Of a DNA stretch of 64,000 bases, positions 1 to 64,000 are shown piece after piece (positions within the stretch are counted from its first letter, which is position 1; every line of letters starts with the position of its first letter). Origin of the DNA: a virus (lineage: Duplodnaviria > Caudoviricetes); the IMG/VR virus record IMGVR_UViG_3300015607_004925, positions 1 through 64,000 of that record. One strand, given 5' to 3'. The notes beneath the pieces are model-generated. The model was not told the DNA's origin. It searched no databases and saw nothing but the letters and a program-made list of their open reading frames with translations. The translations under genes were made by a program, and so were the position numbers.

Positions 1-69
1 CCGAGAAGCAGGACGGCAAGCTCAGCGAGCTGTCGGAGAAGGAGCTGAAGAAGAAGATCGCCGAGCTGG

Positions 70-321
70 ATGCCTAGCCGGCGATACCGGAGCGAGCCGC
101 ATCGCGTGAGCGAGCCTGTACAGCTCACTCTCCGCGACGAGCGCGGCGTCGTTCATCACGGCTGGCAGAACCTCGAGGGCGCGATGCGCATGGGCTGCTC
201 GTACTACTCGCTCGAGTGGTCCGATGCGCGTGGCGAGCCCCTCACCTGCGTCTGGTGTCTCGCCGGCTACCATCCGTGGCTGGCGTGGGGGCCGGGCGCG
301 CCTCGAAAGCAGGAGATATGA
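70..321 (+). CDS. HC3-type zinc-finger paralogue 1
   Basis: RDERGVVH ... MGC ... LTCVWC; start uncertain. Confidence 0.7.
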   Translation: MPSRRYRSEPHRVSEPVQLTLRDERGVVHHGWQNLEGAMRMGCSYYSLEWSDARGEPLTCVWCLAGYHPWLAWGPGAPRKQEI

Positions 322-623
322 GCGACGAGGAAGAGCATCTCGCCAACCAGGCCTCGTGGACCGTCCGGGATTCGGACGGCGTCGACCACCGGGCCGTGCA
401 GCAGTCCTCAGGCAACATCACGTGGGTCATCACCGCGTGCCCGTGGTGGCAGACCCACAACGTGTCCGGCCAGCGCGCGCCGGTGCGGATTGACCGCGTG
501 CCGACGTGTCTCGAGTGCACGATGCTCGAGATCAAGACGGTCTCCGAGCCGAAGTGCACGCATTGCGGGCTGGGCAAGGCCATGCACAACGGCCACATGC
601 ACCAGTACGAGGCCGGGGCGTGA
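318..623 (+). CDS. HC3-type zinc-finger paralogue 2 with extra CxxC/His tail
   Basis: AGGAG SD, ATGA overlap; RDSDGVDH ... TAC ... PTCLEC; CTHCG..H..H. Confidence 0.8.
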   Translation: MSDEEEHLANQASWTVRDSDGVDHRAVQQSSGNITWVITACPWWQTHNVSGQRAPVRIDRVPTCLECTMLEIKTVSEPKCTHCGLGKAMHNGHMHQYEAGA

Positions 624-871
624 AGGTCCAGCGCGTCGTTCTCCTGACGCAGGAGTACGCCGTGCTGCACCTACGCCCGTCGTGGTGGGCGCGGCTGCGA
701 GGCGCGCGCGACCTCGTCGTCGAGCTGGTGTATGAAGACCGGCGCTGGATCAGCAAGTTCACGCGCACGCCGCTCAGCCACATGAACCACAGCGGCATCA
801 TCACGGCGGCGATGGAGGGCTACCCGCTCGAGGATGCCCCGCTTCCCGCTGCCCGCCTTCTCGAGGAATGA
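620..871 (+). CDS. hypothetical protein
   Basis: GTGA overlap with upstream stop, high GC3. Confidence 0.65.
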   Translation: MKVQRVVLLTQEYAVLHLRPSWWARLRGARDLVVELVYEDRRWISKFTRTPLSHMNHSGIITAAMEGYPLEDAPLPAARLLEE

Positions 872-872
872 C

Positions 873-1148
873 ATGCAGGACCTGACCAAGCTGAAGATCC
901 CCGAGGGCTGGACCCTCGTGCGCGCCGAGGGGTTCGGCGACCAGGCGTACCTGTCGACGCCTCCGCCCATGCGCTACACCGCGACCGTCGACTTCGCGCT
1001 CCGCGGCTTCCGCTCGGGCATGGTCGTGTCAGGCCGCCTCCACGGCGACGACATCGTCAAGAAGACCAAGCGCAAGAAGTTCGAGGGTCGCGGGTGGGCG
1101 CAGGCGTTAGTCGATCACGCCGCGGATCACCTACGAGGCCTTCTGTGA
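873..1148 (+). CDS. hypothetical protein
   Basis: GAGGA SD, high GC3. Confidence 0.7.
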   Translation: MQDLTKLKIPEGWTLVRAEGFGDQAYLSTPPPMRYTATVDFALRGFRSGMVVSGRLHGDDIVKKTKRKKFEGRGWAQALVDHAADHLRGLL

Positions 1149-1444
1149 CCGTGCGCCCGAAGGTTGACTTCTGGGTGTGTCGCGACACGAACGGTGTCCT
1201 TCACGCCGCGAAGATCGAGCGCTTCTTCGACGGCCACAACCAGCTCGTGCAGTTGCAGGGCTGCACGGGTTGCCGCCCACGTGTGCAGTCGTGCTCGGTG
1301 CCCCAGGGCGACTGGCACGGCAAGAAGCTGCCGCCGCTGTCGATCGGCGACAGCAACGGGCGCAACGGCATCACGCTCATCGAGTACTGGGTGCGTGAGG
1401 CGCCGACATGCGTGACGTGCGTGACCATAGCGAGGCCGACGTGA
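1145..1444 (+). CDS. HC3-type zinc-finger paralogue 3
   Basis: GTGA overlap; RDTNGVLH ... TGC ... PTCVTC. Confidence 0.8.
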   Translation: MTVRPKVDFWVCRDTNGVLHAAKIERFFDGHNQLVQLQGCTGCRPRVQSCSVPQGDWHGKKLPPLSIGDSNGRNGITLIEYWVREAPTCVTCVTIARPT

Positions 1445-1836
1445 CGCTCGTCGTACGCGACCACGAAGGTGTGTGGCACGAGATCTACAACAAGACCGAG
1501 ATCGCCCAGCTACGTAGCAGCCAACGTGACTGGGTTGATAACTGGCAGGTGCGCACGCTCTGCTGCAAGGACGAGGAGCCCGAGTTTCTGGGGGTCAGTG
1601 TTCTGCGTGCTACCATCGACGACGGCGCGCACACGGGACACGCGCCGACGTGCGTGCGTTGTGCGGCGATGCCGTGCGATCACGGCATCACGTTCGACGA
1701 GACCCGCGCTCGCGGCCTGACCGCGAACGAGATCCGCTCGCGCTGGCCTCGCCTCGAGGGCACGTGCAAGAAGGGCTGTGGCTACCACGGCGTCGCCTAC
1801 GCCAGCTTCATCCACTATGTCTGCGGTGACTGGTGA
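1441..1836 (+). CDS. HC3-type zinc-finger paralogue 4 with second Cys/His domain
   Basis: GTGA overlap; RDHEGVWH ... TLCC ... PTCVRC; CDHG...CKKGCG. Confidence 0.8.
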   Translation: MTLVVRDHEGVWHEIYNKTEIAQLRSSQRDWVDNWQVRTLCCKDEEPEFLGVSVLRATIDDGAHTGHAPTCVRCAAMPCDHGITFDETRARGLTANEIRSRWPRLEGTCKKGCGYHGVAYASFIHYVCGDW

Positions 1837-2090
1837 ACCCGCGCGTCGTCTTCGAGCACGACGAGAGCGAAGAGCCCGGGCTGCTCCACGCCGTTCGTCG
1901 TGCGTGGTCGACAAATGCCGACGATCCCGACACGGGCAGCGCCTACCAGACGATGTGCGGCGAGATGTTGTACTCGGTGGCGCTGTACCCCAGTCGCAAG
2001 CGCGGCATCCCAACGTGCCTGCGCTGCACGCTGGCGCTCGTCGAGGAGGCGTTTCTCGAGCCCCCATCCGTGGAGACCATGTTCCCATGA
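1833..2090 (+). CDS. HC3-type zinc-finger paralogue 5
   Basis: EEPGLLH ... TMCG ... PTCLRC. Confidence 0.8.
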   Translation: MNPRVVFEHDESEEPGLLHAVRRAWSTNADDPDTGSAYQTMCGEMLYSVALYPSRKRGIPTCLRCTLALVEEAFLEPPSVETMFP

Positions 2091-2377
2091 AGCAGCGAAC
2101 GATCCGACAGCTGCTGATACACGGCAGCGACACGTCCGTCCTCATTCACCTCGTGCGGGCGACGTCGAACCGCGGTTACAACGGGACCGACTACGACACG
2201 TACTGCGGACTGTGCCTGACGGCGGGCGAGAAGTGGGCCATGCCGCAGCACGACTTCGTCGACTGTGTGCGCTGTCTCGGCACGGCGAAGTCGTGCGTGA
2301 AGTGTCGCGAGCTGCTCGGGTGGGCGCAGTTGCCATCCGACGTTCCGGAGCGCTGTGAAGCCTGCGCCGATCCATGA
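2087..2377 (+). CDS. HC3-type zinc-finger paralogue 6 with extra C4 ribbon
   Basis: ATGA overlap; VLIH ... TYCG ... VDCVRC; CVKC...CEAC. Confidence 0.75.
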   Translation: MKQRTIRQLLIHGSDTSVLIHLVRATSNRGYNGTDYDTYCGLCLTAGEKWAMPQHDFVDCVRCLGTAKSCVKCRELLGWAQLPSDVPERCEACADP

Positions 2378-2540
2378 CGTGCCGCGTGCTGGAACACTCT
2401 GGCAGATCTCGTACTGCGCGCGCTGCGGTGCTGCCTACGACAACAAGGACCCCTGCGTGCCCGATGGGCGCGAGGCCGAGCGCCGCGCGCCGGGCTACGA
2501 CCAGGACGGGCTCAACGACAAGACCCGAAGGAGATGCTGA
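2355..2540 (+). CDS. small Cys-containing hypothetical protein
   Basis: CARCG motif; fills gap in gene run. Confidence 0.55.
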   Translation: MKPAPIHDVPRAGTLWQISYCARCGAAYDNKDPCVPDGREAERRAPGYDQDGLNDKTRRRC

Positions 2541-2818
2541 TGTTCGACATGGAGCGCATGCTCTACCCGATGATCGTCGAGGCGCACGGTTCGCGCTGGA
2601 TCGCGCTGTATCGATCGCAGACGACCGACACGCACCACACGTACATCGCGGTGCCCGCCATGCCCGAGGGCAACACTTCGCTCGAGCTGCCGCAGCCGTG
2701 CTCGCTCATCGCCGTGCCGCTCACCGCGCACGAGTTGGAGGGTGTGCGCGTGCGTAAGGCGCGTGAGGCCGCCGAGGAGGCGCGCGAGGCGGCGAAGAAG
2801 GAGAAGAAGGGTGTCTGA
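2534..2818 (+). CDS. hypothetical protein
   Basis: AAGGAG SD, high GC3. Confidence 0.7.
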   Translation: MLMFDMERMLYPMIVEAHGSRWIALYRSQTTDTHHTYIAVPAMPEGNTSLELPQPCSLIAVPLTAHELEGVRVRKAREAAEEAREAAKKEKKGV

Positions 2819-3122
2819 CGTCGACAAGGGCCCCTGCGGCAACGAGGACTGCGACGCCTGCTACCCGCTGCCGCGCTGGAAGGTCACGACCGTCACCGTG
2901 CGCCGCATCGCGCACGAGCGCGAGCTGAAGGCGGCGACGGCCGAGGACGCGCTGCGCGAGTACGCCGGCGGCACGGCGTGGCCCCGCTCGTACGACGAGC
3001 GTACGCTCGAGGTGATCGAGCGCGAGGAGCCCGTGGCCGTGCAGATCACCGACGAGGAGACGCTCAAGTTCCACCGCGAGCACACCTGCTGGCACCGTCT
3101 GCGCGCGCGAGGCGAGCCGTGA
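2811..3122 (+). CDS. hypothetical protein (N-terminal CxxxxCxxC)
   Basis: coupled to upstream gene, high GC3. Confidence 0.65.
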   Translation: MSDVDKGPCGNEDCDACYPLPRWKVTTVTVRRIAHERELKAATAEDALREYAGGTAWPRSYDERTLEVIEREEPVAVQITDEETLKFHREHTCWHRLRARGEP

Positions 3123-3370
3123 GCCACCGTCCCGTCACCCACGCTGAGGCCAGGCGCATCGCCAAGCGGTTCGGTGTCAGGCTGCCGCGTGTCGGCTACG
3201 AGATGAGCCTGGGCGGCGGCATGTGGCTCGCGAGCACGGGCCACGCCCAGTTCGGCTGGTTCGAGTCGACGGCGAAGACGCCCTTCGAGGTTCGGTGCCG
3301 GTGCTACGACGCCTTGCTGCCTAGCGAGCCGTGCAGACATGTGGCAACGTGCCCCGTGTTGGAAAGATAA
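3119..3370 (+). CDS. hypothetical protein, C-terminal Cys cluster
   Basis: GTGA overlap. Confidence 0.6.
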   Translation: MSHRPVTHAEARRIAKRFGVRLPRVGYEMSLGGGMWLASTGHAQFGWFESTAKTPFEVRCRCYDALLPSEPCRHVATCPVLER

Positions 3371-3372
3371 AC

Positions 3373-3735
3373 ATGGTTCGTAAGACCAAGAGCAAGAAGG
3401 GCCATGCCGTCGTCGAGCGCGTGGCGCAACGCAACATCCGCGAGCGCGTGTGCGCGCAGAAGGGCTGCAAGTTCTTTGGCGAGCCCGCGCGACAGGGCGT
3501 CTGCTTTGATGCCAAGGGCGAAGTGGCCGTGTGGGACAAGCTTGCGGCGCACGAGAAGGCGTTGCTCGACGAGCTGAAACACATGAAGAAACGGGAGGGC
3601 AAGGCCTACGGACGCGCGCTCGAGGCCTACTACGTCACGGCGATGATGGCCTGGCAACTAGTGCTCGACGAATGTGTCCGCTTGCGACGTGATGTCGCGC
3701 TGCTGCGGGCAAAGAAACTGCGCAGGCGTCGATGA
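3373..3735 (+). CDS. basic hypothetical protein
   Basis: GGAAAG SD, ORF fit. Confidence 0.65.
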   Translation: MVRKTKSKKGHAVVERVAQRNIRERVCAQKGCKFFGEPARQGVCFDAKGEVAVWDKLAAHEKALLDELKHMKKREGKAYGRALEAYYVTAMMAWQLVLDECVRLRRDVALLRAKKLRRRR

Positions 3736-3941
3736 AGGGCTTCCCTGTCCATCCCGACGTCGAAAAGGCCATCCAGCAGATCGACGCCGCGTTGTTCAGC
3801 GGCGACACGTTCGACGACCCCGCGAACCGCGCGCACCTGAAGGGCTACGTCGAGCGGTGGCTGCTTCGCATCGAAGAGGACACGAAGCACGCCGCGAAGG
3901 TGCGGCCAGAGGAGGACCTATGGGCGGAATCATCGGACTGA
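3732..3941 (+). CDS. hypothetical protein
   Basis: ATGA overlap. Confidence 0.65.
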   Translation: MKGFPVHPDVEKAIQQIDAALFSGDTFDDPANRAHLKGYVERWLLRIEEDTKHAAKVRPEEDLWAESSD

Positions 3942-4483
3942 CCATTCGTTTGGAATTGGGGCGCGAGTGGCGCGGCTCGTGTTGGACCAACATCTTGCCG
4001 GAGGGTTTGTTCGCCGCTCCGTTCTATGTCGACCTCGACTCGAGCAAGCAGCACACCAGCGCGTGGCTGGAGAAGCTCGTCGCTCGTCGCAAGGTCGACC
4101 CGGAGTTGGAGGAGGTCTGGGGCGGCTGGGACAAGCTTGCACCGATTGAATACGGCCTAGTCGTCGTCGACTACGTGACCAACACGCTCGTGTCGTGTCA
4201 GGGCTATAGCGGCGTCGACTACGTCTACTGCCACGAATACGATACCGACAAGATGGAGAAGTACGCCGCCCTCGAGAAGGCAGGGCTGCTCATCGTTCCG
4301 AGCAGGCGCGACTTCCCCGCGCATTGGAAGGCCGCCGACATCAAGCTGCCGTTCGCCAACACGATCATCGGTGATTACGATCGTTGTGACGAAATTCTCT
4401 ACGGGTGGTGCGACCGCCACTTCACGCTGACCGACGAGGAACGCGATGCCTGGATGGAGTGGTTTGCGGCGCGCGATGAGTGA
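3920..4483 (+). CDS. hypothetical protein
   Basis: GGAGG SD before ATG 3920. Confidence 0.7.
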   Translation: MGGIIGLTIRLELGREWRGSCWTNILPEGLFAAPFYVDLDSSKQHTSAWLEKLVARRKVDPELEEVWGGWDKLAPIEYGLVVVDYVTNTLVSCQGYSGVDYVYCHEYDTDKMEKYAALEKAGLLIVPSRRDFPAHWKAADIKLPFANTIIGDYDRCDEILYGWCDRHFTLTDEERDAWMEWFAARDE

Positions 4484-4697
4484 GGTCGACTACCGTGACC
4501 CCTGGGATGTCGTGCACTGCACGCAGCGTACCGACTGCAGCTGGGACGGTGTCATCGACTACGTGACGCTTTGCGGGGTCACGTACAGCATGCACGTGAG
4601 CCAGGGCATGGTCGAGAAAGGGCAGATGCCGACGTGTCTGCTTTGCGTGATAGCTTCAAGCGTCGCTTCGAACACTACGCCCTCACCGAGTACGTGA
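4476..4697 (+). CDS. HC3-type zinc-finger paralogue 7
   Basis: RDPWDVVH ... TLCG ... PTCLLC. Confidence 0.8.
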   Translation: MSEVDYRDPWDVVHCTQRTDCSWDGVIDYVTLCGVTYSMHVSQGMVEKGQMPTCLLCVIASSVASNTTPSPST

Positions 4698-4849
4698 CCG
4701 GTCACGACGGCCTGTGGCATGTCACCCGGCCCAACGGCACGATCATCTGCTCGATGGGTCGCGCACCGTCGCCGATCTACGTCAGCGACGGTAAGGTGTT
4801 CGCGACGTGCGTCGAGTGCCTCGTACGGCTGTGGAGGCGGACCGCATGA
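4694..4849 (+). CDS. HC3-type zinc-finger paralogue 8 (minimal, 51 aa)
   Basis: GTGA overlap; GHDGLWH ... IIC ... ATCVEC. Confidence 0.75.
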   Translation: MTGHDGLWHVTRPNGTIICSMGRAPSPIYVSDGKVFATCVECLVRLWRRTA

Positions 4850-5205
4850 TCAAGAGCTGGAAGGACCCGGACACCGATCTCGTACATGTGATCGCCTGCG
4901 AGGAAGGCAAGGAGCACAAGCCCGACGCGCACGAGAGCGCCATTCTGCACACGTTGTCGACCGACGAGATCGTGAAGCGCTTCTTCCGGCGGGTCGCCAT
5001 GCGCTGCGGCATGCGCGTGCAGCTCGACAGCGACGAGTTCATCATGCCGCACGGCGAGGCGATGTTGCAGTCGCCCCCGCCGATCCTGCGCCCGTGGTTG
5101 ACTGGCCGCGACGCGCCGACGTGCGTGGTGTGTGCGGTCGTCAAGCCCTCGGAGCCCGTGCGCAGCGTCTGGGGAAGCTGGGGAAGCAAGCGCCGCGGCG
5201 CATGA
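4846..5205 (+). CDS. HC3-type zinc-finger paralogue 9
   Basis: GGAGG SD; KDPDTDLVH ... MRCG ... PTCVVC. Confidence 0.8.
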   Translation: MIKSWKDPDTDLVHVIACEEGKEHKPDAHESAILHTLSTDEIVKRFFRRVAMRCGMRVQLDSDEFIMPHGEAMLQSPPPILRPWLTGRDAPTCVVCAVVKPSEPVRSVWGSWGSKRRGA

Positions 5206-5238
5206 TTGTGTGGTAAACACAGGAGGATCGTGTTTGTG

Positions 5239-5700
5239 ATGAAAGCCTACCTCGTACACAACGGGGACGCCGTCGAGTTTCGCGAGAGCGTGCTCGTGTA
5301 CCACTACACCGCGGAGGCCGCGAAGGAGCTGAGGCGGAACTGTCTCACGTCGACGAACACCTGGGAGGAGACCGAGGTCGAGCGCGCGCCCGCGCACGAC
5401 GCACGCTGCGTGACGATGATCGAGCCCGCGCAGGAGGAGGACGTGGAGTACCTGCGCGAGAAGGGCTGGCGCTACGAGGACGAGCAGACGTGCTACGCGT
5501 GCGGGCTCGCTGCGTTCGGTCAGGAGGCGTTCGCGGTCTGCAACGAGTGCGGCCACTGTAAGATGTGCGGATGCGATACGGGTTGCGACGAGGACGGTCC
5601 CTGTCCGCAGTCGGAGGGGTGGTCGTACGAAGAAGTGCGGAAGCCGAGGTCGTCGCCCTCGCCCGATGCGCCGCCGCCGACGCCGGAGGATGCCACGTGA
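5239..5700 (+). CDS. Cys-rich hypothetical protein
   Basis: CYACG..CNECGHCKMCGC. Confidence 0.7.
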   Translation: MKAYLVHNGDAVEFRESVLVYHYTAEAAKELRRNCLTSTNTWEETEVERAPAHDARCVTMIEPAQEEDVEYLREKGWRYEDEQTCYACGLAAFGQEAFAVCNECGHCKMCGCDTGCDEDGPCPQSEGWSYEEVRKPRSSPSPDAPPPTPEDAT

Positions 5701-6113
5701 CCTGCTGGGTTGCGCACTTCGTCGACGACGACGGGCTCACACACCTCGCGGACGACCACTACGGCGCGCAGATGGACGGCTGGCGTCCGACGCTGGCGTT
5801 CACGTGCTGCGGTCGCGCGGTCGTCCGGGACGGCGTACGTGCCAACCCCGGCACCTACGTCTCCTGCGGAGTCCCGCTGACGTGCGTACGCTGCGTCGCA
5901 GGCGTGCGCGACGGCCACTTGCGCCGGCGTGCGCTGAAGAACGCGATGTACATGGAGATGTACGGCGCGCTGCCGAACAAGACCCTCGGTCCATACGCGA
6001 AGGATGACGTCGCGATGGTGCTCGCGCTGCTCTATCCGCGCTCGGTCCTGCGCAAGTGCGCGCGGCTCGCTGCGGTCTTCTACGTGAAGGCGTCGGAGAC
6101 GTCCCATGGATGA
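5697..6113 (+). CDS. HC3-type zinc-finger paralogue 10
   Basis: GGAGG SD; VDDDGLTH ... TCCG ... LTCVRC. Confidence 0.8.
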   Translation: MTCWVAHFVDDDGLTHLADDHYGAQMDGWRPTLAFTCCGRAVVRDGVRANPGTYVSCGVPLTCVRCVAGVRDGHLRRRALKNAMYMEMYGALPNKTLGPYAKDDVAMVLALLYPRSVLRKCARLAAVFYVKASETSHG

Positions 6114-6318
6114 ACACATGCCTTGGATGTGGCGCGATTCCAAGCGCATCACGCACCGCATGTCCAAGCAGCTTGCCAAGCTCGCGTACGTCACGCAGGT
6201 CTCGTACATCACCTGGTGCGGTGTCGAGGTCACCGTCGACGACGTGAACCCGGCCACGATGTGCCACCGAGGCACGCCGACGTGCGTCCGCTGCGCGGTG
6301 GCCAAGAGGTCTGTATGA
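6106..6318 (+). CDS. HC3-type zinc-finger paralogue 11
   Basis: WRDSKRITH ... TWCG ... PTCVRC. Confidence 0.8.
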   Translation: MDEHMPWMWRDSKRITHRMSKQLAKLAYVTQVSYITWCGVEVTVDDVNPATMCHRGTPTCVRCAVAKRSV

Positions 6319-6715
6319 CGCAGATTGCCCGTCGCGCGGGGTGGCACGAGCGCCGGCGGCTTCGCGTCTTCGCCGCGAAGGCGCCTGAGGGTGATGGCGC
6401 CCCGCAGGACGGCCTCGACGATGCCTACACCATCGCCGGCTACGATGATTACTACCCGTACGTTTGCGATGAGGACTGGGCGGTGCCTGTCATGTCGTCG
6501 ATGGTGTTCGAGGCCGACGGGCTCGTGCACGTCTCGCGCCCCAAGGACCCGACGTCAGCATGCGGCGAGGCGGGGAACTGGCCGATTCCATCGATGGGCT
6601 CGACCGACGAGGCGATCGCGTATGCGCGCGAGCACCGCGGGGACTTTCGCACCGTCACGTGTGTGGGTGCATCGCGCGGGCGCCGTTCTGGGGCATTCCG
6701 TGGGTCGCGCCGTGA
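6315..6715 (+). pseudogene. HC3-type zinc-finger paralogue 12 with 1-nt frameshift (or assembly indel)
   Basis: EADGLVH ... SACG ... VTCVG; adding one G to the run at 6665-6667 gives TCVGCIARAPFWGIPWVAP* ending 6715, in GTGA overlap with the next gene. Confidence 0.65.
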
Positions 6716-7080
6716 CGTCCAAGACCACGCACCGACGTCAGCGAAATCGCGCCGCCACGCAGGCGAGGATCCTTGAAGCCGCGCGCGGCTCGCGCACGAG
6801 CGGACGCGCGAAGCTGTGTCACTACCAATGGGCCGATGCGGGGTTGGTCCACCGGGTGGTAGAGGACCTGCGGAGCTTCTACGTCGACGTCCGAGGGTTC
6901 AACGAGTGGATGTCGCGCTCGGTGTGGGCAACCATCTGCGGTTACGTCATCGCAATCGAGTCGTCGAAGGTCATGCCGTCAAGACGCGTGCCGACGTGTA
7001 TCCGATGCGTCGTCGGGCTCGCGCACGCGCGCGTCGGGCTCTCTTGGCCATGGGATGGGAGCAAGCCACGTGTCGCATGA
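6712..7080 (+). CDS. HC3-type zinc-finger paralogue 13
   Basis: WADAGLVH ... TICG ... PTCIRC. Confidence 0.75.
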   Translation: MTSKTTHRRQRNRAATQARILEAARGSRTSGRAKLCHYQWADAGLVHRVVEDLRSFYVDVRGFNEWMSRSVWATICGYVIAIESSKVMPSRRVPTCIRCVVGLAHARVGLSWPWDGSKPRVA

Positions 7081-7339
7081 CGGGTTCTGGCGCGTGTGCG
7101 ATGACGACGGGCTCGTGCACCACGCGCTGACCATCTCGCACACGATCCTCCTCAGCGACAACAACGTGGACTACGAGGACGCGCCGAGGACGATCTGCGA
7201 TCGCGACCCCGGCGACTGGCCGGAGGCCTCGCCCGACGTGCCCACGACCTGCCTCGCGTGCTACGTCGCGTGGCTGAAGCTCGAGCGCGCCGCGATCACG
7301 TTCCTCGAGTCCCACACAAGGAGCTTGCGTGCGGGGTGA
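7055..7339 (+). CDS. HC3-type zinc-finger paralogue 14
   Basis: CDDDGLVH ... TICD ... TTCLAC; start may be 7070. Confidence 0.75.
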   Translation: MGASHVSHDGFWRVCDDDGLVHHALTISHTILLSDNNVDYEDAPRTICDRDPGDWPEASPDVPTTCLACYVAWLKLERAAITFLESHTRSLRAG

Positions 7340-7589
7340 GAAGATCGAGTTCGTCCCTGAGCTGCTCGTCGTCCTCATCATGAATGACGCGCACGTGCAT
7401 CGATCGAACGGTGTGCGGATCGCGCAAGGGGCGCTTGTCCACCGCCTCGCGCGTTACGACCGCCAGCGTGCGGTCTGGGAATTCTACTGCGAGGACGCGT
7501 TCTCTGGCGATGCACACGTACAGTACGAGTCGTTCGACCCTGTGACCTGTGTAACGTGCCTCACGAGGATGCCATGGTTCAGACGCTGA
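7329..7589 (+). CDS. HC3-type zinc-finger paralogue 15
   Basis: QGALVH ... FYCE ... VTCVTC. Confidence 0.75.
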   Translation: MRGEKIEFVPELLVVLIMNDAHVHRSNGVRIAQGALVHRLARYDRQRAVWEFYCEDAFSGDAHVQYESFDPVTCVTCLTRMPWFRR

Positions 7590-8224
7590 TCAGTGTCTTC
7601 TTGGCCGTCGCTGCCGTCCTTGCATTGCGTTGGCGTTACGTGCGCGCGACCATTGCAGCCAACCACCAAAATCGACGTTGGTGGTGGGAACGTCGCAAGC
7701 GGGATCGCGACGATCTGCTCGAGGCGGCACACGACGCTGTTCTGCGCGGCAAGTTCCGTCATCGGCGCCTCGACGAGTCGGCGTGGTCCTACGCCAAGGC
7801 GTTCGACCGTTGGGTCTCGCAGCAACTCAAGACCGCGCCTACCGTGCAGTGGAGCAAGCCGTTTGCGCGTGCCACACGGCCGCTCCCGCTGCCGAAGCGG
7901 CCGCGCCGTCTCACCGTGCGTTGGCGTAAGTCGGCCGTGCAGGCCGTGCCGCTGTTTCAGTTGTTGAAGGCGCCCCGCAGTTCTACGACACCCGCACCTG
8001 TCTCGTCGGGGTGTACGTGGTCGTCGGCGCAGTACTATTGGTGGGCTGCCGAGCATGGGGGACTTGTTCACCGTGCGGCGGTGTTGATGCACGACCACGG
8101 CGGGTCATTCGTGTTGCGTTGCGACCACGACGTACTGCTCGAGCCGATACACGTCAGTCAGTACCCCGATGGCGACGGTCCGGTGTTGACCTGTGTCCAC
8201 TGCTTCGGGATGGCGCGTACGTGA
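7574..8224 (+). CDS. membrane-anchored HC3-type zinc-finger paralogue 16
   Basis: N-terminal hydrophobic helix; EHGGLVH ... LRCD ... LTCVHC. Confidence 0.75.
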   Translation: MVQTLISVFLAVAAVLALRWRYVRATIAANHQNRRWWWERRKRDRDDLLEAAHDAVLRGKFRHRRLDESAWSYAKAFDRWVSQQLKTAPTVQWSKPFARATRPLPLPKRPRRLTVRWRKSAVQAVPLFQLLKAPRSSTTPAPVSSGCTWSSAQYYWWAAEHGGLVHRAAVLMHDHGGSFVLRCDHDVLLEPIHVSQYPDGDGPVLTCVHCFGMART

Positions 8225-8254
8225 AGGACTTTGTCCTGTGTCAAGGAGGTACGC

Positions 8255-8476
8255 ATGGCGTCGGAGGACGACCTCTGGGTGTTGCATCACGTCAAGGACG
8301 TGAGCGTGACCGGCATGGCCTCGTACCGCTACCGCGGTCCTGGTGACGTCGTGCATCGCGCGGTATGGCGGGACGCGAAGTGGTTGGCGTGTTGCGGTGA
8401 GAAGGTCGTCGATACGCTGCAAGAGGGCGATGTCGGTGCGGTCACGTGTGTGCGGTGTCTTGGGGCGGGTGCGTGA
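8255..8476 (+). CDS. HC3-type zinc-finger paralogue 17
   Basis: AAGGAGG SD; GPGDVVH ... ACCG ... VTCVRC. Confidence 0.8.
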   Translation: MASEDDLWVLHHVKDVSVTGMASYRYRGPGDVVHRAVWRDAKWLACCGEKVVDTLQEGDVGAVTCVRCLGAGA

Positions 8477-8700
8477 ACTGGGCAGGCTTCTGGCACCACG
8501 CCGACGGGCTCGTGTATGTCATGGGTACGTACCGCGCGTGCGAGGGCCGTCGTCACATGTTTTCTGAGTGCCGCATCGCGCTCGCGTGCATTCCGACGTA
8601 CGCCGACCACATGTTCCTCGACCCGAACACGCGCGCCCCGTTCCCGACGTGCGTTGCATGTTGGCACGCGTCGAACTTCGGCAGCTACGCCCCGCGATGA
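8473..8700 (+). CDS. HC3-type zinc-finger paralogue 18 (His replaced by Tyr)
   Basis: GTGA overlap; HADGLVY ... SEC ... PTCVAC. Confidence 0.75.
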   Translation: MNWAGFWHHADGLVYVMGTYRACEGRRHMFSECRIALACIPTYADHMFLDPNTRAPFPTCVACWHASNFGSYAPR

Positions 8701-8738
8701 GCGGTGCGTAGCTGTGTCTGGCGGTTTTTTTTTTGGCC
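8701..8738. terminator. probable terminator between convergent units
   Basis: T10 run directly after the last array gene; hairpin weak. Confidence 0.4.
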
Positions 8739-8739
8739 C

Positions 8740-9345
8740 TCACGGGTGGTCGATGTCGAGGACTCCGTCACGCAGCCACCCGTGCAAGCGCTGCGGGCTG
8801 CCGATGCCGATGGACGGCGTGCACGTGATGCGGGGCGGGACGCCGGTGCGCGTCCAGCCCGGCCCGTTGGTCGCCGGCCCGTCGATCCACCAGTCACCTT
8901 CGGGCGTCTTGAGGACGAGGCTCTTGCCGTCGGACCCGCGCGTGTTGCCGTACCACCAGGCGTCGTACATGGCGCCAGCCGGCGCCTTCGCGATCGTGTA
9001 GAGGTCGCTGGTGCCGACGCGCAGGTAGAGGGTCTCGTGGTTGTGCTGCCACTTGTCGTCGGGCACGAACACGTAGCCGCACGCGCACGCGTGCGGCCAC
9101 CGCGCGTCGAGCTTGGTCACGTCCGTGACCGCCGGGTTGTGGTCGTAGCGCCCCTCGCTCGGGTCGCGCTGGACGATCTCGGTGTCAATCTCCGCCGAGT
9201 GGTAGTCCCACTTGACCGGCGAGTGGCCGGGGTAAGGCGCGCGCATCGACGTGCACGTTGGCGCGCCCTCGGAACTGTAGCGCCGGAACGAGACTTGGAC
9301 GAGCTGGGTCGGCACGAGCCAGAAGCACGTGATTTTCGATGGCAT
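8740..9345 (-). CDS. hypothetical protein with DUF6527-like C-terminus
   Basis: WTRTGVPPRITCTPSI...HGWLRDG; ATG 6 nt after CTATAAT. Confidence 0.6.
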   Translation of the reverse strand: MPSKITCFWLVPTQLVQVSFRRYSSEGAPTCTSMRAPYPGHSPVKWDYHSAEIDTEIVQRDPSEGRYDHNPAVTDVTKLDARWPHACACGYVFVPDDKWQHNHETLYLRVGTSDLYTIAKAPAGAMYDAWWYGNTRGSDGKSLVLKTPEGDWWIDGPATNGPGWTRTGVPPRITCTPSIGIGSPQRLHGWLRDGVLDIDHP

Positions 9346-9352
9346 TGTTGAA

Positions 9353-9844
9353 TTATAGAGGCCGTCCTGGAAACACATCGTCGGGATAGTTTCCACCTGC
9401 CTCACGCACCGCTTCGACAATGTCTGGCAGCAGATATCGATTGCCGCGGCGGTGTTCGTTCCGTACTTGGCAGTTGCAGCACAGCACGCGAAAACGCGTG
9501 AGGTCTTCCTCGTCTCGCAGCATCGCGTAGATTTGCGTCGCTGTTTTCACGCGTCCGCTCTTCTTTTGTTCGTGTGGAAGAAGTCCGTCGATGTGGTCGA
9601 TCGTCAGGACACGATAGTCCGTTTCAGGGCACGTCGCGCAGCGCAGTCCTCCAAGGAGTTTCATGACCTCAATCCGTGCTCGGTGCGTCGACCGCTTGAT
9701 GCGGAACTTGTAGAGGTCCGGGTCATCGTAGTACTTGCGTTTGACCTCACGGTTGTATTCGAGGCGGTGCCGTTCACAGAACGTCTTGTTGCGTTCGGAC
9801 ACAGGGCGCGGACATCGCTTGCACTTGATTCGTGTTTTGGGCAT
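9353..9844 (-). CDS. HNH homing-type endonuclease
   Basis: CATC..LTIDHIDG ... RVLCCNC; more AT-rich than flanks. Confidence 0.85.
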   Translation of the reverse strand: MPKTRIKCKRCPRPVSERNKTFCERHRLEYNREVKRKYYDDPDLYKFRIKRSTHRARIEVMKLLGGLRCATCPETDYRVLTIDHIDGLLPHEQKKSGRVKTATQIYAMLRDEEDLTRFRVLCCNCQVRNEHRRGNRYLLPDIVEAVREAGGNYPDDVFPGRPL

Positions 9845-9904
9845 AGGTTTTCAGATTTTATATTCCAGCAGGCCGAAAGTTGCTGGGGTTTCTATAATTT
9901 CCCC

Positions 9905-10756
9905 GTGGCCTCCGTTTCCCTGTCCATCACCCTGGCGCGCGTGCTCGCGGATCGCGAAAAAACGGCACAGATCCAGACGAATGCGAAGGGCTTCTTCGTC
10001 CACGTGAGGGTGCCCGACCACGTGGCTTCCCAGCTCTCTGAGGTGCAGCGCCGGCTGATCCCGGACGCCGCCAAGCACCAGGAGATCGACCACGTCACGC
10101 TCGTCTACACGAAGAAGGCGCTCGAGGACCATCCGCCGGAGAAGGTCCATGCCGCGCTCGAGGCGCTTCGGCGCATCGGCGAGCGGACCGAACCCATCGA
10201 GGCCAAGATCCAGGGCTGGGGCTACTTCGACGGCGCGCAGAACGACGGCAAGGGCACGACCGCACTGGTCGCGCTGCTCGACGCGCCAGGACTCGAACAC
10301 CTGCACGTTGACATGGTACGTGCGCTCAAGGCGCACGGCATCGAGCCGAGCGACGCGCACGTCTTCACGCCCCACATCACGTTCGGCTATCTCGGCGCCG
10401 GCGAGCGTACCGACAAGCCGCTCGAGCCGCTCTCGGGTCGCTTCACGATCGACAAGGCGCACGTCGCCGCGCGCGACCTGCATGAGGTCCCGCTGACGGG
10501 CCACGAGAACGTCGGGCTCAAGGCCGCGATGGAGGCGATGTCGTCCAAGGAAGTCGAGCGCGGTCGTGCCGAGGAGGCCAAGGAGCACAACCTTCCGCCC
10601 GAGCTGACCGAGAAGCTCGTGCGCGACCACCTGTCGAAGGAGCCTCGCTACTACACCGAACACGCGGACAAGGAAGCGTCAGTCGGCGTCGCGGCGGCGA
10701 GGCACGCGATGACCCCGTCCAACGCCGATGCCATCACACGCCGGAGGTGCCGATGA
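9905..10756 (+). CDS. 2H phosphoesterase (RNA ligase/Acb1-like) fused to DUF5661-like domain
   Basis: two HxT motifs (HVTLVY, HITFGY); C-terminal GxxEExKEH...VRDHLSKEPRYYT. Confidence 0.8.
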   Translation: MASVSLSITLARVLADREKTAQIQTNAKGFFVHVRVPDHVASQLSEVQRRLIPDAAKHQEIDHVTLVYTKKALEDHPPEKVHAALEALRRIGERTEPIEAKIQGWGYFDGAQNDGKGTTALVALLDAPGLEHLHVDMVRALKAHGIEPSDAHVFTPHITFGYLGAGERTDKPLEPLSGRFTIDKAHVAARDLHEVPLTGHENVGLKAAMEAMSSKEVERGRAEEAKEHNLPPELTEKLVRDHLSKEPRYYTEHADKEASVGVAAARHAMTPSNADAITRRRCR

Positions 10757-11247
10757 CGTATCGCCCCATCTACGTTGGCGTGGGTGAGTGCCGTTGCGGA
10801 CGGCTCGACGCGGCCTTGTATCGATCGCCGGGCGCGTCGATGATGGACCATCTCGCATGCGCGCGGTGTTTGGCGGACCAAGGCGTGATCGTCACACGCC
10901 CCCGCACCGCTGACGATCTCGAGCTGGTCGACGGCGTGCCGCAGTGGAAGACGTCGGCTTCGACGCCGCACGTTGACGCCACGGGCGTGTTGGATCTTGG
11001 TGGTGGTCACACGCTCGAAGCCGTCTTCGACGCAGACGACCTGCTCGCAGGGTGGCTCCATCGACACCCGCACCCGGACGGCAACACGCCCACACCGTGT
11101 CAGACGCTCTGCGCCGTGCGGTACATCGACGGCGTCTCGGTGTATCGCGTCGATCAAGCGGATCCATTGACGCTGTCGCCGGCTGTTCGTTGTCGCTTGT
11201 GCGGCGTTCAGGGGCACGTCGTTCGCGGCGTCTGGGTCCCCGTCTAG
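10753..11247 (+). CDS. Zn-binding protein with DUF6527-like C-terminus
   Basis: CRCG, CARC; DPLTLSPAVRCRLCGVQGHVVRGVW. Confidence 0.6.
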   Translation: MTYRPIYVGVGECRCGRLDAALYRSPGASMMDHLACARCLADQGVIVTRPRTADDLELVDGVPQWKTSASTPHVDATGVLDLGGGHTLEAVFDADDLLAGWLHRHPHPDGNTPTPCQTLCAVRYIDGVSVYRVDQADPLTLSPAVRCRLCGVQGHVVRGVWVPV

Positions 11248-11299
11248 TCCGTCTTCCATGCCGCCGGCACAAGGCGCCGAGAAAGTGTAGAATCAGTCA

Positions 11300-12295
11300 A
11301 TGGGCCTACCAACGCCAACGAGGACGTACAGCGCCACCAGTTTGGTGAATCAGTCCATCACGTATGTGTCGTTGAACGACCTCGTGGCGAGCCTGGGGTA
11401 CGGGGTCAAGAACCACCTCGTCGCTACGGTTGGCATGACCGTGAAGTACACATGCGACGGGACGACAGGGCCAAGCTCTGCGTCGGACCACACCGATCGG
11501 TTGTCCAGCAAGGCCAACTTCACCACGCGTGGTGCGAATGCCACCAGTGCCCAGTCGTTCTGGGTGCTGACGGATGCCAACGGCTCCGATTGGATGTTCA
11601 CCTACCAGGGCGCCACCGATGACATAGCACGCATCTCGTTCTCCAAGGCAGGCTTGTTCACGCCGGCCGGAACCGCCAACCAACAGCCGACCGCGACTGA
11701 CGAAGAAGTCATGACTTCGGCGCAATCGGTCGTCGGTTCCACAACGAGCGGCAACCGTGTTTGGAACTGCATCGCGTCTTCCGACAAGAAGGCCGCATAT
11801 GTGTTCGTGTTCCGTAACAACGTCCTCGTGGGGCAGGCGTGGCACATCGGTTCGGCCACAAGCGCGATCGCAGGCGTGGGCAATTCGTACAGCCCCACCA
11901 TCATCGGTTTGTCGTCTTCCACTTTCGCACCGGCCACGTACTTCAACGGGTCGCAGGTGATCGGGCGTGCTCGTCCGAACATTGCCAGTTCCGACGTTTC
12001 CACGGCACTGCTCGCGGGATTTGAGTGTGTGCCAACTGCGAGTTTTCTGGACGGCGTCAATTGCGAGGCACAGGGCTCGCTTGGGTCGTTGATCTACCCG
12101 TTGAGCGGATGGTCGAACACGACTGGCGCTAAAGGCAAGATCTGCAACTTCATCGATGTCTACAAGGACAGCAACTCGCAAGCAGACGGCAATACGACGA
12201 CAGACAAGAACTGGATCCACCTCGCGTTCAGTGCCAGCGCGGCGGCTGGCGTCCTTTGGCCATGGGATGGCTCATCCGTCCCACAGACGGCATGA
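11300..12295 (+). CDS. putative virion structural/tail protein
   Basis: S/T/G/A-rich beta-type composition, lower GC3, TAGAAT 6 nt upstream. Confidence 0.55.
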   Translation: MGLPTPTRTYSATSLVNQSITYVSLNDLVASLGYGVKNHLVATVGMTVKYTCDGTTGPSSASDHTDRLSSKANFTTRGANATSAQSFWVLTDANGSDWMFTYQGATDDIARISFSKAGLFTPAGTANQQPTATDEEVMTSAQSVVGSTTSGNRVWNCIASSDKKAAYVFVFRNNVLVGQAWHIGSATSAIAGVGNSYSPTIIGLSSSTFAPATYFNGSQVIGRARPNIASSDVSTALLAGFECVPTASFLDGVNCEAQGSLGSLIYPLSGWSNTTGAKGKICNFIDVYKDSNSQADGNTTTDKNWIHLAFSASAAAGVLWPWDGSSVPQTA

Positions 12296-12298
12296 ACC

Positions 12299-13783
12299 AT
12301 GACGGTCTCAGGAACAACCTTCCTCGCAGGAGGTACCTCGCCGTATAGCGCCAGGCTCGCTAGCCGAGTCACCCAATTCCTCGGCCTTCCGGGGGCGCCC
12401 GACACGCGATCAACCGCCGCAGGACCGAACAGAGGCGACATGATTGAAGCTACGCAAAGCACCGCGATCGTCGTTCGCGTCCTGATGAAGGGCCTAGATT
12501 CGGGCAGAGGTTTGCCAGGGGTCGCTTCCACAATCGTAGTCAGTGCCGCAAAGGGCGGGGCTACGTCTTTCACGACCATCAATCCGTCGATTACCGACAT
12601 GGGTTCTGGTTGGTACGCCCTGTCGCTCACCACGGCACACACCAACACGCTCGGCGTGATGAACTTCCACATCACGTGTCCGTCGACGTTCGACAACGAC
12701 GAGCTGTCGATGAACATCATCGCCATGAACAAACAGGACGCGGTTCGTGCAGGTCTGACGGCGCTGCCGAACGTCACCGCGGGCGCACTCGGCGGCCTGT
12801 CTACGAACGCGATCCGTACAGGTACCGCGCAGGGTGCAGGCAACGGCGTCAACCAGATCGTGCTCGACGCCGGCGCGTCCAACCTGGACGGCTTCTACTC
12901 GCGCACGGTCCTGTCGATCGTCAGTGGCACCGGCGCAGGGCAGAGCCGCTTCGTGGCCTCGTACACGGGCTCGACACGGACCGCTTCGCTCAACAAGAAC
13001 TGGGTGACGCAGCCCGACAACACGTCGGTCTTCGAGATCGTCGGTGCGTCGAACAGCCTGCTCACTGAGGGCTTGGCACAGGCCGGTTCCGCCAACACGA
13101 TCACGTTCCAGTCCAACGAGTCGACACAGGACGACCTCTACAAGAACGAGTGGGTCCACGTCACGTCGGGCACGGGCGCGGGGCAGACGCGCCTGATCAC
13201 CGGGTACGTCGGCCTGACCAAGGTGGCCACTGTCGACACCAACTGGAAGATCAACCCAGACGCGACCTCGGTGTACCAGATCCTGACCGGCGCCACCGTG
13301 CCCGTGTCCCCGGTCGCCGGCGTGGCACTGACGTCGGACGTGACCGCCGCGACCGCGACGCTCGCCGCGGACATCACGGCCTCGACGTCGACGCTCGCCG
13401 CGGACATCACGGCGTCGACCGCGACGCTCGCCGCGGACATCACGGCTTCGACGTCGACGATCCTCGCCGCCATCCCGTCCGCTGTCTCGATCCGTGATGC
13501 CGTCCTCGACGCGGCGCGTTCTGGACACGTCACACTCGGGTCGATCGGCGAAGCCATCTCCCTCGCGGCGGCGTTGCTCCAGGGCAACTTCTTCATCGAC
13601 AACACCGACAACTCCAGTCCCAACGGGCAGACCGCCGCGCGCCTGCGGTGTTTTCACACCGGCGCCGCCGCCGCCGCTGCGACCGCGGGCGGCTCGGGCG
13701 AGGGTGAGTTCGCCACGTTCCTCGTGGCGACCACGTACACGGGTCCGAACAAGATTAGCACGCACCGGGTTGTGCAACAGTGA
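12299..13783 (+). CDS. putative tail fibre/virion protein
   Basis: two SGTGAGQxRxxxxYxGxTxxA..W...PD.TSV repeats plus a coiled-coil-like repeat; start may be 12440. Confidence 0.6.
   Translation: MTVSGTTFLAGGTSPYSARLASRVTQFLGLPGAPDTRSTAAGPNRGDMIEATQSTAIVVRVLMKGLDSGRGLPGVASTIVVSAAKGGATSFTTINPSITDMGSGWYALSLTTAHTNTLGVMNFHITCPSTFDNDELSMNIIAMNKQDAVRAGLTALPNVTAGALGGLSTNAIRTGTAQGAGNGVNQIVLDAGASNLDGFYSRTVLSIVSGTGAGQSRFVASYTGSTRTASLNKNWVTQPDNTSVFEIVGASNSLLTEGLAQAGSANTITFQSNESTQDDLYKNEWVHVTSGTGAGQTRLITGYVGLTKVATVDTNWKINPDATSVYQILTGATVPVSPVAGVALTSDVTAATATLAADITASTSTLAADITASTATLAADITASTSTILAAIPSAVSIRDAVLDAARSGHVTLGSIGEAISLAAALLQGNFFIDNTDNSSPNGQTAARLRCFHTGAAAAAATAGGSGEGEFATFLVATTYTGPNKISTHRVVQQ
13351..13459 (+). 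repeat. 33-bp coding tandem repeat (TLAADITASTx), about 3.3 copies
   Basis: direct inspection. Confidence 0.85.
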
Positions 13784-14085
13784 GCACCGGTGGCAGCCTC
13801 GTTACGAAGGGTCTCGTCGGTGGCGGCGAGGCGACGACCCCGACCGTCTCCACGCCTCTTCTTCCACCGCCGTCCGAGCCCGTCCAGCTCGAGGCGGCGC
13901 CGCCGCATGGCACGGTCATGATCGTCGTGCCGACGGCGATCAACATCGTCCTCATGGCGGCTGAGAACATCGTCGACAACGTCAAGACGCGCAACGCCGC
14001 GAGCCTGGCGTTGCCCAGCCTCTACAAGCGCGCCTTCCTGATCGCCTACGAGACCGACGAGATCGCTGTGATCAAGGAGGTGTAG
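13780..14085 (+). CDS. hypothetical protein
   Basis: GTGA overlap. Confidence 0.65.
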   Translation: MSTGGSLVTKGLVGGGEATTPTVSTPLLPPPSEPVQLEAAPPHGTVMIVVPTAINIVLMAAENIVDNVKTRNAASLALPSLYKRAFLIAYETDEIAVIKEV

Positions 14086-14352
14086 ATGCCTGGGATAGAC
14101 GCGACGCGCGTGGCCCGTGACATCGCGGACTTGAGGATCCAGGTCAACGCACTCGAGGTCGCCGCGAAGCCTGAGAGCCTGCCCGCGTCGCTGCGCGAGA
14201 CACGCAGCACCGTTCGCTGGTCGGCAGCCGTCATCGCCATTGCGCTTGTCGTGTCGTCCTTGGTCAAGTACTGCAACGACAACCGGGTCGAGCACCTGGA
14301 GAAGCGTATCGAGGCTCTCGAGAAGTACCGCGCGATACCTGCTCCCCCTTGA
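14086..14352 (+). CDS. single-TM coiled-coil protein
   Basis: AAGGAGG SD; WSAAVIAIALVVSSLV helix. Confidence 0.65.
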   Translation: MPGIDATRVARDIADLRIQVNALEVAAKPESLPASLRETRSTVRWSAAVIAIALVVSSLVKYCNDNRVEHLEKRIEALEKYRAIPAPP

Positions 14353-14377
14353 TCCGTCGCATGTTGGCGGGGTAAAC

Positions 14378-14767
14378 ATGTCCCTCATGATTCGCGTGAT
14401 GGACATAGCTCCGGTCATCCCCAAAAACAAAGACGGGCGTTACGACGCCGCCGAGCAGTGGGCACCCTTCACACTCACGGTGCACGAGCCGGGCATCCTT
14501 CGCATGATCACCACGGTGATCGCGGAGGCGAGCACGTTGATCACGGCGCCTGGTGCGACGGCACCGCCTGTCGTGCCGGTGCCGGCGCTCATCTTCGAGA
14601 CCAACCCGGAGGCTGTGGCGCGGAAGCGCAGCTTCCTGTGGTTGTCGCCGGGCGTCAAGCTGACGTACCCCGGCAAGATCGCGTACGTCGGCAACTACAT
14701 CGACGAGACGACGCGGAACCCGATGTTCCTCTACGAGGTTCTCTCCACCGACAAGAAAGGCATCTAA
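14378..14767 (+). CDS. hypothetical protein
   Basis: high GC3; promoter-like element upstream. Confidence 0.65.
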   Translation: MSLMIRVMDIAPVIPKNKDGRYDAAEQWAPFTLTVHEPGILRMITTVIAEASTLITAPGATAPPVVPVPALIFETNPEAVARKRSFLWLSPGVKLTYPGKIAYVGNYIDETTRNPMFLYEVLSTDKKGI

Positions 14768-14768
14768 G

Positions 14769-15086
14769 ATGGCGAACGAGGACAAGAAGAACGCGGCGTT
14801 GCGCCGCATCGACGAGGCGCCCGTGCGTGCACGCCAGACCTGGCAGCACGCCGCGAGCGGGGGCAGGTACACGGTCGTCGCCGTCGCAATCGACGAGCCG
14901 ACCCTCGAACCTGTCGTCGTCTATGTTGGCCGTGATGGCATCGTGTGGACGCGCCCGCTCGCCGCCTTCCTGGAGGAGACGGACGGTCAGCCGCGCTTCA
15001 CGTGCCTGACGGGCGACGGCCAGCCTGCTGCTAGCTCGTGGCGTCCGACGGACGGCTTCGAGCACTTGCCGGAGGTGCAGCCGTGA
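14769..15086 (+). CDS. DUF1653-family protein
   Basis: WQH..GGRYTVVAVA..E.TLEPVVVY....G.VWTRPL..FLE...GQPRF. Confidence 0.85.
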   Translation: MANEDKKNAALRRIDEAPVRARQTWQHAASGGRYTVVAVAIDEPTLEPVVVYVGRDGIVWTRPLAAFLEETDGQPRFTCLTGDGQPAASSWRPTDGFEHLPEVQP

Positions 15087-15613
15087 TCGCCGTTTCGCCC
15101 CGTCCTGATTGGGACACCTACATGATGCGGCTCGCCTACCTCGCCGCGACGCGCGCGACCTGCGACCGCAAGCACGTCGGCGCGCTCATCGTCTCGCCCG
15201 ACCACCGGGTCATCGCCACCGGCTACAACGGCGCGCCGGCCGGGGTCGAGAGCTGTGACGAGGTCGGCCACCAGATGGTCGAGAACCACTGCGTGCGCAC
15301 GCTTCATGCCGAGTCGAACGCCCTCGACTTCGCCGGCCGCTTCGCCCAGGGTTGCGCGCTCTACGTCACGGTGACGCCGTGCTGGGACTGTGCCAAGCGG
15401 ATCGTCAACGCGAGCATCAACCGCGTCGTCTACGACGAGCACTACGAGAGCCGCTACGGCAAGAGCATGGACGTGCCCGACTACCTGCGTTCCGCGGGCG
15501 TCGAGGTCCTGCGCTTCGATGAGACGCGCATGCGTCGGTTCAAGGCGCTGCTCCTCCAGCTCGACCAGCCGGAGGTGTGTACGACGTACGGCGAAGCGCA
15601 TCCTCGAGGATGA
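15083..15613 (+). CDS. dCMP deaminase
   Basis: ATC.RKHVGA, TGYNG, HAE, PCWDC. Confidence 0.95.
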   Translation: MIAVSPRPDWDTYMMRLAYLAATRATCDRKHVGALIVSPDHRVIATGYNGAPAGVESCDEVGHQMVENHCVRTLHAESNALDFAGRFAQGCALYVTVTPCWDCAKRIVNASINRVVYDEHYESRYGKSMDVPDYLRSAGVEVLRFDETRMRRFKALLLQLDQPEVCTTYGEAHPRG

Positions 15614-15779
15614 CCTCACCACCACGTGCACGGCCAAGCACTACTCCCGCGACACCGGCGTGGCCTTCCAAGAGCGCTGTTTCCAGGAGGTCCTGTGGCG
15701 GCGTTTCGAGGGGTCGATCTCGCTCGTCAAGAGTGACGAGGCTTGAGATCGTAACGTTGGTCGGGTAAACATCGAGGTC

Positions 15780-16175
15780 ATGAACCTGACGCTCGATCAA
15801 GTCCGCCTGGCGTGCGCGATGGCGGCGCACGAGATGAACCGCGTGTACTGCCGCACGCTCGGCGACCTGTCCCAGGAGCCGTGGGACTCCTCTCCGGAGT
15901 GGCAGCGCGAGAGCGCGCTCAAGGGCGTCGACGGCGTCTTCGCCGGCAACGGACCGGAGAAGAGCCACGAGGGCTGGCTCGAGGAGAAGCGCGCGACCGG
16001 CTGGGTCTACGGCCCGGTGAAGGACCCGGCGAAGAAGGAGCACCCGTGCATGGTGCCGTACGCCGCGCTGCCGCCCGAGCAGCGCCAGAAGGACCACGTG
16101 TTCGTCGCGACCGTGCGGACCATGGCCTCGGCGCTCGGCTTCGTCCCGCCGGCGGGGATCCCGGTCACGCCGTGA
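15780..16175 (+). CDS. RyR-domain protein
   Basis: HEGW...K.ATGWVYGPVKD..KKEHPCMVPY..LP.EQ..KD. Confidence 0.9.
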   Translation: MNLTLDQVRLACAMAAHEMNRVYCRTLGDLSQEPWDSSPEWQRESALKGVDGVFAGNGPEKSHEGWLEEKRATGWVYGPVKDPAKKEHPCMVPYAALPPEQRQKDHVFVATVRTMASALGFVPPAGIPVTP

Positions 16176-16516
16176 CGATCGACGAGCAGGCGGAGGCGTG
16201 CGCGCGCGCCGCGCTCGCCGCCGACTTCGATCCGGTGCCCTGGGAGGACGCGCCCGAGTGGCGCCGCCAAGCTGCGCGCGCTGTCGCGCGCTCCGCGCTC
16301 GGCTCGCCCAGCCCCGATCAGGCGCGCATGGCGTGGTTCACCGCGATGTCCGCGCAGGGCTGGCGATGGGACCGCGCCTTCGACGAGCGGGCGAAGACCC
16401 ACCCGGGCATGGTCGCTGGCGAGCTGACCGCCGGCGGCACGCGCCACTGGCACGGCGTGGTCACGAAGGTGCGCGACGTCGCGCGCCGCGTCGGCGCGAG
16501 GATGACCGGGCCATGA
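16172..16516 (+). CDS. degenerate RyR-domain paralogue
   Basis: PWEDAPEW...AW...M.AQGWRW...DE.AKTHP.MV. Confidence 0.7.
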   Translation: MTIDEQAEACARAALAADFDPVPWEDAPEWRRQAARAVARSALGSPSPDQARMAWFTAMSAQGWRWDRAFDERAKTHPGMVAGELTAGGTRHWHGVVTKVRDVARRVGARMTGP

Positions 16517-16983
16517 TCGCCGCGTTCACCGGCCACCGCCCTGACAAGCTCGGCGGGTGGGACCCGCTTCATCCCGTCGTCGGTCGCGTTCGCAAGGGCA
16601 TCCGGGACGCGCTCGCGCGCGACTGCCCGCTCTACGCGATCTGCGGCATGGCGCTTGGCGTCGACACCTGGGCCGCCGAGACATGTGTCGAGCTGGACAT
16701 CCCCTTCATCGCCGCTGTCGCATGTGACAACGTCGAGGCGCGGTGGCCGCTGCCATCGCAGGAGCGCTACCGGCGCCTCGTCGAGAAGGCCCGCGAGGTC
16801 GTGGTCGTATCGCCGGGGCCGTACCAGCCCTGGAAGCTGCAGCGGCGAAACGAGTGGATGGTGGACCACTGCGATCGCTTGTACTACGTGCACGACGGAT
16901 CTCGTGGCGGTACGTACAACTGCCTCGAGTATGCGGCGCAGGTCGGGCGCGAGACATGTGCGATCGCGTGGCGTGACGCGTGA
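16513..16983 (+). CDS. SLOG-superfamily (YspA/DUF1273) protein
   Basis: AFTGHRP, GMALGVDTWAA, RNEWMVD, GGTYNC. Confidence 0.9.
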   Translation: MIAAFTGHRPDKLGGWDPLHPVVGRVRKGIRDALARDCPLYAICGMALGVDTWAAETCVELDIPFIAAVACDNVEARWPLPSQERYRRLVEKAREVVVVSPGPYQPWKLQRRNEWMVDHCDRLYYVHDGSRGGTYNCLEYAAQVGRETCAIAWRDA

Positions 16984-17035
16984 CCTGTGCGCGGCGTGCT
17001 GATGTCCAGGTGGGTGGGTTCGAACCATCGTATCG

Positions 17036-17108
17036 AGAGCCCGGCGGGGATCGAACCCGCGACCAACGGTTTCATCACTCCGCTGCTCTGCCGCTGAGCT
17101 ACAGGCTC
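17036..17108 (-). tRNA. aberrant tRNA-like gene (GAT in an 8-nt anticodon loop)
   Basis: GAGCCTG/CGGGCTC acceptor, TAGCTCAG..GAGC D-arm, GGTTCGATCCC T-arm; anticodon stem has a mismatch. Confidence 0.7.
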
Positions 17109-17113
17109 GTTCG

Positions 17114-17186
17114 CGGACGCCACGGGGCTCGAACCCGTCACCCCCAGGCCATCAACCTGGTCGCTGCGCCCGGCAGCTCGGCGTCC
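17114..17186 (-). tRNA. tRNA-Ile(GAT)-like gene with non-canonical D-arm
   Basis: GGACGCC/GGCGTCC acceptor; CCAGG-TTGATGG-CCTGG; GGTTCGAGCCC; U8 absent. Confidence 0.7.
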
Positions 17187-17205
17187 ATGTCTCGCTTGTA
17201 TCACG

Positions 17206-17277
17206 GGGGGACGGATGGGGTCGAACCACCGACGCAGGATCTTGCGATCCACCGCTCTACCACTGAGCTACGTCCCC
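17206..17277 (-). tRNA. aberrant tRNA-like gene (GCA; anticodon arm refolds as GGATC-GCAA-GATCC)
   Basis: GGGGACG/CGTCCCC acceptor, canonical D-arm and T-arm. Confidence 0.7.
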
Positions 17278-17372
17278 GGTGGCTCGTCGAGGGATTGCAC
17301 CCCGCCCTGCACGCTCTCCCCGGTTCATGACGCCGGATCCTTCGCGAACGGTCGGCACGGGCCGAACGAGCC
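17278..17372 (-). ncRNA. degenerate tRNA-like element
   Basis: GGCTCGT/ACGAGCC-ACC closure; GGGTGCAATCCC T-arm-like. Confidence 0.45.
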
Positions 17373-17373
17373 A

Positions 17374-25996: not shown

Positions 25997-26215
25997 ATGG
26001 GTTTTCGCAACGACGGCGGCAACGAGCCGCACATCCTGGGTGACGGCAAGATTACCCGCGAGACCGACCGCGCCGTGCTCGCCAAGATCGGCGATCAGGA
26101 CATCTGGATCCCGAAGAGCTGTATCCACGACGACAGCGAGGCGTTCTCGATGGAGAGCGCCGAGGGCACGATCGTGGTGAAGCGCTGGTGGGCCGAGAAG
26201 AACGGCCATGCCTGA
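25997..26215 (+). CDS. small conserved phage protein
   Basis: RETDRAVL....WIPKS. Confidence 0.7.
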   Translation: MGFRNDGGNEPHILGDGKITRETDRAVLAKIGDQDIWIPKSCIHDDSEAFSMESAEGTIVVKRWWAEKNGHA

Positions 26216-26438
26216 TGTGCGCGTGGTCGAGCGCTACTTCGAGCGAGCGATCGACCTGGTCACCGAGCTGATGCGTGAGATCGCACGGCTCGCCTACGCG
26301 GCGGAGCAGCAGGTGATCATGACGACCACCGCCGACACGGACTTCGTTGAGCCGTGCATCGCGTGTGGCTGCCGCCTGCTGATGAAACACCATGACGAAT
26401 GCCCGGCGTGCCGGGCACCCACGAGGAACCATGCCTGA
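26208..26438 (+). CDS. zinc-ribbon protein
   Basis: CIACG...CPAC. Confidence 0.65.
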   Translation: MPDVRVVERYFERAIDLVTELMREIARLAYAAEQQVIMTTTADTDFVEPCIACGCRLLMKHHDECPACRAPTRNHA

Positions 26439-26700
26439 CACCGAGAGCAAGCTCGGCGAGCTGCAGTTGCAGATCTACGATCTCATTCGGTCTGCCGGAT
26501 GGGAGGGCAAGACGGTCGATGAGCTGGAGGTTGCGACCGGCAAGACGCATCAGAGCGTGTCCGCGCGCGTGAACGAGCTGGAGAACTACGAACCCAAGCC
26601 CCTGATCGAGCGCCGGGCGGCCAAGCGCAAGACGCGCACAGGGCGCGCTGCGTTCATTTTCGTGCAGGCCGGGCTCAAGCGGGCGAACAAGGAGGTCTAG
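26431..26700 (+). CDS. winged-helix DNA-binding protein
   Basis: G.TVDELE......HQSVSARVNEL...R.TRTGR.A. Confidence 0.8.
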   Translation: MPDTESKLGELQLQIYDLIRSAGWEGKTVDELEVATGKTHQSVSARVNELENYEPKPLIERRAAKRKTRTGRAAFIFVQAGLKRANKEV

Positions 26701-27572
26701 GTCGTCGCGAGCAGGACGGCAGCCGTCTTGGGGCCGACGACGCCGTCGACGCTGAGGCGGTGCTCTTCCTGGAACACGCGCACCGCCGCGTCGGTCTTGG
26801 GGCCGAACGAGCCGTCGGTGGCGATCTTCAGGCGGCGCTGCAGCTCGCGCACGTCTTCGCCAGCCATGCGGGGCATGGCCAGGCGGAGGACGCGGTCGCC
26901 GAGCTTGACGACCGGCTGATCACCGGGCCAGTGCGGGCCGCCGGTGATGCAGTCCTCGCCGTAGCCGTGCGCGACGATGTTGTCGGTCGGGCGCGCGGCC
27001 TTGTACTTGGCCCAGTCGACGCCCCAGCGCGCGATCGCCTGGCGAATGAAGCCGACGCCGTGGTTGTGTGCGGCCGCAAGGTAGGCGCGCATCGATCCTC
27101 CGGCCCAAGTCCCGTAGTCGGGATCGGGCACGCCGTCGGCGAGCTTCGCCGCTGCGCGGATCGCCTTCCGGTTGGCTTCGGCGAGCCGCACCATGCACTC
27201 GCTCGACTTCTCGAGGTCGAGCATGTCCTCGAGCTTGAACCCGAAGCGCTCGGCCTCCTCCTGGCCGATCTGATACGCACCGACCGACACGAAGCCAGGT
27301 GGACACGATGCGGTGGCGACCTCGGTGTCCCACTCGTTCACGCAGCCGGCCTCGTGAAAGCAAGTGCCGACGTAGTAGCGGGGGTCGATGTTTGCCAGGC
27401 CGGTCGCTTTCTGTGCGGCGAGCACGGCGTCGAGCACCTGCTGCCCGGTCACACGCTGAGCGGCCGAGCGGTTCCGCGTCGGAGGCCGCCCGTCGTCGAG
27501 GACGTACTCCTCGAGGCGGTGAGGCAGGAGTTTGTCCGGGTAGTGCTGCACGTGCCGAGGGAGAAGGCGCAC
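26697..27572 (-). CDS. endolysin (lysozyme/SLT-like domain plus peptidoglycan-binding domain)
   Basis: HEAG...GAYQI...AAHNHG; GEDVRELQ..L....DG.FGPKT..AV..FQ....L.VDG.VGP.T; start tentative. Confidence 0.8.
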   Translation of the reverse strand: MRLLPRHVQHYPDKLLPHRLEEYVLDDGRPPTRNRSAAQRVTGQQVLDAVLAAQKATGLANIDPRYYVGTCFHEAGCVNEWDTEVATASCPPGFVSVGAYQIGQEEAERFGFKLEDMLDLEKSSECMVRLAEANRKAIRAAAKLADGVPDPDYGTWAGGSMRAYLAAAHNHGVGFIRQAIARWGVDWAKYKAARPTDNIVAHGYGEDCITGGPHWPGDQPVVKLGDRVLRLAMPRMAGEDVRELQRRLKIATDGSFGPKTDAAVRVFQEEHRLSVDGVVGPKTAAVLLATT

Positions 27573-27666
27573 CTCGAAATGGTAGCGCGGACTACCCTGG
27601 GACCATTCATTTTTTTGGCCCGTAGACCGCCTATAATTCTGGCACACCCCCTCGGAGAGAACCGCG

Positions 27667-28548
27667 ATGCCCCTGCTGACGATCACCAACCTCCAGACCA
27701 GCCCGATCGCCATTCAGGACCCGGCGGGCTCTATTTCGCTCCTCGTTCCGGGCAGCGGTGCTCTCCGCAACCGCAAGGTGACGCTGAACGAGCTGGCCTC
27801 GATCGAATCGCAGCTCAACGCCGAGGCCGATGCGGGCGTGCTGACGTGGACGATCAAGGACGACCCGGCGTCCGAGGCGGACAACGCGTCGGGCGTCCGC
27901 GCCAACGTGACGCTGGAGCAGGACTTCCTGCTCGCCGCGGGCGCCACGCTGCCGCTGCCTCTGGCGAAGGCGGTCCAGGGGTCAGCGACCGGCGACTTCC
28001 TCGCCAACACGGCGGGCGGCGTCTACTCGCTCGCCACCGCCGCGGTCTCGGAGGCCGAGGCCGCGCAGCTGACGTGTGGCGACCAGCTGGTCTTCGACCC
28101 GACGAAGGGCCTCGTGTTCGAGGCACGCGTGCGCGTCAACATCCCGGGCGCCACGATCACGGCGGACGAGCGCTGGGTGGTCGGTCTCGTCAGCGCGCAT
28201 GCGACGGCGCAGACCGCGCTCGATGGCACCACGATCAACGCGTGGTTCCGCGGCGAGGGTGCGAACCTCAACATCTACGTCGAGGGCGACGACAACGTCA
28301 CCAACACCGACGACGTCGACAGCGGTGTCGACTACGTGGACAACACGTGGATGCTCCTCAAGATCGACATGTCGGACATCACCGCGGTCACGTTCTCGAT
28401 CAACGGGAACCCGATCGCGACGACGGTCAGCATGGCCGCGCTGACCTCCGCGAACCTCGTGCAGCCGATCCTCTGCTACCAGCGCGACGCCGGCTCCGAG
28501 ATCAACCTGCTCGAGTGCGACTGGCTTCGTGTCAGCGGCGGTCGCTAG
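27667..28548 (+). CDS. putative virion structural protein (beta-sandwich/lectin-like)
   Basis: CTATAAT promoter, GGAG SD, beta-rich composition. Confidence 0.55.
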   Translation: MPLLTITNLQTSPIAIQDPAGSISLLVPGSGALRNRKVTLNELASIESQLNAEADAGVLTWTIKDDPASEADNASGVRANVTLEQDFLLAAGATLPLPLAKAVQGSATGDFLANTAGGVYSLATAAVSEAEAAQLTCGDQLVFDPTKGLVFEARVRVNIPGATITADERWVVGLVSAHATAQTALDGTTINAWFRGEGANLNIYVEGDDNVTNTDDVDSGVDYVDNTWMLLKIDMSDITAVTFSINGNPIATTVSMAALTSANLVQPILCYQRDAGSEINLLECDWLRVSGGR

Positions 28549-28561
28549 CCCCGAGCTGTAG

Positions 28562-28882
28562 GTGGCTGACCAGCACGCAGACACTGGTCGGCCCATGCCG
28601 GCCGAGTTGGTGGCAAGCGCCAAGCTTCGCTACCACAAGCTGCCGACGGCGTCGCGCCAGATCTCGCTGCGCAACACCGGCGTCAACACGCTCTGGTTGT
28701 CCTTCGACAAGCAGCGCTGGTTCGACGTCGCGTGCGGTACGAGCTGGGACGACCGTGTGAACGTGCCCGGTTTCTGGTACCGCACCCAGGTCGGCAAGAC
28801 GTCGTTCGTGGTCAACGGTCTCGCACTCAACAAGCTCGACGGTTCGCACCCAATCCCCGACCCCGACGAGTTGGAGGCGTAG
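28562..28882 (+). CDS. hypothetical protein
   Basis: ORF fit. Confidence 0.65.
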   Translation: MADQHADTGRPMPAELVASAKLRYHKLPTASRQISLRNTGVNTLWLSFDKQRWFDVACGTSWDDRVNVPGFWYRTQVGKTSFVVNGLALNKLDGSHPIPDPDELEA

Positions 28883-29344
28883 GTGCCGTTCACGCACTAC
28901 CCCAAGCTCGCGCACAACATCATCTTCGCATGGGTGCAGCCGGCGCCCCCGAAGAAGGACGGCTTCCTCGGGCAGGTCGCGTTCCACACGCTGAACCTGT
29001 TCGATCAGCCGATCGAGCCGTACAAGAGCGTGGTCGCGTACCAAGACGCACAGAACTTCACCCGGTTCTACGGGTCGATCGCGAGCGATCAGCCGCTCGA
29101 GGTCACGTTCACGTTCTCGAACGAGGAAGTCGACGTCACGGGCGAACCTGTCTCCGACGAGACGATCGGTTCGCTCGCCTACGACGCCGAGGCGCTCAAG
29201 CAGTTGTACGACCCGACGAAGCAGGGCCCGTCCGGGAAGTACTTCGTGACGATCTTCGGACGGTGGCTCCGGGTCGAGGTCAAGAACGTCGGCAAGGCGT
29301 CGACCGAGAGGCTGCGCGTGTTCGTACGTGGATCCGTGTTCTAG
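28883..29344 (+). CDS. hypothetical protein
   Basis: GGAGG SD. Confidence 0.7.
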   Translation: MPFTHYPKLAHNIIFAWVQPAPPKKDGFLGQVAFHTLNLFDQPIEPYKSVVAYQDAQNFTRFYGSIASDQPLEVTFTFSNEEVDVTGEPVSDETIGSLAYDAEALKQLYDPTKQGPSGKYFVTIFGRWLRVEVKNVGKASTERLRVFVRGSVF

Positions 29345-29364
29345 TTTATGTGATAAACCTGAGC

Positions 29365-29589
29365 ATGGTGAAGCACCCGATCCGCACTCCCGTCGGGGGC
29401 AGCGTGTGGACGCACTCCGTCGGCGTCGGCCAGAAGGTCGTGGCAGGCACGACCTTGCTCATCTGTGAGGTCATGAAGACCGAGTTCCCGATCGAGAGCC
29501 CGGTCGACGGTGAGGTTACCTGGCTGAAGCCGTGTGGTGAGACCCTCGATGCCGAAGACCTCGTCGCCATCGTCGAGAGCGCGCCGTGA
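29365..29589 (+). CDS. stand-alone biotinyl/lipoyl carrier domain
   Basis: V.VGQKV..G..L.ICEVMKTEFPIESPVDGEV. Confidence 0.9.
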   Translation: MVKHPIRTPVGGSVWTHSVGVGQKVVAGTTLLICEVMKTEFPIESPVDGEVTWLKPCGETLDAEDLVAIVESAP

Positions 29590-29756
29590 AGTCCGGTACC
29601 CGGCGAATGCTCGTGATCTGGGCGCTCGGTGCCGTAGCCGCGGGCGGCAGTTTTTGGCTCGGCTGGCTCGACCCGCTTACTGCGGCACTGGTTGGCGCCG
29701 TCTCGACGACCGTAGGTGTCGAGGTGCGCGCTATCACTGAACGCACCGAGTCCTGA
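29586..29756 (+). CDS. small membrane protein (56 aa)
   Basis: GTGA overlap; two hydrophobic segments; below the ORF-track length cutoff. Confidence 0.5.
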   Translation: MKSGTRRMLVIWALGAVAAGGSFWLGWLDPLTAALVGAVSTTVGVEVRAITERTES

Positions 29757-29757
29757 G

Positions 29758-31770
29758 CTACAGCGTTTCTTTGAGCAGTGCGCCGGCGTGCGGTGCCGCT
29801 GATGGGACCACGCGCTTGAGTGCGGCCGGGATGCCGTGTACCAGCCCTTCAGTGACGGCTGTCCCGGCGAGCCCGACGCCAGGGGCCAGCGTGTCGACCG
29901 CATGTCCGATGAGCTTCCGCGCGCCGAACCCTTGCGGGTTGGCGGAGGGTGCCGCCGCGTCGAGGCCCTTGGCAACCCAGCCGCCCACGCGTCCCGGAAT
30001 CTTGGACGCCATGAAGTTGATGGCGCCGGTCGTGGCGGCGCCGACGCCGGGCACGGGCAGCGTCGGGTTCAGGGGTGCGTGCGGGTTCGCGTTGGCCATC
30101 GCCTGACCCAGATGCATGTTGAGGCTGTTGGTCTGGTTGCGGATGCCCGTGCCGATACGACGCAGCGCGTCCATGACGCCCGCGTCCTTCTCTTCGAACG
30201 CGACCTTGGGGACCGCGCCCGCGAGGCGCTTGGCGGCCATGATGCCCAGTGGGATGCTGGCGCCGAGCGCGAGCGTCTCGCCGGTCGAGAATGGGTTCTT
30301 GGCGTACGGTGTCCAACCTGCGCCGGTGGTGCGCTGGCCCGCATGCAATGACAGGAGCTTCTCGTGCCGCGAGAGGTCGTGTGCATCGATGCCGCGCTGC
30401 GCGAGTTGGTCGTCGAGCGCGTTGCCCCAGCCCTCGCGCGGGCGCAGTTTCATCTGCACGCCGTTGCCGAGGTCGATCACCTCGCCGCCGAGCGTGTCGA
30501 AGCCGAGGTCGGCGACACCGAGGGACTTGTTGAGGTCCATGGTGTCGCCGATGTACGCGCCGTGCCCGCGTTGCTGGAGCTGCTGCTTCAGGACCTCGGG
30601 GTCGCGGCGGATGTGGACCATCGCGTCGAACAGCTCGGGGTCGTAGGTGCGCCCGAGCATGTAGTGCTCCAGCACCTCGCCCGCGTGCGGTGCCCGCGGC
30701 ATCTTCTCGATGTTCCGCCCGAGCCCCACCGTCGAGTGGAGCGCGTTGCCGGGCAGCCAGTCGAGGCCGTAGTGCTTGACGCCGGCCTTCTGCTGGATCG
30801 CCTTGGCGAGCGTCGTCTTGCCCGAGCCCGGCGGCGCGTCGATCCCCATGCGGACGGAGGCGGGGTCCACGCCATGCGCGAGCAGTGCTTGGTGAATCGC
30901 GTCAGCTTGGTCGAGCGCTTCCTGCGGGATCACCCCGGCCTTGTCCCGCTCCTCGGTCGAGCCACCCTCCTGCATCGCGCGGATGCTGGCCTGGACGCCT
31001 GGCTTGCGCGCGAGCATGGCACCGCCGAGCGCGAGTGGGATGCCGGCGCCGGCGAGCGCGGGGAGGCCCGGGATCTTCGGCAGCGCCGAGCCCACCTTGC
31101 CCATCTGGAACCGCGCGCGCGGGAACTGGCGCGGCGCAGCAGATGGTGTTGGCGTTGCAGGTGTTGCGGCGTCGCGTGTCATCGCACGTGCACGCGAACT
31201 GCCTGGATTGGTAAGGGCGTGTGTCACTGCCGCCGGCGGTGTGTTTACCGGCAGTACAGACGTCGGTCCCGCCGGAACCTGGACAGGCAGAACCGCCGTA
31301 GGCCCTGCGGGGGCTCGTACTTGCGGTTCGTCAGCACGGTAGAGGGCACGCCGGAACTCGGCGGGGTCCCCAAAGGTCCGGTTGATCTGCTCATGCGTCG
31401 ACGGCTGGCCTGCCGGGGTCTGTGACGAGAGGCCGCGGCGGTCGAGCAGGCGGTTGAACCGATCCTCGGCCTTGGCGGACATCGCGTCAGAGGTATGCTC
31501 GTCGCTTGCCCACGGCATGCGCCGCGCCAGGTCCTGCATCTGTGCGCGTTGCGGTGTCATCGGCAGTTCGCCGCCGGTTGCGTGCTCCCGGAACATGTCA
31601 CCGAGCCCGTGCTGTAGGCGCGCCTGGGGCTGCGCGCGTATCGCCGTGAGCTTGTCGGACATGGCCGGCGAGAGCGCGCGGCCGCCGCGCGTCGCGGCGT
31701 TCTCGAGAGCACGCGCGTACGTGGCCCCGAGGATGGCGAGCTTGTGGCGGAGCGCAGGGCTCATCGGCAT
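29758..31770 (-). CDS. K-x-A-segmented protein with P-loop kinase domain
   Basis: GIDAPPGSGKTTLAK between KVG and KVA/KDA; Gly-rich hydrophobic segments. Confidence 0.75.
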   Translation of the reverse strand: MPMSPALRHKLAILGATYARALENAATRGGRALSPAMSDKLTAIRAQPQARLQHGLGDMFREHATGGELPMTPQRAQMQDLARRMPWASDEHTSDAMSAKAEDRFNRLLDRRGLSSQTPAGQPSTHEQINRTFGDPAEFRRALYRADEPQVRAPAGPTAVLPVQVPAGPTSVLPVNTPPAAVTHALTNPGSSRARAMTRDAATPATPTPSAAPRQFPRARFQMGKVGSALPKIPGLPALAGAGIPLALGGAMLARKPGVQASIRAMQEGGSTEERDKAGVIPQEALDQADAIHQALLAHGVDPASVRMGIDAPPGSGKTTLAKAIQQKAGVKHYGLDWLPGNALHSTVGLGRNIEKMPRAPHAGEVLEHYMLGRTYDPELFDAMVHIRRDPEVLKQQLQQRGHGAYIGDTMDLNKSLGVADLGFDTLGGEVIDLGNGVQMKLRPREGWGNALDDQLAQRGIDAHDLSRHEKLLSLHAGQRTTGAGWTPYAKNPFSTGETLALGASIPLGIMAAKRLAGAVPKVAFEEKDAGVMDALRRIGTGIRNQTNSLNMHLGQAMANANPHAPLNPTLPVPGVGAATTGAINFMASKIPGRVGGWVAKGLDAAAPSANPQGFGARKLIGHAVDTLAPGVGLAGTAVTEGLVHGIPAALKRVVPSAAPHAGALLKETL

Positions 31771-31774
31771 GGTG

Positions 31775-32074
31775 TTACCCGTGGAGCGCCGCGAGCGACG
31801 GCGGCGGCGTGGCCGGGTCGCCCGCGAGGGGCGGCTGACCGACGGTGGAACCGAGGGTGTCTGTCGGCGTCGGCGGTGACGTCGACAGCGGCGTTGTCCC
31901 GTCGAGGGCGGTCGGCACGGCGGCCGAGCCCTGCGCCATCGGCGGCGGTGCCGGCGGCACGTCCTTGCCGCTCTCGACGTCGGCCACGAACTGATCGACC
32001 TGTGTCGGCGGACCGAGTGCCAGCTTCTCGAGCGCCTTGGCGCAGCCCAGCTTGTACGCGGTGGCGAGCCTCAT
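31775..32074 (-). CDS. small putative internal head protein
   Basis: TAYKLGCAKALEKLA then Pro-rich tail. Confidence 0.65.
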   Translation of the reverse strand: MRLATAYKLGCAKALEKLALGPPTQVDQFVADVESGKDVPPAPPPMAQGSAAVPTALDGTTPLSTSPPTPTDTLGSTVGQPPLAGDPATPPPSLAALHG

Positions 32075-32622
32075 CACATCATCGCTCCTTGCAACGGCGC
32101 GTACACGAGGCGCTGGTTCTCGCGATCGTGCTGATTCTGCTGGTGCAGGCCGTACGCGAGCGCGCCAGCCGCGCCGAGCGCGCCGAGCGCGAGCGGGCGC
32201 TTCGCCGCACCCCATGCGCGCCCCGGCAACTCCTGCAGCTGTCCGGGCAGCGCGCGCGCCGCGGCCACGAGCGGGTGCGATGGCTTGGGCAGCGACACGA
32301 TCTGCGCGCCTTCGGGGGTCATCGGCGGCGGCGCCGGCGCATGCACGGGCGTGCGGACCCTGCTGTTCGGCGCCACGATGCGCGCGGTGGGCAGCGCCGC
32401 GACGGTCGCGGCGGCGGCCTTGACCACCTTCTCGAGTCCGGTGGCGAACTTCCGACCCTCGCCGAGGGCCGACTCGAGCGCGCGGCTCGTCTCGGAACGC
32501 ATCTTGTCGCCGAGCCCGGGCGTCGCGCGCGCGCTCGGGCGCGGCGCAGGCGCCTTCGGCGGGGGCTTGCTGGCGAAGCCTGGCCCAAGCGACGACATGA
32601 CCGCCGCGACCTTCGGGTCCAC
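32074..32622 (-). CDS. Gly-zipper putative virion protein
   Basis: PKVA; LALGALGAAGALAYG. Confidence 0.6.
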   Translation of the reverse strand: MDPKVAAVMSSLGPGFASKPPPKAPAPRPSARATPGLGDKMRSETSRALESALGEGRKFATGLEKVVKAAAATVAALPTARIVAPNSRVRTPVHAPAPPPMTPEGAQIVSLPKPSHPLVAAARALPGQLQELPGRAWGAAKRPLALGALGAAGALAYGLHQQNQHDRENQRLVYAPLQGAMM

Positions 32623-32624
32623 GG

Positions 32625-32990
32625 CTAGCCCACCGCGATGAAGAGGATCGACGCGGAGCCCGTGGTCGTGAGCAGCACCGCCGTCGGGAACGGCGTCGAC
32701 GGGTTGACCCACAGGAAGTAGCCGCCGACGGCGATCGGCCACGCATCCGCGCCGCCGTTGAACTTCACGGTGCACGAGCCTGAGAGCGCCTTGATCAGCA
32801 CGCCCTTCGCGCCTGGGCTCGCGAGAGTCCCGAGGTTGACCGCCTCGTCGGTGACCGCGCCCGCGTACGACCGGACGAAGTCGGCGCGGCCGGTATACGC
32901 CAGGCTGACCGTCAGGTCGACGGGCGCGGCGTTCGTTCCGTCCTCGAGAGGCAGCGAGGCTGCCCCAGCGACCTTGAAGTTCTGCGCCAT
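32625..32990 (-). CDS. putative structural protein
   Basis: CTATAAT 8 nt upstream; beta-rich. Confidence 0.6.
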   Translation of the reverse strand: MAQNFKVAGAASLPLEDGTNAAPVDLTVSLAYTGRADFVRSYAGAVTDEAVNLGTLASPGAKGVLIKALSGSCTVKFNGGADAWPIAVGGYFLWVNPSTPFPTAVLLTTTGSASILFIAVG

Positions 32991-33021
32991 ACCCTGGAAT
33001 TATAGGGGACGGTGCGAGATC

Positions 33022-33690
33022 TTACGTCGTGCGACGGTGGCCGCGGCTCAGGCCCATCACACCGAGCTTCGCGCGACCCGCGCGCATCATGCCGACTTGG
33101 ACCCATCCCTTGGCCGGGTCGTACTTCTGCGCGTAGCCGCCGGCACGGACTTCCCACGGGCCCTTGCACAGACCGAGGTGGTCGTAGCGTGTGTGCCCGT
33201 CTGGCTTGGGCGGCGGTTCCTGCCACGCGGGGTACTGGAAGTTCGACACGAGCACGTCGTCGATCGTGTACGTGTCCTGCTCGACGGGATCGCAGACCTC
33301 AGTCGCCCACCAGGTGCCCTGGTCATCTTGCGCCCCTCGCCGCAGCCATGGATCCGCAAGGGCCTCGAGGATCTCGTGAGACGCGGTCACGGTCCACGCC
33401 ACACCGTCTTGCGCATCCAGCTCCGGGAAGGTGAAGAGACACGGCAGGCCGGCGTCGGTCGTGTCGTGGAAGCCGAGGGCACCCTCGATCGTCGGTACCT
33501 TGCGCAGCTCGAGCCGCCATTCGTCATCGCGCGCGGGGTCCTGTGGTGTTGCCGCGCGGACCGTCGCGTCGACACCCCACACCGGGTAGAAGTGCTCGAG
33601 CACCTGGCGCTGCAACGCCGCGGCCGCCCGCACGATGTCCGCGTGCGTGACGTGCGTGTCGACGTTCACGATGACGACGCTGTTGCTCAC
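33022..33690 (-). CDS. zincin-like metalloprotease
   Basis: ALGFH...SHEILEALADP...EVCDPV. Confidence 0.75.
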   Translation of the reverse strand: MSNSVVIVNVDTHVTHADIVRAAAALQRQVLEHFYPVWGVDATVRAATPQDPARDDEWRLELRKVPTIEGALGFHDTTDAGLPCLFTFPELDAQDGVAWTVTASHEILEALADPWLRRGAQDDQGTWWATEVCDPVEQDTYTIDDVLVSNFQYPAWQEPPPKPDGHTRYDHLGLCKGPWEVRAGGYAQKYDPAKGWVQVGMMRAGRAKLGVMGLSRGHRRTT

Positions 33691-34079
33691 GGCGTGGCCT
33701 TGAGGTGGTGGCTCGTCATGAACGTGCGGGCGCGTTTCGCCGAGGCGGATTCCGGGGGCGCCATCGAGCCTGCGGGGTGCGCGGTCAGCTTGGTGTAGAC
33801 GGCTTGCAGCGCGCACGTCAGCGCGTCGTAGCCGTACTTCACGCCGATGTTTTCGAGCGCGGTCTCCCAGCCCGAGGAACCGGCCTGGACGATCGTCGAG
33901 ACGTCCTGGAAGACCGTCATGCCGATCTCGGGAACGGTCTTGCCGATGTCGACGGTCGCGCACGACACGACGAGGTCGCCGACGCTGCTACCGGACCCGG
34001 ATCCCGAGTTGCCGAAGGTGCCCCCGCAGCTCGGCGCGGTGGCGAAGAGGAGGACGATGAGCGCGAGGATGATCTTCAT
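33687..34079 (-). CDS. putative lipoprotein
   Basis: signal MKIILALIVLLFATAPSC. Confidence 0.7.
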   Translation of the reverse strand: MKIILALIVLLFATAPSCGGTFGNSGSGSGSSVGDLVVSCATVDIGKTVPEIGMTVFQDVSTIVQAGSSGWETALENIGVKYGYDALTCALQAVYTKLTAHPAGSMAPPESASAKRARTFMTSHHLKATP

Positions 34080-34091
34080 GACGAGGGCTCC

Positions 34092-34538
34092 TTACACCGC
34101 CGAAGAGGCAGGTGTGTTGCTGGGGGAGGTCGCGATGCCGTCGGTCTTGAGCGTGTGGACTGCTTGCTCGATGAACGTGATGAGCATCTTGATCGCCGCG
34201 TCCTGGTCTTGCAGCCCGAACACGACCTCTAGCTCCTTGAGCCCCTTGTCGCCGAGATGCGACTTCAAGGAGGCCAAGGCGGCGTCACGCGCGGCGAGCA
34301 GCGCGGCTTCGTTCGCCTTGTCTCCGAGCTTGGAGACGACCGTCTGCTCGGTCTCCTGGACGACGGCCATCGCGAGCTGGCTGAGCCGGAAGAGGATGCC
34401 CGCGGCGCGATCGTTCGTCGTCTTGGACTTCAGCCACGCGGGGAAGTGTGCGCTCGCCCAGGCGAGGAAGAGGCCGATGACGGGCACGACGACGCCCTTG
34501 AGGAACAGCATGCCGATGGTCTCGATCGTGTCCTGCAT
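34092..34538 (-). CDS. holin-like membrane protein
   Basis: N-terminal TM, AVV.ETEQ..V..L, IEQAV (LL-H-like layout). Confidence 0.6.
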   Translation of the reverse strand: MQDTIETIGMLFLKGVVVPVIGLFLAWASAHFPAWLKSKTTNDRAAGILFRLSQLAMAVVQETEQTVVSKLGDKANEAALLAARDAALASLKSHLGDKGLKELEVVFGLQDQDAAIKMLITFIEQAVHTLKTDGIATSPSNTPASSAV

Positions 34539-34807
34539 CAGAATTCCGCCTTTCGTGGGACCGCGACGGATCCCTTCTCCGCCGGGCGATCACCGTGCGT
34601 ATGCACGTAGCCGGCTTTGTTCTTGAGTGACGAGCGGTGCATCGGGACGATGGTCCCGAAGATCGCGCCGCCGAGCCGCTCGTTGTCGGCGCTGACCTGT
34701 CCCCCACACGCAGGACATGTGGGCAGCGCCGCCTCTTCCTCTGACGTCATGTACAGGTGCTCGAAACGGTGACCGCACGAACACACGTACTCCTTCAGCT
34801 TGGGCAC
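34538..34807 (-). CDS. FmdB-type zinc-ribbon protein
   Basis: P.L.EYVCSCGHRFE...CPACG. Confidence 0.8.
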   Translation of the reverse strand: MPKLKEYVCSCGHRFEHLYMTSEEEAALPTCPACGGQVSADNERLGGAIFGTIVPMHRSSLKNKAGYVHTHGDRPAEKGSVAVPRKAEF

Positions 34808-34844
34808 GCCCAATTATAGGCCCTTCCACACGCTTACGCGATAA

Positions 34845-36587
34845 TCAACACAGCTCCGACGTGGGGGTCACGTTGGTGTCGCCGGCGAACGGGTTTGCGG
34901 GGTCACTGGCCGTGATGGCAGTTCCGTCGTTGGCGATGACCGGCGTCACGGGAACAGAAGGCAATCCCGTCGCAGGGTCCACGCTCGTCGCTTGCGAGGG
35001 CGTCAGGGGGCGCATGTCAGGACCAAACACCGCGGCCTCCGCCTGCGTGACGACCGTGTCGATCGAGGCGAGGATCCCCATCAGCGGGTTGGTCGCGGTC
35101 GCGGGACCGAACAACGCTTCGAAGAAGGCGATGACCGTCGCCAGATCCGCGAGACGTGGTGCTCCGGCCACGATGCAGAGGCCGCAGACGTATTCGCCGC
35201 CGTCGAACGGAGGGCGCGAGGGATCTGTTTTGTCGTTGAGCCGCCGCGCCAGCTCGGCCATGAGGAACGCGTTGCCGCCCGTCTCACTCGACATCTGCGT
35301 GATGTACAAACTCGGGATCGGCGCCGATAGCGCCGTCGACAGCCGTTTCACGTCGTCGAGCAGCTCCTTCGAGCGCGCGGCGACGCGCTGGGTAGCACCG
35401 GCGGCGAGCGCGATCGCGTCGTTCAATTTGTCGAGCGGCGAGGTCGAAGGCTTGAGCAGCACGCGCGCTTCCTCGATGAGCGCTTGCGTGCCTGCTGCGA
35501 GCCCGGGAAACAGGTTGATCGCGGAACTCGTCGCGCTCCAGTTCGGTGCTTGTCCTGTTTGCTGCGGGGCGGGCGCTTTGGGCACGACCTTGACCACGCT
35601 CGAGAGCCGGCTGAATGGCAACGTGACCGCAGCCTCGTCGTTCTCGAAGACGTCGGTCTCCCACGTCACGCAGTAGAACTGTGGCAGCGTCGCGTCGATC
35701 GTCCCGTCCGTGTCGAGGAACGCCGAGTTCTTCCCGGTGCCGACCGCGACTACCTTGTAGTCACCGTTCGTCATGCCCTCGGTGAGCGTCTGCGTAGGGA
35801 ACAACTCGAGCACGCTCGTCGCCGCCTGCAGCTTGGGATTCGACGAGCGGATGACGGCGTAGCGCCGCACGCTGAAACGCACGCCCGGGAAGGATGCCAG
35901 CGTGATCGGATTCTTCGGCGGGTCCCAGTCGAGGCGGACGCCAACACCGGGCGACGCCGACGTACCTACGACACGCCCGACGACGTTTTGCGGTACGGGC
36001 AACGTGCGCGCCGCCATCGTGTCGCCGTTCTTCGGCTTGGCGATCAGGTCGAGCGTCGTCGCGGCGCTGGTGATGGTCGCGTACCGCGGCGCGCCGACGA
36101 GCAACGTGACCATCACGACGGCGTCGTGTTGGGCGTCATACTGCGGGCGGTTGTGGTCCGCGAGGTCCATGAGGGACTGCGCGAACGTGTTGTAGAAGCC
36201 CGCGTTGCCGCCGTTCTTGGTGACCATGGCGGCGTAGGCGTCTGCCGCGGCAGTGCCTGCAGGGCCCAGCGTGATATCGAGCGCAGCTTGGAGGTCGTTG
36301 ATTGTCGGCGGCAGGGCGGGCAGGGTCTTGACGGGCGGCGTCTTCACGATCGGGATCGGCAACATGTGTACCCGCCCGCCCATGAGGAGCGCTTGCAGCG
36401 TGTCGAGCAGCGCGTTCGCCACCGCCCGCGCGGCGTCGAGCGGCGACGGCAGCGACGGTGTCGTCGGAACCGAGAGCGATGCCGGGACCTCGAGCACCTG
36501 ACCAAGCAGGTCGGCGATCGCGGTGATTGCCGTCACGACCTCGGACGGGACGAGCTGGTTGGGGTTGAGCGTCGTCCAGTCGCTCAT
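34845..36587 (-). CDS. putative baseplate protein
   Basis: position downstream of spike gene; Fn3-like central segment. Confidence 0.5.
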   Translation of the reverse strand: MSDWTTLNPNQLVPSEVVTAITAIADLLGQVLEVPASLSVPTTPSLPSPLDAARAVANALLDTLQALLMGGRVHMLPIPIVKTPPVKTLPALPPTINDLQAALDITLGPAGTAAADAYAAMVTKNGGNAGFYNTFAQSLMDLADHNRPQYDAQHDAVVMVTLLVGAPRYATITSAATTLDLIAKPKNGDTMAARTLPVPQNVVGRVVGTSASPGVGVRLDWDPPKNPITLASFPGVRFSVRRYAVIRSSNPKLQAATSVLELFPTQTLTEGMTNGDYKVVAVGTGKNSAFLDTDGTIDATLPQFYCVTWETDVFENDEAAVTLPFSRLSSVVKVVPKAPAPQQTGQAPNWSATSSAINLFPGLAAGTQALIEEARVLLKPSTSPLDKLNDAIALAAGATQRVAARSKELLDDVKRLSTALSAPIPSLYITQMSSETGGNAFLMAELARRLNDKTDPSRPPFDGGEYVCGLCIVAGAPRLADLATVIAFFEALFGPATATNPLMGILASIDTVVTQAEAAVFGPDMRPLTPSQATSVDPATGLPSVPVTPVIANDGTAITASDPANPFAGDTNVTPTSELC

Positions 36588-36730
36588 CGCGTCGTCTTCT
36601 CCGCAAGTGCGCGCACGCGTGCGGCACGCAGGCGCTTCTTCTCCATGTCGATACGAACAAGGCGGCCATGTAGCTCGGCGAGCTTACCGAGCACGACCCC
36701 GATCGCCGGCTGACCTTGCCACTTAGTCAT
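36584..36730 (-). CDS. small basic protein (48 aa)
   Basis: overlaps both neighbours (MTKWQGQP...TTR). Confidence 0.5.
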   Translation of the reverse strand: MTKWQGQPAIGVVLGKLAELHGRLVRIDMEKKRLRAARVRALAEKTTR

Positions 36731-38129
36731 TGCGTACCTTCGTCGAGACGTATGGCACCTGGACGCCGACCTTCGCCGCGAAGACAGCGATCTTGGCCAT
36801 CACGGCCGCGAGCCCGATCGGATTCGACGGCACGAGGTTGCCGATCGCGCTCGAGAGGTCGCCGAGAAACGCGGCGAAGTCGATGAGGAACGTATCGAAC
36901 TTCGGGATCGGGTGTTGCCCGTTCGGTCCGAGGATGACTTGCGCGCCGTCGACCTTTGCCTGGCCCGTGGCCTCGAGCTTGGCGGCGGCGCGCGCGACGA
37001 GCGCGATGTCGCCGGTTGCAGAAGCCTTCCAGTCACCGTCGACGGCGTGCGTGTCATCATCGCCGATGCTCGTCGTGCGCTTGCCGGCGACCACCGCGGT
37101 CTGGTCGCCGCCGACGCCGTGCGTGTGATCGCTGCCGACGTACTGCGTAGCAGCTCCTGCCGTCGACCACGTTCCCGACCCGCCGATGCTCGTCGAGTGG
37201 TCGCCGTCGATGAGGTGCGCGTAGTTCCCCTTGATCGCGTGCGTCTCGTCACCGCCGACGGCGGTCGCGCGCGCACCGGCGATGTCGTGACGCTGTTCGG
37301 CTAGCCCGCCGGCGCCTGACGAGATGTCGACGCCGCCGTCGCCGTAGAGCTGGACGCGTCCGTCCGATCCGGCATGCAGGCGGAAGAGGATCTTGCCCTC
37401 GGGTTCGACGACCTTGAAGTCGAGCACGTCACCCGTCGCGCCAAGGTCAAGCTGGATCGTCCAGTGCTGCTCATCGCGCCCTGTCTGCGTGGTCTGGCTT
37501 GCACCTGCACGCAGCACGAAGGACGTGCGGCCTTGCTTGTTCTCCATCCGCCACTGTCCGAAGTCCGAGAAGCCGTCCATGACGCGCGCGACGTGCCGGA
37601 GCAGTCCTTGCGCGGCGAACGATTGCACCTGCGCGCTGGGCGCGCCGAGCAGCGACAGCCCGCCTTCGAGCACGGCGACGTGATTGCCGAGCGTGCCAAC
37701 CTGCGCCCAGTCGCCACCGCCCATATCCGTCGGTGCATGCGGCGGTCGGTAGTTGTTCGAGCCCTCGGTCGGCTGGGTCGCGTCGTCTTGACCAACGCCC
37801 GCGACACCAGTGAGCGTCGGCGCCGGGATCGCGGACTGTGCGGGTCCGACGAGGTCAAGGATGCCGATGATGACCGGCATGCCGAGGTCCCACGACACTA
37901 CGACCTGTGTGCCCGTTTGCAGGTGATCGAAGCTGCCTTGCGTGTGCCGCATCTGCGGCACGTCTTGCAGCGGTCGACCACTGTCTGTGCGTACCAGGGC
38001 TGTGTGTGTGCCCGAGTTGTACGCGATGACCGTGCCGATCTCCCAGTTCCGCCGTCCCGTCGGGCGATCGCGCGCGGCTACGCCTGCGCCAAGGTTGGCG
38101 GCGCCTCGCTTTTGAAGCGGATCGCTCAC
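36723..38129 (-). CDS. baseplate central spike (gp5/VgrG-like)
   Basis: N-terminal OB-like region; 8-residue VGGD.T..I.G beta-helix repeats. Confidence 0.8.
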   Translation of the reverse strand: MSDPLQKRGAANLGAGVAARDRPTGRRNWEIGTVIAYNSGTHTALVRTDSGRPLQDVPQMRHTQGSFDHLQTGTQVVVSWDLGMPVIIGILDLVGPAQSAIPAPTLTGVAGVGQDDATQPTEGSNNYRPPHAPTDMGGGDWAQVGTLGNHVAVLEGGLSLLGAPSAQVQSFAAQGLLRHVARVMDGFSDFGQWRMENKQGRTSFVLRAGASQTTQTGRDEQHWTIQLDLGATGDVLDFKVVEPEGKILFRLHAGSDGRVQLYGDGGVDISSGAGGLAEQRHDIAGARATAVGGDETHAIKGNYAHLIDGDHSTSIGGSGTWSTAGAATQYVGSDHTHGVGGDQTAVVAGKRTTSIGDDDTHAVDGDWKASATGDIALVARAAAKLEATGQAKVDGAQVILGPNGQHPIPKFDTFLIDFAAFLGDLSSAIGNLVPSNPIGLAAVMAKIAVFAAKVGVQVPYVSTKVRND

Positions 38130-38142
38130 CCCGCCTACGCTA

Positions 38143-38478
38143 TCACGGACGCCGCGCGGTGCTCGTCGTGTTGGGGGTCGGGATGTTGTCGCTGCTGCGG
38201 GCGCCCTCGAACTTCTTGTCCGACCAGTAGAATGAAACGTAGAAGTTGAGGACGACGACGCTGTCGAACACGAGCAGCGCTGTCGTGAAGAACTGCCACG
38301 TCGTCTGACCTGTCAGCGCGAGCACCAGCAGCGTGTTGGTGTAGGTGAAGAGTAGGCAGCCCGCGAAGATGGCCAGGCTCACCGGGTTCTTGCGGAACTT
38401 CCAGCCGCGGTAGAACCGCACCGCAAGCGGCAGCCACGCAAGCGCCAACACACACGCCAGGACGATGACAGCGGTCAT
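38143..38478 (-). CDS. 3-TM membrane protein
   Basis: three hydrophobic helices. Confidence 0.65.
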   Translation of the reverse strand: MTAVIVLACVLALAWLPLAVRFYRGWKFRKNPVSLAIFAGCLLFTYTNTLLVLALTGQTTWQFFTTALLVFDSVVVLNFYVSFYWSDKKFEGARSSDNIPTPNTTSTARRP

Positions 38479-38711
38479 GGTTCTTTGGAAGATACCTTGT
38501 CCGCGTTGCCATCGTCGATCCGAACGAACGGCGCCGTCGGGTCTCGTCCGAACTTGGCACGGTAGGCGATCATCGCGCTACGGCGCAGTGCGTCGATTTC
38601 CGCGTTGGTCTTGATGAAGAAGTTCTCGCTGCGCCGACCGCACTTGACTTCGGTGAAGACGATCCACGCGATCACGACAGCAAGCACGGCGGTGATGAGC
38701 CAGGGGGTCAT
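38475..38711 (-). CDS. single-TM protein
   Basis: WLITAVLAVVIAWIVF; ATGA overlap. Confidence 0.6.
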   Translation of the reverse strand: MTPWLITAVLAVVIAWIVFTEVKCGRRSENFFIKTNAEIDALRRSAMIAYRAKFGRDPTAPFVRIDDGNADKVSSKEP

Positions 38712-38719
38712 CGGGTCAC

Positions 38720-39013
38720 CTACCTTTGGTGCTCCGGCAGGTGGGCCGGCGCACGGTCGTTCGTAGGTTTGGCGTGCCACCCGTCTACGGTCTTGGCCAT
38801 GATGGTCACGGCGGTGAGCAGGTTCTGGATCGCTTCGGTGAAGCGGTCCATCCGCTTTTCGACGCGCCACATGAACCACAGCGCGACGAACACAGGGAAT
38901 CCGAACTCGCGAATGACGCCTAGTGTGTTGTCGGCGCCGCTGCCGTTCGGGTCGGCAGCGCCGGTCCCGAACAGCACGATCGCGAACAGTAGGGCGAGTC
39001 GGAGGGGCTTCAC
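38720..39013 (-). CDS. YvrJ/BhlA-like holin
   Basis: I.EFGFPVFVALWFMWRVEKRMDRFTEAIQNL. Confidence 0.7.
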   Translation of the reverse strand: MKPLRLALLFAIVLFGTGAADPNGSGADNTLGVIREFGFPVFVALWFMWRVEKRMDRFTEAIQNLLTAVTIMAKTVDGWHAKPTNDRAPAHLPEHQR

Positions 39014-39015
39014 GG

Positions 39016-39783
39016 CTAGGCGTCCACCACGCCGGGGGAGGCCAGGCTCTCGTCGACGTCACCGCTCGACAGGAATGTGCCGTCGACGAAGCTGAGCACC
39101 GAGTCGATGCTCGTCGCCGTGATGCCGTCGCCCGAGGCATGCGGCCGAACGCCCGCCGGCGTGTCGGCGCCGAACGGCAGGAGGCGGTCGCTCATGCCCG
39201 AGACGTTCTCGAGCACGAGGTTCTGGCCGGCGTTCCAGCCGATCGCGTAGCTGGTGAGCATCGACAGCTCGGCGTAGAAGCCGCCACAGTAGCCGTGCGT
39301 CTTGTCGCGGAACACCGCGCCCAGTCCGAACGGGATGAGGAACAGCTCGCTGTCGAGGTTGATGAAGAACTTCTTGCCTGCCGGGTTCGAGTCCGCGGCT
39401 TGGTCGTCGAACTGGCTGGGGTCGATGCCGCCGGCGACCGCGTTGTGGTAGAGGACGCGCAGCAGGTTGCGGCCGTTCACGAAGAGGCGGCCCATCGTCC
39501 ACTGTGTCTGGGCCTTCCCTGAGACGTAGAACGAGCGCCCCGAGCCGATGGCCATCATCGGCTGCGTCGGCTTGGTCTGCGTGAAGTTCACGGCCTGCAG
39601 CATGCCGATCGCGAGCAAGCTCGCGGCGCCACCTTCGCGGAGACCGTGCTTGCGCGCGGGACCTGCCATCACGAGCGTGTCGTCGGGATGCGCCGCGGTG
39701 TACGCGGCGTTGTCCATCACCCGCTCGACGTAGCTCTCCTGGAACTTCCAGGTGTCGAAATTTTTCACCACTCCGAGCGCCAT
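39016..39783 (-). CDS. tail tube protein
   Basis: IGMLQ.VN.TQ...QPMMAIGS.R.F.V.GK; near sheath gene. Confidence 0.75.
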   Translation of the reverse strand: MALGVVKNFDTWKFQESYVERVMDNAAYTAAHPDDTLVMAGPARKHGLREGGAASLLAIGMLQAVNFTQTKPTQPMMAIGSGRSFYVSGKAQTQWTMGRLFVNGRNLLRVLYHNAVAGGIDPSQFDDQAADSNPAGKKFFINLDSELFLIPFGLGAVFRDKTHGYCGGFYAELSMLTSYAIGWNAGQNLVLENVSGMSDRLLPFGADTPAGVRPHASGDGITATSIDSVLSFVDGTFLSSGDVDESLASPGVVDA

Positions 39784-39785
39784 GT

Positions 39786-40385
39786 TCAGGCTCCTTGTGT
39801 GCCGCGTGCGATCTCGAGGCCCTTGACGTTACCGATTGTAGCGCCGAGACCTGCGAGCAGGGTTGAAAGTGGGACGCCAAGTGGTCCCGTGACAGGATGC
39901 CCGACGAGCTTGTCGATGACGTGGCCGACGCCGTGGCCGACGAGGCCGCCGCCGAGCGTGCCGAGGCCCTGTCCCGCGACGTTGCGCGCGATCTCGCCGC
40001 CGGTCTGTTTACCGCGGACGCCCTCGACGACCGGCCACGCGAGGCCGCCGAGGTCGCCGCCGACGACGTCGCCGAAGTGACCTGCCATCTTCGGGCCGAC
40101 CATCTGCGCACCCGCAACCGCCCACGGTGGGATGTCGGTCATCGCGGCGTCGATGTTGTACGGCGCGCCCGGCGGGATGTTCCGCTCGGCCCGTTCCGCC
40201 TTCTCACGCAGGAGACCGCCGGTGACGCCGCCCGTGACGCCGCCAAGCAGTGCGCCGACGTCGGGCGACAGACCGATCCGTGGACCGAGCGTCTTACCGG
40301 CGAAGCCGCCGAGCGCCGGCCCCGCCACCGCCGGAAAAATGGCGGCGAGGCTCGCGCGCTTGATGAAGAAGCGTTCGACGGACAT
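39786..40385 (-). CDS. Gly-zipper K-x-A protein
   Basis: IKRA, PKMA; multiple GxxxG helices. Confidence 0.65.
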   Translation of the reverse strand: MSVERFFIKRASLAAIFPAVAGPALGGFAGKTLGPRIGLSPDVGALLGGVTGGVTGGLLREKAERAERNIPPGAPYNIDAAMTDIPPWAVAGAQMVGPKMAGHFGDVVGGDLGGLAWPVVEGVRGKQTGGEIARNVAGQGLGTLGGGLVGHGVGHVIDKLVGHPVTGPLGVPLSTLLAGLGATIGNVKGLEIARGTQGA

Positions 40386-41113
40386 CAGCCCATCATGCCC
40401 TGGGGCTGTGGGGGCTGCTGCATCTTCTGGCCGAGCGCGCCGCCAGCCATCGATGCGGCCTGGTCGAACGCGGCACCGCCGAGCCCGCCCGCGATGCGCG
40501 GCGCGACCTTGCCCGCGATGCCGCCGAGGGCTTTGCCTGCGACGCCGCGACCGAGCGCGCCGAGGCCCGCGCGCGCGAGCGTCGGGCCCGCGATCGCGCC
40601 GAGCATCGGCAGGAAGGCGACCTTGATGCCGAGCGCGCCGAGCGCGGCTTCGGCGCCGGCGGTGTAGTGGTCGGTGAGCGCGCCGTACTTGCCCGCATGT
40701 CCGTATATGAGCTTCTGTGCCTTGGGCCACAGATTGTAATCCATGCGGCTCAGTGCTTCGGCGGCGGCAGGTTGAGCAAGCGCCGCGGTATCGCGCGCGA
40801 CAGTGTCGATTCCGTGCAGTTGAGAACTGAGGTTTCCGTGCAGCCCGCCCACCCCGGCACCGATGACCGCGTCGCGAAGCGGATGCTCGTCGCCACTGAC
40901 CAGGCTGGCGAGTCCACCGACGCCCGCGCCGAGCGCGGCGCCACCGAGCGGCGAACGCATGAGCGCGCTCGCGTCGAACGCCAGCTTCTCCTCGCGGCCG
41001 TGGTTCTCGCGCGACACGACGATGTTTACGCCGACGCCGCCGTTCTCGCGAAGATGGTGCGAGGCACCTTTCACGAGGTCGGCGATGAACTTGTCGAAGA
41101 AGGCGTCGGACAC
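40385..41113 (-). CDS. Gly-zipper K-x-A protein
   Basis: EKLA, IKVA; HYTAGAEAALGALG. Confidence 0.65.
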   Translation of the reverse strand: MSDAFFDKFIADLVKGASHHLRENGGVGVNIVVSRENHGREEKLAFDASALMRSPLGGAALGAGVGGLASLVSGDEHPLRDAVIGAGVGGLHGNLSSQLHGIDTVARDTAALAQPAAAEALSRMDYNLWPKAQKLIYGHAGKYGALTDHYTAGAEAALGALGIKVAFLPMLGAIAGPTLARAGLGALGRGVAGKALGGIAGKVAPRIAGGLGGAAFDQAASMAGGALGQKMQQPPQPQGMMG

Positions 41114-41128
41114 GGTGGTCTCCTTGGG

Positions 41129-43501
41129 CTACGCCACGAGGTGCAGCTCGATGACGTTCAGGGGCTTGGGCAGGCCGATGGCGAGGTGGGTGATCACCCG
41201 GTCCGCCGACGTCGGCGAGACGCCGATGTCTGTGATGGCGAACGAGGTCAGCGGCGCACCGATCTTGGCGATCGTGCGGAGCTTGAGCAGGTCACCGCCG
41301 GTGTTCAGGGCGCCCTGGAGGAGCGTGAGCGTCTCCTGGGTCACGTTGTACTGGCCGAGGAAGTCCTCGAGGATGTCGACGAAGAACAGCGACACGAAGT
41401 CGAAATTCTTTACCACCGAGTACTCGCCGCTCTCGAGCGTCGACGGGTCGGTGGTCAGCTGGTGGACCGCGAACGGCAGCGACGAGGGCGTCTTCTGCGC
41501 GAACACGAACCAGCCGCCGTTCGACAGGTCAGTGAGCTGCGTGTCGGTGAAGTACGTGTTCGAGTCGTAGATCTGCGACACGCCGGCGATGCCGAGGTTG
41601 GTGAAGCCCTGCTGCGACGGCAGCCCGGCGGTCATGCCGCCGATCGCGCACGCCAGGTAGAAGCCGGGCTGCTGGGTGCCGCCGGTGACACCAGCGACAT
41701 CGCACTTGTCGGGCCACGCGAGGACCGTGCGCTTGCTGTTGAACGACTGCGCCACCGCGATCAGCTCGCTCACCTGCTGGCTCTTCGAGAGCGTGCGAAC
41801 GATCTGGTAGTTGACGGTCGTCGCGCCGACGAGTGCGCTGCCCGCGCGCTTGACGCCGTGTGGCAGCTCGTTCTCGACCGACGAGCTGTCCTGGCCGTTG
41901 TTGACGATCTGGATGCGCTGATCGCTGAGCACCGCCTGCACGACGAACGACGTGAAGACGCTCGCCGTGGTGATCGTCGCGTTGGGGTCGACAGGGATCT
42001 GGACGATGTCGCCGGCGGCGACGGCGCTCGACACGAACGTTCCGCTCGCGTCCTTGAGGATGAGGTAGTAGTCCGGCGCCGCGGCCGTGACCACGCCGGT
42101 GAGCGCCGCGGAGGCGACGCGCACCGTAGTGCCGTCGGCCTCCGTGATGCTCGCCGTGATGTTGCACGAGCCTGCGCCGGCGAACGGCGACTCGACGTCG
42201 ATCTGGAGATCGGTTGCCGACAGCACCGCCGCGATGTTGTAGTTCGCGACCACGATCTTGGTCGCGTCGCTGGTGACCGTGACCTTCAGGATGTCACCCG
42301 GGATGACGCCGCTCGTGATGAGCGACGTGATGCCCGTCAGCGTCACCTTGGTGATCTCGCCGCCACTCGAGCTTGTGAGCTGGAGCGGGTTGCCCGTCGC
42401 CGACGGCTCGACGATCGTCTTGGTCACCGGCAGCGTGCCGTTGCCGATGACGACACGGAAGCGCTGCGGGCGGCCGCGCGTGTTGTCGGGCAGCGCCAGG
42501 CCGACGCAATCCGTGTTCCACATCGCGAAGACCGTCACGTCGGTCGTCAACGGGACGATCGCGTAGACGTCCGAGCGCGCGGAGATGTGGTCGCGCACCG
42601 TGACGTGACCCGTGAGATCGTCGGTGAGCACGCCCACGAACTGCACGACCGAAGTCGTGTTCTCGAGCGCGACGAACGCGCCGGCTGCGAGCGGGTTGCG
42701 AGCGTCGATGCGGCCGATCTTCGACACGATCTCGTCCGCGGACTCGACCGTGTCGAGGTCGCCGAGGTCCTGGCGCAGCGCGCGGTACTGCTCGTAGACC
42801 ACCGCGTACGACACCGGCTTGGAGCCCTGGCCCGTCACCGTGATGCTCACGCCGCCGGCGATCTTGACGATGTTGCCGGTGACCGTGACGTACGAGGCGT
42901 CGATCTGGACGTCGTTGACCGTGCGCTCGATGTACCAGTGCTGATTGGCCGCCGGCGTGAACGTGCCGCCGGTGAAGTCCGACGTGGTGAGCAGGCGCGT
43001 GTCGCTGACCACGGAGGCCACCGTGAGACGCACGATGTTCGAGCCCGCGTCGACGATCACCAGCCGGTCGCCCGGCTTCACCTGGCCTGCGCCTGCCGTG
43101 TTGAACGTGGTCGGCGACGTCTCGGCCGTGTCGAACTGGTTCGGCGTCAGGGACGCCGTCGTGCCCTTCGTCCCGCTCACGATCCGCGCGCGCGCCTGGT
43201 CGAAGAAGATCTTCACGGAGGCGCTGTCGAGCACGGCGCCGACGGCGTTGTTCGGTGGCTCGGCCACGGTGATCACCGCAGGGCCCGTCGGCAACGCGAC
43301 GTCCGGCGACGGCTCGAGCGTGCCGTACGCGGCCGTGACCAGGATGTCCGCCTTGTCCGCGTAGTCCGTAGTTCCGGGCGTGAAGTAGTCCTGGATGTGG
43401 TACGCGGGGCCGACCACCAGACAGTTCAAGTCCGGGTTCGTCGGCGTCACCGTCGGCGTGGCCAGGTCCTGATACACGAGTACGACTGGGCGGATGGCCA
43501 T
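41129..43501 (-). CDS. contractile tail sheath protein
   Basis: C-terminal sheath motifs (HQLTTD, SVVKNFDFV, PKPLNVIELHL). Confidence 0.85.
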   Translation of the reverse strand: MAIRPVVLVYQDLATPTVTPTNPDLNCLVVGPAYHIQDYFTPGTTDYADKADILVTAAYGTLEPSPDVALPTGPAVITVAEPPNNAVGAVLDSASVKIFFDQARARIVSGTKGTTASLTPNQFDTAETSPTTFNTAGAGQVKPGDRLVIVDAGSNIVRLTVASVVSDTRLLTTSDFTGGTFTPAANQHWYIERTVNDVQIDASYVTVTGNIVKIAGGVSITVTGQGSKPVSYAVVYEQYRALRQDLGDLDTVESADEIVSKIGRIDARNPLAAGAFVALENTTSVVQFVGVLTDDLTGHVTVRDHISARSDVYAIVPLTTDVTVFAMWNTDCVGLALPDNTRGRPQRFRVVIGNGTLPVTKTIVEPSATGNPLQLTSSSGGEITKVTLTGITSLITSGVIPGDILKVTVTSDATKIVVANYNIAAVLSATDLQIDVESPFAGAGSCNITASITEADGTTVRVASAALTGVVTAAAPDYYLILKDASGTFVSSAVAAGDIVQIPVDPNATITTASVFTSFVVQAVLSDQRIQIVNNGQDSSSVENELPHGVKRAGSALVGATTVNYQIVRTLSKSQQVSELIAVAQSFNSKRTVLAWPDKCDVAGVTGGTQQPGFYLACAIGGMTAGLPSQQGFTNLGIAGVSQIYDSNTYFTDTQLTDLSNGGWFVFAQKTPSSLPFAVHQLTTDPSTLESGEYSVVKNFDFVSLFFVDILEDFLGQYNVTQETLTLLQGALNTGGDLLKLRTIAKIGAPLTSFAITDIGVSPTSADRVITHLAIGLPKPLNVIELHLVA

Positions 43502-43576
43502 CGCTAGATCTCCGTATCCATGGGGGTTGCGGAAATTATAGTGGGACCGCGCCGATTTCCCGACCGAGACCTTCGC

Positions 43577-44290
43577 CTACTTGCGGTCGCGCCAGCCCAG
43601 GGCGATGTCCTCGAAGAACGTCGTCGCGTCATCGTTGCCGGAGGCCACCACCGCCATCGCGATCTCGTTGAGCAGCGGGGCCGTCGGCTTGTTCGTCCAT
43701 CGCATGGGGTACTGGACGTTGAACGTGACCGCGGTGATCCACTGGTCCTTGTCGCGGGTGTTCGGCTGGGTCCGGCCGACGACGACCGGCGTCATGTCGT
43801 GGAACCCGAACTTGGCCTGGATGAGGTCGCTCGAGGCGTGGAGGAACACGCCCACGATGTCGCCCAGGATCGCGCTCTCGGCGCGCTTGCCCGCGATGCA
43901 CTCGATGAGGATCGGCACGACCTGCAGATCCCAGAACCCGACGAGGCCCGTCTTGAGGTTCTGGCCCGCGCGGTCGCCGAGCACGACGCGGCCGTGCGTC
44001 TGGTCGTCGCAGTCGATGAACACCGCGGGTCGGAAGTTACGATGCTCCTTGTCCTCGTTGAACGCGCTCTCGACGGCGAGCTTGGTCTTCTTGATGTCGG
44101 GGTCCCACCGCCACTGGAAATCAGGCGGCACCACGCTCGCCGCGAACCGACGGCGGATCACCTCGACGAACACGCCGAGTACCGCGAGCTTGGAGCCCGG
44201 ACGAATCGAGACGTGCTGCGCGCCTTCGGGCGAGGGTTGCAGCTTGGGGTCGGGCACGAAGCCCGGCGGTGGGATCGGCTTTTCGGACAT
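43577..44290 (-). CDS. tail terminator/neck protein
   Basis: position between neck and sheath; RPAVFI motif. Confidence 0.6.
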   Translation of the reverse strand: MSEKPIPPPGFVPDPKLQPSPEGAQHVSIRPGSKLAVLGVFVEVIRRRFAASVVPPDFQWRWDPDIKKTKLAVESAFNEDKEHRNFRPAVFIDCDDQTHGRVVLGDRAGQNLKTGLVGFWDLQVVPILIECIAGKRAESAILGDIVGVFLHASSDLIQAKFGFHDMTPVVVGRTQPNTRDKDQWITAVTFNVQYPMRWTNKPTAPLLNEIAMAVVASGNDDATTFFEDIALGWRDRK

Positions 44291-45138
44291 CAGTAGAGCG
44301 GTGGGACCGCCTCCGGGTCGACGAGGATCTTGTACTCGATCGAGTTGCGCCCGAGCAGCGACGCCGTGAGCTTCTGGTGCACCGGCACGCTCTTCAGCTC
44401 GGTGTGGTGAACGCGCTGCACCTGGTAGCGGTCGTTCCGCACCAGGTCGACGACGATGTCCTTGTACTCGATGAGCGGGTAGTCGAGGACGTTGAAGTCG
44501 GCGTACTTGACGTCGTTGTCGCCGTCGGAGGTCATCTTCGTCTCGACCGACGCGGCCTCGCGGCGGCCGCGGATCAGCGTGGGCGCCCAGTACCCGCCGG
44601 CGTACGACGTGCCGAAACACGTCAGGCAGTGCTCGAGCGTCGCCTGGCCTGTCGCCGCGTCCCAGCACGTCGGGCAGCGCTCACCCCAGCGCCGGCGCTT
44701 GAGTACGACGAGCGGCACGCCGTTGAGTCGCCGGTAGCCGGTAGCCTGGTCGCGGAGGATCTTGCGCTTGAGCAGGCGCGTGCGCGCGTCGAGCCCGGGC
44801 TCGACGGGCGTCGGCTCGCACGTGAACGCGTTGGCGGTCCCCGACGGCGGCGTGACTGTGATCAGGTAGTAGACCACGCGCGCGAGCGAGAACAGGTTCG
44901 TGCCTTCGCGCCCGTTGCTGCCCGCCGGCGCCGGCGGGAAGTTCCAGGTGTCCTTGTCGTCGAGGAAGTTGTATGCGTCGCGCAGGCCGACGGCGATCGT
45001 CTCCCACGGACCCGACGGTGACTCGGCCCGCGCGATGTCGACGAAGTGCGCGCCTGTCTCGTCGGCGTTGATGTCCCACTGGACGAACACCGAGTTCGGA
45101 AAGAGCGCCGTCGTGCGGCGGATCTCGACGCTCGCCAT
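44290..45138 (-). CDS. head closure/neck protein
   Basis: KRRRWGERCPTCWD...CLTCFGTSY.GGY. Confidence 0.65.
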   Translation of the reverse strand: MASVEIRRTTALFPNSVFVQWDINADETGAHFVDIARAESPSGPWETIAVGLRDAYNFLDDKDTWNFPPAPAGSNGREGTNLFSLARVVYYLITVTPPSGTANAFTCEPTPVEPGLDARTRLLKRKILRDQATGYRRLNGVPLVVLKRRRWGERCPTCWDAATGQATLEHCLTCFGTSYAGGYWAPTLIRGRREAASVETKMTSDGDNDVKYADFNVLDYPLIEYKDIVVDLVRNDRYQVQRVHHTELKSVPVHQKLTASLLGRNSIEYKILVDPEAVPPLY

Positions 45139-46175
45139 CAGCCCAACACGGCCGGGCCGCCGGCGGGCGTCCCGAATCCGCCTCCGACGCTCGTCGTGTC
45201 GACGGCGCCATCCACTTGGTCGAACGCGCGCCGGATGCGCTGCGAGCCCTCGTCGCCGAAGCCGACGGGCGATGACTTGCGCGTCGGGCGCTCCTCGTAT
45301 GGGTTCGGCGTCGGGCCGCGATCCTCGTGCGTCGAGTGGCTGTCGGTGCCCCAGAGCTGCCAGCCGCCGAGTTTTCCGCGTTGGATTGCGTCAGCGAGTC
45401 CTCGCCCCGTCCCTACGTAAGACTGCGCCAGGTTTTTCATCTGTTGCCCGCGCCCGATGAGTCCTTGGAATGCGTTCGCAACCGACGGAGAAAGAGGGTG
45501 TGGTGTCGATTGCAGTGCTGCGCGAAGACGCTGTCCTGCGAGGGCACGGCGTGACAGCGCTTGGATGACCGGGTTTTCCGAGAAAGCCAGCTCTCCGGTT
45601 TGGAAGGCCCGCGGTAGTGTCGCGACCTTGTTGAGGCCGCTGGTCATGCGTCCGGGTTCGTCGGAGAGGTTGACCTGGCCCTGGTGACGGAACAGGTCGG
45701 CGAAGTACGTCGCGGCCTGCTCGTCGGCGGGGCGGCCGTCGCGCGCGCGGGCGAGCGCGCTGTCGGCCGATGTGGCCGAGTGGTAGTGCGGGCTCGTCGA
45801 CGGGTTGTCGCCGGTGCTCGGGTCGCCGCCGTTCATGCCTGCGTTGAAGTCGGCACGTTTGATCGGGATGGGTCGTGCGCACGTGCCGTAGTGCTTCTCC
45901 TTGCGGCACGAGGTGCACAGATTCTCGGCAGAGAGCTTGCGCATCGGCTCGCTGCGTGTGTGCGCCTGCTCGTGCGCGCTGAACAGTTGCGACACGTCGA
46001 ACGGTGTCGTCGGCGGCTGGAGCTGCTGCTGTGTCTGCTGGGATACCGGCTTGGGTGCCCGCGACTGCAACGTCGCGCTCTGCTGCACCACGGGATGTGT
46101 GGCCGCGGGGAACGCGAGCTTGAGCCGTGTGAGCGCGGCGAGCTGGCCATCGGCGTAGCGGCTCTCGAGGTTCAT
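45138..46175 (-). CDS. K-x-A-segmented putative internal head protein
   Basis: RYADGQLAALTRLKLA; KRA, KVA, KLG; small CxxC..H..C knuckle. Confidence 0.65.
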   Translation of the reverse strand: MNLESRYADGQLAALTRLKLAFPAATHPVVQQSATLQSRAPKPVSQQTQQQLQPPTTPFDVSQLFSAHEQAHTRSEPMRKLSAENLCTSCRKEKHYGTCARPIPIKRADFNAGMNGGDPSTGDNPSTSPHYHSATSADSALARARDGRPADEQAATYFADLFRHQGQVNLSDEPGRMTSGLNKVATLPRAFQTGELAFSENPVIQALSRRALAGQRLRAALQSTPHPLSPSVANAFQGLIGRGQQMKNLAQSYVGTGRGLADAIQRGKLGGWQLWGTDSHSTHEDRGPTPNPYEERPTRKSSPVGFGDEGSQRIRRAFDQVDGAVDTTSVGGGFGTPAGGPAVLG

Positions 46176-46564
46176 GGCGAGATGACGTCTCCTGGTAGGG
46201 GCATCGATGACGTGGCGTAGTCGTCCTCGTTGCGCTGTAGCGCGCGGTCGATGACGCTGCGCTGGCGGCGGCCGGTGTCGGCCGGCTCGCCGGCGGCGGC
46301 GCCGGTTCCGTCGTGCGAGGTCGACGCGCCCATGCCCACGTTGAACGCGACCTTCGCCGCGTCCACGCCGACGGAGCCCGTCGGGCTGGCGGGAACGGTC
46401 GACGTCACCTTCGGCGGGCCCGGCGGCCGCGCGGGCCCGGGCAGCCCCGGCGCGCTCGGCGTCTTGATGCCGACGGAGCCGAGCGAAGGCTGAGGGATCC
46501 CTAGCCCGAGCGCCGCGAGCGCGGCGCGGGCGCCTTCCTTGTGCCTGAGCGAGAGCAGCGACAA
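46172..46564 (-). CDS. putative internal head protein (partial paralogue of 45138-46175)
   Basis: RHKEGARAALAALG; KVAFNVGMG; TTG start tentative. Confidence 0.6.
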   Translation of the reverse strand: MSLLSLRHKEGARAALAALGLGIPQPSLGSVGIKTPSAPGLPGPARPPGPPKVTSTVPASPTGSVGVDAAKVAFNVGMGASTSHDGTGAAAGEPADTGRRQRSVIDRALQRNEDDYATSSMPLPGDVISP

Positions 46565-46578
46565 GGGGTCCGCATGCC

Positions 46579-46758
46579 CTACTTGCCGAGGGTCTTGAAC
46601 AGCTCGTTGAGTGGGTTGGCGGCGGCGGTCTTCGGAGCCTCGACGAGGCCGAGCGCCTGGGCCTCCTTGATGACCTCGTCGGTCGAGGTGTAGCCGACCG
46701 CTTCGAGGGCCTTCTGGACGCCGTAGTCGTGCGCGGTCTTCAGGTGCGTGTTCGACAT
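46579..46758 (-). CDS. small K-x-A protein (59 aa)
   Basis: MSNTHLKTAHDYGVQKALEAVG...KEA...KTA; CTATACT 6 nt upstream. Confidence 0.65.
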   Translation of the reverse strand: MSNTHLKTAHDYGVQKALEAVGYTSTDEVIKEAQALGLVEAPKTAAANPLNELFKTLGK

Positions 46759-46779
46759 GGTGTAAGTATAGCGAATCCG

Positions 46780-47508
46780 CTACCCGATCACTTCCTGGCC
46801 GTACGAGCCGTCGGCACGGCCCGGCGCCATCCGGTCGTAGGTCGTGAAGTTGTCCCACAGCCAGTCGGGCATGCCGGCGCGCGCGGCGCTCGTGCCTTCC
46901 TGCTGCGCGGGGTATTGGACGCGCGCGGTGCCGTGGCTTTGCTCGGGCCCCTTCGGCTGCACGCCGGGCTCGGCGCCCATCGGGCCCGCGAGCTTGAGCT
47001 GCGCGAGCGCGGCGCGAGCGCCCGTTTCATAGGCCGTTTTCAGCGCTTTGGACGTTATGCTGCCTGTGTAAATGTTGTCAGGAAGACGCGGCAGTCCATC
47101 CATTCGACGTTCGTGTTGTTGGTAGTGATGGTCGCGCGTGAGTCCGACCTCTTGTCTACCGTTATACGTTTGAACTGCCGCACCCGGGTTCATGTTTACG
47201 TGATACGATGGACTGGCTTGTAGTTTGTTCCATACGCCTTGTGCGGCAGGTGAGACCGATACTCCACTTTGGAGTGTGCCGTTTGGTAAGCGGCGCATAG
47301 TTTCGCCATATAGCTTTCGGCCAAGACCCATTCCCCGAAATTCCGGGGCGAGTTCCGCGTGCGCTATTTCCTGTAGTCCATTACCTGCCTGCGACGGGCG
47401 CAGATGCATGTGGCCTGCAGGCCGAGCACCTACAAACGCTTCAAACCCTTCCACGCTGGGCACGAGACGAAACGCTTTGCGTAACCGTGAACCAGCCGAC
47501 TTGTTCAT
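46780..47508 (-). CDS. GNAT acetyltransferase fused to putative head-targeting segment
   Basis: LAPEFRGMGLGRKLY acetyl-CoA motif; KSA ... KTAYETGARAALAQLKLA. Confidence 0.75.
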   Translation of the reverse strand: MNKSAGSRLRKAFRLVPSVEGFEAFVGARPAGHMHLRPSQAGNGLQEIAHAELAPEFRGMGLGRKLYGETMRRLPNGTLQSGVSVSPAAQGVWNKLQASPSYHVNMNPGAAVQTYNGRQEVGLTRDHHYQQHERRMDGLPRLPDNIYTGSITSKALKTAYETGARAALAQLKLAGPMGAEPGVQPKGPEQSHGTARVQYPAQQEGTSAARAGMPDWLWDNFTTYDRMAPGRADGSYGQEVIG

Positions 47509-47984
47509 GAGTGATTGAACCTCGAGGTGTTGCGGTAGCCGGAGCCGAGCGTGTTGTACGCCGACTCCATGTTGTTCTGCGTCTTCACGCCGCGGGTCAG
47601 CTCGTCCCACTCGGCCTTGAGGCTCGCGGAGAGTTGCGCGTAGAGCTGCGCCTTGTCGTCGATGCCGATCGGCGCGATGTCGCCGTCCTGCACCGTCGCC
47701 TGGTTGCGTGCCTGGAGGAACGACTCGCTCATGAGCAGGAAGCGCGTCGTGCCGATGAGCAGGAGGTACTTCAGGTGCGGCGGAAACGTCTGCGGCGTGA
47801 AGTTGGTCTGCGGCGTGACCGCGTTGAAGCCCGACACCGCCATGTCCATCGCGAGGTTCAGCTCGTCGTCGGTGAACTGCACCGTGTCGAGGAGGATGTT
47901 CTTGTCCGCGCGATCGCGCATGAACATCCTCACCTGGTCCTTGGTGACGATGTTCGGGGTGGCGGGCGACGCGACGACCGGCAT
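47505..47984 (-). CDS. head-tail adaptor
   Basis: VR.FMRD....N.LL...QFTDDEL; position. Confidence 0.65.
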   Translation of the reverse strand: MPVVASPATPNIVTKDQVRMFMRDRADKNILLDTVQFTDDELNLAMDMAVSGFNAVTPQTNFTPQTFPPHLKYLLLIGTTRFLLMSESFLQARNQATVQDGDIAPIGIDDKAQLYAQLSASLKAEWDELTRGVKTQNNMESAYNTLGSGYRNTSRFNHS

Positions 47985-48490
47985 CAGCGCACGTACGTCC
48001 GCTCGAGGCTGGCCACGACCTGCGCGATCTGCGCCTGGCCGCTCGCCGTCGTGACGAGCTGGATCGCTTGGTACGGCAGGAGGACCGTCTTGAAGCGCGC
48101 TTCGTCGAGCGCGATGAAGCGCACCCCCGTCGCCTGTTCGATGATCATCGACTCACCCGACAGGACGCTGGGCAGGTCGTCGTTGACCTTCGTCGGGTCG
48201 AGGTTGACGAGGCTGATGGTGATGTCGCCCGCCGCGCCGAGGTCGACGTGGATCTGGCTACAGACGAGCGGCTCGATGTTGTTCCAGAAGAACAGCCCGC
48301 CCCCATTCGCCGCGAGCTGGGCGTACTTGTAGATCGAGTAGCCCATGTCGAGCGGACTGTCCGCCCGCACGGCGCCGTTCTGTGGCAGCGCGCCGGTGAA
48401 GATCTTGCCCGAGGCGACCCGCTGCTGGATCGCCGTGGCGTTCGTCATCGCGAGGCGCGGCGTGACTGAGGTGACCGACGGAGATGCCAT
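47984..48490 (-). CDS. putative structural protein
   Basis: CTACAAT upstream; morphogenesis block. Confidence 0.55.
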   Translation of the reverse strand: MASPSVTSVTPRLAMTNATAIQQRVASGKIFTGALPQNGAVRADSPLDMGYSIYKYAQLAANGGGLFFWNNIEPLVCSQIHVDLGAAGDITISLVNLDPTKVNDDLPSVLSGESMIIEQATGVRFIALDEARFKTVLLPYQAIQLVTTASGQAQIAQVVASLERTYVR

Positions 48491-48515
48491 GGTAGGTGCT
48501 TATATTGTAGGGGAC

Positions 48516-49166
48516 TTACGCGAAGAATTCCTTGGCGTCCGGCCCCCACTCGTTGGGCTTCTCGAAGCGCGCGACGTACGTGAAGCCGGGCTTGACCAGG
48601 ATCGGGTCGACCCAACCCCCGAACGCGTCTGTCGTGGTGACGCCGATCGGTGCCGCGAGGTTGCCTGCGTCGTAGTCGCTCTTCAAGTACACACGCACTT
48701 GCGCGTTCGCGATCGGCGACCCCGCAGGCGAGACGTACGCTAGATCGTTCGACAGGCGGAAGTTCTCGTCGATCTTGACCGTGTTGTCGAAAACCGGTGG
48801 CGTCGATGTCGCGCTGCCGCCCAGGTTCAGGTCGAGGATGTTCCACGGTACGACATCGAAGATGTCGCCGTTCGCAAGCGTGATCTGGACCTGGTAGAAG
48901 TAGAACGCGATCGGCAAGTCCGCGGTGTCGGCGCCCTGGAAGGTCAGGTCCAGCACGGCGGCGTCGACCGCGAACGCCAGGCGTGTTGGCGTGTCGGCGG
49001 TCGTGTAGCGCAGGACGTTGCTGACGTCGGTCGGCTGCACGCGCAACAGGAACTCGGCCGACGCGCCGACCAGCCGCGCGAGGTCATAAGGGACCCCGTC
49101 GTCATCGACCAGGTCGATCGCGAGGTGCTTGGTGGTGCCGCGGATGAGGTTGATGCGGTTCGACAT
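48516..49166 (-). CDS. BppU-N-like structural protein
   Basis: RGTT..L.I.L.D.DG.PYDL...DTADL....YFYQVQI. Confidence 0.6.
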   Translation of the reverse strand: MSNRINLIRGTTKHLAIDLVDDDGVPYDLARLVGASAEFLLRVQPTDVSNVLRYTTADTPTRLAFAVDAAVLDLTFQGADTADLPIAFYFYQVQITLANGDIFDVVPWNILDLNLGGSATSTPPVFDNTVKIDENFRLSNDLAYVSPAGSPIANAQVRVYLKSDYDAGNLAAPIGVTTTDAFGGWVDPILVKPGFTYVARFEKPNEWGPDAKEFFA

Positions 49167-49170
49167 GGCG

Positions 49171-52100
49171 TCAGCCTTTCAGGGTACCCGTCAAGCGTCC
49201 GGCGGGCACGGTGCCGGTCAGGCGGTCGTCCGCCGGGGTCGTGAGTGCGGCGACGCGCGCTGGCGCTTCGGGGTCAGGCACGCGCCCGACCAGCCGGTCG
49301 AGCGGCGGCGTCGCCAAGACGCCGCGGAGCGGCGGGACTGCCGGGTCGTCGACGACGCCCATCAGCCGGTCGGGCGCGCGGAACAGCGCCCGGAACGCTA
49401 GGGTCGCGTCACCGCCGCGGATCACGATCACGCCCGGCGCGGTGTCCGCGCGGAAGCCGTGATCCAGTGCCACTGGCGTGCCCGTGACGGTGACCGCGCC
49501 CGGCGCCGGCGCCACCCGGCGAGTCGCACGTAGGTCGGCGGTGGCGCCGGCCAGTGCAATCGCGCCAGGTGTTGTCGCGAGCGGATAGTCGGGCTGCAGC
49601 TGGACGTCGGTGCCCGTGATCGCGATCGCGCCGTTCGCGGCGGCCAGGCGGCGATGGTCGGCCAGGTTTGTCGCGGTGCCGGTCAGCAGCAACACGCCTG
49701 CGGCTGCCGCAAGCACGCGGTCGGCGTAGAGGCCTGGTGCCGTGCTTGCCAGCGTCACCGTACCGGCGCTGGCGCCCAGCCGACGGGTCGCGCGTAGATC
49801 TGTCGAGATCCCTGCCGTGATGAACGTACCCACCGCTGGCACGAGGCGGCGGGCTGCGCGCAGGTTCGTAGGCGTGCCGTCGATCGTGATGACGCCAGGG
49901 CTTGCGGCCAGCGGGAAGCTACGCCGCAAGGTTGTCGCGTTGCCGGTCAGCGCAAGAGTGCCGGCGGTGGGTGCGAGCACGCGCGTTGCACGCAACCCGA
50001 CCGTCGTGCCCGCGATTGCGAGCGTTCCCAGGTTCGCGATGATGTGCCGCGCCAGCGGTAGCGAGACCGTCGCACCTGCGAGCACGAACGTACCCGCGTT
50101 GACCGTGAGCAACCGGGTCGCACGCAGGTTCGTGGCAGCGCCTGCGAGCACGAACGTACCCGCGTTGACCGTGAGCAACCGGGTCGCACGCAGGTTCGTG
50201 GCAGCGCCTGCGAGCGTGAGCGCGCCCGGCGTCGCGATGATGATGTAGCTGCCGACGGGCGTGTAAACCAGGTTCGCGTTCGTACCGGCGAGCGTGATCG
50301 CGCCGTTCTGCGGCGCGACGCGCCGTGTTGTACGCAACCCTGCCGCCGTGCCGGCGATCGTCAGTGCACCTACTTGAGCGTTCAGCCGGTAGGTGCGCGT
50401 CAGGCCTGCGGCGGTACCTGTGATCGTGACGGCGCCACTCTGTGTGGTCGTGCGGGCCGTGCGTGTCACCGTCGCGGCCGCGCCCGCGATGGTGATCGCT
50501 CCTGACTGCGTCGTCAGCGTGCGTGTTGCCGCCAGGCTTGCCGCGGTGCCTGCGATCGTGAACGTACCCGGCTGCGTCGCAACGACGGCGCCGTGACGCA
50601 GCCCTGCATCGGTGCCCGCGATCGCGACAGCGCCGGCGAGGGCGGTCAGCGTGTAGCTGCTCGCTGGCGTGTACGTCAGCGTGGCGTCGGTGCCCGCGAT
50701 CGTCAGCGCTCCGGGCTGTGCCGTGAGCGTCACATCGCGTCGCAGCGTTGCGGTCGCACCCGTGATCGCCAGCGCCCCCGTCTGGGCAGTGAGCAGGCGC
50801 GTCGCGCGCAGCCCGGCATCGGTGCCCGCGATCGCCAGCGCCCCGGTCTGGGCCGTGAGCAGGCGCGTCGCGCGCAACCCTGCATCGGTGCCCGCGATCG
50901 CGACAGCGCCGGCGAGGGCGGTCAGCGTGTAGCTGCTCGCTGGCGTGTACGTCAGCGTGGCGTCGGTGCCCGCGATCGTCAGTGCCCCGGCTTGGGCAGT
51001 GAGCAGGCGCGTCGCGCGCAACCCTGCATCGGTGCCCGCGATCGCCAGCGCTCCGGTCTGGGCAGTGAGCAGGCGCGTCGCGCGCAACCCTGCATCGGTG
51101 CCCGCGATCGCCAGCGCTCCGGGCTGTGCCGTGAGCGTCACATCGCGACGCAGCGTTGCGGTCGCACCCGTGATCGCCAGCGCCCCCGTCTGGGCAGTGA
51201 GCAGGCGCGTCGCACACAGCCCGGCATCGGTGCCCGCGATCGCCTGCGCCCCGGCTTGGGCGGTGAGCACGTAGGTCGCACGTAGTCCAACAGCCGTGCC
51301 TGCCAGGGTGATCGTGCCGCCTTGCGCGGCCAGCAAGCGCGTCGCGCGCAGCCCTGCAGCGGTGCCCGCTAGCGTTACCGCGCCACTCTGCGCCACTACA
51401 CGCCAAGCCTGGGTTAGTGCGGGCGCGGTGCCGGCGAGCACAAACGCACCGGTTTGGGCGGTGAGCAGTCGTGTTGTGCGCAGCCCAACACTCGAGCCCG
51501 CGATCGCCACGGCACCACTTTGGGCCGTGAGCACGTAGGCGTTCGCACCCGCGGTGACCGATGACGTGTCGAACCAACCGACGCTGCTTGCCGGCGGCGA
51601 GCCGAACCAACCCAACGACGTTGCGGTCGGATCGAAGTTCCCGATCGGAACGTGGATCGTCTCGTCGTTGCGGGCGAAGACGAGGTTCAGCGATCCCGCA
51701 AGCGCAAGCGCGCCACTCGACGTGGTGAGCGACGGCGTGAGTCCTTGCGTGATCGTCGCGGTCTGGCTCAGGCTGAGCTGGACGATCGCGAGCGGCGTTG
51801 AGGTTGCGAGCGTGTACGACCACGTGTCTGCGGCGAGGGTACCTGCGGCCGTCTTGACGCCGTAGAGCGTGTCAAACCCGCCACCGACGCCATCCGTCGT
51901 CTGGCCGAACGCGAAGTACGCCGACGTCGACAGGCCGGCGTTGCTGACCGACGGCGGCGACCCCATCTGGTTGGCGGTATCGCTGACGGCGTTGCCGACC
52001 CAGCACAACACGTCCATGTTGGCGCCGGTGCGTGTCGTGATCGCCGGGCTTCGTGCCGTCGTGCCGCTGGTGTAGACGTCCTTACCGACGGCATCCCACG

Positions 52101-52458
52101 GTCCGTTTGGATCCGCGTTGAAAACACCTACGTTGGGCGTGTAGACCTGGATCTGCGCGAGCGTGTGATCGCCCGAATCCGCGACGACGCAACCGTTGGA
52201 CGATGGCGCGGCCCACTTCCAGAAGATCTGGATTGCCGTTTCACCTGCGGCACCTGGCGTGCCTCCCGTTGAGACACGTGCCGCGACCACTTCCTGGAAG
52301 CCGTTTGGCGTCGCAAGCGTGGTGTACTGTCCCGCGGTCTGGACGACCACGACGATGAGGTCGTTCTCCGCATACGCGCCGCCCATCGGGTCGGGCAACG
52401 TGACGTCCCCGGTCCCGCTGACCGCCGCGTCGACCGGGAGGCGGATTGAGAGCGACAT
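49171..52458 (-). CDS. long repetitive fibre protein
   Basis: roughly 30 copies of a 22-aa LTAQxGALAIAGTxAGLRATR repeat after an N-terminal globular domain. Confidence 0.7.
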   Translation of the reverse strand: MSLSIRLPVDAAVSGTGDVTLPDPMGGAYAENDLIVVVVQTAGQYTTLATPNGFQEVVAARVSTGGTPGAAGETAIQIFWKWAAPSSNGCVVADSGDHTLAQIQVYTPNVGVFNADPNGPWDAVGKDVYTSGTTARSPAITTRTGANMDVLCWVGNAVSDTANQMGSPPSVSNAGLSTSAYFAFGQTTDGVGGGFDTLYGVKTAAGTLAADTWSYTLATSTPLAIVQLSLSQTATITQGLTPSLTTSSGALALAGSLNLVFARNDETIHVPIGNFDPTATSLGWFGSPPASSVGWFDTSSVTAGANAYVLTAQSGAVAIAGSSVGLRTTRLLTAQTGAFVLAGTAPALTQAWRVVAQSGAVTLAGTAAGLRATRLLAAQGGTITLAGTAVGLRATYVLTAQAGAQAIAGTDAGLCATRLLTAQTGALAITGATATLRRDVTLTAQPGALAIAGTDAGLRATRLLTAQTGALAIAGTDAGLRATRLLTAQAGALTIAGTDATLTYTPASSYTLTALAGAVAIAGTDAGLRATRLLTAQTGALAIAGTDAGLRATRLLTAQTGALAITGATATLRRDVTLTAQPGALTIAGTDATLTYTPASSYTLTALAGAVAIAGTDAGLRHGAVVATQPGTFTIAGTAASLAATRTLTTQSGAITIAGAAATVTRTARTTTQSGAVTITGTAAGLTRTYRLNAQVGALTIAGTAAGLRTTRRVAPQNGAITLAGTNANLVYTPVGSYIIIATPGALTLAGAATNLRATRLLTVNAGTFVLAGAATNLRATRLLTVNAGTFVLAGATVSLPLARHIIANLGTLAIAGTTVGLRATRVLAPTAGTLALTGNATTLRRSFPLAASPGVITIDGTPTNLRAARRLVPAVGTFITAGISTDLRATRRLGASAGTVTLASTAPGLYADRVLAAAAGVLLLTGTATNLADHRRLAAANGAIAITGTDVQLQPDYPLATTPGAIALAGATADLRATRRVAPAPGAVTVTGTPVALDHGFRADTAPGVIVIRGGDATLAFRALFRAPDRLMGVVDDPAVPPLRGVLATPPLDRLVGRVPDPEAPARVAALTTPADDRLTGTVPAGRLTGTLKG
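50075..51260 (-). repeat. 66-bp-unit coding repeats including exact recent duplications
   Basis: exact 66-bp tandem pair at about 50075-50215; larger duplicated blocks at 50600-51240. Confidence 0.8.
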
Positions 52459-52466
52459 CGCTCAGC

Positions 52467-53315
52467 TCAGCGGGTCCGCATCCACTGCAAGATCGCACCC
52501 GCCTTGGCAACAACCGCGGACGAGCTGACCTCCGACGCGAACCGCGCGATCACGGTGCCGTTGCTGGATGGCGTGATCACGCCTTCAACCACCGCGACGT
52601 TGCCCGTCGTCAGCGAGGTCGCGTTCGCCGCCGCCGGAGTGTCGTACGCCGTCGCGCTGTTGACCGTGTTCGAGGTCGCCGTCAGCGTGTAGGTGCTGGT
52701 GTAGTTCAACATGGTCGGCGACGCCGGCCCGTTGATCGCCCATCGTGAGCCAGTGGTGGTGGCTGCGCTCGTGTAAGGGATCGTGAACCGGAACCAGTAG
52801 GTCTGCCCCGCCGTGACCGAGAACGACAGCCCCGTCACGTCCGCGATCGTGTTGGCGCTGGCGTTATTGTTCGTGACGTCGCTCGACAGAACAACAGTGT
52901 TGAGGACGCTGACCGTCGGCGACCCGATGACGATCAGCTCCTTGATCCGCCCCGCGATGTCGATGACCTGGGGCTTACCATCCTCGCCGATCGTCAGGGT
53001 CTCGCCGGGCCCAAGCGGCACGGCGTTGACGAGCTGGACGACGTCGGCACCATCGCCGTGGTTCAACGTCACGGTGTTCGACAGCGCGGCGTCGATGTTC
53101 GTGATGTTGATGCACTTCACGCCCTGTGCGGTCGTCGAGCCCACACCTGCGAGGATCGTCGTCGTCGATGCCGTCGTGATCTTGGTGTTGTCATCCTTCG
53201 GCGTCGATGTCGTCGCCGCGTCGACCAGCTCGACCCACGAGACGTGGCAGTCCAAGTCGGCACCTGTGGTGCAGACGACCTCGAGCTTGGCCGACGCGTG
53301 CTTCAGGATGATCAT
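52467..53315 (-). CDS. fibre-associated structural protein
   Basis: T/S/A-rich; DVTGLSFSV.AG.TY. Confidence 0.6.
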   Translation of the reverse strand: MIILKHASAKLEVVCTTGADLDCHVSWVELVDAATTSTPKDDNTKITTASTTTILAGVGSTTAQGVKCINITNIDAALSNTVTLNHGDGADVVQLVNAVPLGPGETLTIGEDGKPQVIDIAGRIKELIVIGSPTVSVLNTVVLSSDVTNNNASANTIADVTGLSFSVTAGQTYWFRFTIPYTSAATTTGSRWAINGPASPTMLNYTSTYTLTATSNTVNSATAYDTPAAANATSLTTGNVAVVEGVITPSSNGTVIARFASEVSSSAVVAKAGAILQWMRTR

Positions 53316-53320
53316 GGCGA

Positions 53321-53740
53321 TCAGGTCACGGTCAGGACGGAGGCCCCGAAGTCGACGGTGAAGGTCTCGCCGTTGGACATCGTGATCGAGGATCCGTAGT
53401 CGTAGTACCCGATCAACGGGTCAGCTGGCGATGTCGGTGTGTCGTTGTACAGGACGGCGTACCGGAAGGGCCCCACGGACCCGGTCGCGGTGATGACGAC
53501 GTCCACGCCGGTCATCGTGCCGACACCGCCTGACTGGCTGTAGGTGTTCTGGATGTCCACCGGTCCCGTGTAGCCGTTACCGGTCGAGATCTCGGCGAGG
53601 TCGGCCTTGACCGCCATCGTCGCGACGTTCGGCGCGGTGTTCGACAGGTAGACGTTGACCGTCCCGGTGTTGAGGTTGTGCACCCCGAGGCCGAGGTCTC
53701 CGGGAAATTGCTCGAACTTGACGAAGGCAGCGACGGTCAT
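53321..53740 (-). CDS. conserved phage structural protein
   Basis: EISTGNGYT...GPFRYAVLYNDT...LIGYYDYG. Confidence 0.65.
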   Translation of the reverse strand: MTVAAFVKFEQFPGDLGLGVHNLNTGTVNVYLSNTAPNVATMAVKADLAEISTGNGYTGPVDIQNTYSQSGGVGTMTGVDVVITATGSVGPFRYAVLYNDTPTSPADPLIGYYDYGSSITMSNGETFTVDFGASVLTVT

Positions 53741-53802
53741 CAGGGCTCCTTTGAGGGCAGAACGGTCGTTTGATTATAGCGCGAAGGGTTTCGCGTCCGC
53801 GG

Positions 53803-54024
53803 TCATGGTCCGTTGTAGAGAAATTCCACCAGGTCGCCGGTCGCCGGTGCGACGTCGAACTGCACTTGCGTCCCGCCGATGAACGAGAAGCCTCGCCATT
53901 GTACGAGACCGTTGCGGACGACGTAGAGCGTCTGCGGCGTCCACGCGACCGGCGCGTTGAACACAACCGTGACACCGTCGGGCGTCTCGGTCGCCAGCCT
54001 GCGCGTGAACTGGCCGATCGCCAC
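53803..54024 (-). CDS. small structural protein
   Basis: GGAGG SD; V.RNGL.Q...F..AP.TGD. Confidence 0.6.
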   Translation of the reverse strand: MAIGQFTRRLATETPDGVTVVFNAPVAWTPQTLYVVRNGLVQWRGFSFIGGTQVQFDVAPATGDLVEFLYNGP

Positions 54025-54027
54025 CGA

Positions 54028-54432
54028 CTACCTCCGGTTCTTGTTGGCCTTGTGCGAGGTCGGCGGCGCTGCGGGCGCCTCGGGGACGACCGGCGGCGCG
54101 ACCTCGGGCAGGACTTCGACCGGCGGCTCGGACAGTGCCGCGGGCTCGGTCGACACCAGCGGCTCGGTCGACACCAGCGGCTCGGTCGACACCAGCGGCT
54201 CGGTCGACACCAGCGGCTCGGTCGACACCAGCGGCTCGGTCGACACTGCAGGCCTTACTACACGTACCCAGCCGGCGCGCACGACGCGCTGGACGATGTC
54301 GTCGTGGAAGGTCTTGTCGTCGACCTCGCGCTCCTCCTTGGCCTTGAGCGTGAGCGTGCGGCCGAGCAGGTCCTTGAGGGGCGACATGTCCAGCACGCTG
54401 GACGTGGCGTTCGCGATCTTGTGGTTGGGCAT
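54028..54432 (-). CDS. post-capsid protein with VSTEPL repeats
   Basis: directly after MCP; CTACAAT 9 nt upstream. Confidence 0.6.
   Translation of the reverse strand: MPNHKIANATSSVLDMSPLKDLLGRTLTLKAKEEREVDDKTFHDDIVQRVVRAGWVRVVRPAVSTEPLVSTEPLVSTEPLVSTEPLVSTEPLVSTEPAALSEPPVEVLPEVAPPVVPEAPAAPPTSHKANKNRR
54143..54246. repeat. perfect 18-bp VNTR (GGCTCGGTCGACACCAGC), about 5.8 copies
   Basis: direct inspection. Confidence 0.95.
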
Positions 54433-54455
54433 GACTTCCATATTGTAGGACGACA

Positions 54456-54502
54456 AAGGCCGCCTTCCTGGGTCCCGTGTCACGGGAGGAAGACGGCCTT
54501 GG
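54456..54502 (-). terminator. hairpin downstream of the major capsid gene
   Basis: AAGGCCG.CTTCCT / AGGAAG.CGGCCTT inverted repeat. Confidence 0.6.
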
Positions 54503-54540
54503 CCCTTCACGTAGGTGACCCGGCCTGCGGGTCAGGTCGA

Positions 54541-55479
54541 TCAGGCGAACGGGAAGTCGATACGCTGACCCGCGAGCGTGTTGCCGATGCCGATGCCCGG
54601 CACCGCGTAGGACCAGAACTCGATCATGTCGGCTTCCTGCTTGATGAACAGGGTCGCGTCCTGCAACAGGAAGAACACGCCGAGGTAGTTCTGCGGCGCG
54701 AAGATGTACGCCGAGCGACGGCTGCCGCCGGCGACGTCGTCGACGATCTCGCGCTTGATCGTCGAGACGACCGGGATGCCCCACAGCTTCTCCTCGGCCT
54801 CGATGCCGAGGTCGTAGTGGCGCGACGCGACGTCGTTGCCGACGCTGGTCGCCGGCAGGTCGAGCGCCTCGTAGTAGAGGCTCTTCGTCATCAGCATCTT
54901 GCCGATGGGCTGCTTGCGGTTGACGAGCGCCTGGAAGCCGAGCTTGAACGCCGACGAGTTGAACGACGCGGCCACCGTGCGCTGGGTGGCCAGCGCGAGT
55001 GCGATGATCGCGTTCCACGTGTCCGTGAACTTCTGGTCTTCCTGGTCCGCCATGTCCTTCACCGAGTTGTCGGAGAGGATCTTGCGGATGTCGTTCTGGT
55101 ACGTCATCAGCTCGAACTTGTTCTTGCTGAAGCGCTGCGACTCGGTCTTGCCGAAGAAGACCGAGAAGCGCTTGCCGCGGAACCACGTCCGCTGCGCCGA
55201 GCCGTTGAACGGCACGAACGTGGCGACGGAGTCCGGCTCCTTCTCGACGATCTTCTTCGGCTGGTCCGTGTTCTCGTCGCGGTCGATCTCGTCGTCCCCG
55301 AGCATCACGGGCTCGATGATCTCGCGCGCGAAGGACTCCTGGCGGAGCTTCTGGCGGATGAACGCCGTGCCCTCCGCTTCGGCTTCCTTCGTGCGACCGT
55401 CGTCGATCTTGCGCACGAAGTTCGAGTTGATGAACTGCGCGCTGACCTGCTGGGTCTGGGTCTTGTACGCCGTGGGCAT
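54541..55479 (-). CDS. major capsid protein
   Basis: GAGGAG SD, strongly biased codons, 312 aa, order protease-scaffold-cement-MCP. Confidence 0.85.
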   Translation of the reverse strand: MPTAYKTQTQQVSAQFINSNFVRKIDDGRTKEAEAEGTAFIRQKLRQESFAREIIEPVMLGDDEIDRDENTDQPKKIVEKEPDSVATFVPFNGSAQRTWFRGKRFSVFFGKTESQRFSKNKFELMTYQNDIRKILSDNSVKDMADQEDQKFTDTWNAIIALALATQRTVAASFNSSAFKLGFQALVNRKQPIGKMLMTKSLYYEALDLPATSVGNDVASRHYDLGIEAEEKLWGIPVVSTIKREIVDDVAGGSRRSAYIFAPQNYLGVFFLLQDATLFIKQEADMIEFWSYAVPGIGIGNTLAGQRIDFPFA

Positions 55480-55512
55480 TGTGGTGCTTCTCCTCTGGAT
55501 GACCCGAGCGGG

Positions 55513-55980
55513 TTAGAGCATCGCGGTGTCGCCACCGTCGTACATGACGACGATGGTACCGTCGGTGGCGGTGTTGTCGGCGAGGACCGAGCCGATGACC
55601 TGGTCGTTCGTGACGGCGGGCTGCCACTTGCCCGCCGAGAACGTCAGGGCCGTGCCCGGGGTGTAGGAACCGGCGTTGAAGTTCGCCGGGTCGAGGCGCA
55701 GCATGGCGTTCGACCGGAGGCAGACGACCTTCGACACGAACTGCGCCGAGTAGTCGTCGTTGCCCTCGATGACCACCCACGTCTTCACGGCGTTGGCCGC
55801 GTTGCGGGCGGGCGTGGTCGCCGCGACGGCCTTGCCGTCGGTGCCGACCTTGATGACCGTGCCTGCGGGCAGCGAATCGTCGGTGCCCGGCGTGGTCTGG
55901 TGGATGCCGAAGGATTCGTCGATAGCGCCTTCCTTCGGGAATCCGCGGAGGATATCGAACTTGCTGTTGAGCCGCGACAT
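55513..55980 (-). CDS. capsid cement/decoration protein
   Basis: immediately upstream of MCP; beta-rich. Confidence 0.7.
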   Translation of the reverse strand: MSRLNSKFDILRGFPKEGAIDESFGIHQTTPGTDDSLPAGTVIKVGTDGKAVAATTPARNAANAVKTWVVIEGNDDYSAQFVSKVVCLRSNAMLRLDPANFNAGSYTPGTALTFSAGKWQPAVTNDQVIGSVLADNTATDGTIVVMYDGGDTAML

Positions 55981-56004
55981 GTCTGTTTTCCTTGTGAAGG
56001 GCCG

Positions 56005-56358
56005 CTACGAATTGATCCAGCTGAGGAACCGATCGTCGGCGGCGTCCGCAGCTTCCTTGGTGGTCTTCGGGGTCGTGTCTGGCTCCGGCGAAGTGCCGGC
56101 GCCGAGGGAGTCGAGGGTGCCCGCCTGCTTGACGAGCTGGCTCTCGATGTAGTCGAGCGCCGCGTCATCGGCCTTGGCGAGCTTCTGCCGGTCGACGTCA
56201 GACAGCTCCTCGCCGTTGGCGGCGAGGTGTGCCGTCGCGATCTTGTCGAGACGGGCCTTGCGCGCGGTCTCGACCGCGGCCGTCTTCTTGGACTCGTTCT
56301 CGTCGACGTAGTCCGCGGCTGCCTCGAGGACGGCGGCGAGCTTGTTCAGGTCAGCCAT
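56005..56358 (-). CDS. scaffold-like K-x-A protein
   Basis: KLA, KTA, KIA, KQA, KEA; C-terminal DRFLSWI. Confidence 0.65.
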   Translation of the reverse strand: MADLNKLAAVLEAAADYVDENESKKTAAVETARKARLDKIATAHLAANGEELSDVDRQKLAKADDAALDYIESQLVKQAGTLDSLGAGTSPEPDTTPKTTKEAADAADDRFLSWINS

Positions 56359-56506
56359 GACGCACCCCCAGCTTGCGGCTCAGCAGACCGAGTCCACTGG
56401 CTGCGATGAGGACGGACGCCGCCTTCTCGCGCTTCACGGACGCACGGCGCGCGGCCTCCTTGCGGAGGTCAGCGGCGAGCGCGCGAAGCATCTCGGAGTC
56501 CTTCAC
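56351..56506 (-). CDS. small K-x-A protein (51 aa)
   Basis: GGAGG SD, overlaps both neighbours. Confidence 0.55.
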   Translation of the reverse strand: MKDSEMLRALAADLRKEAARRASVKREKAASVLIAASGLGLLSRKLGVRHG

Positions 56507-56718
56507 AGGGCCTCCATGAGGTCGGCGTAGGTGATGTCGACGGGCGCGTTGCGCACTTCGTCGGCGAGCTTGCGGAGGTCGCGTGCGAGGTCAGTGCGCG
56601 GCGCCGCCGCCGCTTCCTTGACCGCACGCGCTTCGTCGGCACGGCGACGTGTCGCGGCGTTCGCCTCGGCGAGGACCTCGTCGACGACGAGGGAGAGGTG
56701 GTTGCGGGCGCGGCTCAC
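56503..56718 (-). CDS. small helical K-x-A protein
   Basis: GTGA overlaps. Confidence 0.6.
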   Translation of the reverse strand: MSRARNHLSLVVDEVLAEANAATRRRADEARAVKEAAAAPRTDLARDLRKLADEVRNAPVDITYADLMEAL

Positions 56719-56999
56719 GGCTGAACCGCCTGCATGGGATGCTGCGCCGCGTGGAGTGCGTCGATGATACGCGGGCCAGCGATGCCGGCCGCGACACCCG
56801 CGCCGAACGACGTGTTCCGTGCGCGGTTGCGCGCTTCTTCGTCGTGTGCGTGCGTGAGCAGCGCGCCGAGCGCGCCGCCACCGAGCGCCCCCGCACCGCC
56901 CGCGAGCAACGCCTTGACGAGCGCGGGGTTCGCGGCGGCCTTGACCTCTGCGGCCTGCTTGAGGCGCACGAGGACGTCGATGTTCACGACGGGGCTCAT
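56715..56999 (-). CDS. Gly-zipper K-x-A protein
   Basis: KQA, KAA; GGAGALGGGALG. Confidence 0.65.
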   Translation of the reverse strand: MSPVVNIDVLVRLKQAAEVKAAANPALVKALLAGGAGALGGGALGALLTHAHDEEARNRARNTSFGAGVAAGIAGPRIIDALHAAQHPMQAVQP

Positions 57000-57002
57000 G
57001 GG

Positions 57003-57584
57003 CTAGCGGCTCGCCGCCTCCACGAGCGCCTGGCCACGCTTGAAGCCCTCGACGAAGACGTCGCTGGCGAGCTTGTAGACCTGCGCCATCTGGTCGTTCC
57101 AGCCCTTGACGTAGGCGTCCTCGCCGAGCTTCTCGAGCTGAGCGATGGTCGTGGCGTAGCCCAGCTCCGCGGCCTCCTTGACGAGGTCCGGGTTCTCGGC
57201 GGCGAACTTCTCGAACGAGCCGTCGCTCGCGGTCTTCACCGGCGCGGGCTGCGCGGCAGCGACCTTGCGGGCGGCCTCGTCGTACTGCGCGGCACGCGCC
57301 ATGAAGCCGTCGCAGATCGCTGCGCCGTACAGCTGCGCCTCCTTGACGAGCGCCTCGTGCTCGGCCTTCGAGAGGTCGGCGGCGATCTTCGTCATGTCCT
57401 CGATCGGCGAGGTCTGGCTCGCCGTCTTGGTGGACGCGTCGGGCGCGGTCGCCTCTTTGAGCGCCTGCTTGAGGCGCTCGCCCGCGTCACTGGTGGGAGC
57501 AGTCGTCGACGGAGCGGGCGTCGCCGCCGCGGTCTTCGTCGTGGGCGCTGCGCCCATCCTGGTGAGTGCGTCTGAGAGCTTCAT
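57003..57584 (-). CDS. scaffolding-like protein
   Basis: helical, Ala-rich; 11 of 16 Lys are in K-x-A. Confidence 0.65.
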   Translation of the reverse strand: MKLSDALTRMGAAPTTKTAAATPAPSTTAPTSDAGERLKQALKEATAPDASTKTASQTSPIEDMTKIAADLSKAEHEALVKEAQLYGAAICDGFMARAAQYDEAARKVAAAQPAPVKTASDGSFEKFAAENPDLVKEAAELGYATTIAQLEKLGEDAYVKGWNDQMAQVYKLASDVFVEGFKRGQALVEAASR

Positions 57585-57645
57585 GGGTGCCGTCTCCGCT
57601 TCGGTGAAAATGATAGGGGGCTGGTTGGGAAAAAACAAAAAGATG

Positions 57646-59400
57646 TCACCGGCTAGCCAGGGCCACAGCGCCCAGTGCTTCCGCCACCGCGTCCATGTTC
57701 GTCGTCGAGGACGTCTTGACGTGCGAGAAGTCGATGGTCGGATGCGGCGTGTTCGCGCACTCGATCAGGTGAACGATCGACGAGAGCGATGCGCTCTTCA
57801 TCGTCAGCTCCGTGATGTCCGGGATCTCATATCCCTCGTCGGTGCGCATGGTGTCGCCAGGCCGCTTGCCGAGCGCGCCGGCGCCGAGCGCGCCGGCGCC
57901 GAGCGCGAGCGGTAGCTTGAAGCGGCGCATCCACGGGTACGCGGTGAGCGCCTTGTAGCCGCCGAGGAGTAGTGCGCTGCCGCCGAGCACCTTGCCCATG
58001 TGTGCGCGCGTGACCGCGTCCTGTGCGTCGATGGCCGCGCCGCGCGTCGTCTGGTACGGGCCCACGTTGAGCACGTCCGTCGTCGGCGCCGCGTCGTCGC
58101 GCATGTCGATGCCCTCGGGCACGAGGCGCCGGTACAGGTACTCGCCCATGTACGCGCGCTTGACGAACGCGCCGTCGAAGAACGTCGTCGCGTCGCGCGC
58201 GATCTTCTCCGCTTCGAGCACACCACTGTCGAGCACCTCGTCGAGCAGCTCGGGGCTGTCGGCGAACAGCTCGAGCGCGCGGCGCGACGCCGCCGCGACC
58301 TTCGCGACGAGTTCGTGCGTCAGCGCGACGCGCGCGCCCGCGAGCTTGTTCACCGCGAGCGGGATGAACTCGGCGTCCTTGAGCACGATGCCGCGCGCCG
58401 CCGCCGCGGACAGCGCCTCGCCGAGCGGCCACGCTGCGAGCTTGTCGACGTCGACGTTGATCGAACTCGCGAGCTTGCCGCGTGCGTGGTCGCGGAACTT
58501 GACGATGAGCGACTTCTCGTCGGGCGAGAGCGTGCTCGACGCGATCGGTTCGGCGCGAATCACCTTGTCGATCTCGGACAGCTTCTGCGCGGCCGCGGCC
58601 TTCGCCGCGAGCGCCTCGGACTCCGCGCCGAGATCCGCCGACAGCCGAATCTCGGGGACGTCGGCGACCTTCTTCAGCGTGTAGCCGGTGCGATCCGCCG
58701 GACGGAACACGCGCGAGATGTCGAAGAAGTCGGGCGACGGGTTGTGGACGTAGTCCTTGAACCCGTTCGCGTCGATCTGGTTCATCGCGAACTTGACGTG
58801 GTCGCAGTAGTCCGCGCGCGTCGGCGCCTGGTTGCCGCAGCGCGCGCAGACGTCGTACTTGATCCGACAGCCCATGCTGACGGGCACGAACTCGCCGTCG
58901 TTGGCGCGCTTGACCCATTCGGGGTCCTTCGCATTGTCGACGGAGACGAGCAGCTCCACGCGGTGCATGCGCGGGTTCCAGAACGCACGCTTCACGACGC
59001 CCGACGCCTTCGCGGGATCGCGGTTTGCGTGGTGTTGGAACGTGTGCGCGGGATTCGTCTCGAACGACTGGTAGTGCTTCGTCAGCTCCTGACCGGGCTC
59101 GATGAACCACCGCCGGCCCGACGACGCGAACTTGCCGCGCGCCGGCACGGGGCGCTCGGGGAAGCCATCGCCGTTGCGGTTCGGTCCGTACGTCTCCTCG
59201 GCGCCCATCGCGTTGAGCAGGAGGATCGTCTTGCCCGGCTCGGGCATGACGCTCTTGATGTAGTCAAGTGCTTCGCTCGCGTGCTTCGTGATGCGGCTGG
59301 TGTCGACGCGGCCACCGCCCCAGATGAGCACGGGCTGCACGGTCGCCTCGCCCGTCGGGAAGTACTCGTCCAGCTCGATCAGCTTCCTCATGCGAGCCAT
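57646..59400 (-). CDS. prohead (capsid maturation) protease with C-terminal extension
   Basis: NRNGDGF, HHAN.D, VSMGC....DVC..CG...YCDH, FFDIS.V..PAD. Confidence 0.8.
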   Translation of the reverse strand: MARMRKLIELDEYFPTGEATVQPVLIWGGGRVDTSRITKHASEALDYIKSVMPEPGKTILLLNAMGAEETYGPNRNGDGFPERPVPARGKFASSGRRWFIEPGQELTKHYQSFETNPAHTFQHHANRDPAKASGVVKRAFWNPRMHRVELLVSVDNAKDPEWVKRANDGEFVPVSMGCRIKYDVCARCGNQAPTRADYCDHVKFAMNQIDANGFKDYVHNPSPDFFDISRVFRPADRTGYTLKKVADVPEIRLSADLGAESEALAAKAAAAQKLSEIDKVIRAEPIASSTLSPDEKSLIVKFRDHARGKLASSINVDVDKLAAWPLGEALSAAAARGIVLKDAEFIPLAVNKLAGARVALTHELVAKVAAASRRALELFADSPELLDEVLDSGVLEAEKIARDATTFFDGAFVKRAYMGEYLYRRLVPEGIDMRDDAAPTTDVLNVGPYQTTRGAAIDAQDAVTRAHMGKVLGGSALLLGGYKALTAYPWMRRFKLPLALGAGALGAGALGKRPGDTMRTDEGYEIPDITELTMKSASLSSIVHLIECANTPHPTIDFSHVKTSSTTNMDAVAEALGAVALASR

Positions 59401-59927
59401 CCTCGCACGAGCCGCATCGAATCGCCGCGATGGACGACCAGCTGGACGAGCGCGGCGTGCTTGTGGCGTTCGTCGACGAGTTGCGCGACGCCGTCCTCGA
59501 GCAAGTCGTCAACCATGATCGCCGCGGCGATCTTCGTCGGGTCGTCGTTGCCGGCCGGCGCGGCCGCGGGGTGCGTGCCCCGGTTCGCCAAGAGCCCGCC
59601 GAGCGCCTGCATGCCGCCGACGCCGGCGGCGGTGAGCAGCGCCTGGTTGCGCGCGTCGCGCACGAGCGCCTCGCCCTGGTGACGCGCATCGCGCGCGAGC
59701 AGGTGGCCGACGCCGAGCGCGGGCAGGCCGAGGCCAACGCCCCAGCCCAGCCCCTTCTGCAGCGCGGAGAGCGCCGCCGGGTCGAGCGCAGCGCGCTTGA
59801 ACAGCCCGAACGCGGCGAAGTCAGCGAGCGCCTGGCGCTGACGTAGCTCGGCGGACGCCGGGCGCGCGCTCGCGACCTTCTCCGCGAAGAAGCGTGAGGT
59901 CTCGACGGCGCGGGCAACGTCGTTCAT
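59388..59927 (-). CDS. Gly-zipper K-x-A protein
   Basis: KVA, KRA, KIA. Confidence 0.65.
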   Translation of the reverse strand: MNDVARAVETSRFFAEKVASARPASAELRQRQALADFAAFGLFKRAALDPAALSALQKGLGWGVGLGLPALGVGHLLARDARHQGEALVRDARNQALLTAAGVGGMQALGGLLANRGTHPAAAPAGNDDPTKIAAAIMVDDLLEDGVAQLVDERHKHAALVQLVVHRGDSMRLVRGWLA

Positions 59928-59930
59928 GGC

Positions 59931-60380
59931 TCACGGCATCCCGCGCAGCGCGCCGGCGACTTCCTGGTTGAGCCCGCCCGGCAGTGCGCCGATGTCGCGG
60001 ATCGCGCCGCCCGCGCCGCCGAGCAGCGCGCCGATGCCCATCGACGGCAGCACGCTGCCCTGGTTCGGGTCGTTCGAGAGGAAGTGCGGGACCGCGGCGA
60101 TCGCAGCGCCACCGAGCGCCGGCATGACCGAGCGCTTGAGCAGTGCGGACAGTGCCGGGTTCTCGGCGATCTTCTCGCCGACGAGGGCGCCGTACGCCGA
60201 GATGCCGTCAGCGATCGCGCGCGCCTCCTTGCGCCGGAGCCACGCCTTCATGCCGACGAGGGCGACGGCCTCCTTGAGGCCCATCTCGGAGACGCCGGAC
60301 ATCGCGCCAGCGACCTTGTGGAGGCCTGCTGCGGCGACGGCGTGACGGACGGACGGCGGAACGAGATCGTCGAGGGTCAT
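59931..60380 (-). CDS. Gly-zipper K-x-A protein
   Basis: KVA, KEA, KIA; GIGALLGGAGG. Confidence 0.65.
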   Translation of the reverse strand: MTLDDLVPPSVRHAVAAAGLHKVAGAMSGVSEMGLKEAVALVGMKAWLRRKEARAIADGISAYGALVGEKIAENPALSALLKRSVMPALGGAAIAAVPHFLSNDPNQGSVLPSMGIGALLGGAGGAIRDIGALPGGLNQEVAGALRGMP

Positions 60381-61642
60381 TGGACACGGTCTCCGGGGTG
60401 GTGAGACATCAGTTCGTCGAGCACCGGGGCCACGCCACGCGGCACGGAGCGCTTGAGGGTGGACTCATTGGAGGGAAAATGTTCCATGGAAACGTAGGGC
60501 AGCCCGGCGGCGCCCGTTGCTACGTGGGGGTCCGGTCGGACGCCGCTGAACGTGGGAAAGCTCTCCGTTACCCCGTCGATGCGGCGCTTGTTGGGCGCGA
60601 CGGATGGCGTGGCACCTTGGAAGCGGCCGTCCGAAGCGTCAGGCGTATTCAGGTGTCCATGCAGCGCTCCGCCGAGCCCGCCGAGCGCGCCGCCAGTCAA
60701 CGCGCCGCGCAGCGCGCCGCCGCCGCGGTCGTCCTTGTCGGCCATCGCGCCCGAGATGCCGCCGACTGCGGCGCCGGCGAGCGCCGGCTTCGCCGCCGCC
60801 TGCAGCAACGCGTGCAGGTCGACTGCCTTCTTCTCGCCGGTCACCGCGCGCTCCGCGTCCGCGACGAGCTTGATCGACATGAAGTCTGGGCCCGAGCCCG
60901 ACGTGACGGCCTGGCGGAGGAACGACCGCACGGCGTTCTTGTCGGTCGAGAGGACCGGCGCGAAGCGCGACATCGTGTGGTAGGCCTCCATCAGCGTGGC
61001 GTCGTCGGCGCCGGCGAGCACCGGGTCGTTGCGCTTCAGATCGCCGATGATAGCATCGCGCGCGGCCTGGTCGCCGGCGTGACCCGCGGCCTCCATCGCC
61101 TTGTTCGCGATGTCGCGGAGTAGGCCGAAGCCCGCCTTGCCCGCCTCGCTCGAGAACGAGTCGAGCGCCTTGCGGCCGCCGAGCGAGAGCGCGTCCTGGC
61201 GCTGCCCGAACTCCTGGCCGAACATCTTGCGCTCGACGAGCTTGCTGAGGCCCGACGCGATGCCGCCGGCGGGAGCGCTGGCGATCTGGCCGAGCCCCTT
61301 GGACGCGAAATTCGCGGCCGCACCACCGGCATCCGCGACAGTCTTGCCCGTCGCCAGGTTCGCGCCCATGTTCTTGAGCGGACCGCCGACGTTCTTGCCC
61401 ATCGACTGCCACATCTGCGCGAGCGGCAACGCGAGCGGCAGCGGCAACGCCGCCATCTTGTACGGCGGCGTCGGATCGTGGTTCAGCTGCTGTTCGGTCG
61501 CGTGCGCCCGCTGCACTGCCTTGTGGACGATGCCGGGGATCATCGCCCCGACCGCGAGCGGCAGCATGACGCCGGCGCGCTTCTCGAGGTGGCGACGCAC
61601 GCCCTCACGGGCGGCGAGTTCGAGGACTTCGCTCAGCTGCAC
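60377..61642 (-). CDS. conserved head-region protein with Gly-zipper K-x-A extension
   Basis: DPVL...AY.T..RFAP.L.TD.NAVRSFLR; KRA, KMA, KKA. Confidence 0.65.
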   Translation of the reverse strand: MQLSEVLELAAREGVRRHLEKRAGVMLPLAVGAMIPGIVHKAVQRAHATEQQLNHDPTPPYKMAALPLPLALPLAQMWQSMGKNVGGPLKNMGANLATGKTVADAGGAAANFASKGLGQIASAPAGGIASGLSKLVERKMFGQEFGQRQDALSLGGRKALDSFSSEAGKAGFGLLRDIANKAMEAAGHAGDQAARDAIIGDLKRNDPVLAGADDATLMEAYHTMSRFAPVLSTDKNAVRSFLRQAVTSGSGPDFMSIKLVADAERAVTGEKKAVDLHALLQAAAKPALAGAAVGGISGAMADKDDRGGGALRGALTGGALGGLGGALHGHLNTPDASDGRFQGATPSVAPNKRRIDGVTESFPTFSGVRPDPHVATGAAGLPYVSMEHFPSNESTLKRSVPRGVAPVLDELMSHHPGDRVQ

Positions 61643-62559
61643 TGGCCCCTCACGTGTTCGATGCCCTGCTTGATGCGCGACGCTTCCGCCGCGATCTTCA
61701 CGAGCGTGGCGAACGTCCGGTTCGCTTCGGTGTCGTCGACGAGGTGGCGGTCCGCCAGCGCGGCCGTCTTGATGGTGGCTTCGTCGGGCGACGTGACGGG
61801 CCAGCCACGCGCCTCTTGCACCATCGCCAGGACGACACGGCCCGCGGAGCTGTCATGTAGCGCGAGCGCGTCCTTCTCGAACACGGCGGGGGTCGGTGCG
61901 CCGTGTGCGCGGCGGAGCTGGGTCTGGAGTGCGCTGAACGCGTCGTCGAACGCCAGCTCGGCCTGCTTGAGTTGGTCCTCGAGGACGTCTGCGAGCTTGC
62001 GCAGGCGGCGACCACGGAACGCGGCTTCCTTGGCCTCGTCCTTCTTCGCGGCTGACGGCGGCGCCTTCTTCGGCTTCTTGTCCGCGTCGTCCTTGGCCTT
62101 CTGTTTTTGGCCCTTGGGGAACGGGCCATCGTTGTCGTCGTCGATCGGAGCGTCGTCCTCGTCGCCGTCGCGGAGGTCCTGGGCCGCCGGCGGCGCGCCG
62201 TGCGCGCCCATCTCGTCGGGCAGCGACATCTCGTCGCCGTCGGGCTCCGCGTGCGGCAGCGCGCCGTCGTCAGGGTGCGCGCCGCCCATCTGGCCCATGA
62301 GCAGCTGCAGGATCTGGCGCGCGTCGATCGGGTCGAACTCGCTCGTCATGTCCGGCGTGCCCTGCGCCTTCTGCTGCTCCATGAGCCGCAGGAACGCCAT
62401 CGTGTTCGCGGAGTGCGCGAGCCGATCGATCTGGTCGGGGTTGAGCTGGCTCTGCTGCGCCTCGGCCGCCGCGACGTCGGCGAGCTTCTCGCCGCGCATG
62501 AAGCGGTCGACCACGCGCGTGGCCATCTTCTCGAAGTCCTGTTCTTGGTACGCGCGCAT
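61633..62559 (-). CDS. conserved head-region protein
   Basis: LNPDQI.RL...AN...F; KMA, KLA, KEA, KTA, KIA. Confidence 0.65.
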   Translation of the reverse strand: MRAYQEQDFEKMATRVVDRFMRGEKLADVAAAEAQQSQLNPDQIDRLAHSANTMAFLRLMEQQKAQGTPDMTSEFDPIDARQILQLLMGQMGGAHPDDGALPHAEPDGDEMSLPDEMGAHGAPPAAQDLRDGDEDDAPIDDDNDGPFPKGQKQKAKDDADKKPKKAPPSAAKKDEAKEAAFRGRRLRKLADVLEDQLKQAELAFDDAFSALQTQLRRAHGAPTPAVFEKDALALHDSSAGRVVLAMVQEARGWPVTSPDEATIKTAALADRHLVDDTEANRTFATLVKIAAEASRIKQGIEHVRGQCS

Positions 62560-63218
62560 CAGTGAAGGATCTCCCCGCCGAGCTGGACGTCGTCAACACT
62601 GACGGTCATCTCCCGGCTCTTCAGCTTGAACATGATGTCCGTGACATTCGCCGGACGCGTCTTCGTCAGCAACTGGGAGTTCTCGACGGCGGACTTGAGC
62701 AGCGAGTGCGCCGCCGCGGCGTCGACGCTGCCGAGCTTGGCGTGCCGGAGTGCCTGGCCGCGGAAGAAGGTCTCACGCATCGACGCCTCGACGACGTGGC
62801 CCGGGTCAAGCTTGACCATGGCGCCCATCACGTGCGCGACGGCCTCGACGCCGTAGAGCACGGCCTTTTGCAGATACGCGAGGCCTTCGGGCGTGCCCTG
62901 GTAGCGGTGTACCCACAGCTGCTTGTCGAACATGTCACGGAACACGGACACGTCGAAGAACAGGTGTCGGTATGCACGCGTCACCTCGGTCGGCAGCCCT
63001 GTGCGCTCGTAGATGTCGCGATCTTCGGCGCCCGCGATGAGCCACGGCTGAAGACGTTCGCGCTCGAACTCCTCGTCGTAGATCTCTTTCGCGCGGTCGA
63101 TGACCGGTGACACCTCAAGCTGACGCACGTGCCGCCAGCACGCCGCCTCGATCGGTTGCGGCGGTTCGGCGGCCGCGGCCTTGACCGCGATCCAGCGATG
63201 ATCCGGCCTACAACGCAC
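62559..63218 (-). CDS. conserved hypothetical (HTH-like) protein
   Basis: TGLP.EV..AY.HLFFDV; start tentative. Confidence 0.6.
   Translation of the reverse strand: MRCRPDHRWIAVKAAAAEPPQPIEAACWRHVRQLEVSPVIDRAKEIYDEEFERERLQPWLIAGAEDRDIYERTGLPTEVTRAYRHLFFDVSVFRDMFDKQLWVHRYQGTPEGLAYLQKAVLYGVEAVAHVMGAMVKLDPGHVVEASMRETFFRGQALRHAKLGSVDAAAAHSLLKSAVENSQLLTKTRPANVTDIMFKLKSREMTVSVDDVQLGGEILH

Positions 63219-64000: not shown

Follow-up and report, generated by a model that had tools for sequence, protein, structure and literature searches.

The first 8.7 kb of the window, the 64,000-nucleotide stretch of DNA analysed here, is a run of small genes, many of which encode a short protein with one His and three Cys residues in constant order. 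We asked whether these genes form one family, how far it extends through the 185-kb uncultured phage genome to which the window belongs, and what its members might do. The original prediction described about 18 hyper-diverged paralogues on a fixed metal scaffold with variable loops, plausibly a repertoire of small binders directed at host defence or takeover.

One scaffold in 67 copies

We ran an iterative HMM on all stop-to-stop open reading frames (ORFs) of the genome. An ORF with the scaffold lies at each of the 18 starts listed originally, and 16 of these genes match a single profile (E 1.4e-4 to 1.2e-13); the remaining two are decayed members, in keeping with the proposal of a single constant His-Cys-CxxC scaffold whose loops are unrelated (Table 1). 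JGI gene calls for this contig support 16 of the 18, placing the start slightly later in genes 70 and 6106 and earlier in gene 4694 (genes are named by their start in the window); genes 4476 and 6712 are missing from these calls only because both overlap neighbouring calls. Genome-wide, the HMM (E < 1e-3) found 67 copies on the plus strand and 0 on the minus strand, 18 of them in the window, which answered the suggestion that the rest of the genome be searched. A loose regular expression gave 47 matches on the plus strand versus 0 on the minus strand, and an independent profile, built only from database relatives (other metagenomic proteins), recovered 65 copies, all on the plus strand.

The ligand positions are nearly invariant, with His and Cys1 each present in 67/67 copies and Cys2 and Cys3 each in 66/67. 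The scaffold residues are D-x-x-G-[VL]-V-H, T-x-C-G and [PV]-T-C-[VL]-x-C, in a core with a median length of 61 aa. The first and second inter-ligand loops span 9–40 and 16–46 residues, and no copy exceeds 43% identity with its best paralogue. Core pI spreads from acidic (17 of the 67 copies) through neutral (25) to basic (25), which argues for varied partners; the scaffold columns of the 67 cores hold no conserved basic patch. Translational coupling of the genes, as originally described, is illustrated by the ATGA with which gene 318 overlaps its predecessor (from the sequence). The add-on modules reported with them are also real: tails on genes 318, 1441 and 2087, all kept in the close relative L049, a hydrophobic helix on gene 7574 (Kyte–Doolittle hydropathy 2.05 over 19 aa, residues 1–19) and a basic leader on gene 6712.

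Table 1. Genes of the run at the start of the window.
Positions	Strand	Feature	Evidence
70..321	+	Family member; JGI start 106	HMM E 1.1e-12; ligands H, C, C-x2-C
318..623	+	Family member with extra C-terminal CxxC...H-rich tail	HMM E 2.5e-13; tail kept in L049
620..1148	+	Two non-family genes (620–871, 873–1148)	JGI calls; kept in L049, dN/dS 0.40 and 0.11
1145..1444	+	Family member, long second loop (C1–C2 = 46 residues)	HMM E 1.4e-4
1441..1836	+	Family member with 57-residue Cys/His-rich C-terminal extension	HMM E 6e-10; extension kept in L049
1833..2090	+	Family member; best PF16827 match, subthreshold (20.5 bits vs cut-off 25)	HMM E 8.7e-11
2087..2377	+	Family member, DC replacing TC before CxxC, plus C-terminal CxxC...CxxC module	HMM E 3.3e-11; module kept in L049
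2355..4483	+	Seven small non-family genes inside run	JGI calls
4476..4697	+	Family member, no JGI call	HMM E 1e-11
4694..4849	+	Minimal family member, 51 aa from coupled GTG; JGI start 4634	HMM E 1e-11
4846..5205	+	Family member, long loops (40 + 39 residues)	HMM E 2.6e-10
5206..5700	+	Cys-rich 164-aa non-family gene inside run	JGI call; 36%-identical counterpart in G003
5697..6113	+	Family member with 72-residue C-terminal extension	HMM E 5.1e-10
6106..6318	+	Family member; modelled protein 1	HMM E 1.2e-13; AlphaFold2 pLDDT 84.1, pTM 0.68; orthologue P0003
6315..6776	+	Family member frameshifted by 1-nt deletion at ~6666–6668; intact frame to 6715	13.7 bits; 23.8 read through
6712..7080	+	Family member with basic N-terminal leader, no JGI call	HMM E 1.9e-11
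7055..7339	+	Family member	HMM E 2.1e-9
7329..7589	+	Family member	HMM E 2.2e-8
7574..8224	+	Family domain at C-terminus of 216-aa protein with N-terminal hydrophobic helix	HMM E 4.2e-11
8255..8476	+	Family member; modelled protein 2	HMM E 1.3e-9; AlphaFold2 pLDDT 77.3
8473..8700	+	Degenerate member, His ligand to Tyr; last gene of run	14.3 bits, E 0.0064

Gene 6315 has lost its last Cys to a one-base deletion in a G run; with an X at that point, the reading frame yields TCVxC and stops at a TGA (6713–6715) that overlaps the GTG start at 6712, and the score increases from 13.7 to 23.8 bits. Gene 8473 carries GLVY in place of GLVH and scores 14.3 bits. A third decayed copy, with Cys replaced by Arg, lies at genome positions 160,648–161,067. 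The interspersed genes gave no Pfam match in any of the three non-family stretches, and the block at 2355–4483 gave no family HMM match.

High-GC DNA yields many long spurious ORFs, and the pattern might be read as open frames that share a short motif by chance and are not real genes. Against this reading stand the strand asymmetry, the 65 copies recovered by the independent profile, the concurring JGI calls, dN below dS in orthologues and confident AlphaFold models obtained from the paralogue alignment. We give it virtually no credence and rejected it on strand asymmetry and dN/dS; a chance origin of the pattern is excluded.

Extent of the array

A 22-bp overlap joins the two ends of the record, which is therefore a circle in which window positions 1–8,700 continue the region at 149–185 kb. 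The array lies in the non-structural arm, from 149 kb through the junction to 8.7 kb of the window, and co-oriented, translationally coupled family genes fill that arm. One domain makes up about one-tenth of the genome and most genes of the non-structural arm, in a phage with about 300 genes in total. The predicted array of about 18 copies holds for the window; as a total it is too low, the window containing only the tail of an array that crosses the junction.

Predicted fold and metal site

Predicted structures were compared, one of the checks proposed with the original prediction, and the two AlphaFold models (6106, pLDDT 84; 8255, pLDDT 77) have the same order of strands and helices. In both, a strand begins at the His, Cys1 comes just after that strand's partner in the hairpin, and the C-terminal helix is capped by CxxC. 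Ligand invariance and this secondary-structure geometry suggest that the domain is probably zinc-binding, with the four ligands forming a single site. In classical zinc ribbons and treble clefs, a CxxC knuckle on a beta-hairpin gives the first two ligands. The phage family, judged on secondary structure alone, begins with a single His and a single Cys, 9–40 residues apart on neighbouring strands, and has CxxC only as the second pair, at the N-terminus of a helix. Weak fold neighbours were SH3/Tudor/PWWP-like barrels, some of them nucleic-acid binders, all at Z ≤ 4.2 and not informative.

Relation to known families

Searches of the family against Pfam, PHROG, NCBIfam, PDB and plasmids gave no match, apart from PF16827 below threshold, and the domain was absent from 50,697 isolate-phage records. 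PF16827 is zf-HC3, an uncharacterised family of short His-Cys3 zinc fingers. The phage domain has the same ligand order (His, Cys, CxxC) and a similar size of about 60 residues, but no copy reaches the Pfam gathering score: the best over all copies is 20.5 bits at 1893–2045, against a cut-off of 25. Matches to zf-HC3 at E ≤ 1 were limited to two of the 18 window genes (best 3.9e-4), and of 117 database relatives one matched at E < 0.01. In the ESM Atlas, the nearest clusters are partly zf-HC3 (0.92 in language-model features, TM 0.66 in predicted shape); in the cluster with the best shape match (TM 0.66) just 23% of members carry PF16827, and Atlas clusters carrying zf-HC3 are mainly from Actinomycetota. 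The earlier comparison with zf-HC3/DUF3039-type fingers thus survives as a distant likeness to zf-HC3. Membership of zf-HC3 is not supported, given the subthreshold score and the single matching relative, and the DUF3039 part fell away, PF11238 matching none of the 18 window proteins at E ≤ 1. We know of no multi-copy phage family of zf-HC3.

The closest precedent, and the sole comparable phage expansion that we found in the literature, is that of Bacillus phage G, in which a lineage-specific expansion of about 35 zinc ribbons was called unprecedented (Iyer et al. 2021, PMC7824862). Those ribbons have no known function; a nucleic-acid-binding or transcription-factor role with the phage RNA polymerase was proposed, and phages with their own polymerases were suggested to deploy their own factors (Iyer et al. 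2021, PMC7824862). In both cases a single small domain, zinc-binding in phage G and probably so here, occurs in tens of copies in a large phage. They differ in that the phage G ribbon has four Cys ligands whereas the domain here is His-Cys3, that the copy number here is about twice as high, and that the present expansion is common to several uncultured lineages. The family profile found nothing at E ≤ 0.1 in the phage G genome (JN638751, 497,513 bp), and by this one-way sequence test the two families appear not to be homologous.

In large eukaryotic DNA viruses such as poxviruses and giant viruses, the ankyrin, BTB/kelch and MORN expansions are usually interpreted as sets of host-interaction proteins, some with known targets. 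They resemble the phage family in their fixed scaffold, variable surfaces, location in a variable genome arm and copy number that differs between relatives, but their folds and hosts are unrelated. Targets of a diversity-generating retroelement were also considered and rejected: such targets call for a reverse transcriptase and template/variable repeat pairs, but the genome has no RVT_1 match, and DNA repeats in 1–9,000 are motif codons only.

Turnover and selection

The idea of a phage-specific expansion was borne out. Copy number varies from 0 to 67 among kin. Relatives with about 80% of the phage RNA polymerase in common have 4 to 56 copies, and kin at about 50% have none; a genome profile search found 0 to 52 copies among kin. 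In the suggested search of related phages for copy-number variation, the HMM found 22 copies in G001, 28 in G002, 38 in G005 and 56 in G003. Other uncultured lineages with the domain have 59% and 49% GC. Orthologues remain recognisable among G001, G002 and G005 at 44–75% identity, and repertoires differ between relatives by block gain and loss. For example, the orthologue of gene 6106 is followed directly in L008 by that of gene 8255, so L008 lacks the five members between them. L049 has one extra gene, of 155 aa.

Compared with L049, per-gene dN/dS ranged from 0.12 to 0.68 and was below 1 in every gene tested; the L049 orthologue of gene 70 is 96% identical (dN/dS 0.12) and that of gene 1145 is 75% identical. 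Pooled over six genes of this one genome pair, dN/dS was lowest in the core (0.23), higher in the loops (0.38) and highest in the tails (0.61). The proposed contrast of loops with core therefore gave purifying values for both; the copies are under purifying selection, with no arms-race signature in the loops for this pair and these six genes. On the same pair and genes, a loop omega of 0.38 is more in line with stable, specialised binders than with an arms race still under way. Non-family neighbours are also just 30–60% identical between relatives, so the whole arm evolves fast and divergence is not unique to the family. The best paralogue of a copy lay within two family neighbours in 11 cases, against 4.0 expected (17 of 2,000 permutations reached 11), and recent duplicates are absent (best paralogue ≤43%).

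Proposed function

The explanation that we favour overall, with about even confidence, is that the family consists of metal-held mini-domains that arose by old local duplication and serve as a repertoire of specialised small binders. Each gene would encode a mini-domain, about 55 residues long and organised around one metal ion that is most likely zinc; the His would begin a beta-strand, one Cys would lie just past the next strand, and T-C-x-x-C would sit where a short C-terminal helix starts. A few scaffold residues would fix the fold, leaving the loops, tails and added modules to give each copy its own surface. Purifying selection would keep each copy, while gain and loss of gene blocks would alter the repertoire between relatives. 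From these features we infer a binder role, in which each copy would, on the most likely reading, recognise a different host or phage macromolecule during cell takeover. A narrower form of this idea is tentative and rather doubtful: the phage may keep dozens of single-zinc mini-binders as a library, every one adapted to its own host protein, such as a defence or housekeeping target, and so carry a broad pre-formed repertoire of counter-measures reshuffled by block gain and loss. Its carriers would be uncultured high-GC phages of about 150–190 kb and at least one unrelated lineage of 59% GC.

The copies could instead be sequence-specific nucleic-acid binders, either transcription factors or structural DNA- or RNA-binding proteins, working with the phage multisubunit RNA polymerase. 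The phage does encode a fused beta/beta' RNA polymerase subunit (Rpb2 and Rpb1 domains), this role was proposed for the phage G expansion (PMC7824862), 25 of the 67 cores are basic, and some of the SH3/Tudor/PWWP-like fold neighbours bind nucleic acids. However, 17 cores are acidic and 25 neutral, the scaffold columns lack a conserved basic patch, one member has a membrane-type helix, the fold matches are uninformative, and 67 regulators would be far too many for about 300 genes; we consider this reading unlikely. A mostly neutral or selfish expansion, in which duplicates of small genes arise readily in a permissive arm and persist although not every one has a specific function, would suit the relaxed constraint in tails and loops, the three decayed copies and the variation from 0 to 67 copies among kin. 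It sits poorly with ligands intact in 66–67 of 67 copies despite ≤43% identity, with omega below 1 in every gene tested, with the lack of recent duplicates and with the orthologues that relatives retain, and is improbable. That the proteins act as a bulk metal sink or in metal delivery, many zinc sites at once altering the host zinc economy, draws its sole support from the large number of identical ligand sets; constrained, paralogue-specific loops and add-on modules kept between relatives would be needless for such a task, and we regard it as very improbable.

If the copies are specific binders, they would be a natural library of minimal metal-stabilised scaffolds and a tractable route to the host targets of such phages; a mini-binder library tuned to host proteins would represent a phage effector scaffold of a new class. 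At the least, the family merits naming and a profile of its own, with which hundreds of 'hypothetical' small phage genes could be annotated, and its copy number is about twice that of an expansion itself described as unprecedented.

Transcription signals

Within 1–9,600 we found no sigma-70-like promoter or terminator above chance. Nine exact TATAAT sites all lie outside the arrays, eight of them as cCTATAATt, and the motif precedes nine genes, seven of which are in the head/tail region. The lack of cCTATAATt in the non-structural arm suggests that the family genes probably form a separate expression class, and gene position together with the absence of this one motif makes it likely that the class is early. 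Beyond the last array gene, a convergent gene on the minus strand starts at 8740.

The family holds 67 copies, most of them in one genome arm

Each of the 18 starts that the original prediction assigned to the family opens an ORF carrying the His-Cys-CxxC pattern, in agreement with the JGI gene calls except for two members that overlap a neighbour. The gene run in the window comprises 28 genes, 18 of the family, and the proposed translational coupling was borne out by 4-nt start/stop overlaps that join most genes of the run. An HMM seeded with a loose regular expression and refined iteratively against the full set of stop-to-stop ORFs converged at 67 matches (E < 1e-3, whole genome), all on the + strand. 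Window 52–8,467 holds 16 of these, so the array is larger than first noted. A second profile, made only from 117 metagenomic proteins of a public database, found 65 genome sites, again all on the + strand, and about seven more weak members lie elsewhere in the genome.

The two noted genes missed by the HMM, 6315 and 8473, look like decayed members. Gene 6315 lacks one base in a G run; reading through with an X restores T-C-V-x-C, places the TGA stop over the next start codon and raises the score from 13.7 to 23.8 bits. Gene 8473 has Tyr where His is expected. Another decayed copy has lost the first Cys of its CxxC (see table), unlike the database relative P0006, in which P-T-C-V-P-C is intact.

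The scaffold reading with variable loops was correct. All 67 copies carry His and the first Cys, and 66 of the 67 the CxxC pair, within a core of 61 residues (median) whose first and second loops span 9–40 and 16–46 residues. Beyond the ligands, conservation before His is limited to D-x-x-G-[VL]-V; the first Cys is preceded by T-x and followed by G, and the CxxC has [PV]-T before it and [VL] within it. Isoelectric points vary across the cores, of which 17 are acidic, 25 neutral and 25 basic.

The full virus record has 184,915 bp at 66.5% G+C, and the window is its initial 64 kb. The 'direct terminal repeat' measures just 22 bp and the source JGI contig (184,893 bp) starts at a different place on the circle, so the record represents an assembled circle; window 1–8,700 thus continues genome 149–185 kb. 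The non-structural arm that spans this junction contains 63 of the 67 copies, from 149.6 kb to 8.5 kb, in sub-arrays of 14, 17, 3, 11, 2 and 16, and four lone copies lie at 99.6, 131.2, 140.0 and 143.4 kb.

Coordinates of a decayed family copy, other phage genes and candidate signals
Feature	Position	Strand	Remarks
Decayed family copy	genome 160,648-161,067 (L001:11888-12067)	+	Arg for first Cys of CxxC (P-T-R-V-P-C)
RNA polymerase subunit	genome 71,511-75,917 (L010:7511-11917)	-	single chain, Rpb2 (beta) and Rpb1 (beta') N-half domains
Gene convergent on array end	window 8740-9420	-	DUF6527 match barely above threshold (23.7 vs 23.6 bits)
tRNA-like gene cluster	window 17035-17277	-	ARAGORN: tRNA-Ile(GAT) and two with abnormal anticodon loops
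tRNA-Met(CAT)	genome 152,907-152,982 (L001:3907-3982)	-	Rfam 52 bits, ARAGORN agrees
TATAAT sites, window	9357(-), 9893(+), 27632(+), 33004(-), 34818(-), 43540(-), 53778(-)
TATAAT sites, genome	71502(-), 98155(-)
GTTTAY-N3-RTAAAC	window 17442, 23867, 29344; genome 111710, 140885, 155640, 161290		plus 8 one-mismatch sites

Genomic context

Genes for a head-maturation protease and a baseplate hub are present in the phage, and its multisubunit RNA polymerase has beta and beta' fused in one subunit. The phage has no close isolate relative: megablast of 1–9,000 and 30–50 kb against isolate phages matched nothing. In two related virus records, G003 and G005, the polymerase chain (loci L027 and L032) is about 345 residues longer, at 1812–1815 aa versus 1469 aa, and this additional length may come from an intein or a domain insertion. 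Rfam confirmed two of the three tRNA-like genes of the window cluster as tRNA and found nothing other than tRNAs; the tRNA-Met gene is interposed between two family genes of the array, on the opposite strand. A WhiB match, considered as a host clue, scored under its cut-off and so gives no pointer to the host. Scans of genome contigs, for a host with the DFP/aldolase-like phage gene and for the pattern PTCVRC, each revealed no relative, and their sole match was a 10-residue chance hit in Chryseobacterium.

Distribution among related phages and metagenomes

Searched exhaustively with the family profile, 1.84 billion cluster representatives yielded 421 matches at E ≤ 1e-3. Among the matches listed, most were 55–100 aa long, with a few two-domain proteins and a few repeat-protein false positives, and those traced to source were unnamed metagenomic proteins. 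A word-indexed homologue search likewise returned unnamed metagenomic proteins only. With two members as queries, tblastn found no match in phages and, in plasmids, only chance matches within a catalase gene; a search of viral contigs with one member gave no related loci.

We located related virus records by their RNA polymerase subunit, which served as the marker gene. Profile search of these records found 52 copies in G003 (187,862 bp, complete), 32 in G010, 21 in G005, 19 in G002, 15 in G001 and 4 in G004, and none in four kin with polymerases 33–51% identical, one of which is 95% complete. When the HMM was run on the fetched parts, the counts were 56 (G003), 38 (G005), 28 (G002) and 22 (G001). 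The domain extends past this phage clade. A Logan contig from a different phage lineage (L053; SRR22000234, 1-10557, 59% GC) carries 26 HMM matches in 10.5 kb, with their own signature V-T-C-L-E-C-L-A and one two-domain protein (P0001). On a 49% GC contig (L052), a two-domain family fusion at 1076-1750 adjoins a YpsA-family gene, which places the domain well beyond the high-GC clade.

Divergence of the copies

Copies within the genome are at most 43% identical to one another. The best-matching paralogue sits close by in 11 cases against 4.0 expected (11 was reached in 17 of 2000 permutations), so the family expanded by old local duplication. DNA repeats within 1–9,000 consist only of the codons of shared motifs, so recent duplications are absent there. 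The genome contains no reverse transcriptase, so the variation is not driven by a diversity-generating retroelement.

In polymerase sequence, G001, G002, G003 and G005 are each about 80% identical to this genome, yet each has recognisable counterparts (≥50 bits) of just 1–4 of the 67 copies. Among themselves, G001, G002 and G005 have polymerases 84–88% identical and 13–14 of 22 copies in common, at 44–75% identity. Non-family arm genes are only 30–60% identical between relatives, with the exception of a conserved 815-aa protein (82%); the entire arm is fast-evolving, and the family lies at its fast end.

A close relative, L049, is mosaic, with dS of 0.03 in the 815-aa gene, rising to 0.14–0.59 in six family genes. 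For these six, dN/dS was 0.12–0.68. Loops and core, which the original prediction had set against each other, differed in pooled dN/dS: 0.23 in the scaffold, 0.38 in the loops and 0.61 in the tails. Constraint loosens with distance from the scaffold, and nothing points to positive selection at the resolution of six genes against L049. Gene content of relatives changes by blocks. In L049, an additional 155-aa gene (3830-4297) separates the 1441 orthologue from that of 1833, and in another relative, L008 (254-481), the 8255 orthologue directly follows the 6106 orthologue, so that five members (between 6318 and 8255) are absent there.

Predicted fold, affinities and possible role

AlphaFold2 models of genes 6106 and 8255, with the 67 paralogues as alignment input, reached pLDDT 84.1 and 77.3 and share the same order of elements, consistent with the common fold that had been proposed: a long strand opened by His, a hairpin partner strand whose end directly precedes the first Cys, and a short C-terminal helix capped by the CxxC. 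From this hairpin geometry, His and the first Cys are predicted to be cross-strand neighbours, which makes a single site formed by all four ligands plausible. Foldseek against PDB and BFVD gave no match at E < 0.1, and a sequence-profile search of PDB chains found none; the best match of a wide VIA-align search, to PWWP/Tudor-like barrels, was uninformative (Z 4.2).

The closest Atlas clusters (shape TM 0.66, features 0.92) carry Pfam zf-HC3 in part. The suggested likeness to zf-HC3/DUF3039 fingers survived as a distant zf-HC3 kinship at best: the family stays below the zf-HC3 gathering threshold, and DUF3039 gave no signal in the Pfam scan. PHROGs and NCBIfam contained no match, and we found no description of the family in the literature searched.

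The known case that comes closest is a zinc-ribbon expansion in Bacillus phage G. Its ~35 copies were termed unprecedented, and transcription-factor or structural DNA-binding roles were suggested for them (Iyer et al. 2021, PMC7824862). Our family profile found nothing in the phage G genome, so by this one-way sequence test the two expansions are analogous, not homologous. That the present copies are putative nucleic-acid-binding regulators is the main rival reading, and we consider it rather unlikely. The evidence best supports a set of putative specialised small binders issuing from the non-structural arm, a reading with about an even chance of being right.

Candidate regulatory signals

No sigma-70-type promoters or terminators were found above chance in 1–9,600. 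Exact TATAAT occurs nine times in this 66.5% GC genome, followed by T in 9/9 and preceded by C in 8/9 (cCTATAATt). No site falls inside the arrays; seven of the nine are in the head/tail region and one stands ahead of the RNA polymerase gene (71.5 kb). As a candidate promoter class, the motif would be served either by the polymerase of the phage itself or by that of the host. The palindrome GTTTAY-N3-RTAAAC, which may be an operator or define a second class of promoter, has 15 sites at ≤1 mismatch against 0.45 expected from shuffles, mostly 5–30 nt ahead of start codons, and two of its sites lie between sub-arrays.

Follow-up and report, generated by a model that had tools for sequence, protein, structure and literature searches.

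In roughly a dozen proteins of head assembly, this phage has a strong excess of the tripeptide K-x-A. Judged from the sequences, this motif is probably the specificity of the prohead protease, which would cut after the Ala and in this way process the capsid protein and the scaffold and core proteins along with short N-terminal leaders. The phage genome comprises 184,915 bp with terminal repeats at a GC content of 67%, and the window, i.e. the 64-kb stretch (64,000 nucleotides) analysed here, is its first part. The source phage is uncultured.

Extent of the K-x-A enrichment

The ten head genes at 56005-62559 encode 60 K-x-A, compared to 20.8 expected (z 10.3), which puts K-x-A first among the 1600 gapped residue pairs. 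The shuffles preserve the composition of each individual protein, and the highest K-x-A count among 400 of them was 33. The excess thus persists in the composition-matched test that a preliminary description of this DNA had proposed. That description had noted the motif throughout 29758-62559, and while the excess in the head genes stands, this range extends much too far: across the 33 neck and tail genes (29758-55513) there are 35 K-x-A versus 32.5 expected (z 0.5, rank 511 of 1600). In the same scan the early genes reach z 1.3 and the remaining genome z 0.4. Three further genes with an excess, p946, p438, and p318, reach or lie beyond the end of the window.

The controls R-x-A, A-x-K, K-A, K-xx-A, and E-x-A are all flat, and motifs with a P1 Glu are not enriched (L-x-E 28 versus 20.2, z 1.8; A-x-E 34 versus 35.6, z -0.3). 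K-x-G, formerly regarded as an occasional variant, is depleted (8 versus 18.8 expected, z -2.7). The Ala of K-x-A is encoded by all four codons, and AAR-NNN-GCN is found 60 times in frame but only twice out of frame. Therefore, the excess does not originate at the DNA level. The head proteins consist of 14-24% Ala, and other Ala-rich proteins are not enriched, for example a 1095-aa protein with 217 Ala.

The first K-x-A lies at most 45 residues from the start in 13 of the 14 head-block proteins, compared to 56 of 250 others. By these counts the head-block proteins show the arrangement of T4-type capsid targeting, a short N-terminal leader ending in the protease motif. As a positive control, gp67, gp68, gp21, and gp22 of T4 were subjected to the same blind scan, and I-x-E came out first and L-x-E third in the ranking. 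Because the known I/L-x-E rule of gp21 is recovered, such saturation is how a cleavage code appears.

The prohead protease

The protease gene and its features are as follows.

57646..59391, minus strand: protease gene, 581 aa, 15 K-x-A versus 4.6 expected
58663..59391, minus strand: prohead protease domain, residues 1-243, assigned by fold, conserved His/Ser, and PHROG match
59278..59286, minus strand: K36-H-A38, predicted cut of an N-terminal pro-peptide ahead of S39; K36, A38, and S39 invariant in an alignment of 25 homologues
59029-59034, minus strand: H120/H121, conserved His pair
58876-58878, minus strand: Ser172, conserved Ser
58663..58671, minus strand: K241-V-A243, predicted release site ending the protease domain; invariant in 25 homologues
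57646..58662, minus strand: C-terminal extension of about 338 aa, helical and scaffold-like, with a Gly/Ala/Leu-rich hydrophobic segment and 9 further K-x-A
57790-57798, minus strand: conserved K532-S-A534 followed by Ser, the C-proximal site of the extension

Based on an AF2 model (pLDDT 88.5), 57646-59391 is predicted to encode a serine protease of the T4 gp21/herpesvirus-assemblin fold. VIA-align matches the model to T4 gp21 (5jbl_A, Z 10.1, rmsd 3.1 over 130 residues) and to the proteases of VZV (1vzv_A, Z 9.2), HCMV (8j3s_A, 6.8), and KSHV (6.0), while the next unrelated matches, MCE domains, have Z scores of at most 6.5. The top rows of Foldseek are the EBV and HCMV proteases. In 70 diverse homologues neither H121 nor S172 varies, and the conservation of H120 is at least 90%. 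In hhalign H120 falls on His85 and S172 on Ser140 of T4 gp21, although with an E-value of only 0.046 against a single sequence. The protease matches PHROG 18299 (head maturation protease, E 2.6e-8), and tblastn finds Rhodococcus and Gordonia phage proteins whose annotation is prohead or capsid maturation protease (about 1e-10). No Pfam family is matched at E <= 0.01, and no PDB entry by sequence. The domain carries a CxxC...CxH zinc-type insertion. The capsid gene is located 2.2 kb downstream of the protease gene, in an order syntenic with gp222-gp226 of Salmonella phage Arash.

Concerning the domain borders, the structural matches to gp21 and assemblin start only at residues 45-53, behind K36-H-A38. 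KKVA had been described before as a domain boundary, and K241-V-A243 indeed ends the protease domain exactly. Of 94 diverse protease representatives (40-75% identity) nearly all contain RPAD-x6-KKVA, and similarity ends directly after the Ala. The protease is fused to a C-terminal region, a putative scaffold, with conserved motifs at the junction (K241-V-A243) and near the C-terminus (K532-S-A534 followed by Ser). The latter site recurs as K-x-[A/S] downstream of a P..TE motif. The extensions of 90 diverse representatives contain 511 K-x-A versus 207 expected (z 24.6; 85 of the 90 above expectation) and are also enriched in K-x-S (z 7.3), these family-wide z values being inflated because the homologues are not independent.

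Other motif-bearing proteins

The other proteins considered are listed below, with numbers of K-x-A.

46579..46758, minus strand: p59, 59 aa, amid neck and tail genes, 3 versus 0.9 expected
54541..55479, minus strand: major capsid protein of 312 aa, sharing 42% identity with its Arash counterpart gp226
55381-55389, minus strand: K31-E-A33, the sole K-x-A of the capsid protein, predicted pro-peptide cut; K-E-A kept in Arash gp226 and three relatives
56005..56358, minus strand: p117, 6 in 117 aa
56351..56999, minus strand: three small genes, p51, p71, and p94, 2 each, near the N-terminus
57003..57584, minus strand: p193, directly downstream of the protease, candidate scaffold/core protein, 11 in 193 aa
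59388..60380, minus strand: p179 and p149, Gly/Ala/Leu-rich and hydrophobic, 4 each
60377..62559, minus strand: p421 and p308, 5 versus 3.4 and 9 versus 3.2 expected
63208..64000, minus strand: C-terminal part of p946, whose gene continues past the window to 66048, 14 versus 6.5 expected
66232-67548, beyond the window: p438, 15 versus 5.2 expected
97154-98110, beyond the window: p318, 13 versus 2.5 expected

The count given earlier for p193, 11 of 16 lysines within K-x-A, is correct, and 3.6 sites would be expected (p <= 0.0002). Its orthologues have 11, 9, and 10 sites, and the proteins at the same position in Arash and in Vibrio phage D181 have 8 and 10, with no significant similarity between p193 and the Arash protein in BLASTP (E 0.08). 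Five sites of p117 are K-x-A in all three close relatives; at the sixth site the most distant of them has K-Q-S. In p179 and p149 the sites exceed expectation (4 versus 1.0, p 0.008, and 4 versus 1.1, p 0.013, respectively) and are conserved with a variable middle residue. A glycine-zipper segment is found in p94. The preliminary description had found the motif not prominent in the capsid, sheath, and tube proteins, and this also stands: the capsid protein has 1 K-x-A versus 1.9 expected, and there is no enrichment in the tail proteins. Outside the head block, p59, whose relatives have 4, 4, and 3 sites, is the one gene of the window that is enriched.

Conservation across relatives

The syntenic head genes are also enriched in relatives with GC contents from 53 to 67%. 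In L005 (GC 53%, protease 37% identical) the same syntenic genes are affected, and likewise in L006-L008. Among the residue pairs of the head modules, K-x-A also ranks first in Arash (z 6.7) and in D181 (z 6.9). Farther protease relatives have only a weak excess, with z 2.4 in phage G and z 2.1 in Gordonia phage Stormageddon. At 50% identity the proteases of the clade, to which Arash belongs, form 3,401 clusters; the clade is mostly uncultured, and its phages have roughly 140-200 kb.

In the relatives with 58-61% identical proteases, 58% of the K-x-A pairs are kept compared to 21-40% of control pairs. The motif Ala is conserved in 74% of the cases versus 45% for other Ala (p 5e-12), the motif Lys in 63% versus 50% (p 0.008), and the middle residue in 52% versus a background of 51%. 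Selection thus acts on the Lys and the Ala of the motif but not on the middle residue.

Interpretation of the motif

Most likely, P3 of the substrate motif is Lys, P2 is free, and P1 is Ala; a small residue (Ala, Ser, Gly) usually comes next, and a hydrophobic residue often precedes the Lys by two positions. The protease would be made as a fusion of a pro-peptide ending in K-H-A↓S (the arrow denotes the predicted cut), a core ending in K-K-V-A↓, and a helical scaffold-like tail with many sites. In the prohead it would free itself, shred those core and scaffold proteins in which the motif is dense (p193, p117, p438, p318, and its own tail), trim short N-terminal leaders off the other head-module proteins, and remove about 33 residues of the capsid protein. 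We infer the cutting, its position, and the fate of the fragments from the motif statistics and their conservation, the protease fold, and the conserved His and Ser. Two observations count against this reading. The excess is only weak in the farther protease relatives, and in the Arash virion proteome the orthologous module proteins are covered to 80-100%, so that pro-pieces are not obviously absent; however, that preparation also contained many non-structural enzymes (PMC10585845).

The preliminary description had already tied a Lys-x-Ala code to the prohead protease. This part is supported because the signal is specific to K-x-A, confined to the head core, conserved in distant relatives, and marks both ends of the protease core. 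The other part, in which the code serves to free packaged enzymes and membrane-active peptides that are then injected, is not supported. Here K-x-A would delimit polyprotein cargo in head, neck, and tail genes, which is packaged, freed, and injected. Gly/Ala/Leu-rich, glycine-zipper-like segments flanked by K-x-A, as had been pointed out, are real (p94, p149, p179, p421, and the protease tail), orthologous Arash module proteins have been detected in virions, and the GNAT-like ORF at 46780-47610 has K-S-A near its start and K-T-A just before a conserved YxxGxxxAL helix. However, the Pfam match of this ORF, which has an atypical GC3, is below threshold (E 0.008), and the neck and tail block is not enriched. 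The recognisable enzymes have no excess either. The P-loop kinase-like protein (29758-31770), supposed to be flanked by the motif, has 3 K-x-A versus 3.8 expected and only sub-threshold AAA_17/18 matches; the 2H phosphoesterase (9905-10756), lying beyond the range proposed for the system, has 4 versus 2.2 (p 0.17); and the RNA polymerase subunits have 12 versus 11.1 and 3 versus 4.4. Thus, enzyme domains are not separated by the motif beyond chance, and domain searches recognised no enzyme domain in the densest carriers. With 11 sites in 193 aa and 6 sites in 117 aa, these carriers resemble scaffold or core proteins to be shredded, such as T4 gp22, and not enzyme polyproteins. We therefore consider a cargo system improbable; an ejection of the glycine-zipper proteins is conceivable.

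Somewhat less probable still is that K-x-A is a site of lysine modification or a short docking or assembly motif that stays uncut and is bound by the protease, by the portal, or by the inner face of the capsid. The statistics show selection on Lys and Ala, yet alone they cannot separate binding from cutting. Mere docking is hard to reconcile with the motif at both borders of the protease core, the end of conservation directly after the Ala, the N-terminal sites in 13 of 14 head-block proteins, and the comparable saturation in the T4 control. In addition, the P3-x-P1 format is that of gp21 (I/L-x-E), phiKZ and SPN3US (S/A/G-x-E; PMC10052503), and herpesvirus assemblin.

If cleavage is assumed, the protease could alternatively cut after the Lys (K↓x-A) with trypsin-like specificity. 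The Lys is the more distinctive residue, and HK97-type proteases can cut after Lys. We regard this as unlikely, however, because the residue following the Lys is free and may even be Pro (K-P-A is found three times), which fits P2 better than P1', and because same-fold relatives read P3-x-P1. Furthermore, Ala and Ser interchange at the conserved C-proximal site and K-x-S is enriched, which fits a small S1 pocket. Finally, a functionless by-product of composition or helical periodicity, to which the high GC content and the Ala-rich head proteins might point, is rejected as most improbable by the composition-preserving shuffles, the flat control motifs, the absence of enrichment in other Ala-rich proteins, and the persistence of the signal in L005, Arash, and D181.

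Comparison with known systems

T4 gp21, which processes gp22, gp67, gp68, IPI-III, gp23, and gp24, has the same fold with aligned His and Ser. It trims itself at both ends, as predicted for the protease described here, and in both phages the core proteins are saturated with a three-residue motif of the P3-x-P1 type, with which short N-terminal leaders also end. The motif of T4 is Ile/Leu-x-Glu, however, instead of Lys-x-Ala. The present protease has no Pfam match, and its CxxC...CxH insertion and 338-aa scaffold-like tail are both absent from gp21.

The phages of phiKZ gp175 and SPN3US gp245 are, like this phage, large myoviruses, and their head genes likewise include those of a multisubunit RNA polymerase. 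Many of their head proteins are processed at a short S/A/G-x-Glu motif, and their N-terminal pro-peptides contain several copies (PMC10052503). Their P1 is Glu whereas Ala is predicted here, their head modules have no detectable sequence relation to this one, and their genomes have 240-280 kb compared to 185 kb.

The nearest cultured relatives are Arash (OQ632216) and D181, with syntenic head modules and protease domains 42% identical to that of this phage. Their proteases are annotated only as 'structural' or 'hypothetical' protein, and there is no report of a cleavage code for either phage (PMC10585845). We found no published account of a Lys-x-Ala code in the literature.

The architecture, with its putative scaffold, resembles that of herpesvirus assemblin (HSV pUL26, HCMV pUL80a, VZV ORF33), which is a protease-scaffold fusion. 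Assemblin cuts (V/L/I)-x-Ala↓Ser at its release and maturation sites. As in assemblin, one conserved site directly follows the protease domain (K-K-V-A) and a second is located near the C-terminus (K-S-A↓S), and P1 is predicted to be Ala with P1' often being Ser. Unlike in assemblin, P3 is Lys and not hydrophobic, there are many more sites per protein, and the virus is bacterial. It is possible, although we put this forward only tentatively, that a very large clade of phages reads a herpesvirus-like scissile Ala-Ser bond via a P3 Lys and combines a protease-scaffold fusion, with release and C-proximal maturation sites, as the bacterial counterpart of pUL26 with membrane-inserting glycine-zipper ejection proteins activated by cutting. 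If true, the contents of the mature head and the injected set could be read straight from sequence.

Distribution and specificity of the K-x-A motif

The Lys-x-Ala motif is strongly enriched in the head genes of this phage. The ten head genes at 56005-62559 contain 60 K-x-A against 20.8 expected from shuffles done protein by protein, keeping the Lys and Ala content of each (z 10.3, shuffle maximum 33), and the motif ranks first among the 1600 residue pairs scanned, which have zero to three residues between them. The preliminary description had drawn the excess over the whole of 29758-62559. It is real in the head genes but far more local than that range, as the 33 neck and tail genes (29758-55513) show no excess, with 35 copies against 32.5 expected (z 0.5, rank 511). 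No excess is seen in the early genes (z 1.3) or in the remainder of the genome (z 0.4) either. The only enriched gene in the tail block codes for 59 residues (46579-46758), and its enrichment recurs in all the relatives. In the head-block protein p193 (57003-57584) 11 of the 16 lysines indeed lie inside K-x-A, and the product of the protease gene contains 15 copies compared to 4.6 expected. Further carriers reach or lie beyond the end of the window.

K-x-A carriers at and beyond the end of the window (copies observed against expected)
63208-66048: p946, partly beyond the window, 14 against 6.5
66232-67548: p438, beyond the window, 15 against 5.2
97154-98110, minus strand: p318, 318 aa, beyond the window, 13 against 2.5

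The p318 gene sits 30 kb from the head module. A homologue in a distant contig is 36% identical and has 11 K-x-A against 2.8 expected, some of the sites being aligned and some moved. p318 is likely an extra head-core or internal protein. Except for a PHROG of unknown function matched by p318, the K-x-A-dense head proteins scanned against Pfam and PHROGs matched no family, and p946 has no match in the ESM Atlas.

The pairs R-x-A, A-x-K, K-A, E-x-A, and D-x-A are all at expectation, and K-x-G, which had been proposed as an occasional variant, is depleted. Because the Ala of the motif is encoded by all four codons and AAR-NNN-GCN is found in frame 60 times versus 2, K-x-A is not a DNA-level motif. 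A logo from 104 sites reads hydrophobic-x-K-x-A-(A/S/G). The first K-x-A falls within 45 residues in 13 of 14 head-block proteins versus 56 of 250 proteins elsewhere, which is the same format as that of the T4 capsid-targeting leaders.

A helix of the form (H/Y)-x-x-G-x-x-x-A-L is shared and often follows directly after K-x-A. Its role may be in targeting or docking, with cutting either exposing or removing it.

K-x-A followed by the shared helix
Examples (slash after the Ala): MFKHA/YVRGIQTAL, MLKQA/HARGAADAL, KTA/HDYGVQKAL, KTA/YETGARAAL, KRA/YVLGGAAAL
Loci in the window: 46579-46758, 46780-47610
Loci in the genome: 66232-67548, 67811-68266, 70492-70932

Outside the head block the most over-represented residue pair is C-x-x-C (z 10.5 in the early genes, window 1-29600, and z 21.9 in the rest of the genome), which fits a large family of small zinc-finger genes.

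Genome setting and conservation in relatives

The viral record of 184,915 bp, the first 64 kb of which form the window, has direct terminal repeats and a GC content of about 67%, and its minus strand from 29758 onward is one long late-gene block. A codon-usage model called 264 genes covering 88% of the genome, and very few of those scanned match Pfam or PHROG families.

Features of the late-gene block and its continuation
36723-38129, minus strand: tail-spike or cell-puncturing protein with T4 gp5 C-terminal repeat and trimerisation domains
68266-75857 of the genome, just past the window: multisubunit RNA polymerase genes (1449 aa and 593 aa) among head genes

The T4 gp5-type domains confirm the block as a contractile-tail baseplate region. 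RNA polymerase genes are also embedded among the head genes of Salmonella phage Arash, whose beta and beta' subunits are among its most abundant virion proteins.

Three metagenomic loci, whose proteases are 79, 61, and 58% identical, are syntenic and enriched in the same genes, and in all three the enrichment ends at the 155-aa gene and the capsid gene. Gene by gene, the pattern recurs in a more distant contig with a GC of 53% and a protease 37% identical, where the per-gene rows sum to about 68 sites against about 23 expected. Among cultured phages the nearest are Arash and Vibrio phage D181, which share the module order and whose protease domains are 42% identical to the one here. A blind pair scan of eight head-module proteins each puts K-x-A first in both (z 6.7 in Arash, z 6.9 in D181). 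Directly after the protease, the window and Arash each encode a motif-dense protein, although the two lack significant BLASTP similarity (E 0.08). Against Arash gp226 the capsid protein shows 42% identity, with its sole K-E-A, near residue 30, retained. In the two relatives with proteases 58-61% identical, the K..A pair is kept at 58% of the sites versus 21-40% for control pairs. The motif Ala is conserved at 74% versus 45% for other Ala (p 5e-12), the motif Lys at 63% versus 50% (p 0.008), and the middle residue at 52%, which equals the background. A typical site across four genomes reads KTA/KLA/KEA/KNA or KMA/KTA/KIA/KVA. In phage G and Gordonia phage Stormageddon, which are distant protease relatives, the K-x-A excess is weak and the code is therefore not extended to them.

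The prohead protease and its own motif copies

The product of 57646-59391 (minus strand, 581 aa) begins with MRKLIEL, the same as its homologues. It has at least 812 close relatives, on contigs of 140-196 kb, and with just the protease domain as query there are matches to 3,401 clusters (50% identity). Folding the whole protein with 25 close homologues gave a poor catalytic domain (pLDDT 58); refolding residues 1-250 with 70 diverse sequences gave a confident model (pLDDT 88.5). The best structural match of this model is T4 gp21 (Z 10.1, rmsd 3.1 over 130 residues), followed by the proteases of varicella-zoster virus (Z 9.2) and cytomegalovirus (Z 6.8), and the unrelated MCE domains come next at Z <= 6.5. 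Foldseek against the PDB also has herpesvirus proteases in its top rows, but their E-values are weak, at 0.03 or worse. Nothing relevant came from profile searches of PDB sequences, the sole matches being designed coiled coils with chance KKIA repeats. H121, S172, and the C182/C185/C196 cluster are invariant, and H120 and H198, the latter completing a CxxC...CxH site, are at least 90% conserved. The profile alignment places H120 onto His85 and S172 onto Ser140 of gp21, the catalytic residues of that enzyme.

Many protease homologues (P0006, P0012, P0040, P0088, P0112, P0122, P0127, and others) contain inteins with Pfam Hint, LAGLIDADG, and intein-splicing domains, and some contain two. The splits in the matches point to three insertion sites, one near residue 122 (beside H120/H121), one near 175-177 (SMG/C, beside Ser172), and one near 191-197 (beside the zinc-site Cys196).

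One motif copy lies on either side of the protease core. The N-terminal one, K36-H-A38-S39, is invariant, and the structural matches do not start until residues 45-53. At the other end K241-V-A243 closes the domain, in agreement with the KKVA that had been noticed there. RPAD-x6-KKVA is almost universal in 94 representatives (40-75% identity), and similarity ends directly past the Ala. The tail of 338 residues is helical, includes a Gly/Ala/Leu-rich hydrophobic stretch, and holds nine further K-x-A. One of these is the conserved K532-S-A534 followed by Ser, about 47 residues before the protein end, which is often K-x-S in distant members. The tails of 90 representatives contain 511 K-x-A against 207 expected (z 24.6, rank 1; 85 of 90 above expectation) and K-x-S at z 7.3, although these tails are related sequences and the z values overstate their independence.

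Enzymes and glycine zippers as proposed cargo

The preliminary description had proposed that K-x-A cutting releases packaged enzymes and membrane-active peptides for injection. For the supposed kinase (29758-31770) the AAA_17/18 matches are all sub-threshold, its 3 K-x-A compare to 3.8 expected, and none of Arash, D181, and G001 has a homologue of this 670-aa protein. The GNAT match of 46780-47610 is likewise sub-threshold (E 0.008, 16.9 bits versus a cut-off of 20.7), and about 180 codons there have a GC3 near 0.5 compared to about 0.9 in the genome's genes. The 2H phosphoesterase has a solid Pfam match but is located at 9905-10756, outside the claimed range, with 4 K-x-A against 2.2 expected. 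The RNA polymerase subunits among the head genes have counts at expectation. Therefore, motif density lends no support to enzyme cargo.

Within the GNAT-like gene, 46780-47505 has a GC of 61% and a GC3 near 0.5 versus near 0.9 in the genome's genes. A weak GNAT-like ORF is joined there to a native high-GC3 tail. In the relatives this position is occupied by two small genes or by an HNH gene. The stretch may have been inserted recently, or the gene may have been called wrongly.

Glycine-zipper segments flanked by K-x-A sites are present, as had been described, and may have a role in ejection.

Glycine-zipper protein of the tail block
40385-41113, minus strand: 242-aa protein among the tail genes, Pfam Gly-zipper_YMGG (E 2e-7), 4 K-x-A against 1.9 expected (not significant)

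The proposed cleavage code

As positive control, the same blind scan of T4 gp67, gp68, gp21, and gp22 ranks I-x-E first and L-x-E third, and I/L-x-E is the experimentally known gp21 rule (PMC12991175). Core proteins saturated by the protease's own motif are therefore what a real cleavage code can be expected to show, and the saturation in the present phage exceeds that of T4. The simplest interpretation takes K-x-A as the substrate motif of the 57646-59391 protease. From the sequences a cut after the Ala is favoured, because the residue between Lys and Ala is unconstrained and can be Pro, Ala and Ser replace each other, the residues that follow are small, and conservation stops at the Ala of KKVA. 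Proteins with one site per 15-30 residues, namely p193, p117 (56005-56358), the protease tail, p438, and p318, would be shredded in the way that T4 gp22 is. Orthologous head-module proteins were detected with high coverage in the Arash virion proteome (PMC10585845), which would fit retained internal proteins, but many non-structural enzymes were present in the same preparation. No paper describing a K-x-A or Lys-Ala prohead code turned up in our literature searches, and the text of a jumbo-phage capsid paper gives no cut sites (PMC5646251). The enzyme type was already known; new here is the proposed Lys-x-Ala specificity, together with a herpesvirus-like fusion layout.

Comparison with known systems

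Prohead-protease rules are known for very few phages, T4, phiKZ, and SPN3US, the latter two sharing S/A/G-x-E (PMC10052503). The present clade comprises thousands of metagenomic members with almost no annotated genes, in which a rule derived from sequence would single out the scaffold and core proteins, indicate where the mature capsid and head proteins start and end, and point to candidate internal proteins. According to recent work, cutting of a motif-bearing loop by a phage prohead protease triggers CBASS sensors of bacteria (PMC12991175), and with the code known one could predict the sensors able to detect the phages of this clade. Cultures of Arash and of the Vibrio phages exist, and the code can be tested now.

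The P3-x-P1 layout is common to K-x-A, the I/L-x-E of T4, the S/A/G-x-E of phiKZ and SPN3US, and the herpesvirus rule, V/L/I-x-A cut before Ser. The fusion of the protease to a scaffold-like tail, with one site at the junction and another near the C-terminus, is similar to the layout of herpesvirus pUL26. With its predicted Ala at P1 and this fusion the enzyme would behave more like herpesvirus assemblin than any phage protease characterised so far does, and such traits bear on the common ancestry of phages and herpesviruses.

Follow-up and report, generated by a model that had tools for sequence, protein, structure and literature searches.

A helical tag followed by K-x-A/G on unrelated late proteins of an uncultured phage as a plausible head-core docking label

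Why do otherwise unrelated proteins of one phage have the same short helix? The question is raised by a stretch of 64,000 nucleotides (the window, here and below) from the complete genome (184,915 bp, ~185 kb) of an uncultured phage, for which the initial annotation described a motif common to six proteins and proposed it as a candidate capsid-targeting signal. All six copies were found at the places given for them, on the minus strand and in coding frames according to GC3; where a single position was quoted (32074, 46175, 46564 and 46758), it is that of the start codon of the gene. The set is larger than was noted, with nine canonical and two degenerate copies in the genome. The tag is a helix of about 18-20 residues with the consensus M-x-L-x-x-A-Y-x-x-G-x-x-A-A-L-x-x-[L/F]-K-L-A at fixed spacing, and its carriers in this phage are 9 to 11 otherwise unrelated small late proteins. 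The conserved residues, small and large, form a stripe (L-4, A-1, Y/H0, G+3, A+7, L+8, L/F+11).

The tags were counted with the regular expression [YH]..G...AL..[LVI] in six frames of the whole genome, which gave 12 matches against 1.7 expected (maximum of 5 in 200 shuffles); for the minus strand at 29-72 kb the figures are 9 and 0.23, respectively. Under a profile built from the tag copies, these score 24-31 bits and the next best ORF scores 10.9, and a copy left out of the profile ranked 9th to 11th among ~3000 ORFs. An independent whole-genome HMM search returned exactly the nine canonical copies.

The copy at 32000-32071 forms the N-terminus of a 99-aa protein (gene 31775-32074), which is Pro-rich and probably disordered; its ATG lies one codon upstream of model position 1. 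The copy at 40610-40681 is internal to a 242-aa Gly-zipper protein (gene 40385-41113), where it stands between K-Y-G and K-V-A; it is also internal in the orthologues, behind a Gly-zipper insert of varying length. The copies at 46101-46172 and 46487-46558 are the N-termini of a 345-aa protein (gene 45138-46175) and of a ~130-aa protein with a TTG start (gene 46172-46564), the orthologues of which begin M-S-L-L-R-Q. Near the N-terminus of a 59-aa three-helix protein (gene 46579-46758) there is a copy at 46675-46746, modelled by AlphaFold2 as a helix at residues 4-21; the K-x-A of this protein is lost in this genome. The copy at 46975-47046 is internal to another 242-aa protein (gene 46780-47508), downstream of a GNAT-like domain. 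The fusion to this domain is found in this genome only, the orthologues having an N-terminal tag, and it may be taken as a natural hint that the tag might carry a foreign protein into the capsid; it is the only recognisable enzyme among the presumed cargoes. Outside the window there are three canonical copies (Y/H at 67799, 68251 and 70845) and two degenerate N-terminal ones (ORFs 66235-67605 and 70052-70528). The gene at 29758-31770, also said to have a weaker version, had to be dropped from the set: it obtains no profile score, and its N-terminus is conserved but is a different helix in the orthologue too.

The statement that the tag is usually N-terminal holds well. An initiator Met begins eight of the 11 copies here, with the start codon 0-5 codons upstream, and the same applies to about 52 of the 64 distinct copies (~80%) in relatives; three of the 11 are internal. 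That it stands just after a K-x-A is only loosely borne out, considering that the internal copies come after K-x-G, K-x-S or nothing. PHROGs and Pfam offer no family for any tagged protein apart from Gly-zipper matches and a weak GNAT match, and the ESM Atlas has no match for the 59-aa protein.

An N-terminal helix on carriers several of which have Gly-zipper and hydrophobic C-terminal segments could, in principle, have nothing to do with the virion and instead send them, in the infected cell, to the host membrane or into a secretion pathway, with a role in lysis or superinfection exclusion. We consider this very improbable. The helix lacks a hydrophobic core region and averages close to zero in hydrophobicity, and neither a lipobox nor a signal-peptidase-like site was found in it; its hydrophobic moment does not set it apart from shuffled versions, so that the word “amphipathic” would overstate the case and the conserved feature is the narrow stripe. 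Moreover, all the tagged genes belong to the late structural block, and the link to K-x-A, discussed below, points to a head protease.

The tag runs through an uncultured clade. Each related genome checked has 7-12 copies, all within the late block and on the late-gene strand; at 129 related loci all 166 matches of at least 10-12 bits are on that strand, and weak matches are split about evenly. With the tag masked, the 106 carriers fall into 13 families (BLASTP, E below 1e-4); hence the description of the carriers as otherwise unrelated is upheld for at least 13 sequence-unrelated families, and database matches add more. A profile search of 5.8 billion proteins found only unnamed proteins without Pfam domains, mostly metagenomic and resembling the same families. 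No member of the tag-bearing clade was found among cultured phages. In the phage collection, Salmonella phage Arash came out as the closest cultured relative; its 34-kb structural locus and its whole genome are both free of the tag. No other cultured relative with a virion proteome was found, and that of Arash is consequently of no use for the tagged proteins.

The residue at +11 is Leu in 8/8 tags here and in 3/3 of the nearest relative, and Phe or Tyr in 10/10 tags of the L001-type genomes. Its type is uniform across all families in 25 of the 27 genomes with two or more tags, and on the capsid tree it switched twice, independently. GC drift was rejected as the cause of this uniformity (51-66% GC in the Leu-type genomes, 55-68% in the Phe-type ones), as was recent gene conversion, given that the tags are just 36-64% identical in DNA. 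Judged by these sequences, the label changes in concert among the carriers of a genome, as would be expected of one common reader; the uniformity within a genome, together with the two switches, points to one shared binding partner. This concerted change is a new, previously unnoted feature of the tag.

The same observations bear on the proposal that the carriers are fast-evolving paralogues in which only the tag still betrays a common ancestor, or that the tag is a mobile N-terminal cassette resembling an exon, in either case with no common function today. The tagged genes are clustered at 46-47.5 kb and 66-71 kb, as expected of tandem duplicates, and the tags agree in their codons somewhat more often than expected (180 vs 135). 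Similarity beyond the motif, which a single paralogous family should show, was found only between two neighbouring families, as a second short motif, K-x-A-(D)-F-N-x-G-M. However, even where the flanking RNA polymerase chain is down to ~46-50% identity, the orthologues keep the tag although their remaining sequence diverges, and neither G+3 nor A+7 varies among 106 distinct copies (a profile-selected set, which makes the invariance partly circular). Parallel +11 changes in every family on the same branches, the 59-aa family being an exception to the switch, need a shared constraint, and we regard common descent alone as quite improbable.

What follows the helix is equally regular. The claim that a K-x-A often comes after it is strongly borne out: of 106 distinct tags, 83 (78%) are followed by a K-x-[AG] that starts at +10 to +16, and the figure for control windows of the same tagged proteins is 1-3%. 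K-x-A is enriched 1.73-fold in the structural block and A-x-K is not. It is dense in the scaffold and protease proteins and scarce in the sheath and tube; in the scaffold, a fast-evolving protein, K-x-A sites make up four of the six invariant columns, and in the major capsid protein (54541-55479, minus strand; 42% identical to Arash gp226) a single invariant site, K-E-A, is found near the N-terminus at residues 31-33. K-x-A/G is, on this evidence, a probable protease cut site. The candidate for the enzyme that would cut behind the tag is encoded at 57646-59400 (minus strand); this protein combines a prohead-protease domain with a C-terminal half that is scaffold-like and has many K-x-A.

It may then be asked whether the helix and K-x-A/G are simply an extended recognition element, or a pro-peptide keeping membrane-active Gly-zipper proteins inert until cut by the phage protease, with no targeting involved. 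Besides the frequency of the site behind the tags, this would agree with the Gly-zipper segments, typical of membrane-inserting proteins, in several cargoes and with the scaffold, where a tag-like helix likewise ends in an invariant K-x-A. Nevertheless, most K-x-A sites in the scaffold and the protease protein are not preceded by a helix of this kind, so that it is unnecessary for recognition; many cargoes are merely disordered, without a Gly-zipper; and the concerted switch at +11, which lies 1-5 residues ahead of the site's Lys, is more in keeping with a docking surface than with a subsite of the protease. We find the proposal distinctly unlikely.

Changes on the same branches as the switch are present in the scaffold, which makes it the candidate partner. 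Columns splitting perfectly by tag type number 4/164 in the scaffold, 1/116 in a 117-aa protein, 0/146 in a 155-aa protein and 0/308 in the capsid protein, which was therefore rejected as the co-varying partner, although it could still bind the invariant parts of the tag. Two of the four scaffold columns are hydrophobic and ten residues apart on a long C-terminal helix (pLDDT above 90); in this phage they are M166 and V176, counting from the ATG at 57584. The residues there are M/L and V/M/I in genomes with Leu tags, and V/T and mostly small ones (chiefly Ser) with Phe/Tyr tags, a change of size opposite in direction to that in the tag. This covariation comprises two independent switches only, with columns picked post hoc in the fastest-evolving protein. 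One of the two positions is within the tag-like helix of the scaffold-like protein (DAYVKGWNDQMAQVYKLA; 57066-57119, minus strand, gene 57003-57584), and the second, ten residues downstream, is just outside it. The claim that this helix is a weaker version of the tag is weakly supported, hhalign picking that stretch with P 0.027. A collinear match of the 59-aa protein to the scaffold C-terminus was also considered and rejected, as hhalign matches its second helix to another scaffold segment (P 0.009).

The genomic setting at first sight suggests the tail. The tail-gene region contains six of the nine canonical copies (some between homologues of neck genes, some between the genes for sheath and tube, and some beyond that for the baseplate spike), the tail module has no recognised tape-measure protein, and the stripe of small residues (G+3, A+7, A+14) suits any tight packing of helices. 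The helix might accordingly be an assembly or oligomerisation module of a tail, neck or tail-lumen complex, whose carriers dock to a tail component or bundle with one another. We believe this to be unlikely. The genes of the T4 internal proteins are also scattered beyond the head cluster, which we count against the tail reading; the adjoining K-x-A/G is the motif that is concentrated in the scaffold and protease proteins; and the column scan, made over four proteins outside the tail, found tag-tracking columns only in the scaffold (apart from the single one of the 117-aa protein). Also at odds with it, five copies are interleaved with the two RNA polymerase genes beside the head module; in Arash, the products of the homologous genes rank among the virion proteins of highest abundance (PMC10585845).

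The capsid-targeting proposal thus gains from a modular, mostly N-terminal tag followed by K-x-A/G, conserved in orthologues and changing in concert; it is to be modified in that the scaffold tracks the tag and the capsid protein does not. Because the tracking changes are in the scaffold, an address for the head core is the most plausible reading. That the tag is a docking label for the head core, similar to the T4 capsid-targeting sequence (CTS) and cut off at K-x-A, is plausible, and we would give it an even chance. We infer that the tag binds, what it binds, and that the tagged proteins are packaged and cut. The tag would be a modular docking helix serving as a common address label for many proteins, and during head assembly it would bind one shared partner, most likely the scaffold/protease core of the prohead, possibly at the long C-terminal helix of the scaffold. 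This would bring a varied set of small proteins, mostly disordered or of the Gly-zipper type, into the particle, and in this genome also one GNAT-like enzyme domain; the prohead protease would cut K-x-A/G directly behind the helix, freeing the cargo from the label as gp21 of T4 does with the CTS.

The CTS of the T4 internal proteins was reportedly treated by Mullaney and Black in 1996. It is an N-terminal peptide of 10-20 residues on unrelated proteins (IPI, IPII, IPIII and Alt), with packaging and cleavage proven (PMC3012670, PMC7411985). The two systems are alike in that a short N-terminal peptide is common to unrelated proteins and directly precedes a short motif that also occurs in head proteins (cut by the prohead protease in T4, a candidate cut site here), and in that the carrier genes are scattered away from the head genes and one carrier is an enzyme. 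They differ in the cut motif (L/I-x-E in T4, presumably K-x-A/G here) and in the number of carriers (about four in T4, 9-12 per genome here), most of which are here disordered or of the Gly-zipper type, with three internal copies. By eye, the consensus of the tag has no resemblance to the T4 CTS, and the likeness is a functional analogy only. In the case of P1 DarB, an N-terminal stretch of ~30 residues suffices to direct a protein into a myophage capsid (PMC9024508); this signal was shown for DarB only, with no adjoining protease site described, and has no sequence likeness to the tag. In giant phiKZ-like phages, e.g., SPN3US, N-terminal propeptides of ejection proteins, removed at a short motif, have been proposed to target the prohead (PMC7411985, PMC5694885). 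As there, a large phage would here package many internal proteins and a virion RNA polymerase; those propeptides are long (~110-130 residues), have no common short consensus and are cut at A-x-E, unlike the tag.

Two more distant comparisons concern the mode of docking. The herpesvirus assemblin/scaffold has a protease fused to a scaffold-like region and the cut motif (V/L/I)-x-A|S, and the phage P22 scaffold has its coat-binding region at the C-terminus. These systems and ours have in common a protease-scaffold fusion, a cut motif (in ours a presumed one) that ends in x-A and, towards the C-terminus of the scaffold, a conserved helix with such a motif behind it, but there they are a feature of the scaffold itself and not a label copied onto many other proteins. 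The encapsulation peptides of bacterial microcompartments and the cargo-loading peptides of encapsulins are terminal helices on a flexible Pro/Ala/Gly-rich linker that dock cargo inside a shell. They resemble the tag in being short terminal helices joined to varied cargo by such a linker, with docking to the interior of a shell proposed for the tag, and differ in belonging to cellular compartments, in not being removed by a protease and in their unrelated sequences.

A fuller scheme, which we put forward tentatively and consider possible yet doubtful, is natural multi-cargo loading in a large, unstudied clade that encodes its own RNA polymerase. A short N-terminal helix mimicking the conserved C-terminal helix of the scaffold, or pairing with it, would load about ten proteins into the prohead; label and receptor would co-evolve like lock and key (Leu with Met/Val, Phe/Tyr with Val/Ser), and the label would be clipped at Lys-x-Ala, a code that differs from the motifs described for the prohead proteases of T4 and SPN3US, which end in Glu. 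Capsid-targeting labels have been shown by experiment for T4 and P1 DarB, their reading being described only as an interaction with the prohead core (PMC3012670, PMC7411985, PMC9024508). The clade is a rich natural data set in this respect, with about ten carriers per genome, more than 100 distinct labels and a lineage-specific switch at one position; since the switch at +11 points to particular residues of the candidate receptor, the question of what reads the label becomes testable. If the reading is true, the label would offer a compact means of getting selected proteins into phage heads, and it would mark which of their unknown proteins these phages deliver into the host.

The six tag peptides quoted in the initial annotation were all found, each in the coding frame, and its single coordinates are gene start codons. 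A plain regular expression gives 12 six-frame matches genome-wide against 1.7 expected, and 9 against 0.23 expected on the minus strand of 29-72 kb; with a tag profile, nine copies score 24-31 bits and everything else at most 10.9 bits. An independent genome-wide HMM search recovers precisely the same nine copies, three of which lie outside the window, between and downstream of the RNA polymerase genes; degenerate N-terminal versions occur in two neighbouring genes of the RNA polymerase region beyond the window. The tag profile was built in part from sequences later found with it; the strand control, the leave-one-out runs (the omitted copy ranks 9th to 11th among about 3000 ORFs) and a profile made from relatives only speak against a circular detection. 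A weaker version claimed in 29758-31770 did not hold: the conserved N-terminal helix there, K-L-A-I-L-G-x-T-Y-A-R-A-L, is not the tag. The 670-aa product of that gene has a weak P-loop (AAA_17/AAA_18) match.

The genome is complete (184,915 bp, 66% GC, direct terminal repeats), the window being its first 64 kb; the late block is made up of minus-strand genes, begins near 29.7 kb and runs through the window end at 64 kb to about 78 kb. Reading frames were set from GC3 profiles, and the 181-kb Salmonella myovirus Arash served as the reference for naming structural genes by similarity. Those named, all on the minus strand, encode the major capsid protein (54541-55479; 42% identity with gp226 of Arash), a prohead-protease-domain protein (57646-59400), sheath (41129-43501) and tube (39016-39783), and a VgrG-like spike (36723-38129); two more belong to the neck region (44290-45138 and 47505-47984). 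The gene of a scaffold-like helical protein (57003-57584) lies on that strand too. Two RNA polymerase chains are encoded just past the window end; in the virion proteome of Arash, the homologues of both rank with the most abundant proteins (PMC10585845). A 1095-aa protein (49171-52458) with many copies of an Ala/Thr/Gly-rich repeat of about 20 residues (…LTAQTGALAIAGTDAGLRATRL…), probably a fibre, is encoded where Arash has its 2548-aa gp229.

No tag was found in Arash, either in the structural locus or in the whole genome, and the tagged genes are insertions relative to it: four sit between the gp233 and gp234 homologues, and a further one is found between sheath and tube, together with an untagged gene. 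That the tag is a tail or neck assembly module we consider unlikely. At least 138 IMG/VR contigs encode a related capsid protein (the best 80 at 69-95% identity). Among 129 related loci fetched, 166 of 166 tag matches of at least 10-12 bits lie on the late-gene strand, and weak matches, which serve as an internal control, split about evenly between strands. Whole-genome searches of five related genomes gave 7-12 tags each, on a single strand; in the four checked, they are confined to a 36-47 kb block. The tags beside the RNA polymerase genes are still present where identity of the polymerase chain has fallen to about 46-50%.

After masking of the tag, its carriers fall into 13 unrelated families, with further ones among database matches; that the tag is a relic of paralogy seems very unlikely to us. 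Most carriers have 59-440 aa and are Pro/Ala/Gly-rich or contain Gly-zipper segments; a Pfam domain occurs in one of them only. This is the product of gene 46780-47508, in which a GNAT-like acetyltransferase domain (Pfam E 0.0077; PDB E 0.025; an Atlas score of 0.95 with clusters of phage acetyltransferases) precedes the tag, an in-frame fusion confined to this genome; the segment, especially 47060-47500, has a lower GC content (about 55%), and the orthologues begin directly with the tag. The Gly-zipper family of 40385-41113 has the tag at an internal position in every case, behind a Gly-zipper insert that varies from 0 to about 150 residues and ahead of K-[VE]-A. Orthologues of 39786-40382 begin with the tag (M-I-[KS]-R-A-Y-...-F-G-V-R-E-A); here just its tail, E-R-F-F-I-K-R-A, seems to be left behind a new start (a weak alignment, E 0.24), and the tag was apparently lost through N-terminal truncation. 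In a tagged 157-aa protein beyond the window (genome 70495-70965), the N-terminus, MPFRSESQRRFLFAKHP…, gives a match (E 9e-5) to PHROG 1375, a family of unknown function; the tag there is thus preceded by another small conserved module.

Some carriers share further motifs. Three tagged families (45138-46175, 46780-47508 and genome 67620-67814) end in a hydrophobic-[L/I]-Gly tripeptide (PAVLG, QEVIG, AKVLG) kept in their orthologues and present in only about 3 of roughly 500 other coding-like ORF ends of the whole genome; it may be a second signal, at the C-terminus. The neighbouring families 46172-46564 and 45138-46175 have K-x-A-(D)-F-N-x-G-M-x-G in common, and the latter (345 aa) contains a conserved, possibly zinc-binding C-T-S-C-R-K-x-K-H-Y-G-x-C, found also in a 136-aa tagged database protein (P0006).

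The consensus of 106 distinct copies is (M)-x-[LIV]-x-x-A-[YH]-x-x-G-x-x-A-A-L-x-[RK]-[FLY]-[GK]-[LVI]-[KGA], numbered from the Tyr/His as 0; G+3 and A+7 are invariant, which is partly circular for a set gathered with the profile. L-4, A-1, Y0, G+3, A+7, F/L+11 and A+14 form an arc of about 120 degrees on the helical wheel, small residues at its centre, which suits close packing against a second helix. The overall hydrophobic moment of the tag helices is unremarkable; a membrane signal is in our opinion highly improbable. As the initial annotation had it, the tag is usually N-terminal: 8 of the 11 copies of this genome start at the initiator Met, the Tyr/His being mostly residue 5 to 7 (residue 10 in the 59-aa protein), and of 64 distinct copies in relatives, about 52 have a start codon 0-5 codons upstream. 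In the AlphaFold2 model of the 59-aa protein the tag is helical (residues 4-21) up to a G-Y-(K/T)-S-(A/T) turn.

The K-x-A said to follow the tag is also borne out: of the 106 distinct tags, 57% have a K-x-A beginning at +10 to +16 and 78% a K-x-[AG], compared with 1-3% for control windows within these proteins. K-x-A is enriched 1.73-fold in the structural block, A-x-K being without enrichment, and its density is significantly raised in the scaffold and protease proteins, in further head-module proteins and in one of the degenerate tag carriers; K-x-A sites make up 4 of the 6 invariant columns of the scaffold alignment. The capsid protein has a single one (K-E-A, residues 31-33), invariant in 26 relatives and placed where removal of an N-terminal propeptide would fall. 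K-x-A thus fits a candidate protease site; a mere pro-peptide or recognition element, which this evidence brings to mind, seems quite unlikely as the whole explanation of the tag. The similar C-termini of the scaffold (…QALVEAASR) and the protease protein (…EALGAVALASR) recall herpesviruses, where protease and scaffold share a C-terminus. Several untagged small head-module proteins (56715-56999, 59388-60380, 60377-61642) combine Gly-zipper segments with K-x-A sites, so the head seems to hold many membrane-type small proteins.

Position +11 is uniform across all families of one genome, except the 59-aa family, which keeps Val: Leu in 8 of 8 copies here and 3 of 3 in the nearest relative, Phe/Tyr in 10 of 10 copies of close relatives of the other type, and uniform in 25 of 27 genomes bearing at least two tags. 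GC content shows no association with the pattern, and recent gene conversion is not its cause, since only 36-64% of bases are identical between tags. Mapped onto the tree of capsid proteins, tag type requires two changes: this genome and its nearest relative are nested among the Phe/Tyr genomes, and the other Leu group forms a clade of its own with full support. A label with one reader would predict just such parallel changes of a single residue, on the same branches, across many unrelated genes.

Only head proteins were scanned for columns with no residue common to Leu-type and Phe/Tyr-type genomes (the protease protein with three Leu-type sequences only). Such columns number 0 of 308 in the capsid protein, 0 of 146 in a 155-aa protein, 1 of 116 in a 117-aa protein and 4 of 164 in the scaffold. 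Two of the latter, both hydrophobic and separated by ten residues, lie on the long C-terminal helix (AlphaFold2 pLDDT >90); their spacing fits one coiled-coil face. Residue size there changes opposite to the tag: Leu tags are accompanied by M/L and V/M/I, Phe/Tyr tags by V/T and mostly small residues (chiefly Ser). The first position falls within the tag-resembling stretch DAYVKGWNDQMAQVYKLA, which terminates in an invariant K-x-A; this proposed weaker tag is indeed the best hhalign match in the scaffold profile, and with P 0.027 its resemblance stays marginal. The covariation pointing to the scaffold as partner is suggestive only, given just two independent switches, columns picked post hoc and the scaffold being the fastest-evolving protein.

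The clade is known here from genome sequences alone, and the likeness to the signals of T4 and P1 DarB and to the SPN3US propeptides is one of analogy, not homology (PMC3012670, PMC7411985, PMC9024508). We give about even chances to the tag being an address helix like the T4 capsid targeting sequence: it would serve to dock an assortment of small proteins onto the head-assembly core, in all likelihood onto the scaffold, and would then be cut away at K-x-A/G.
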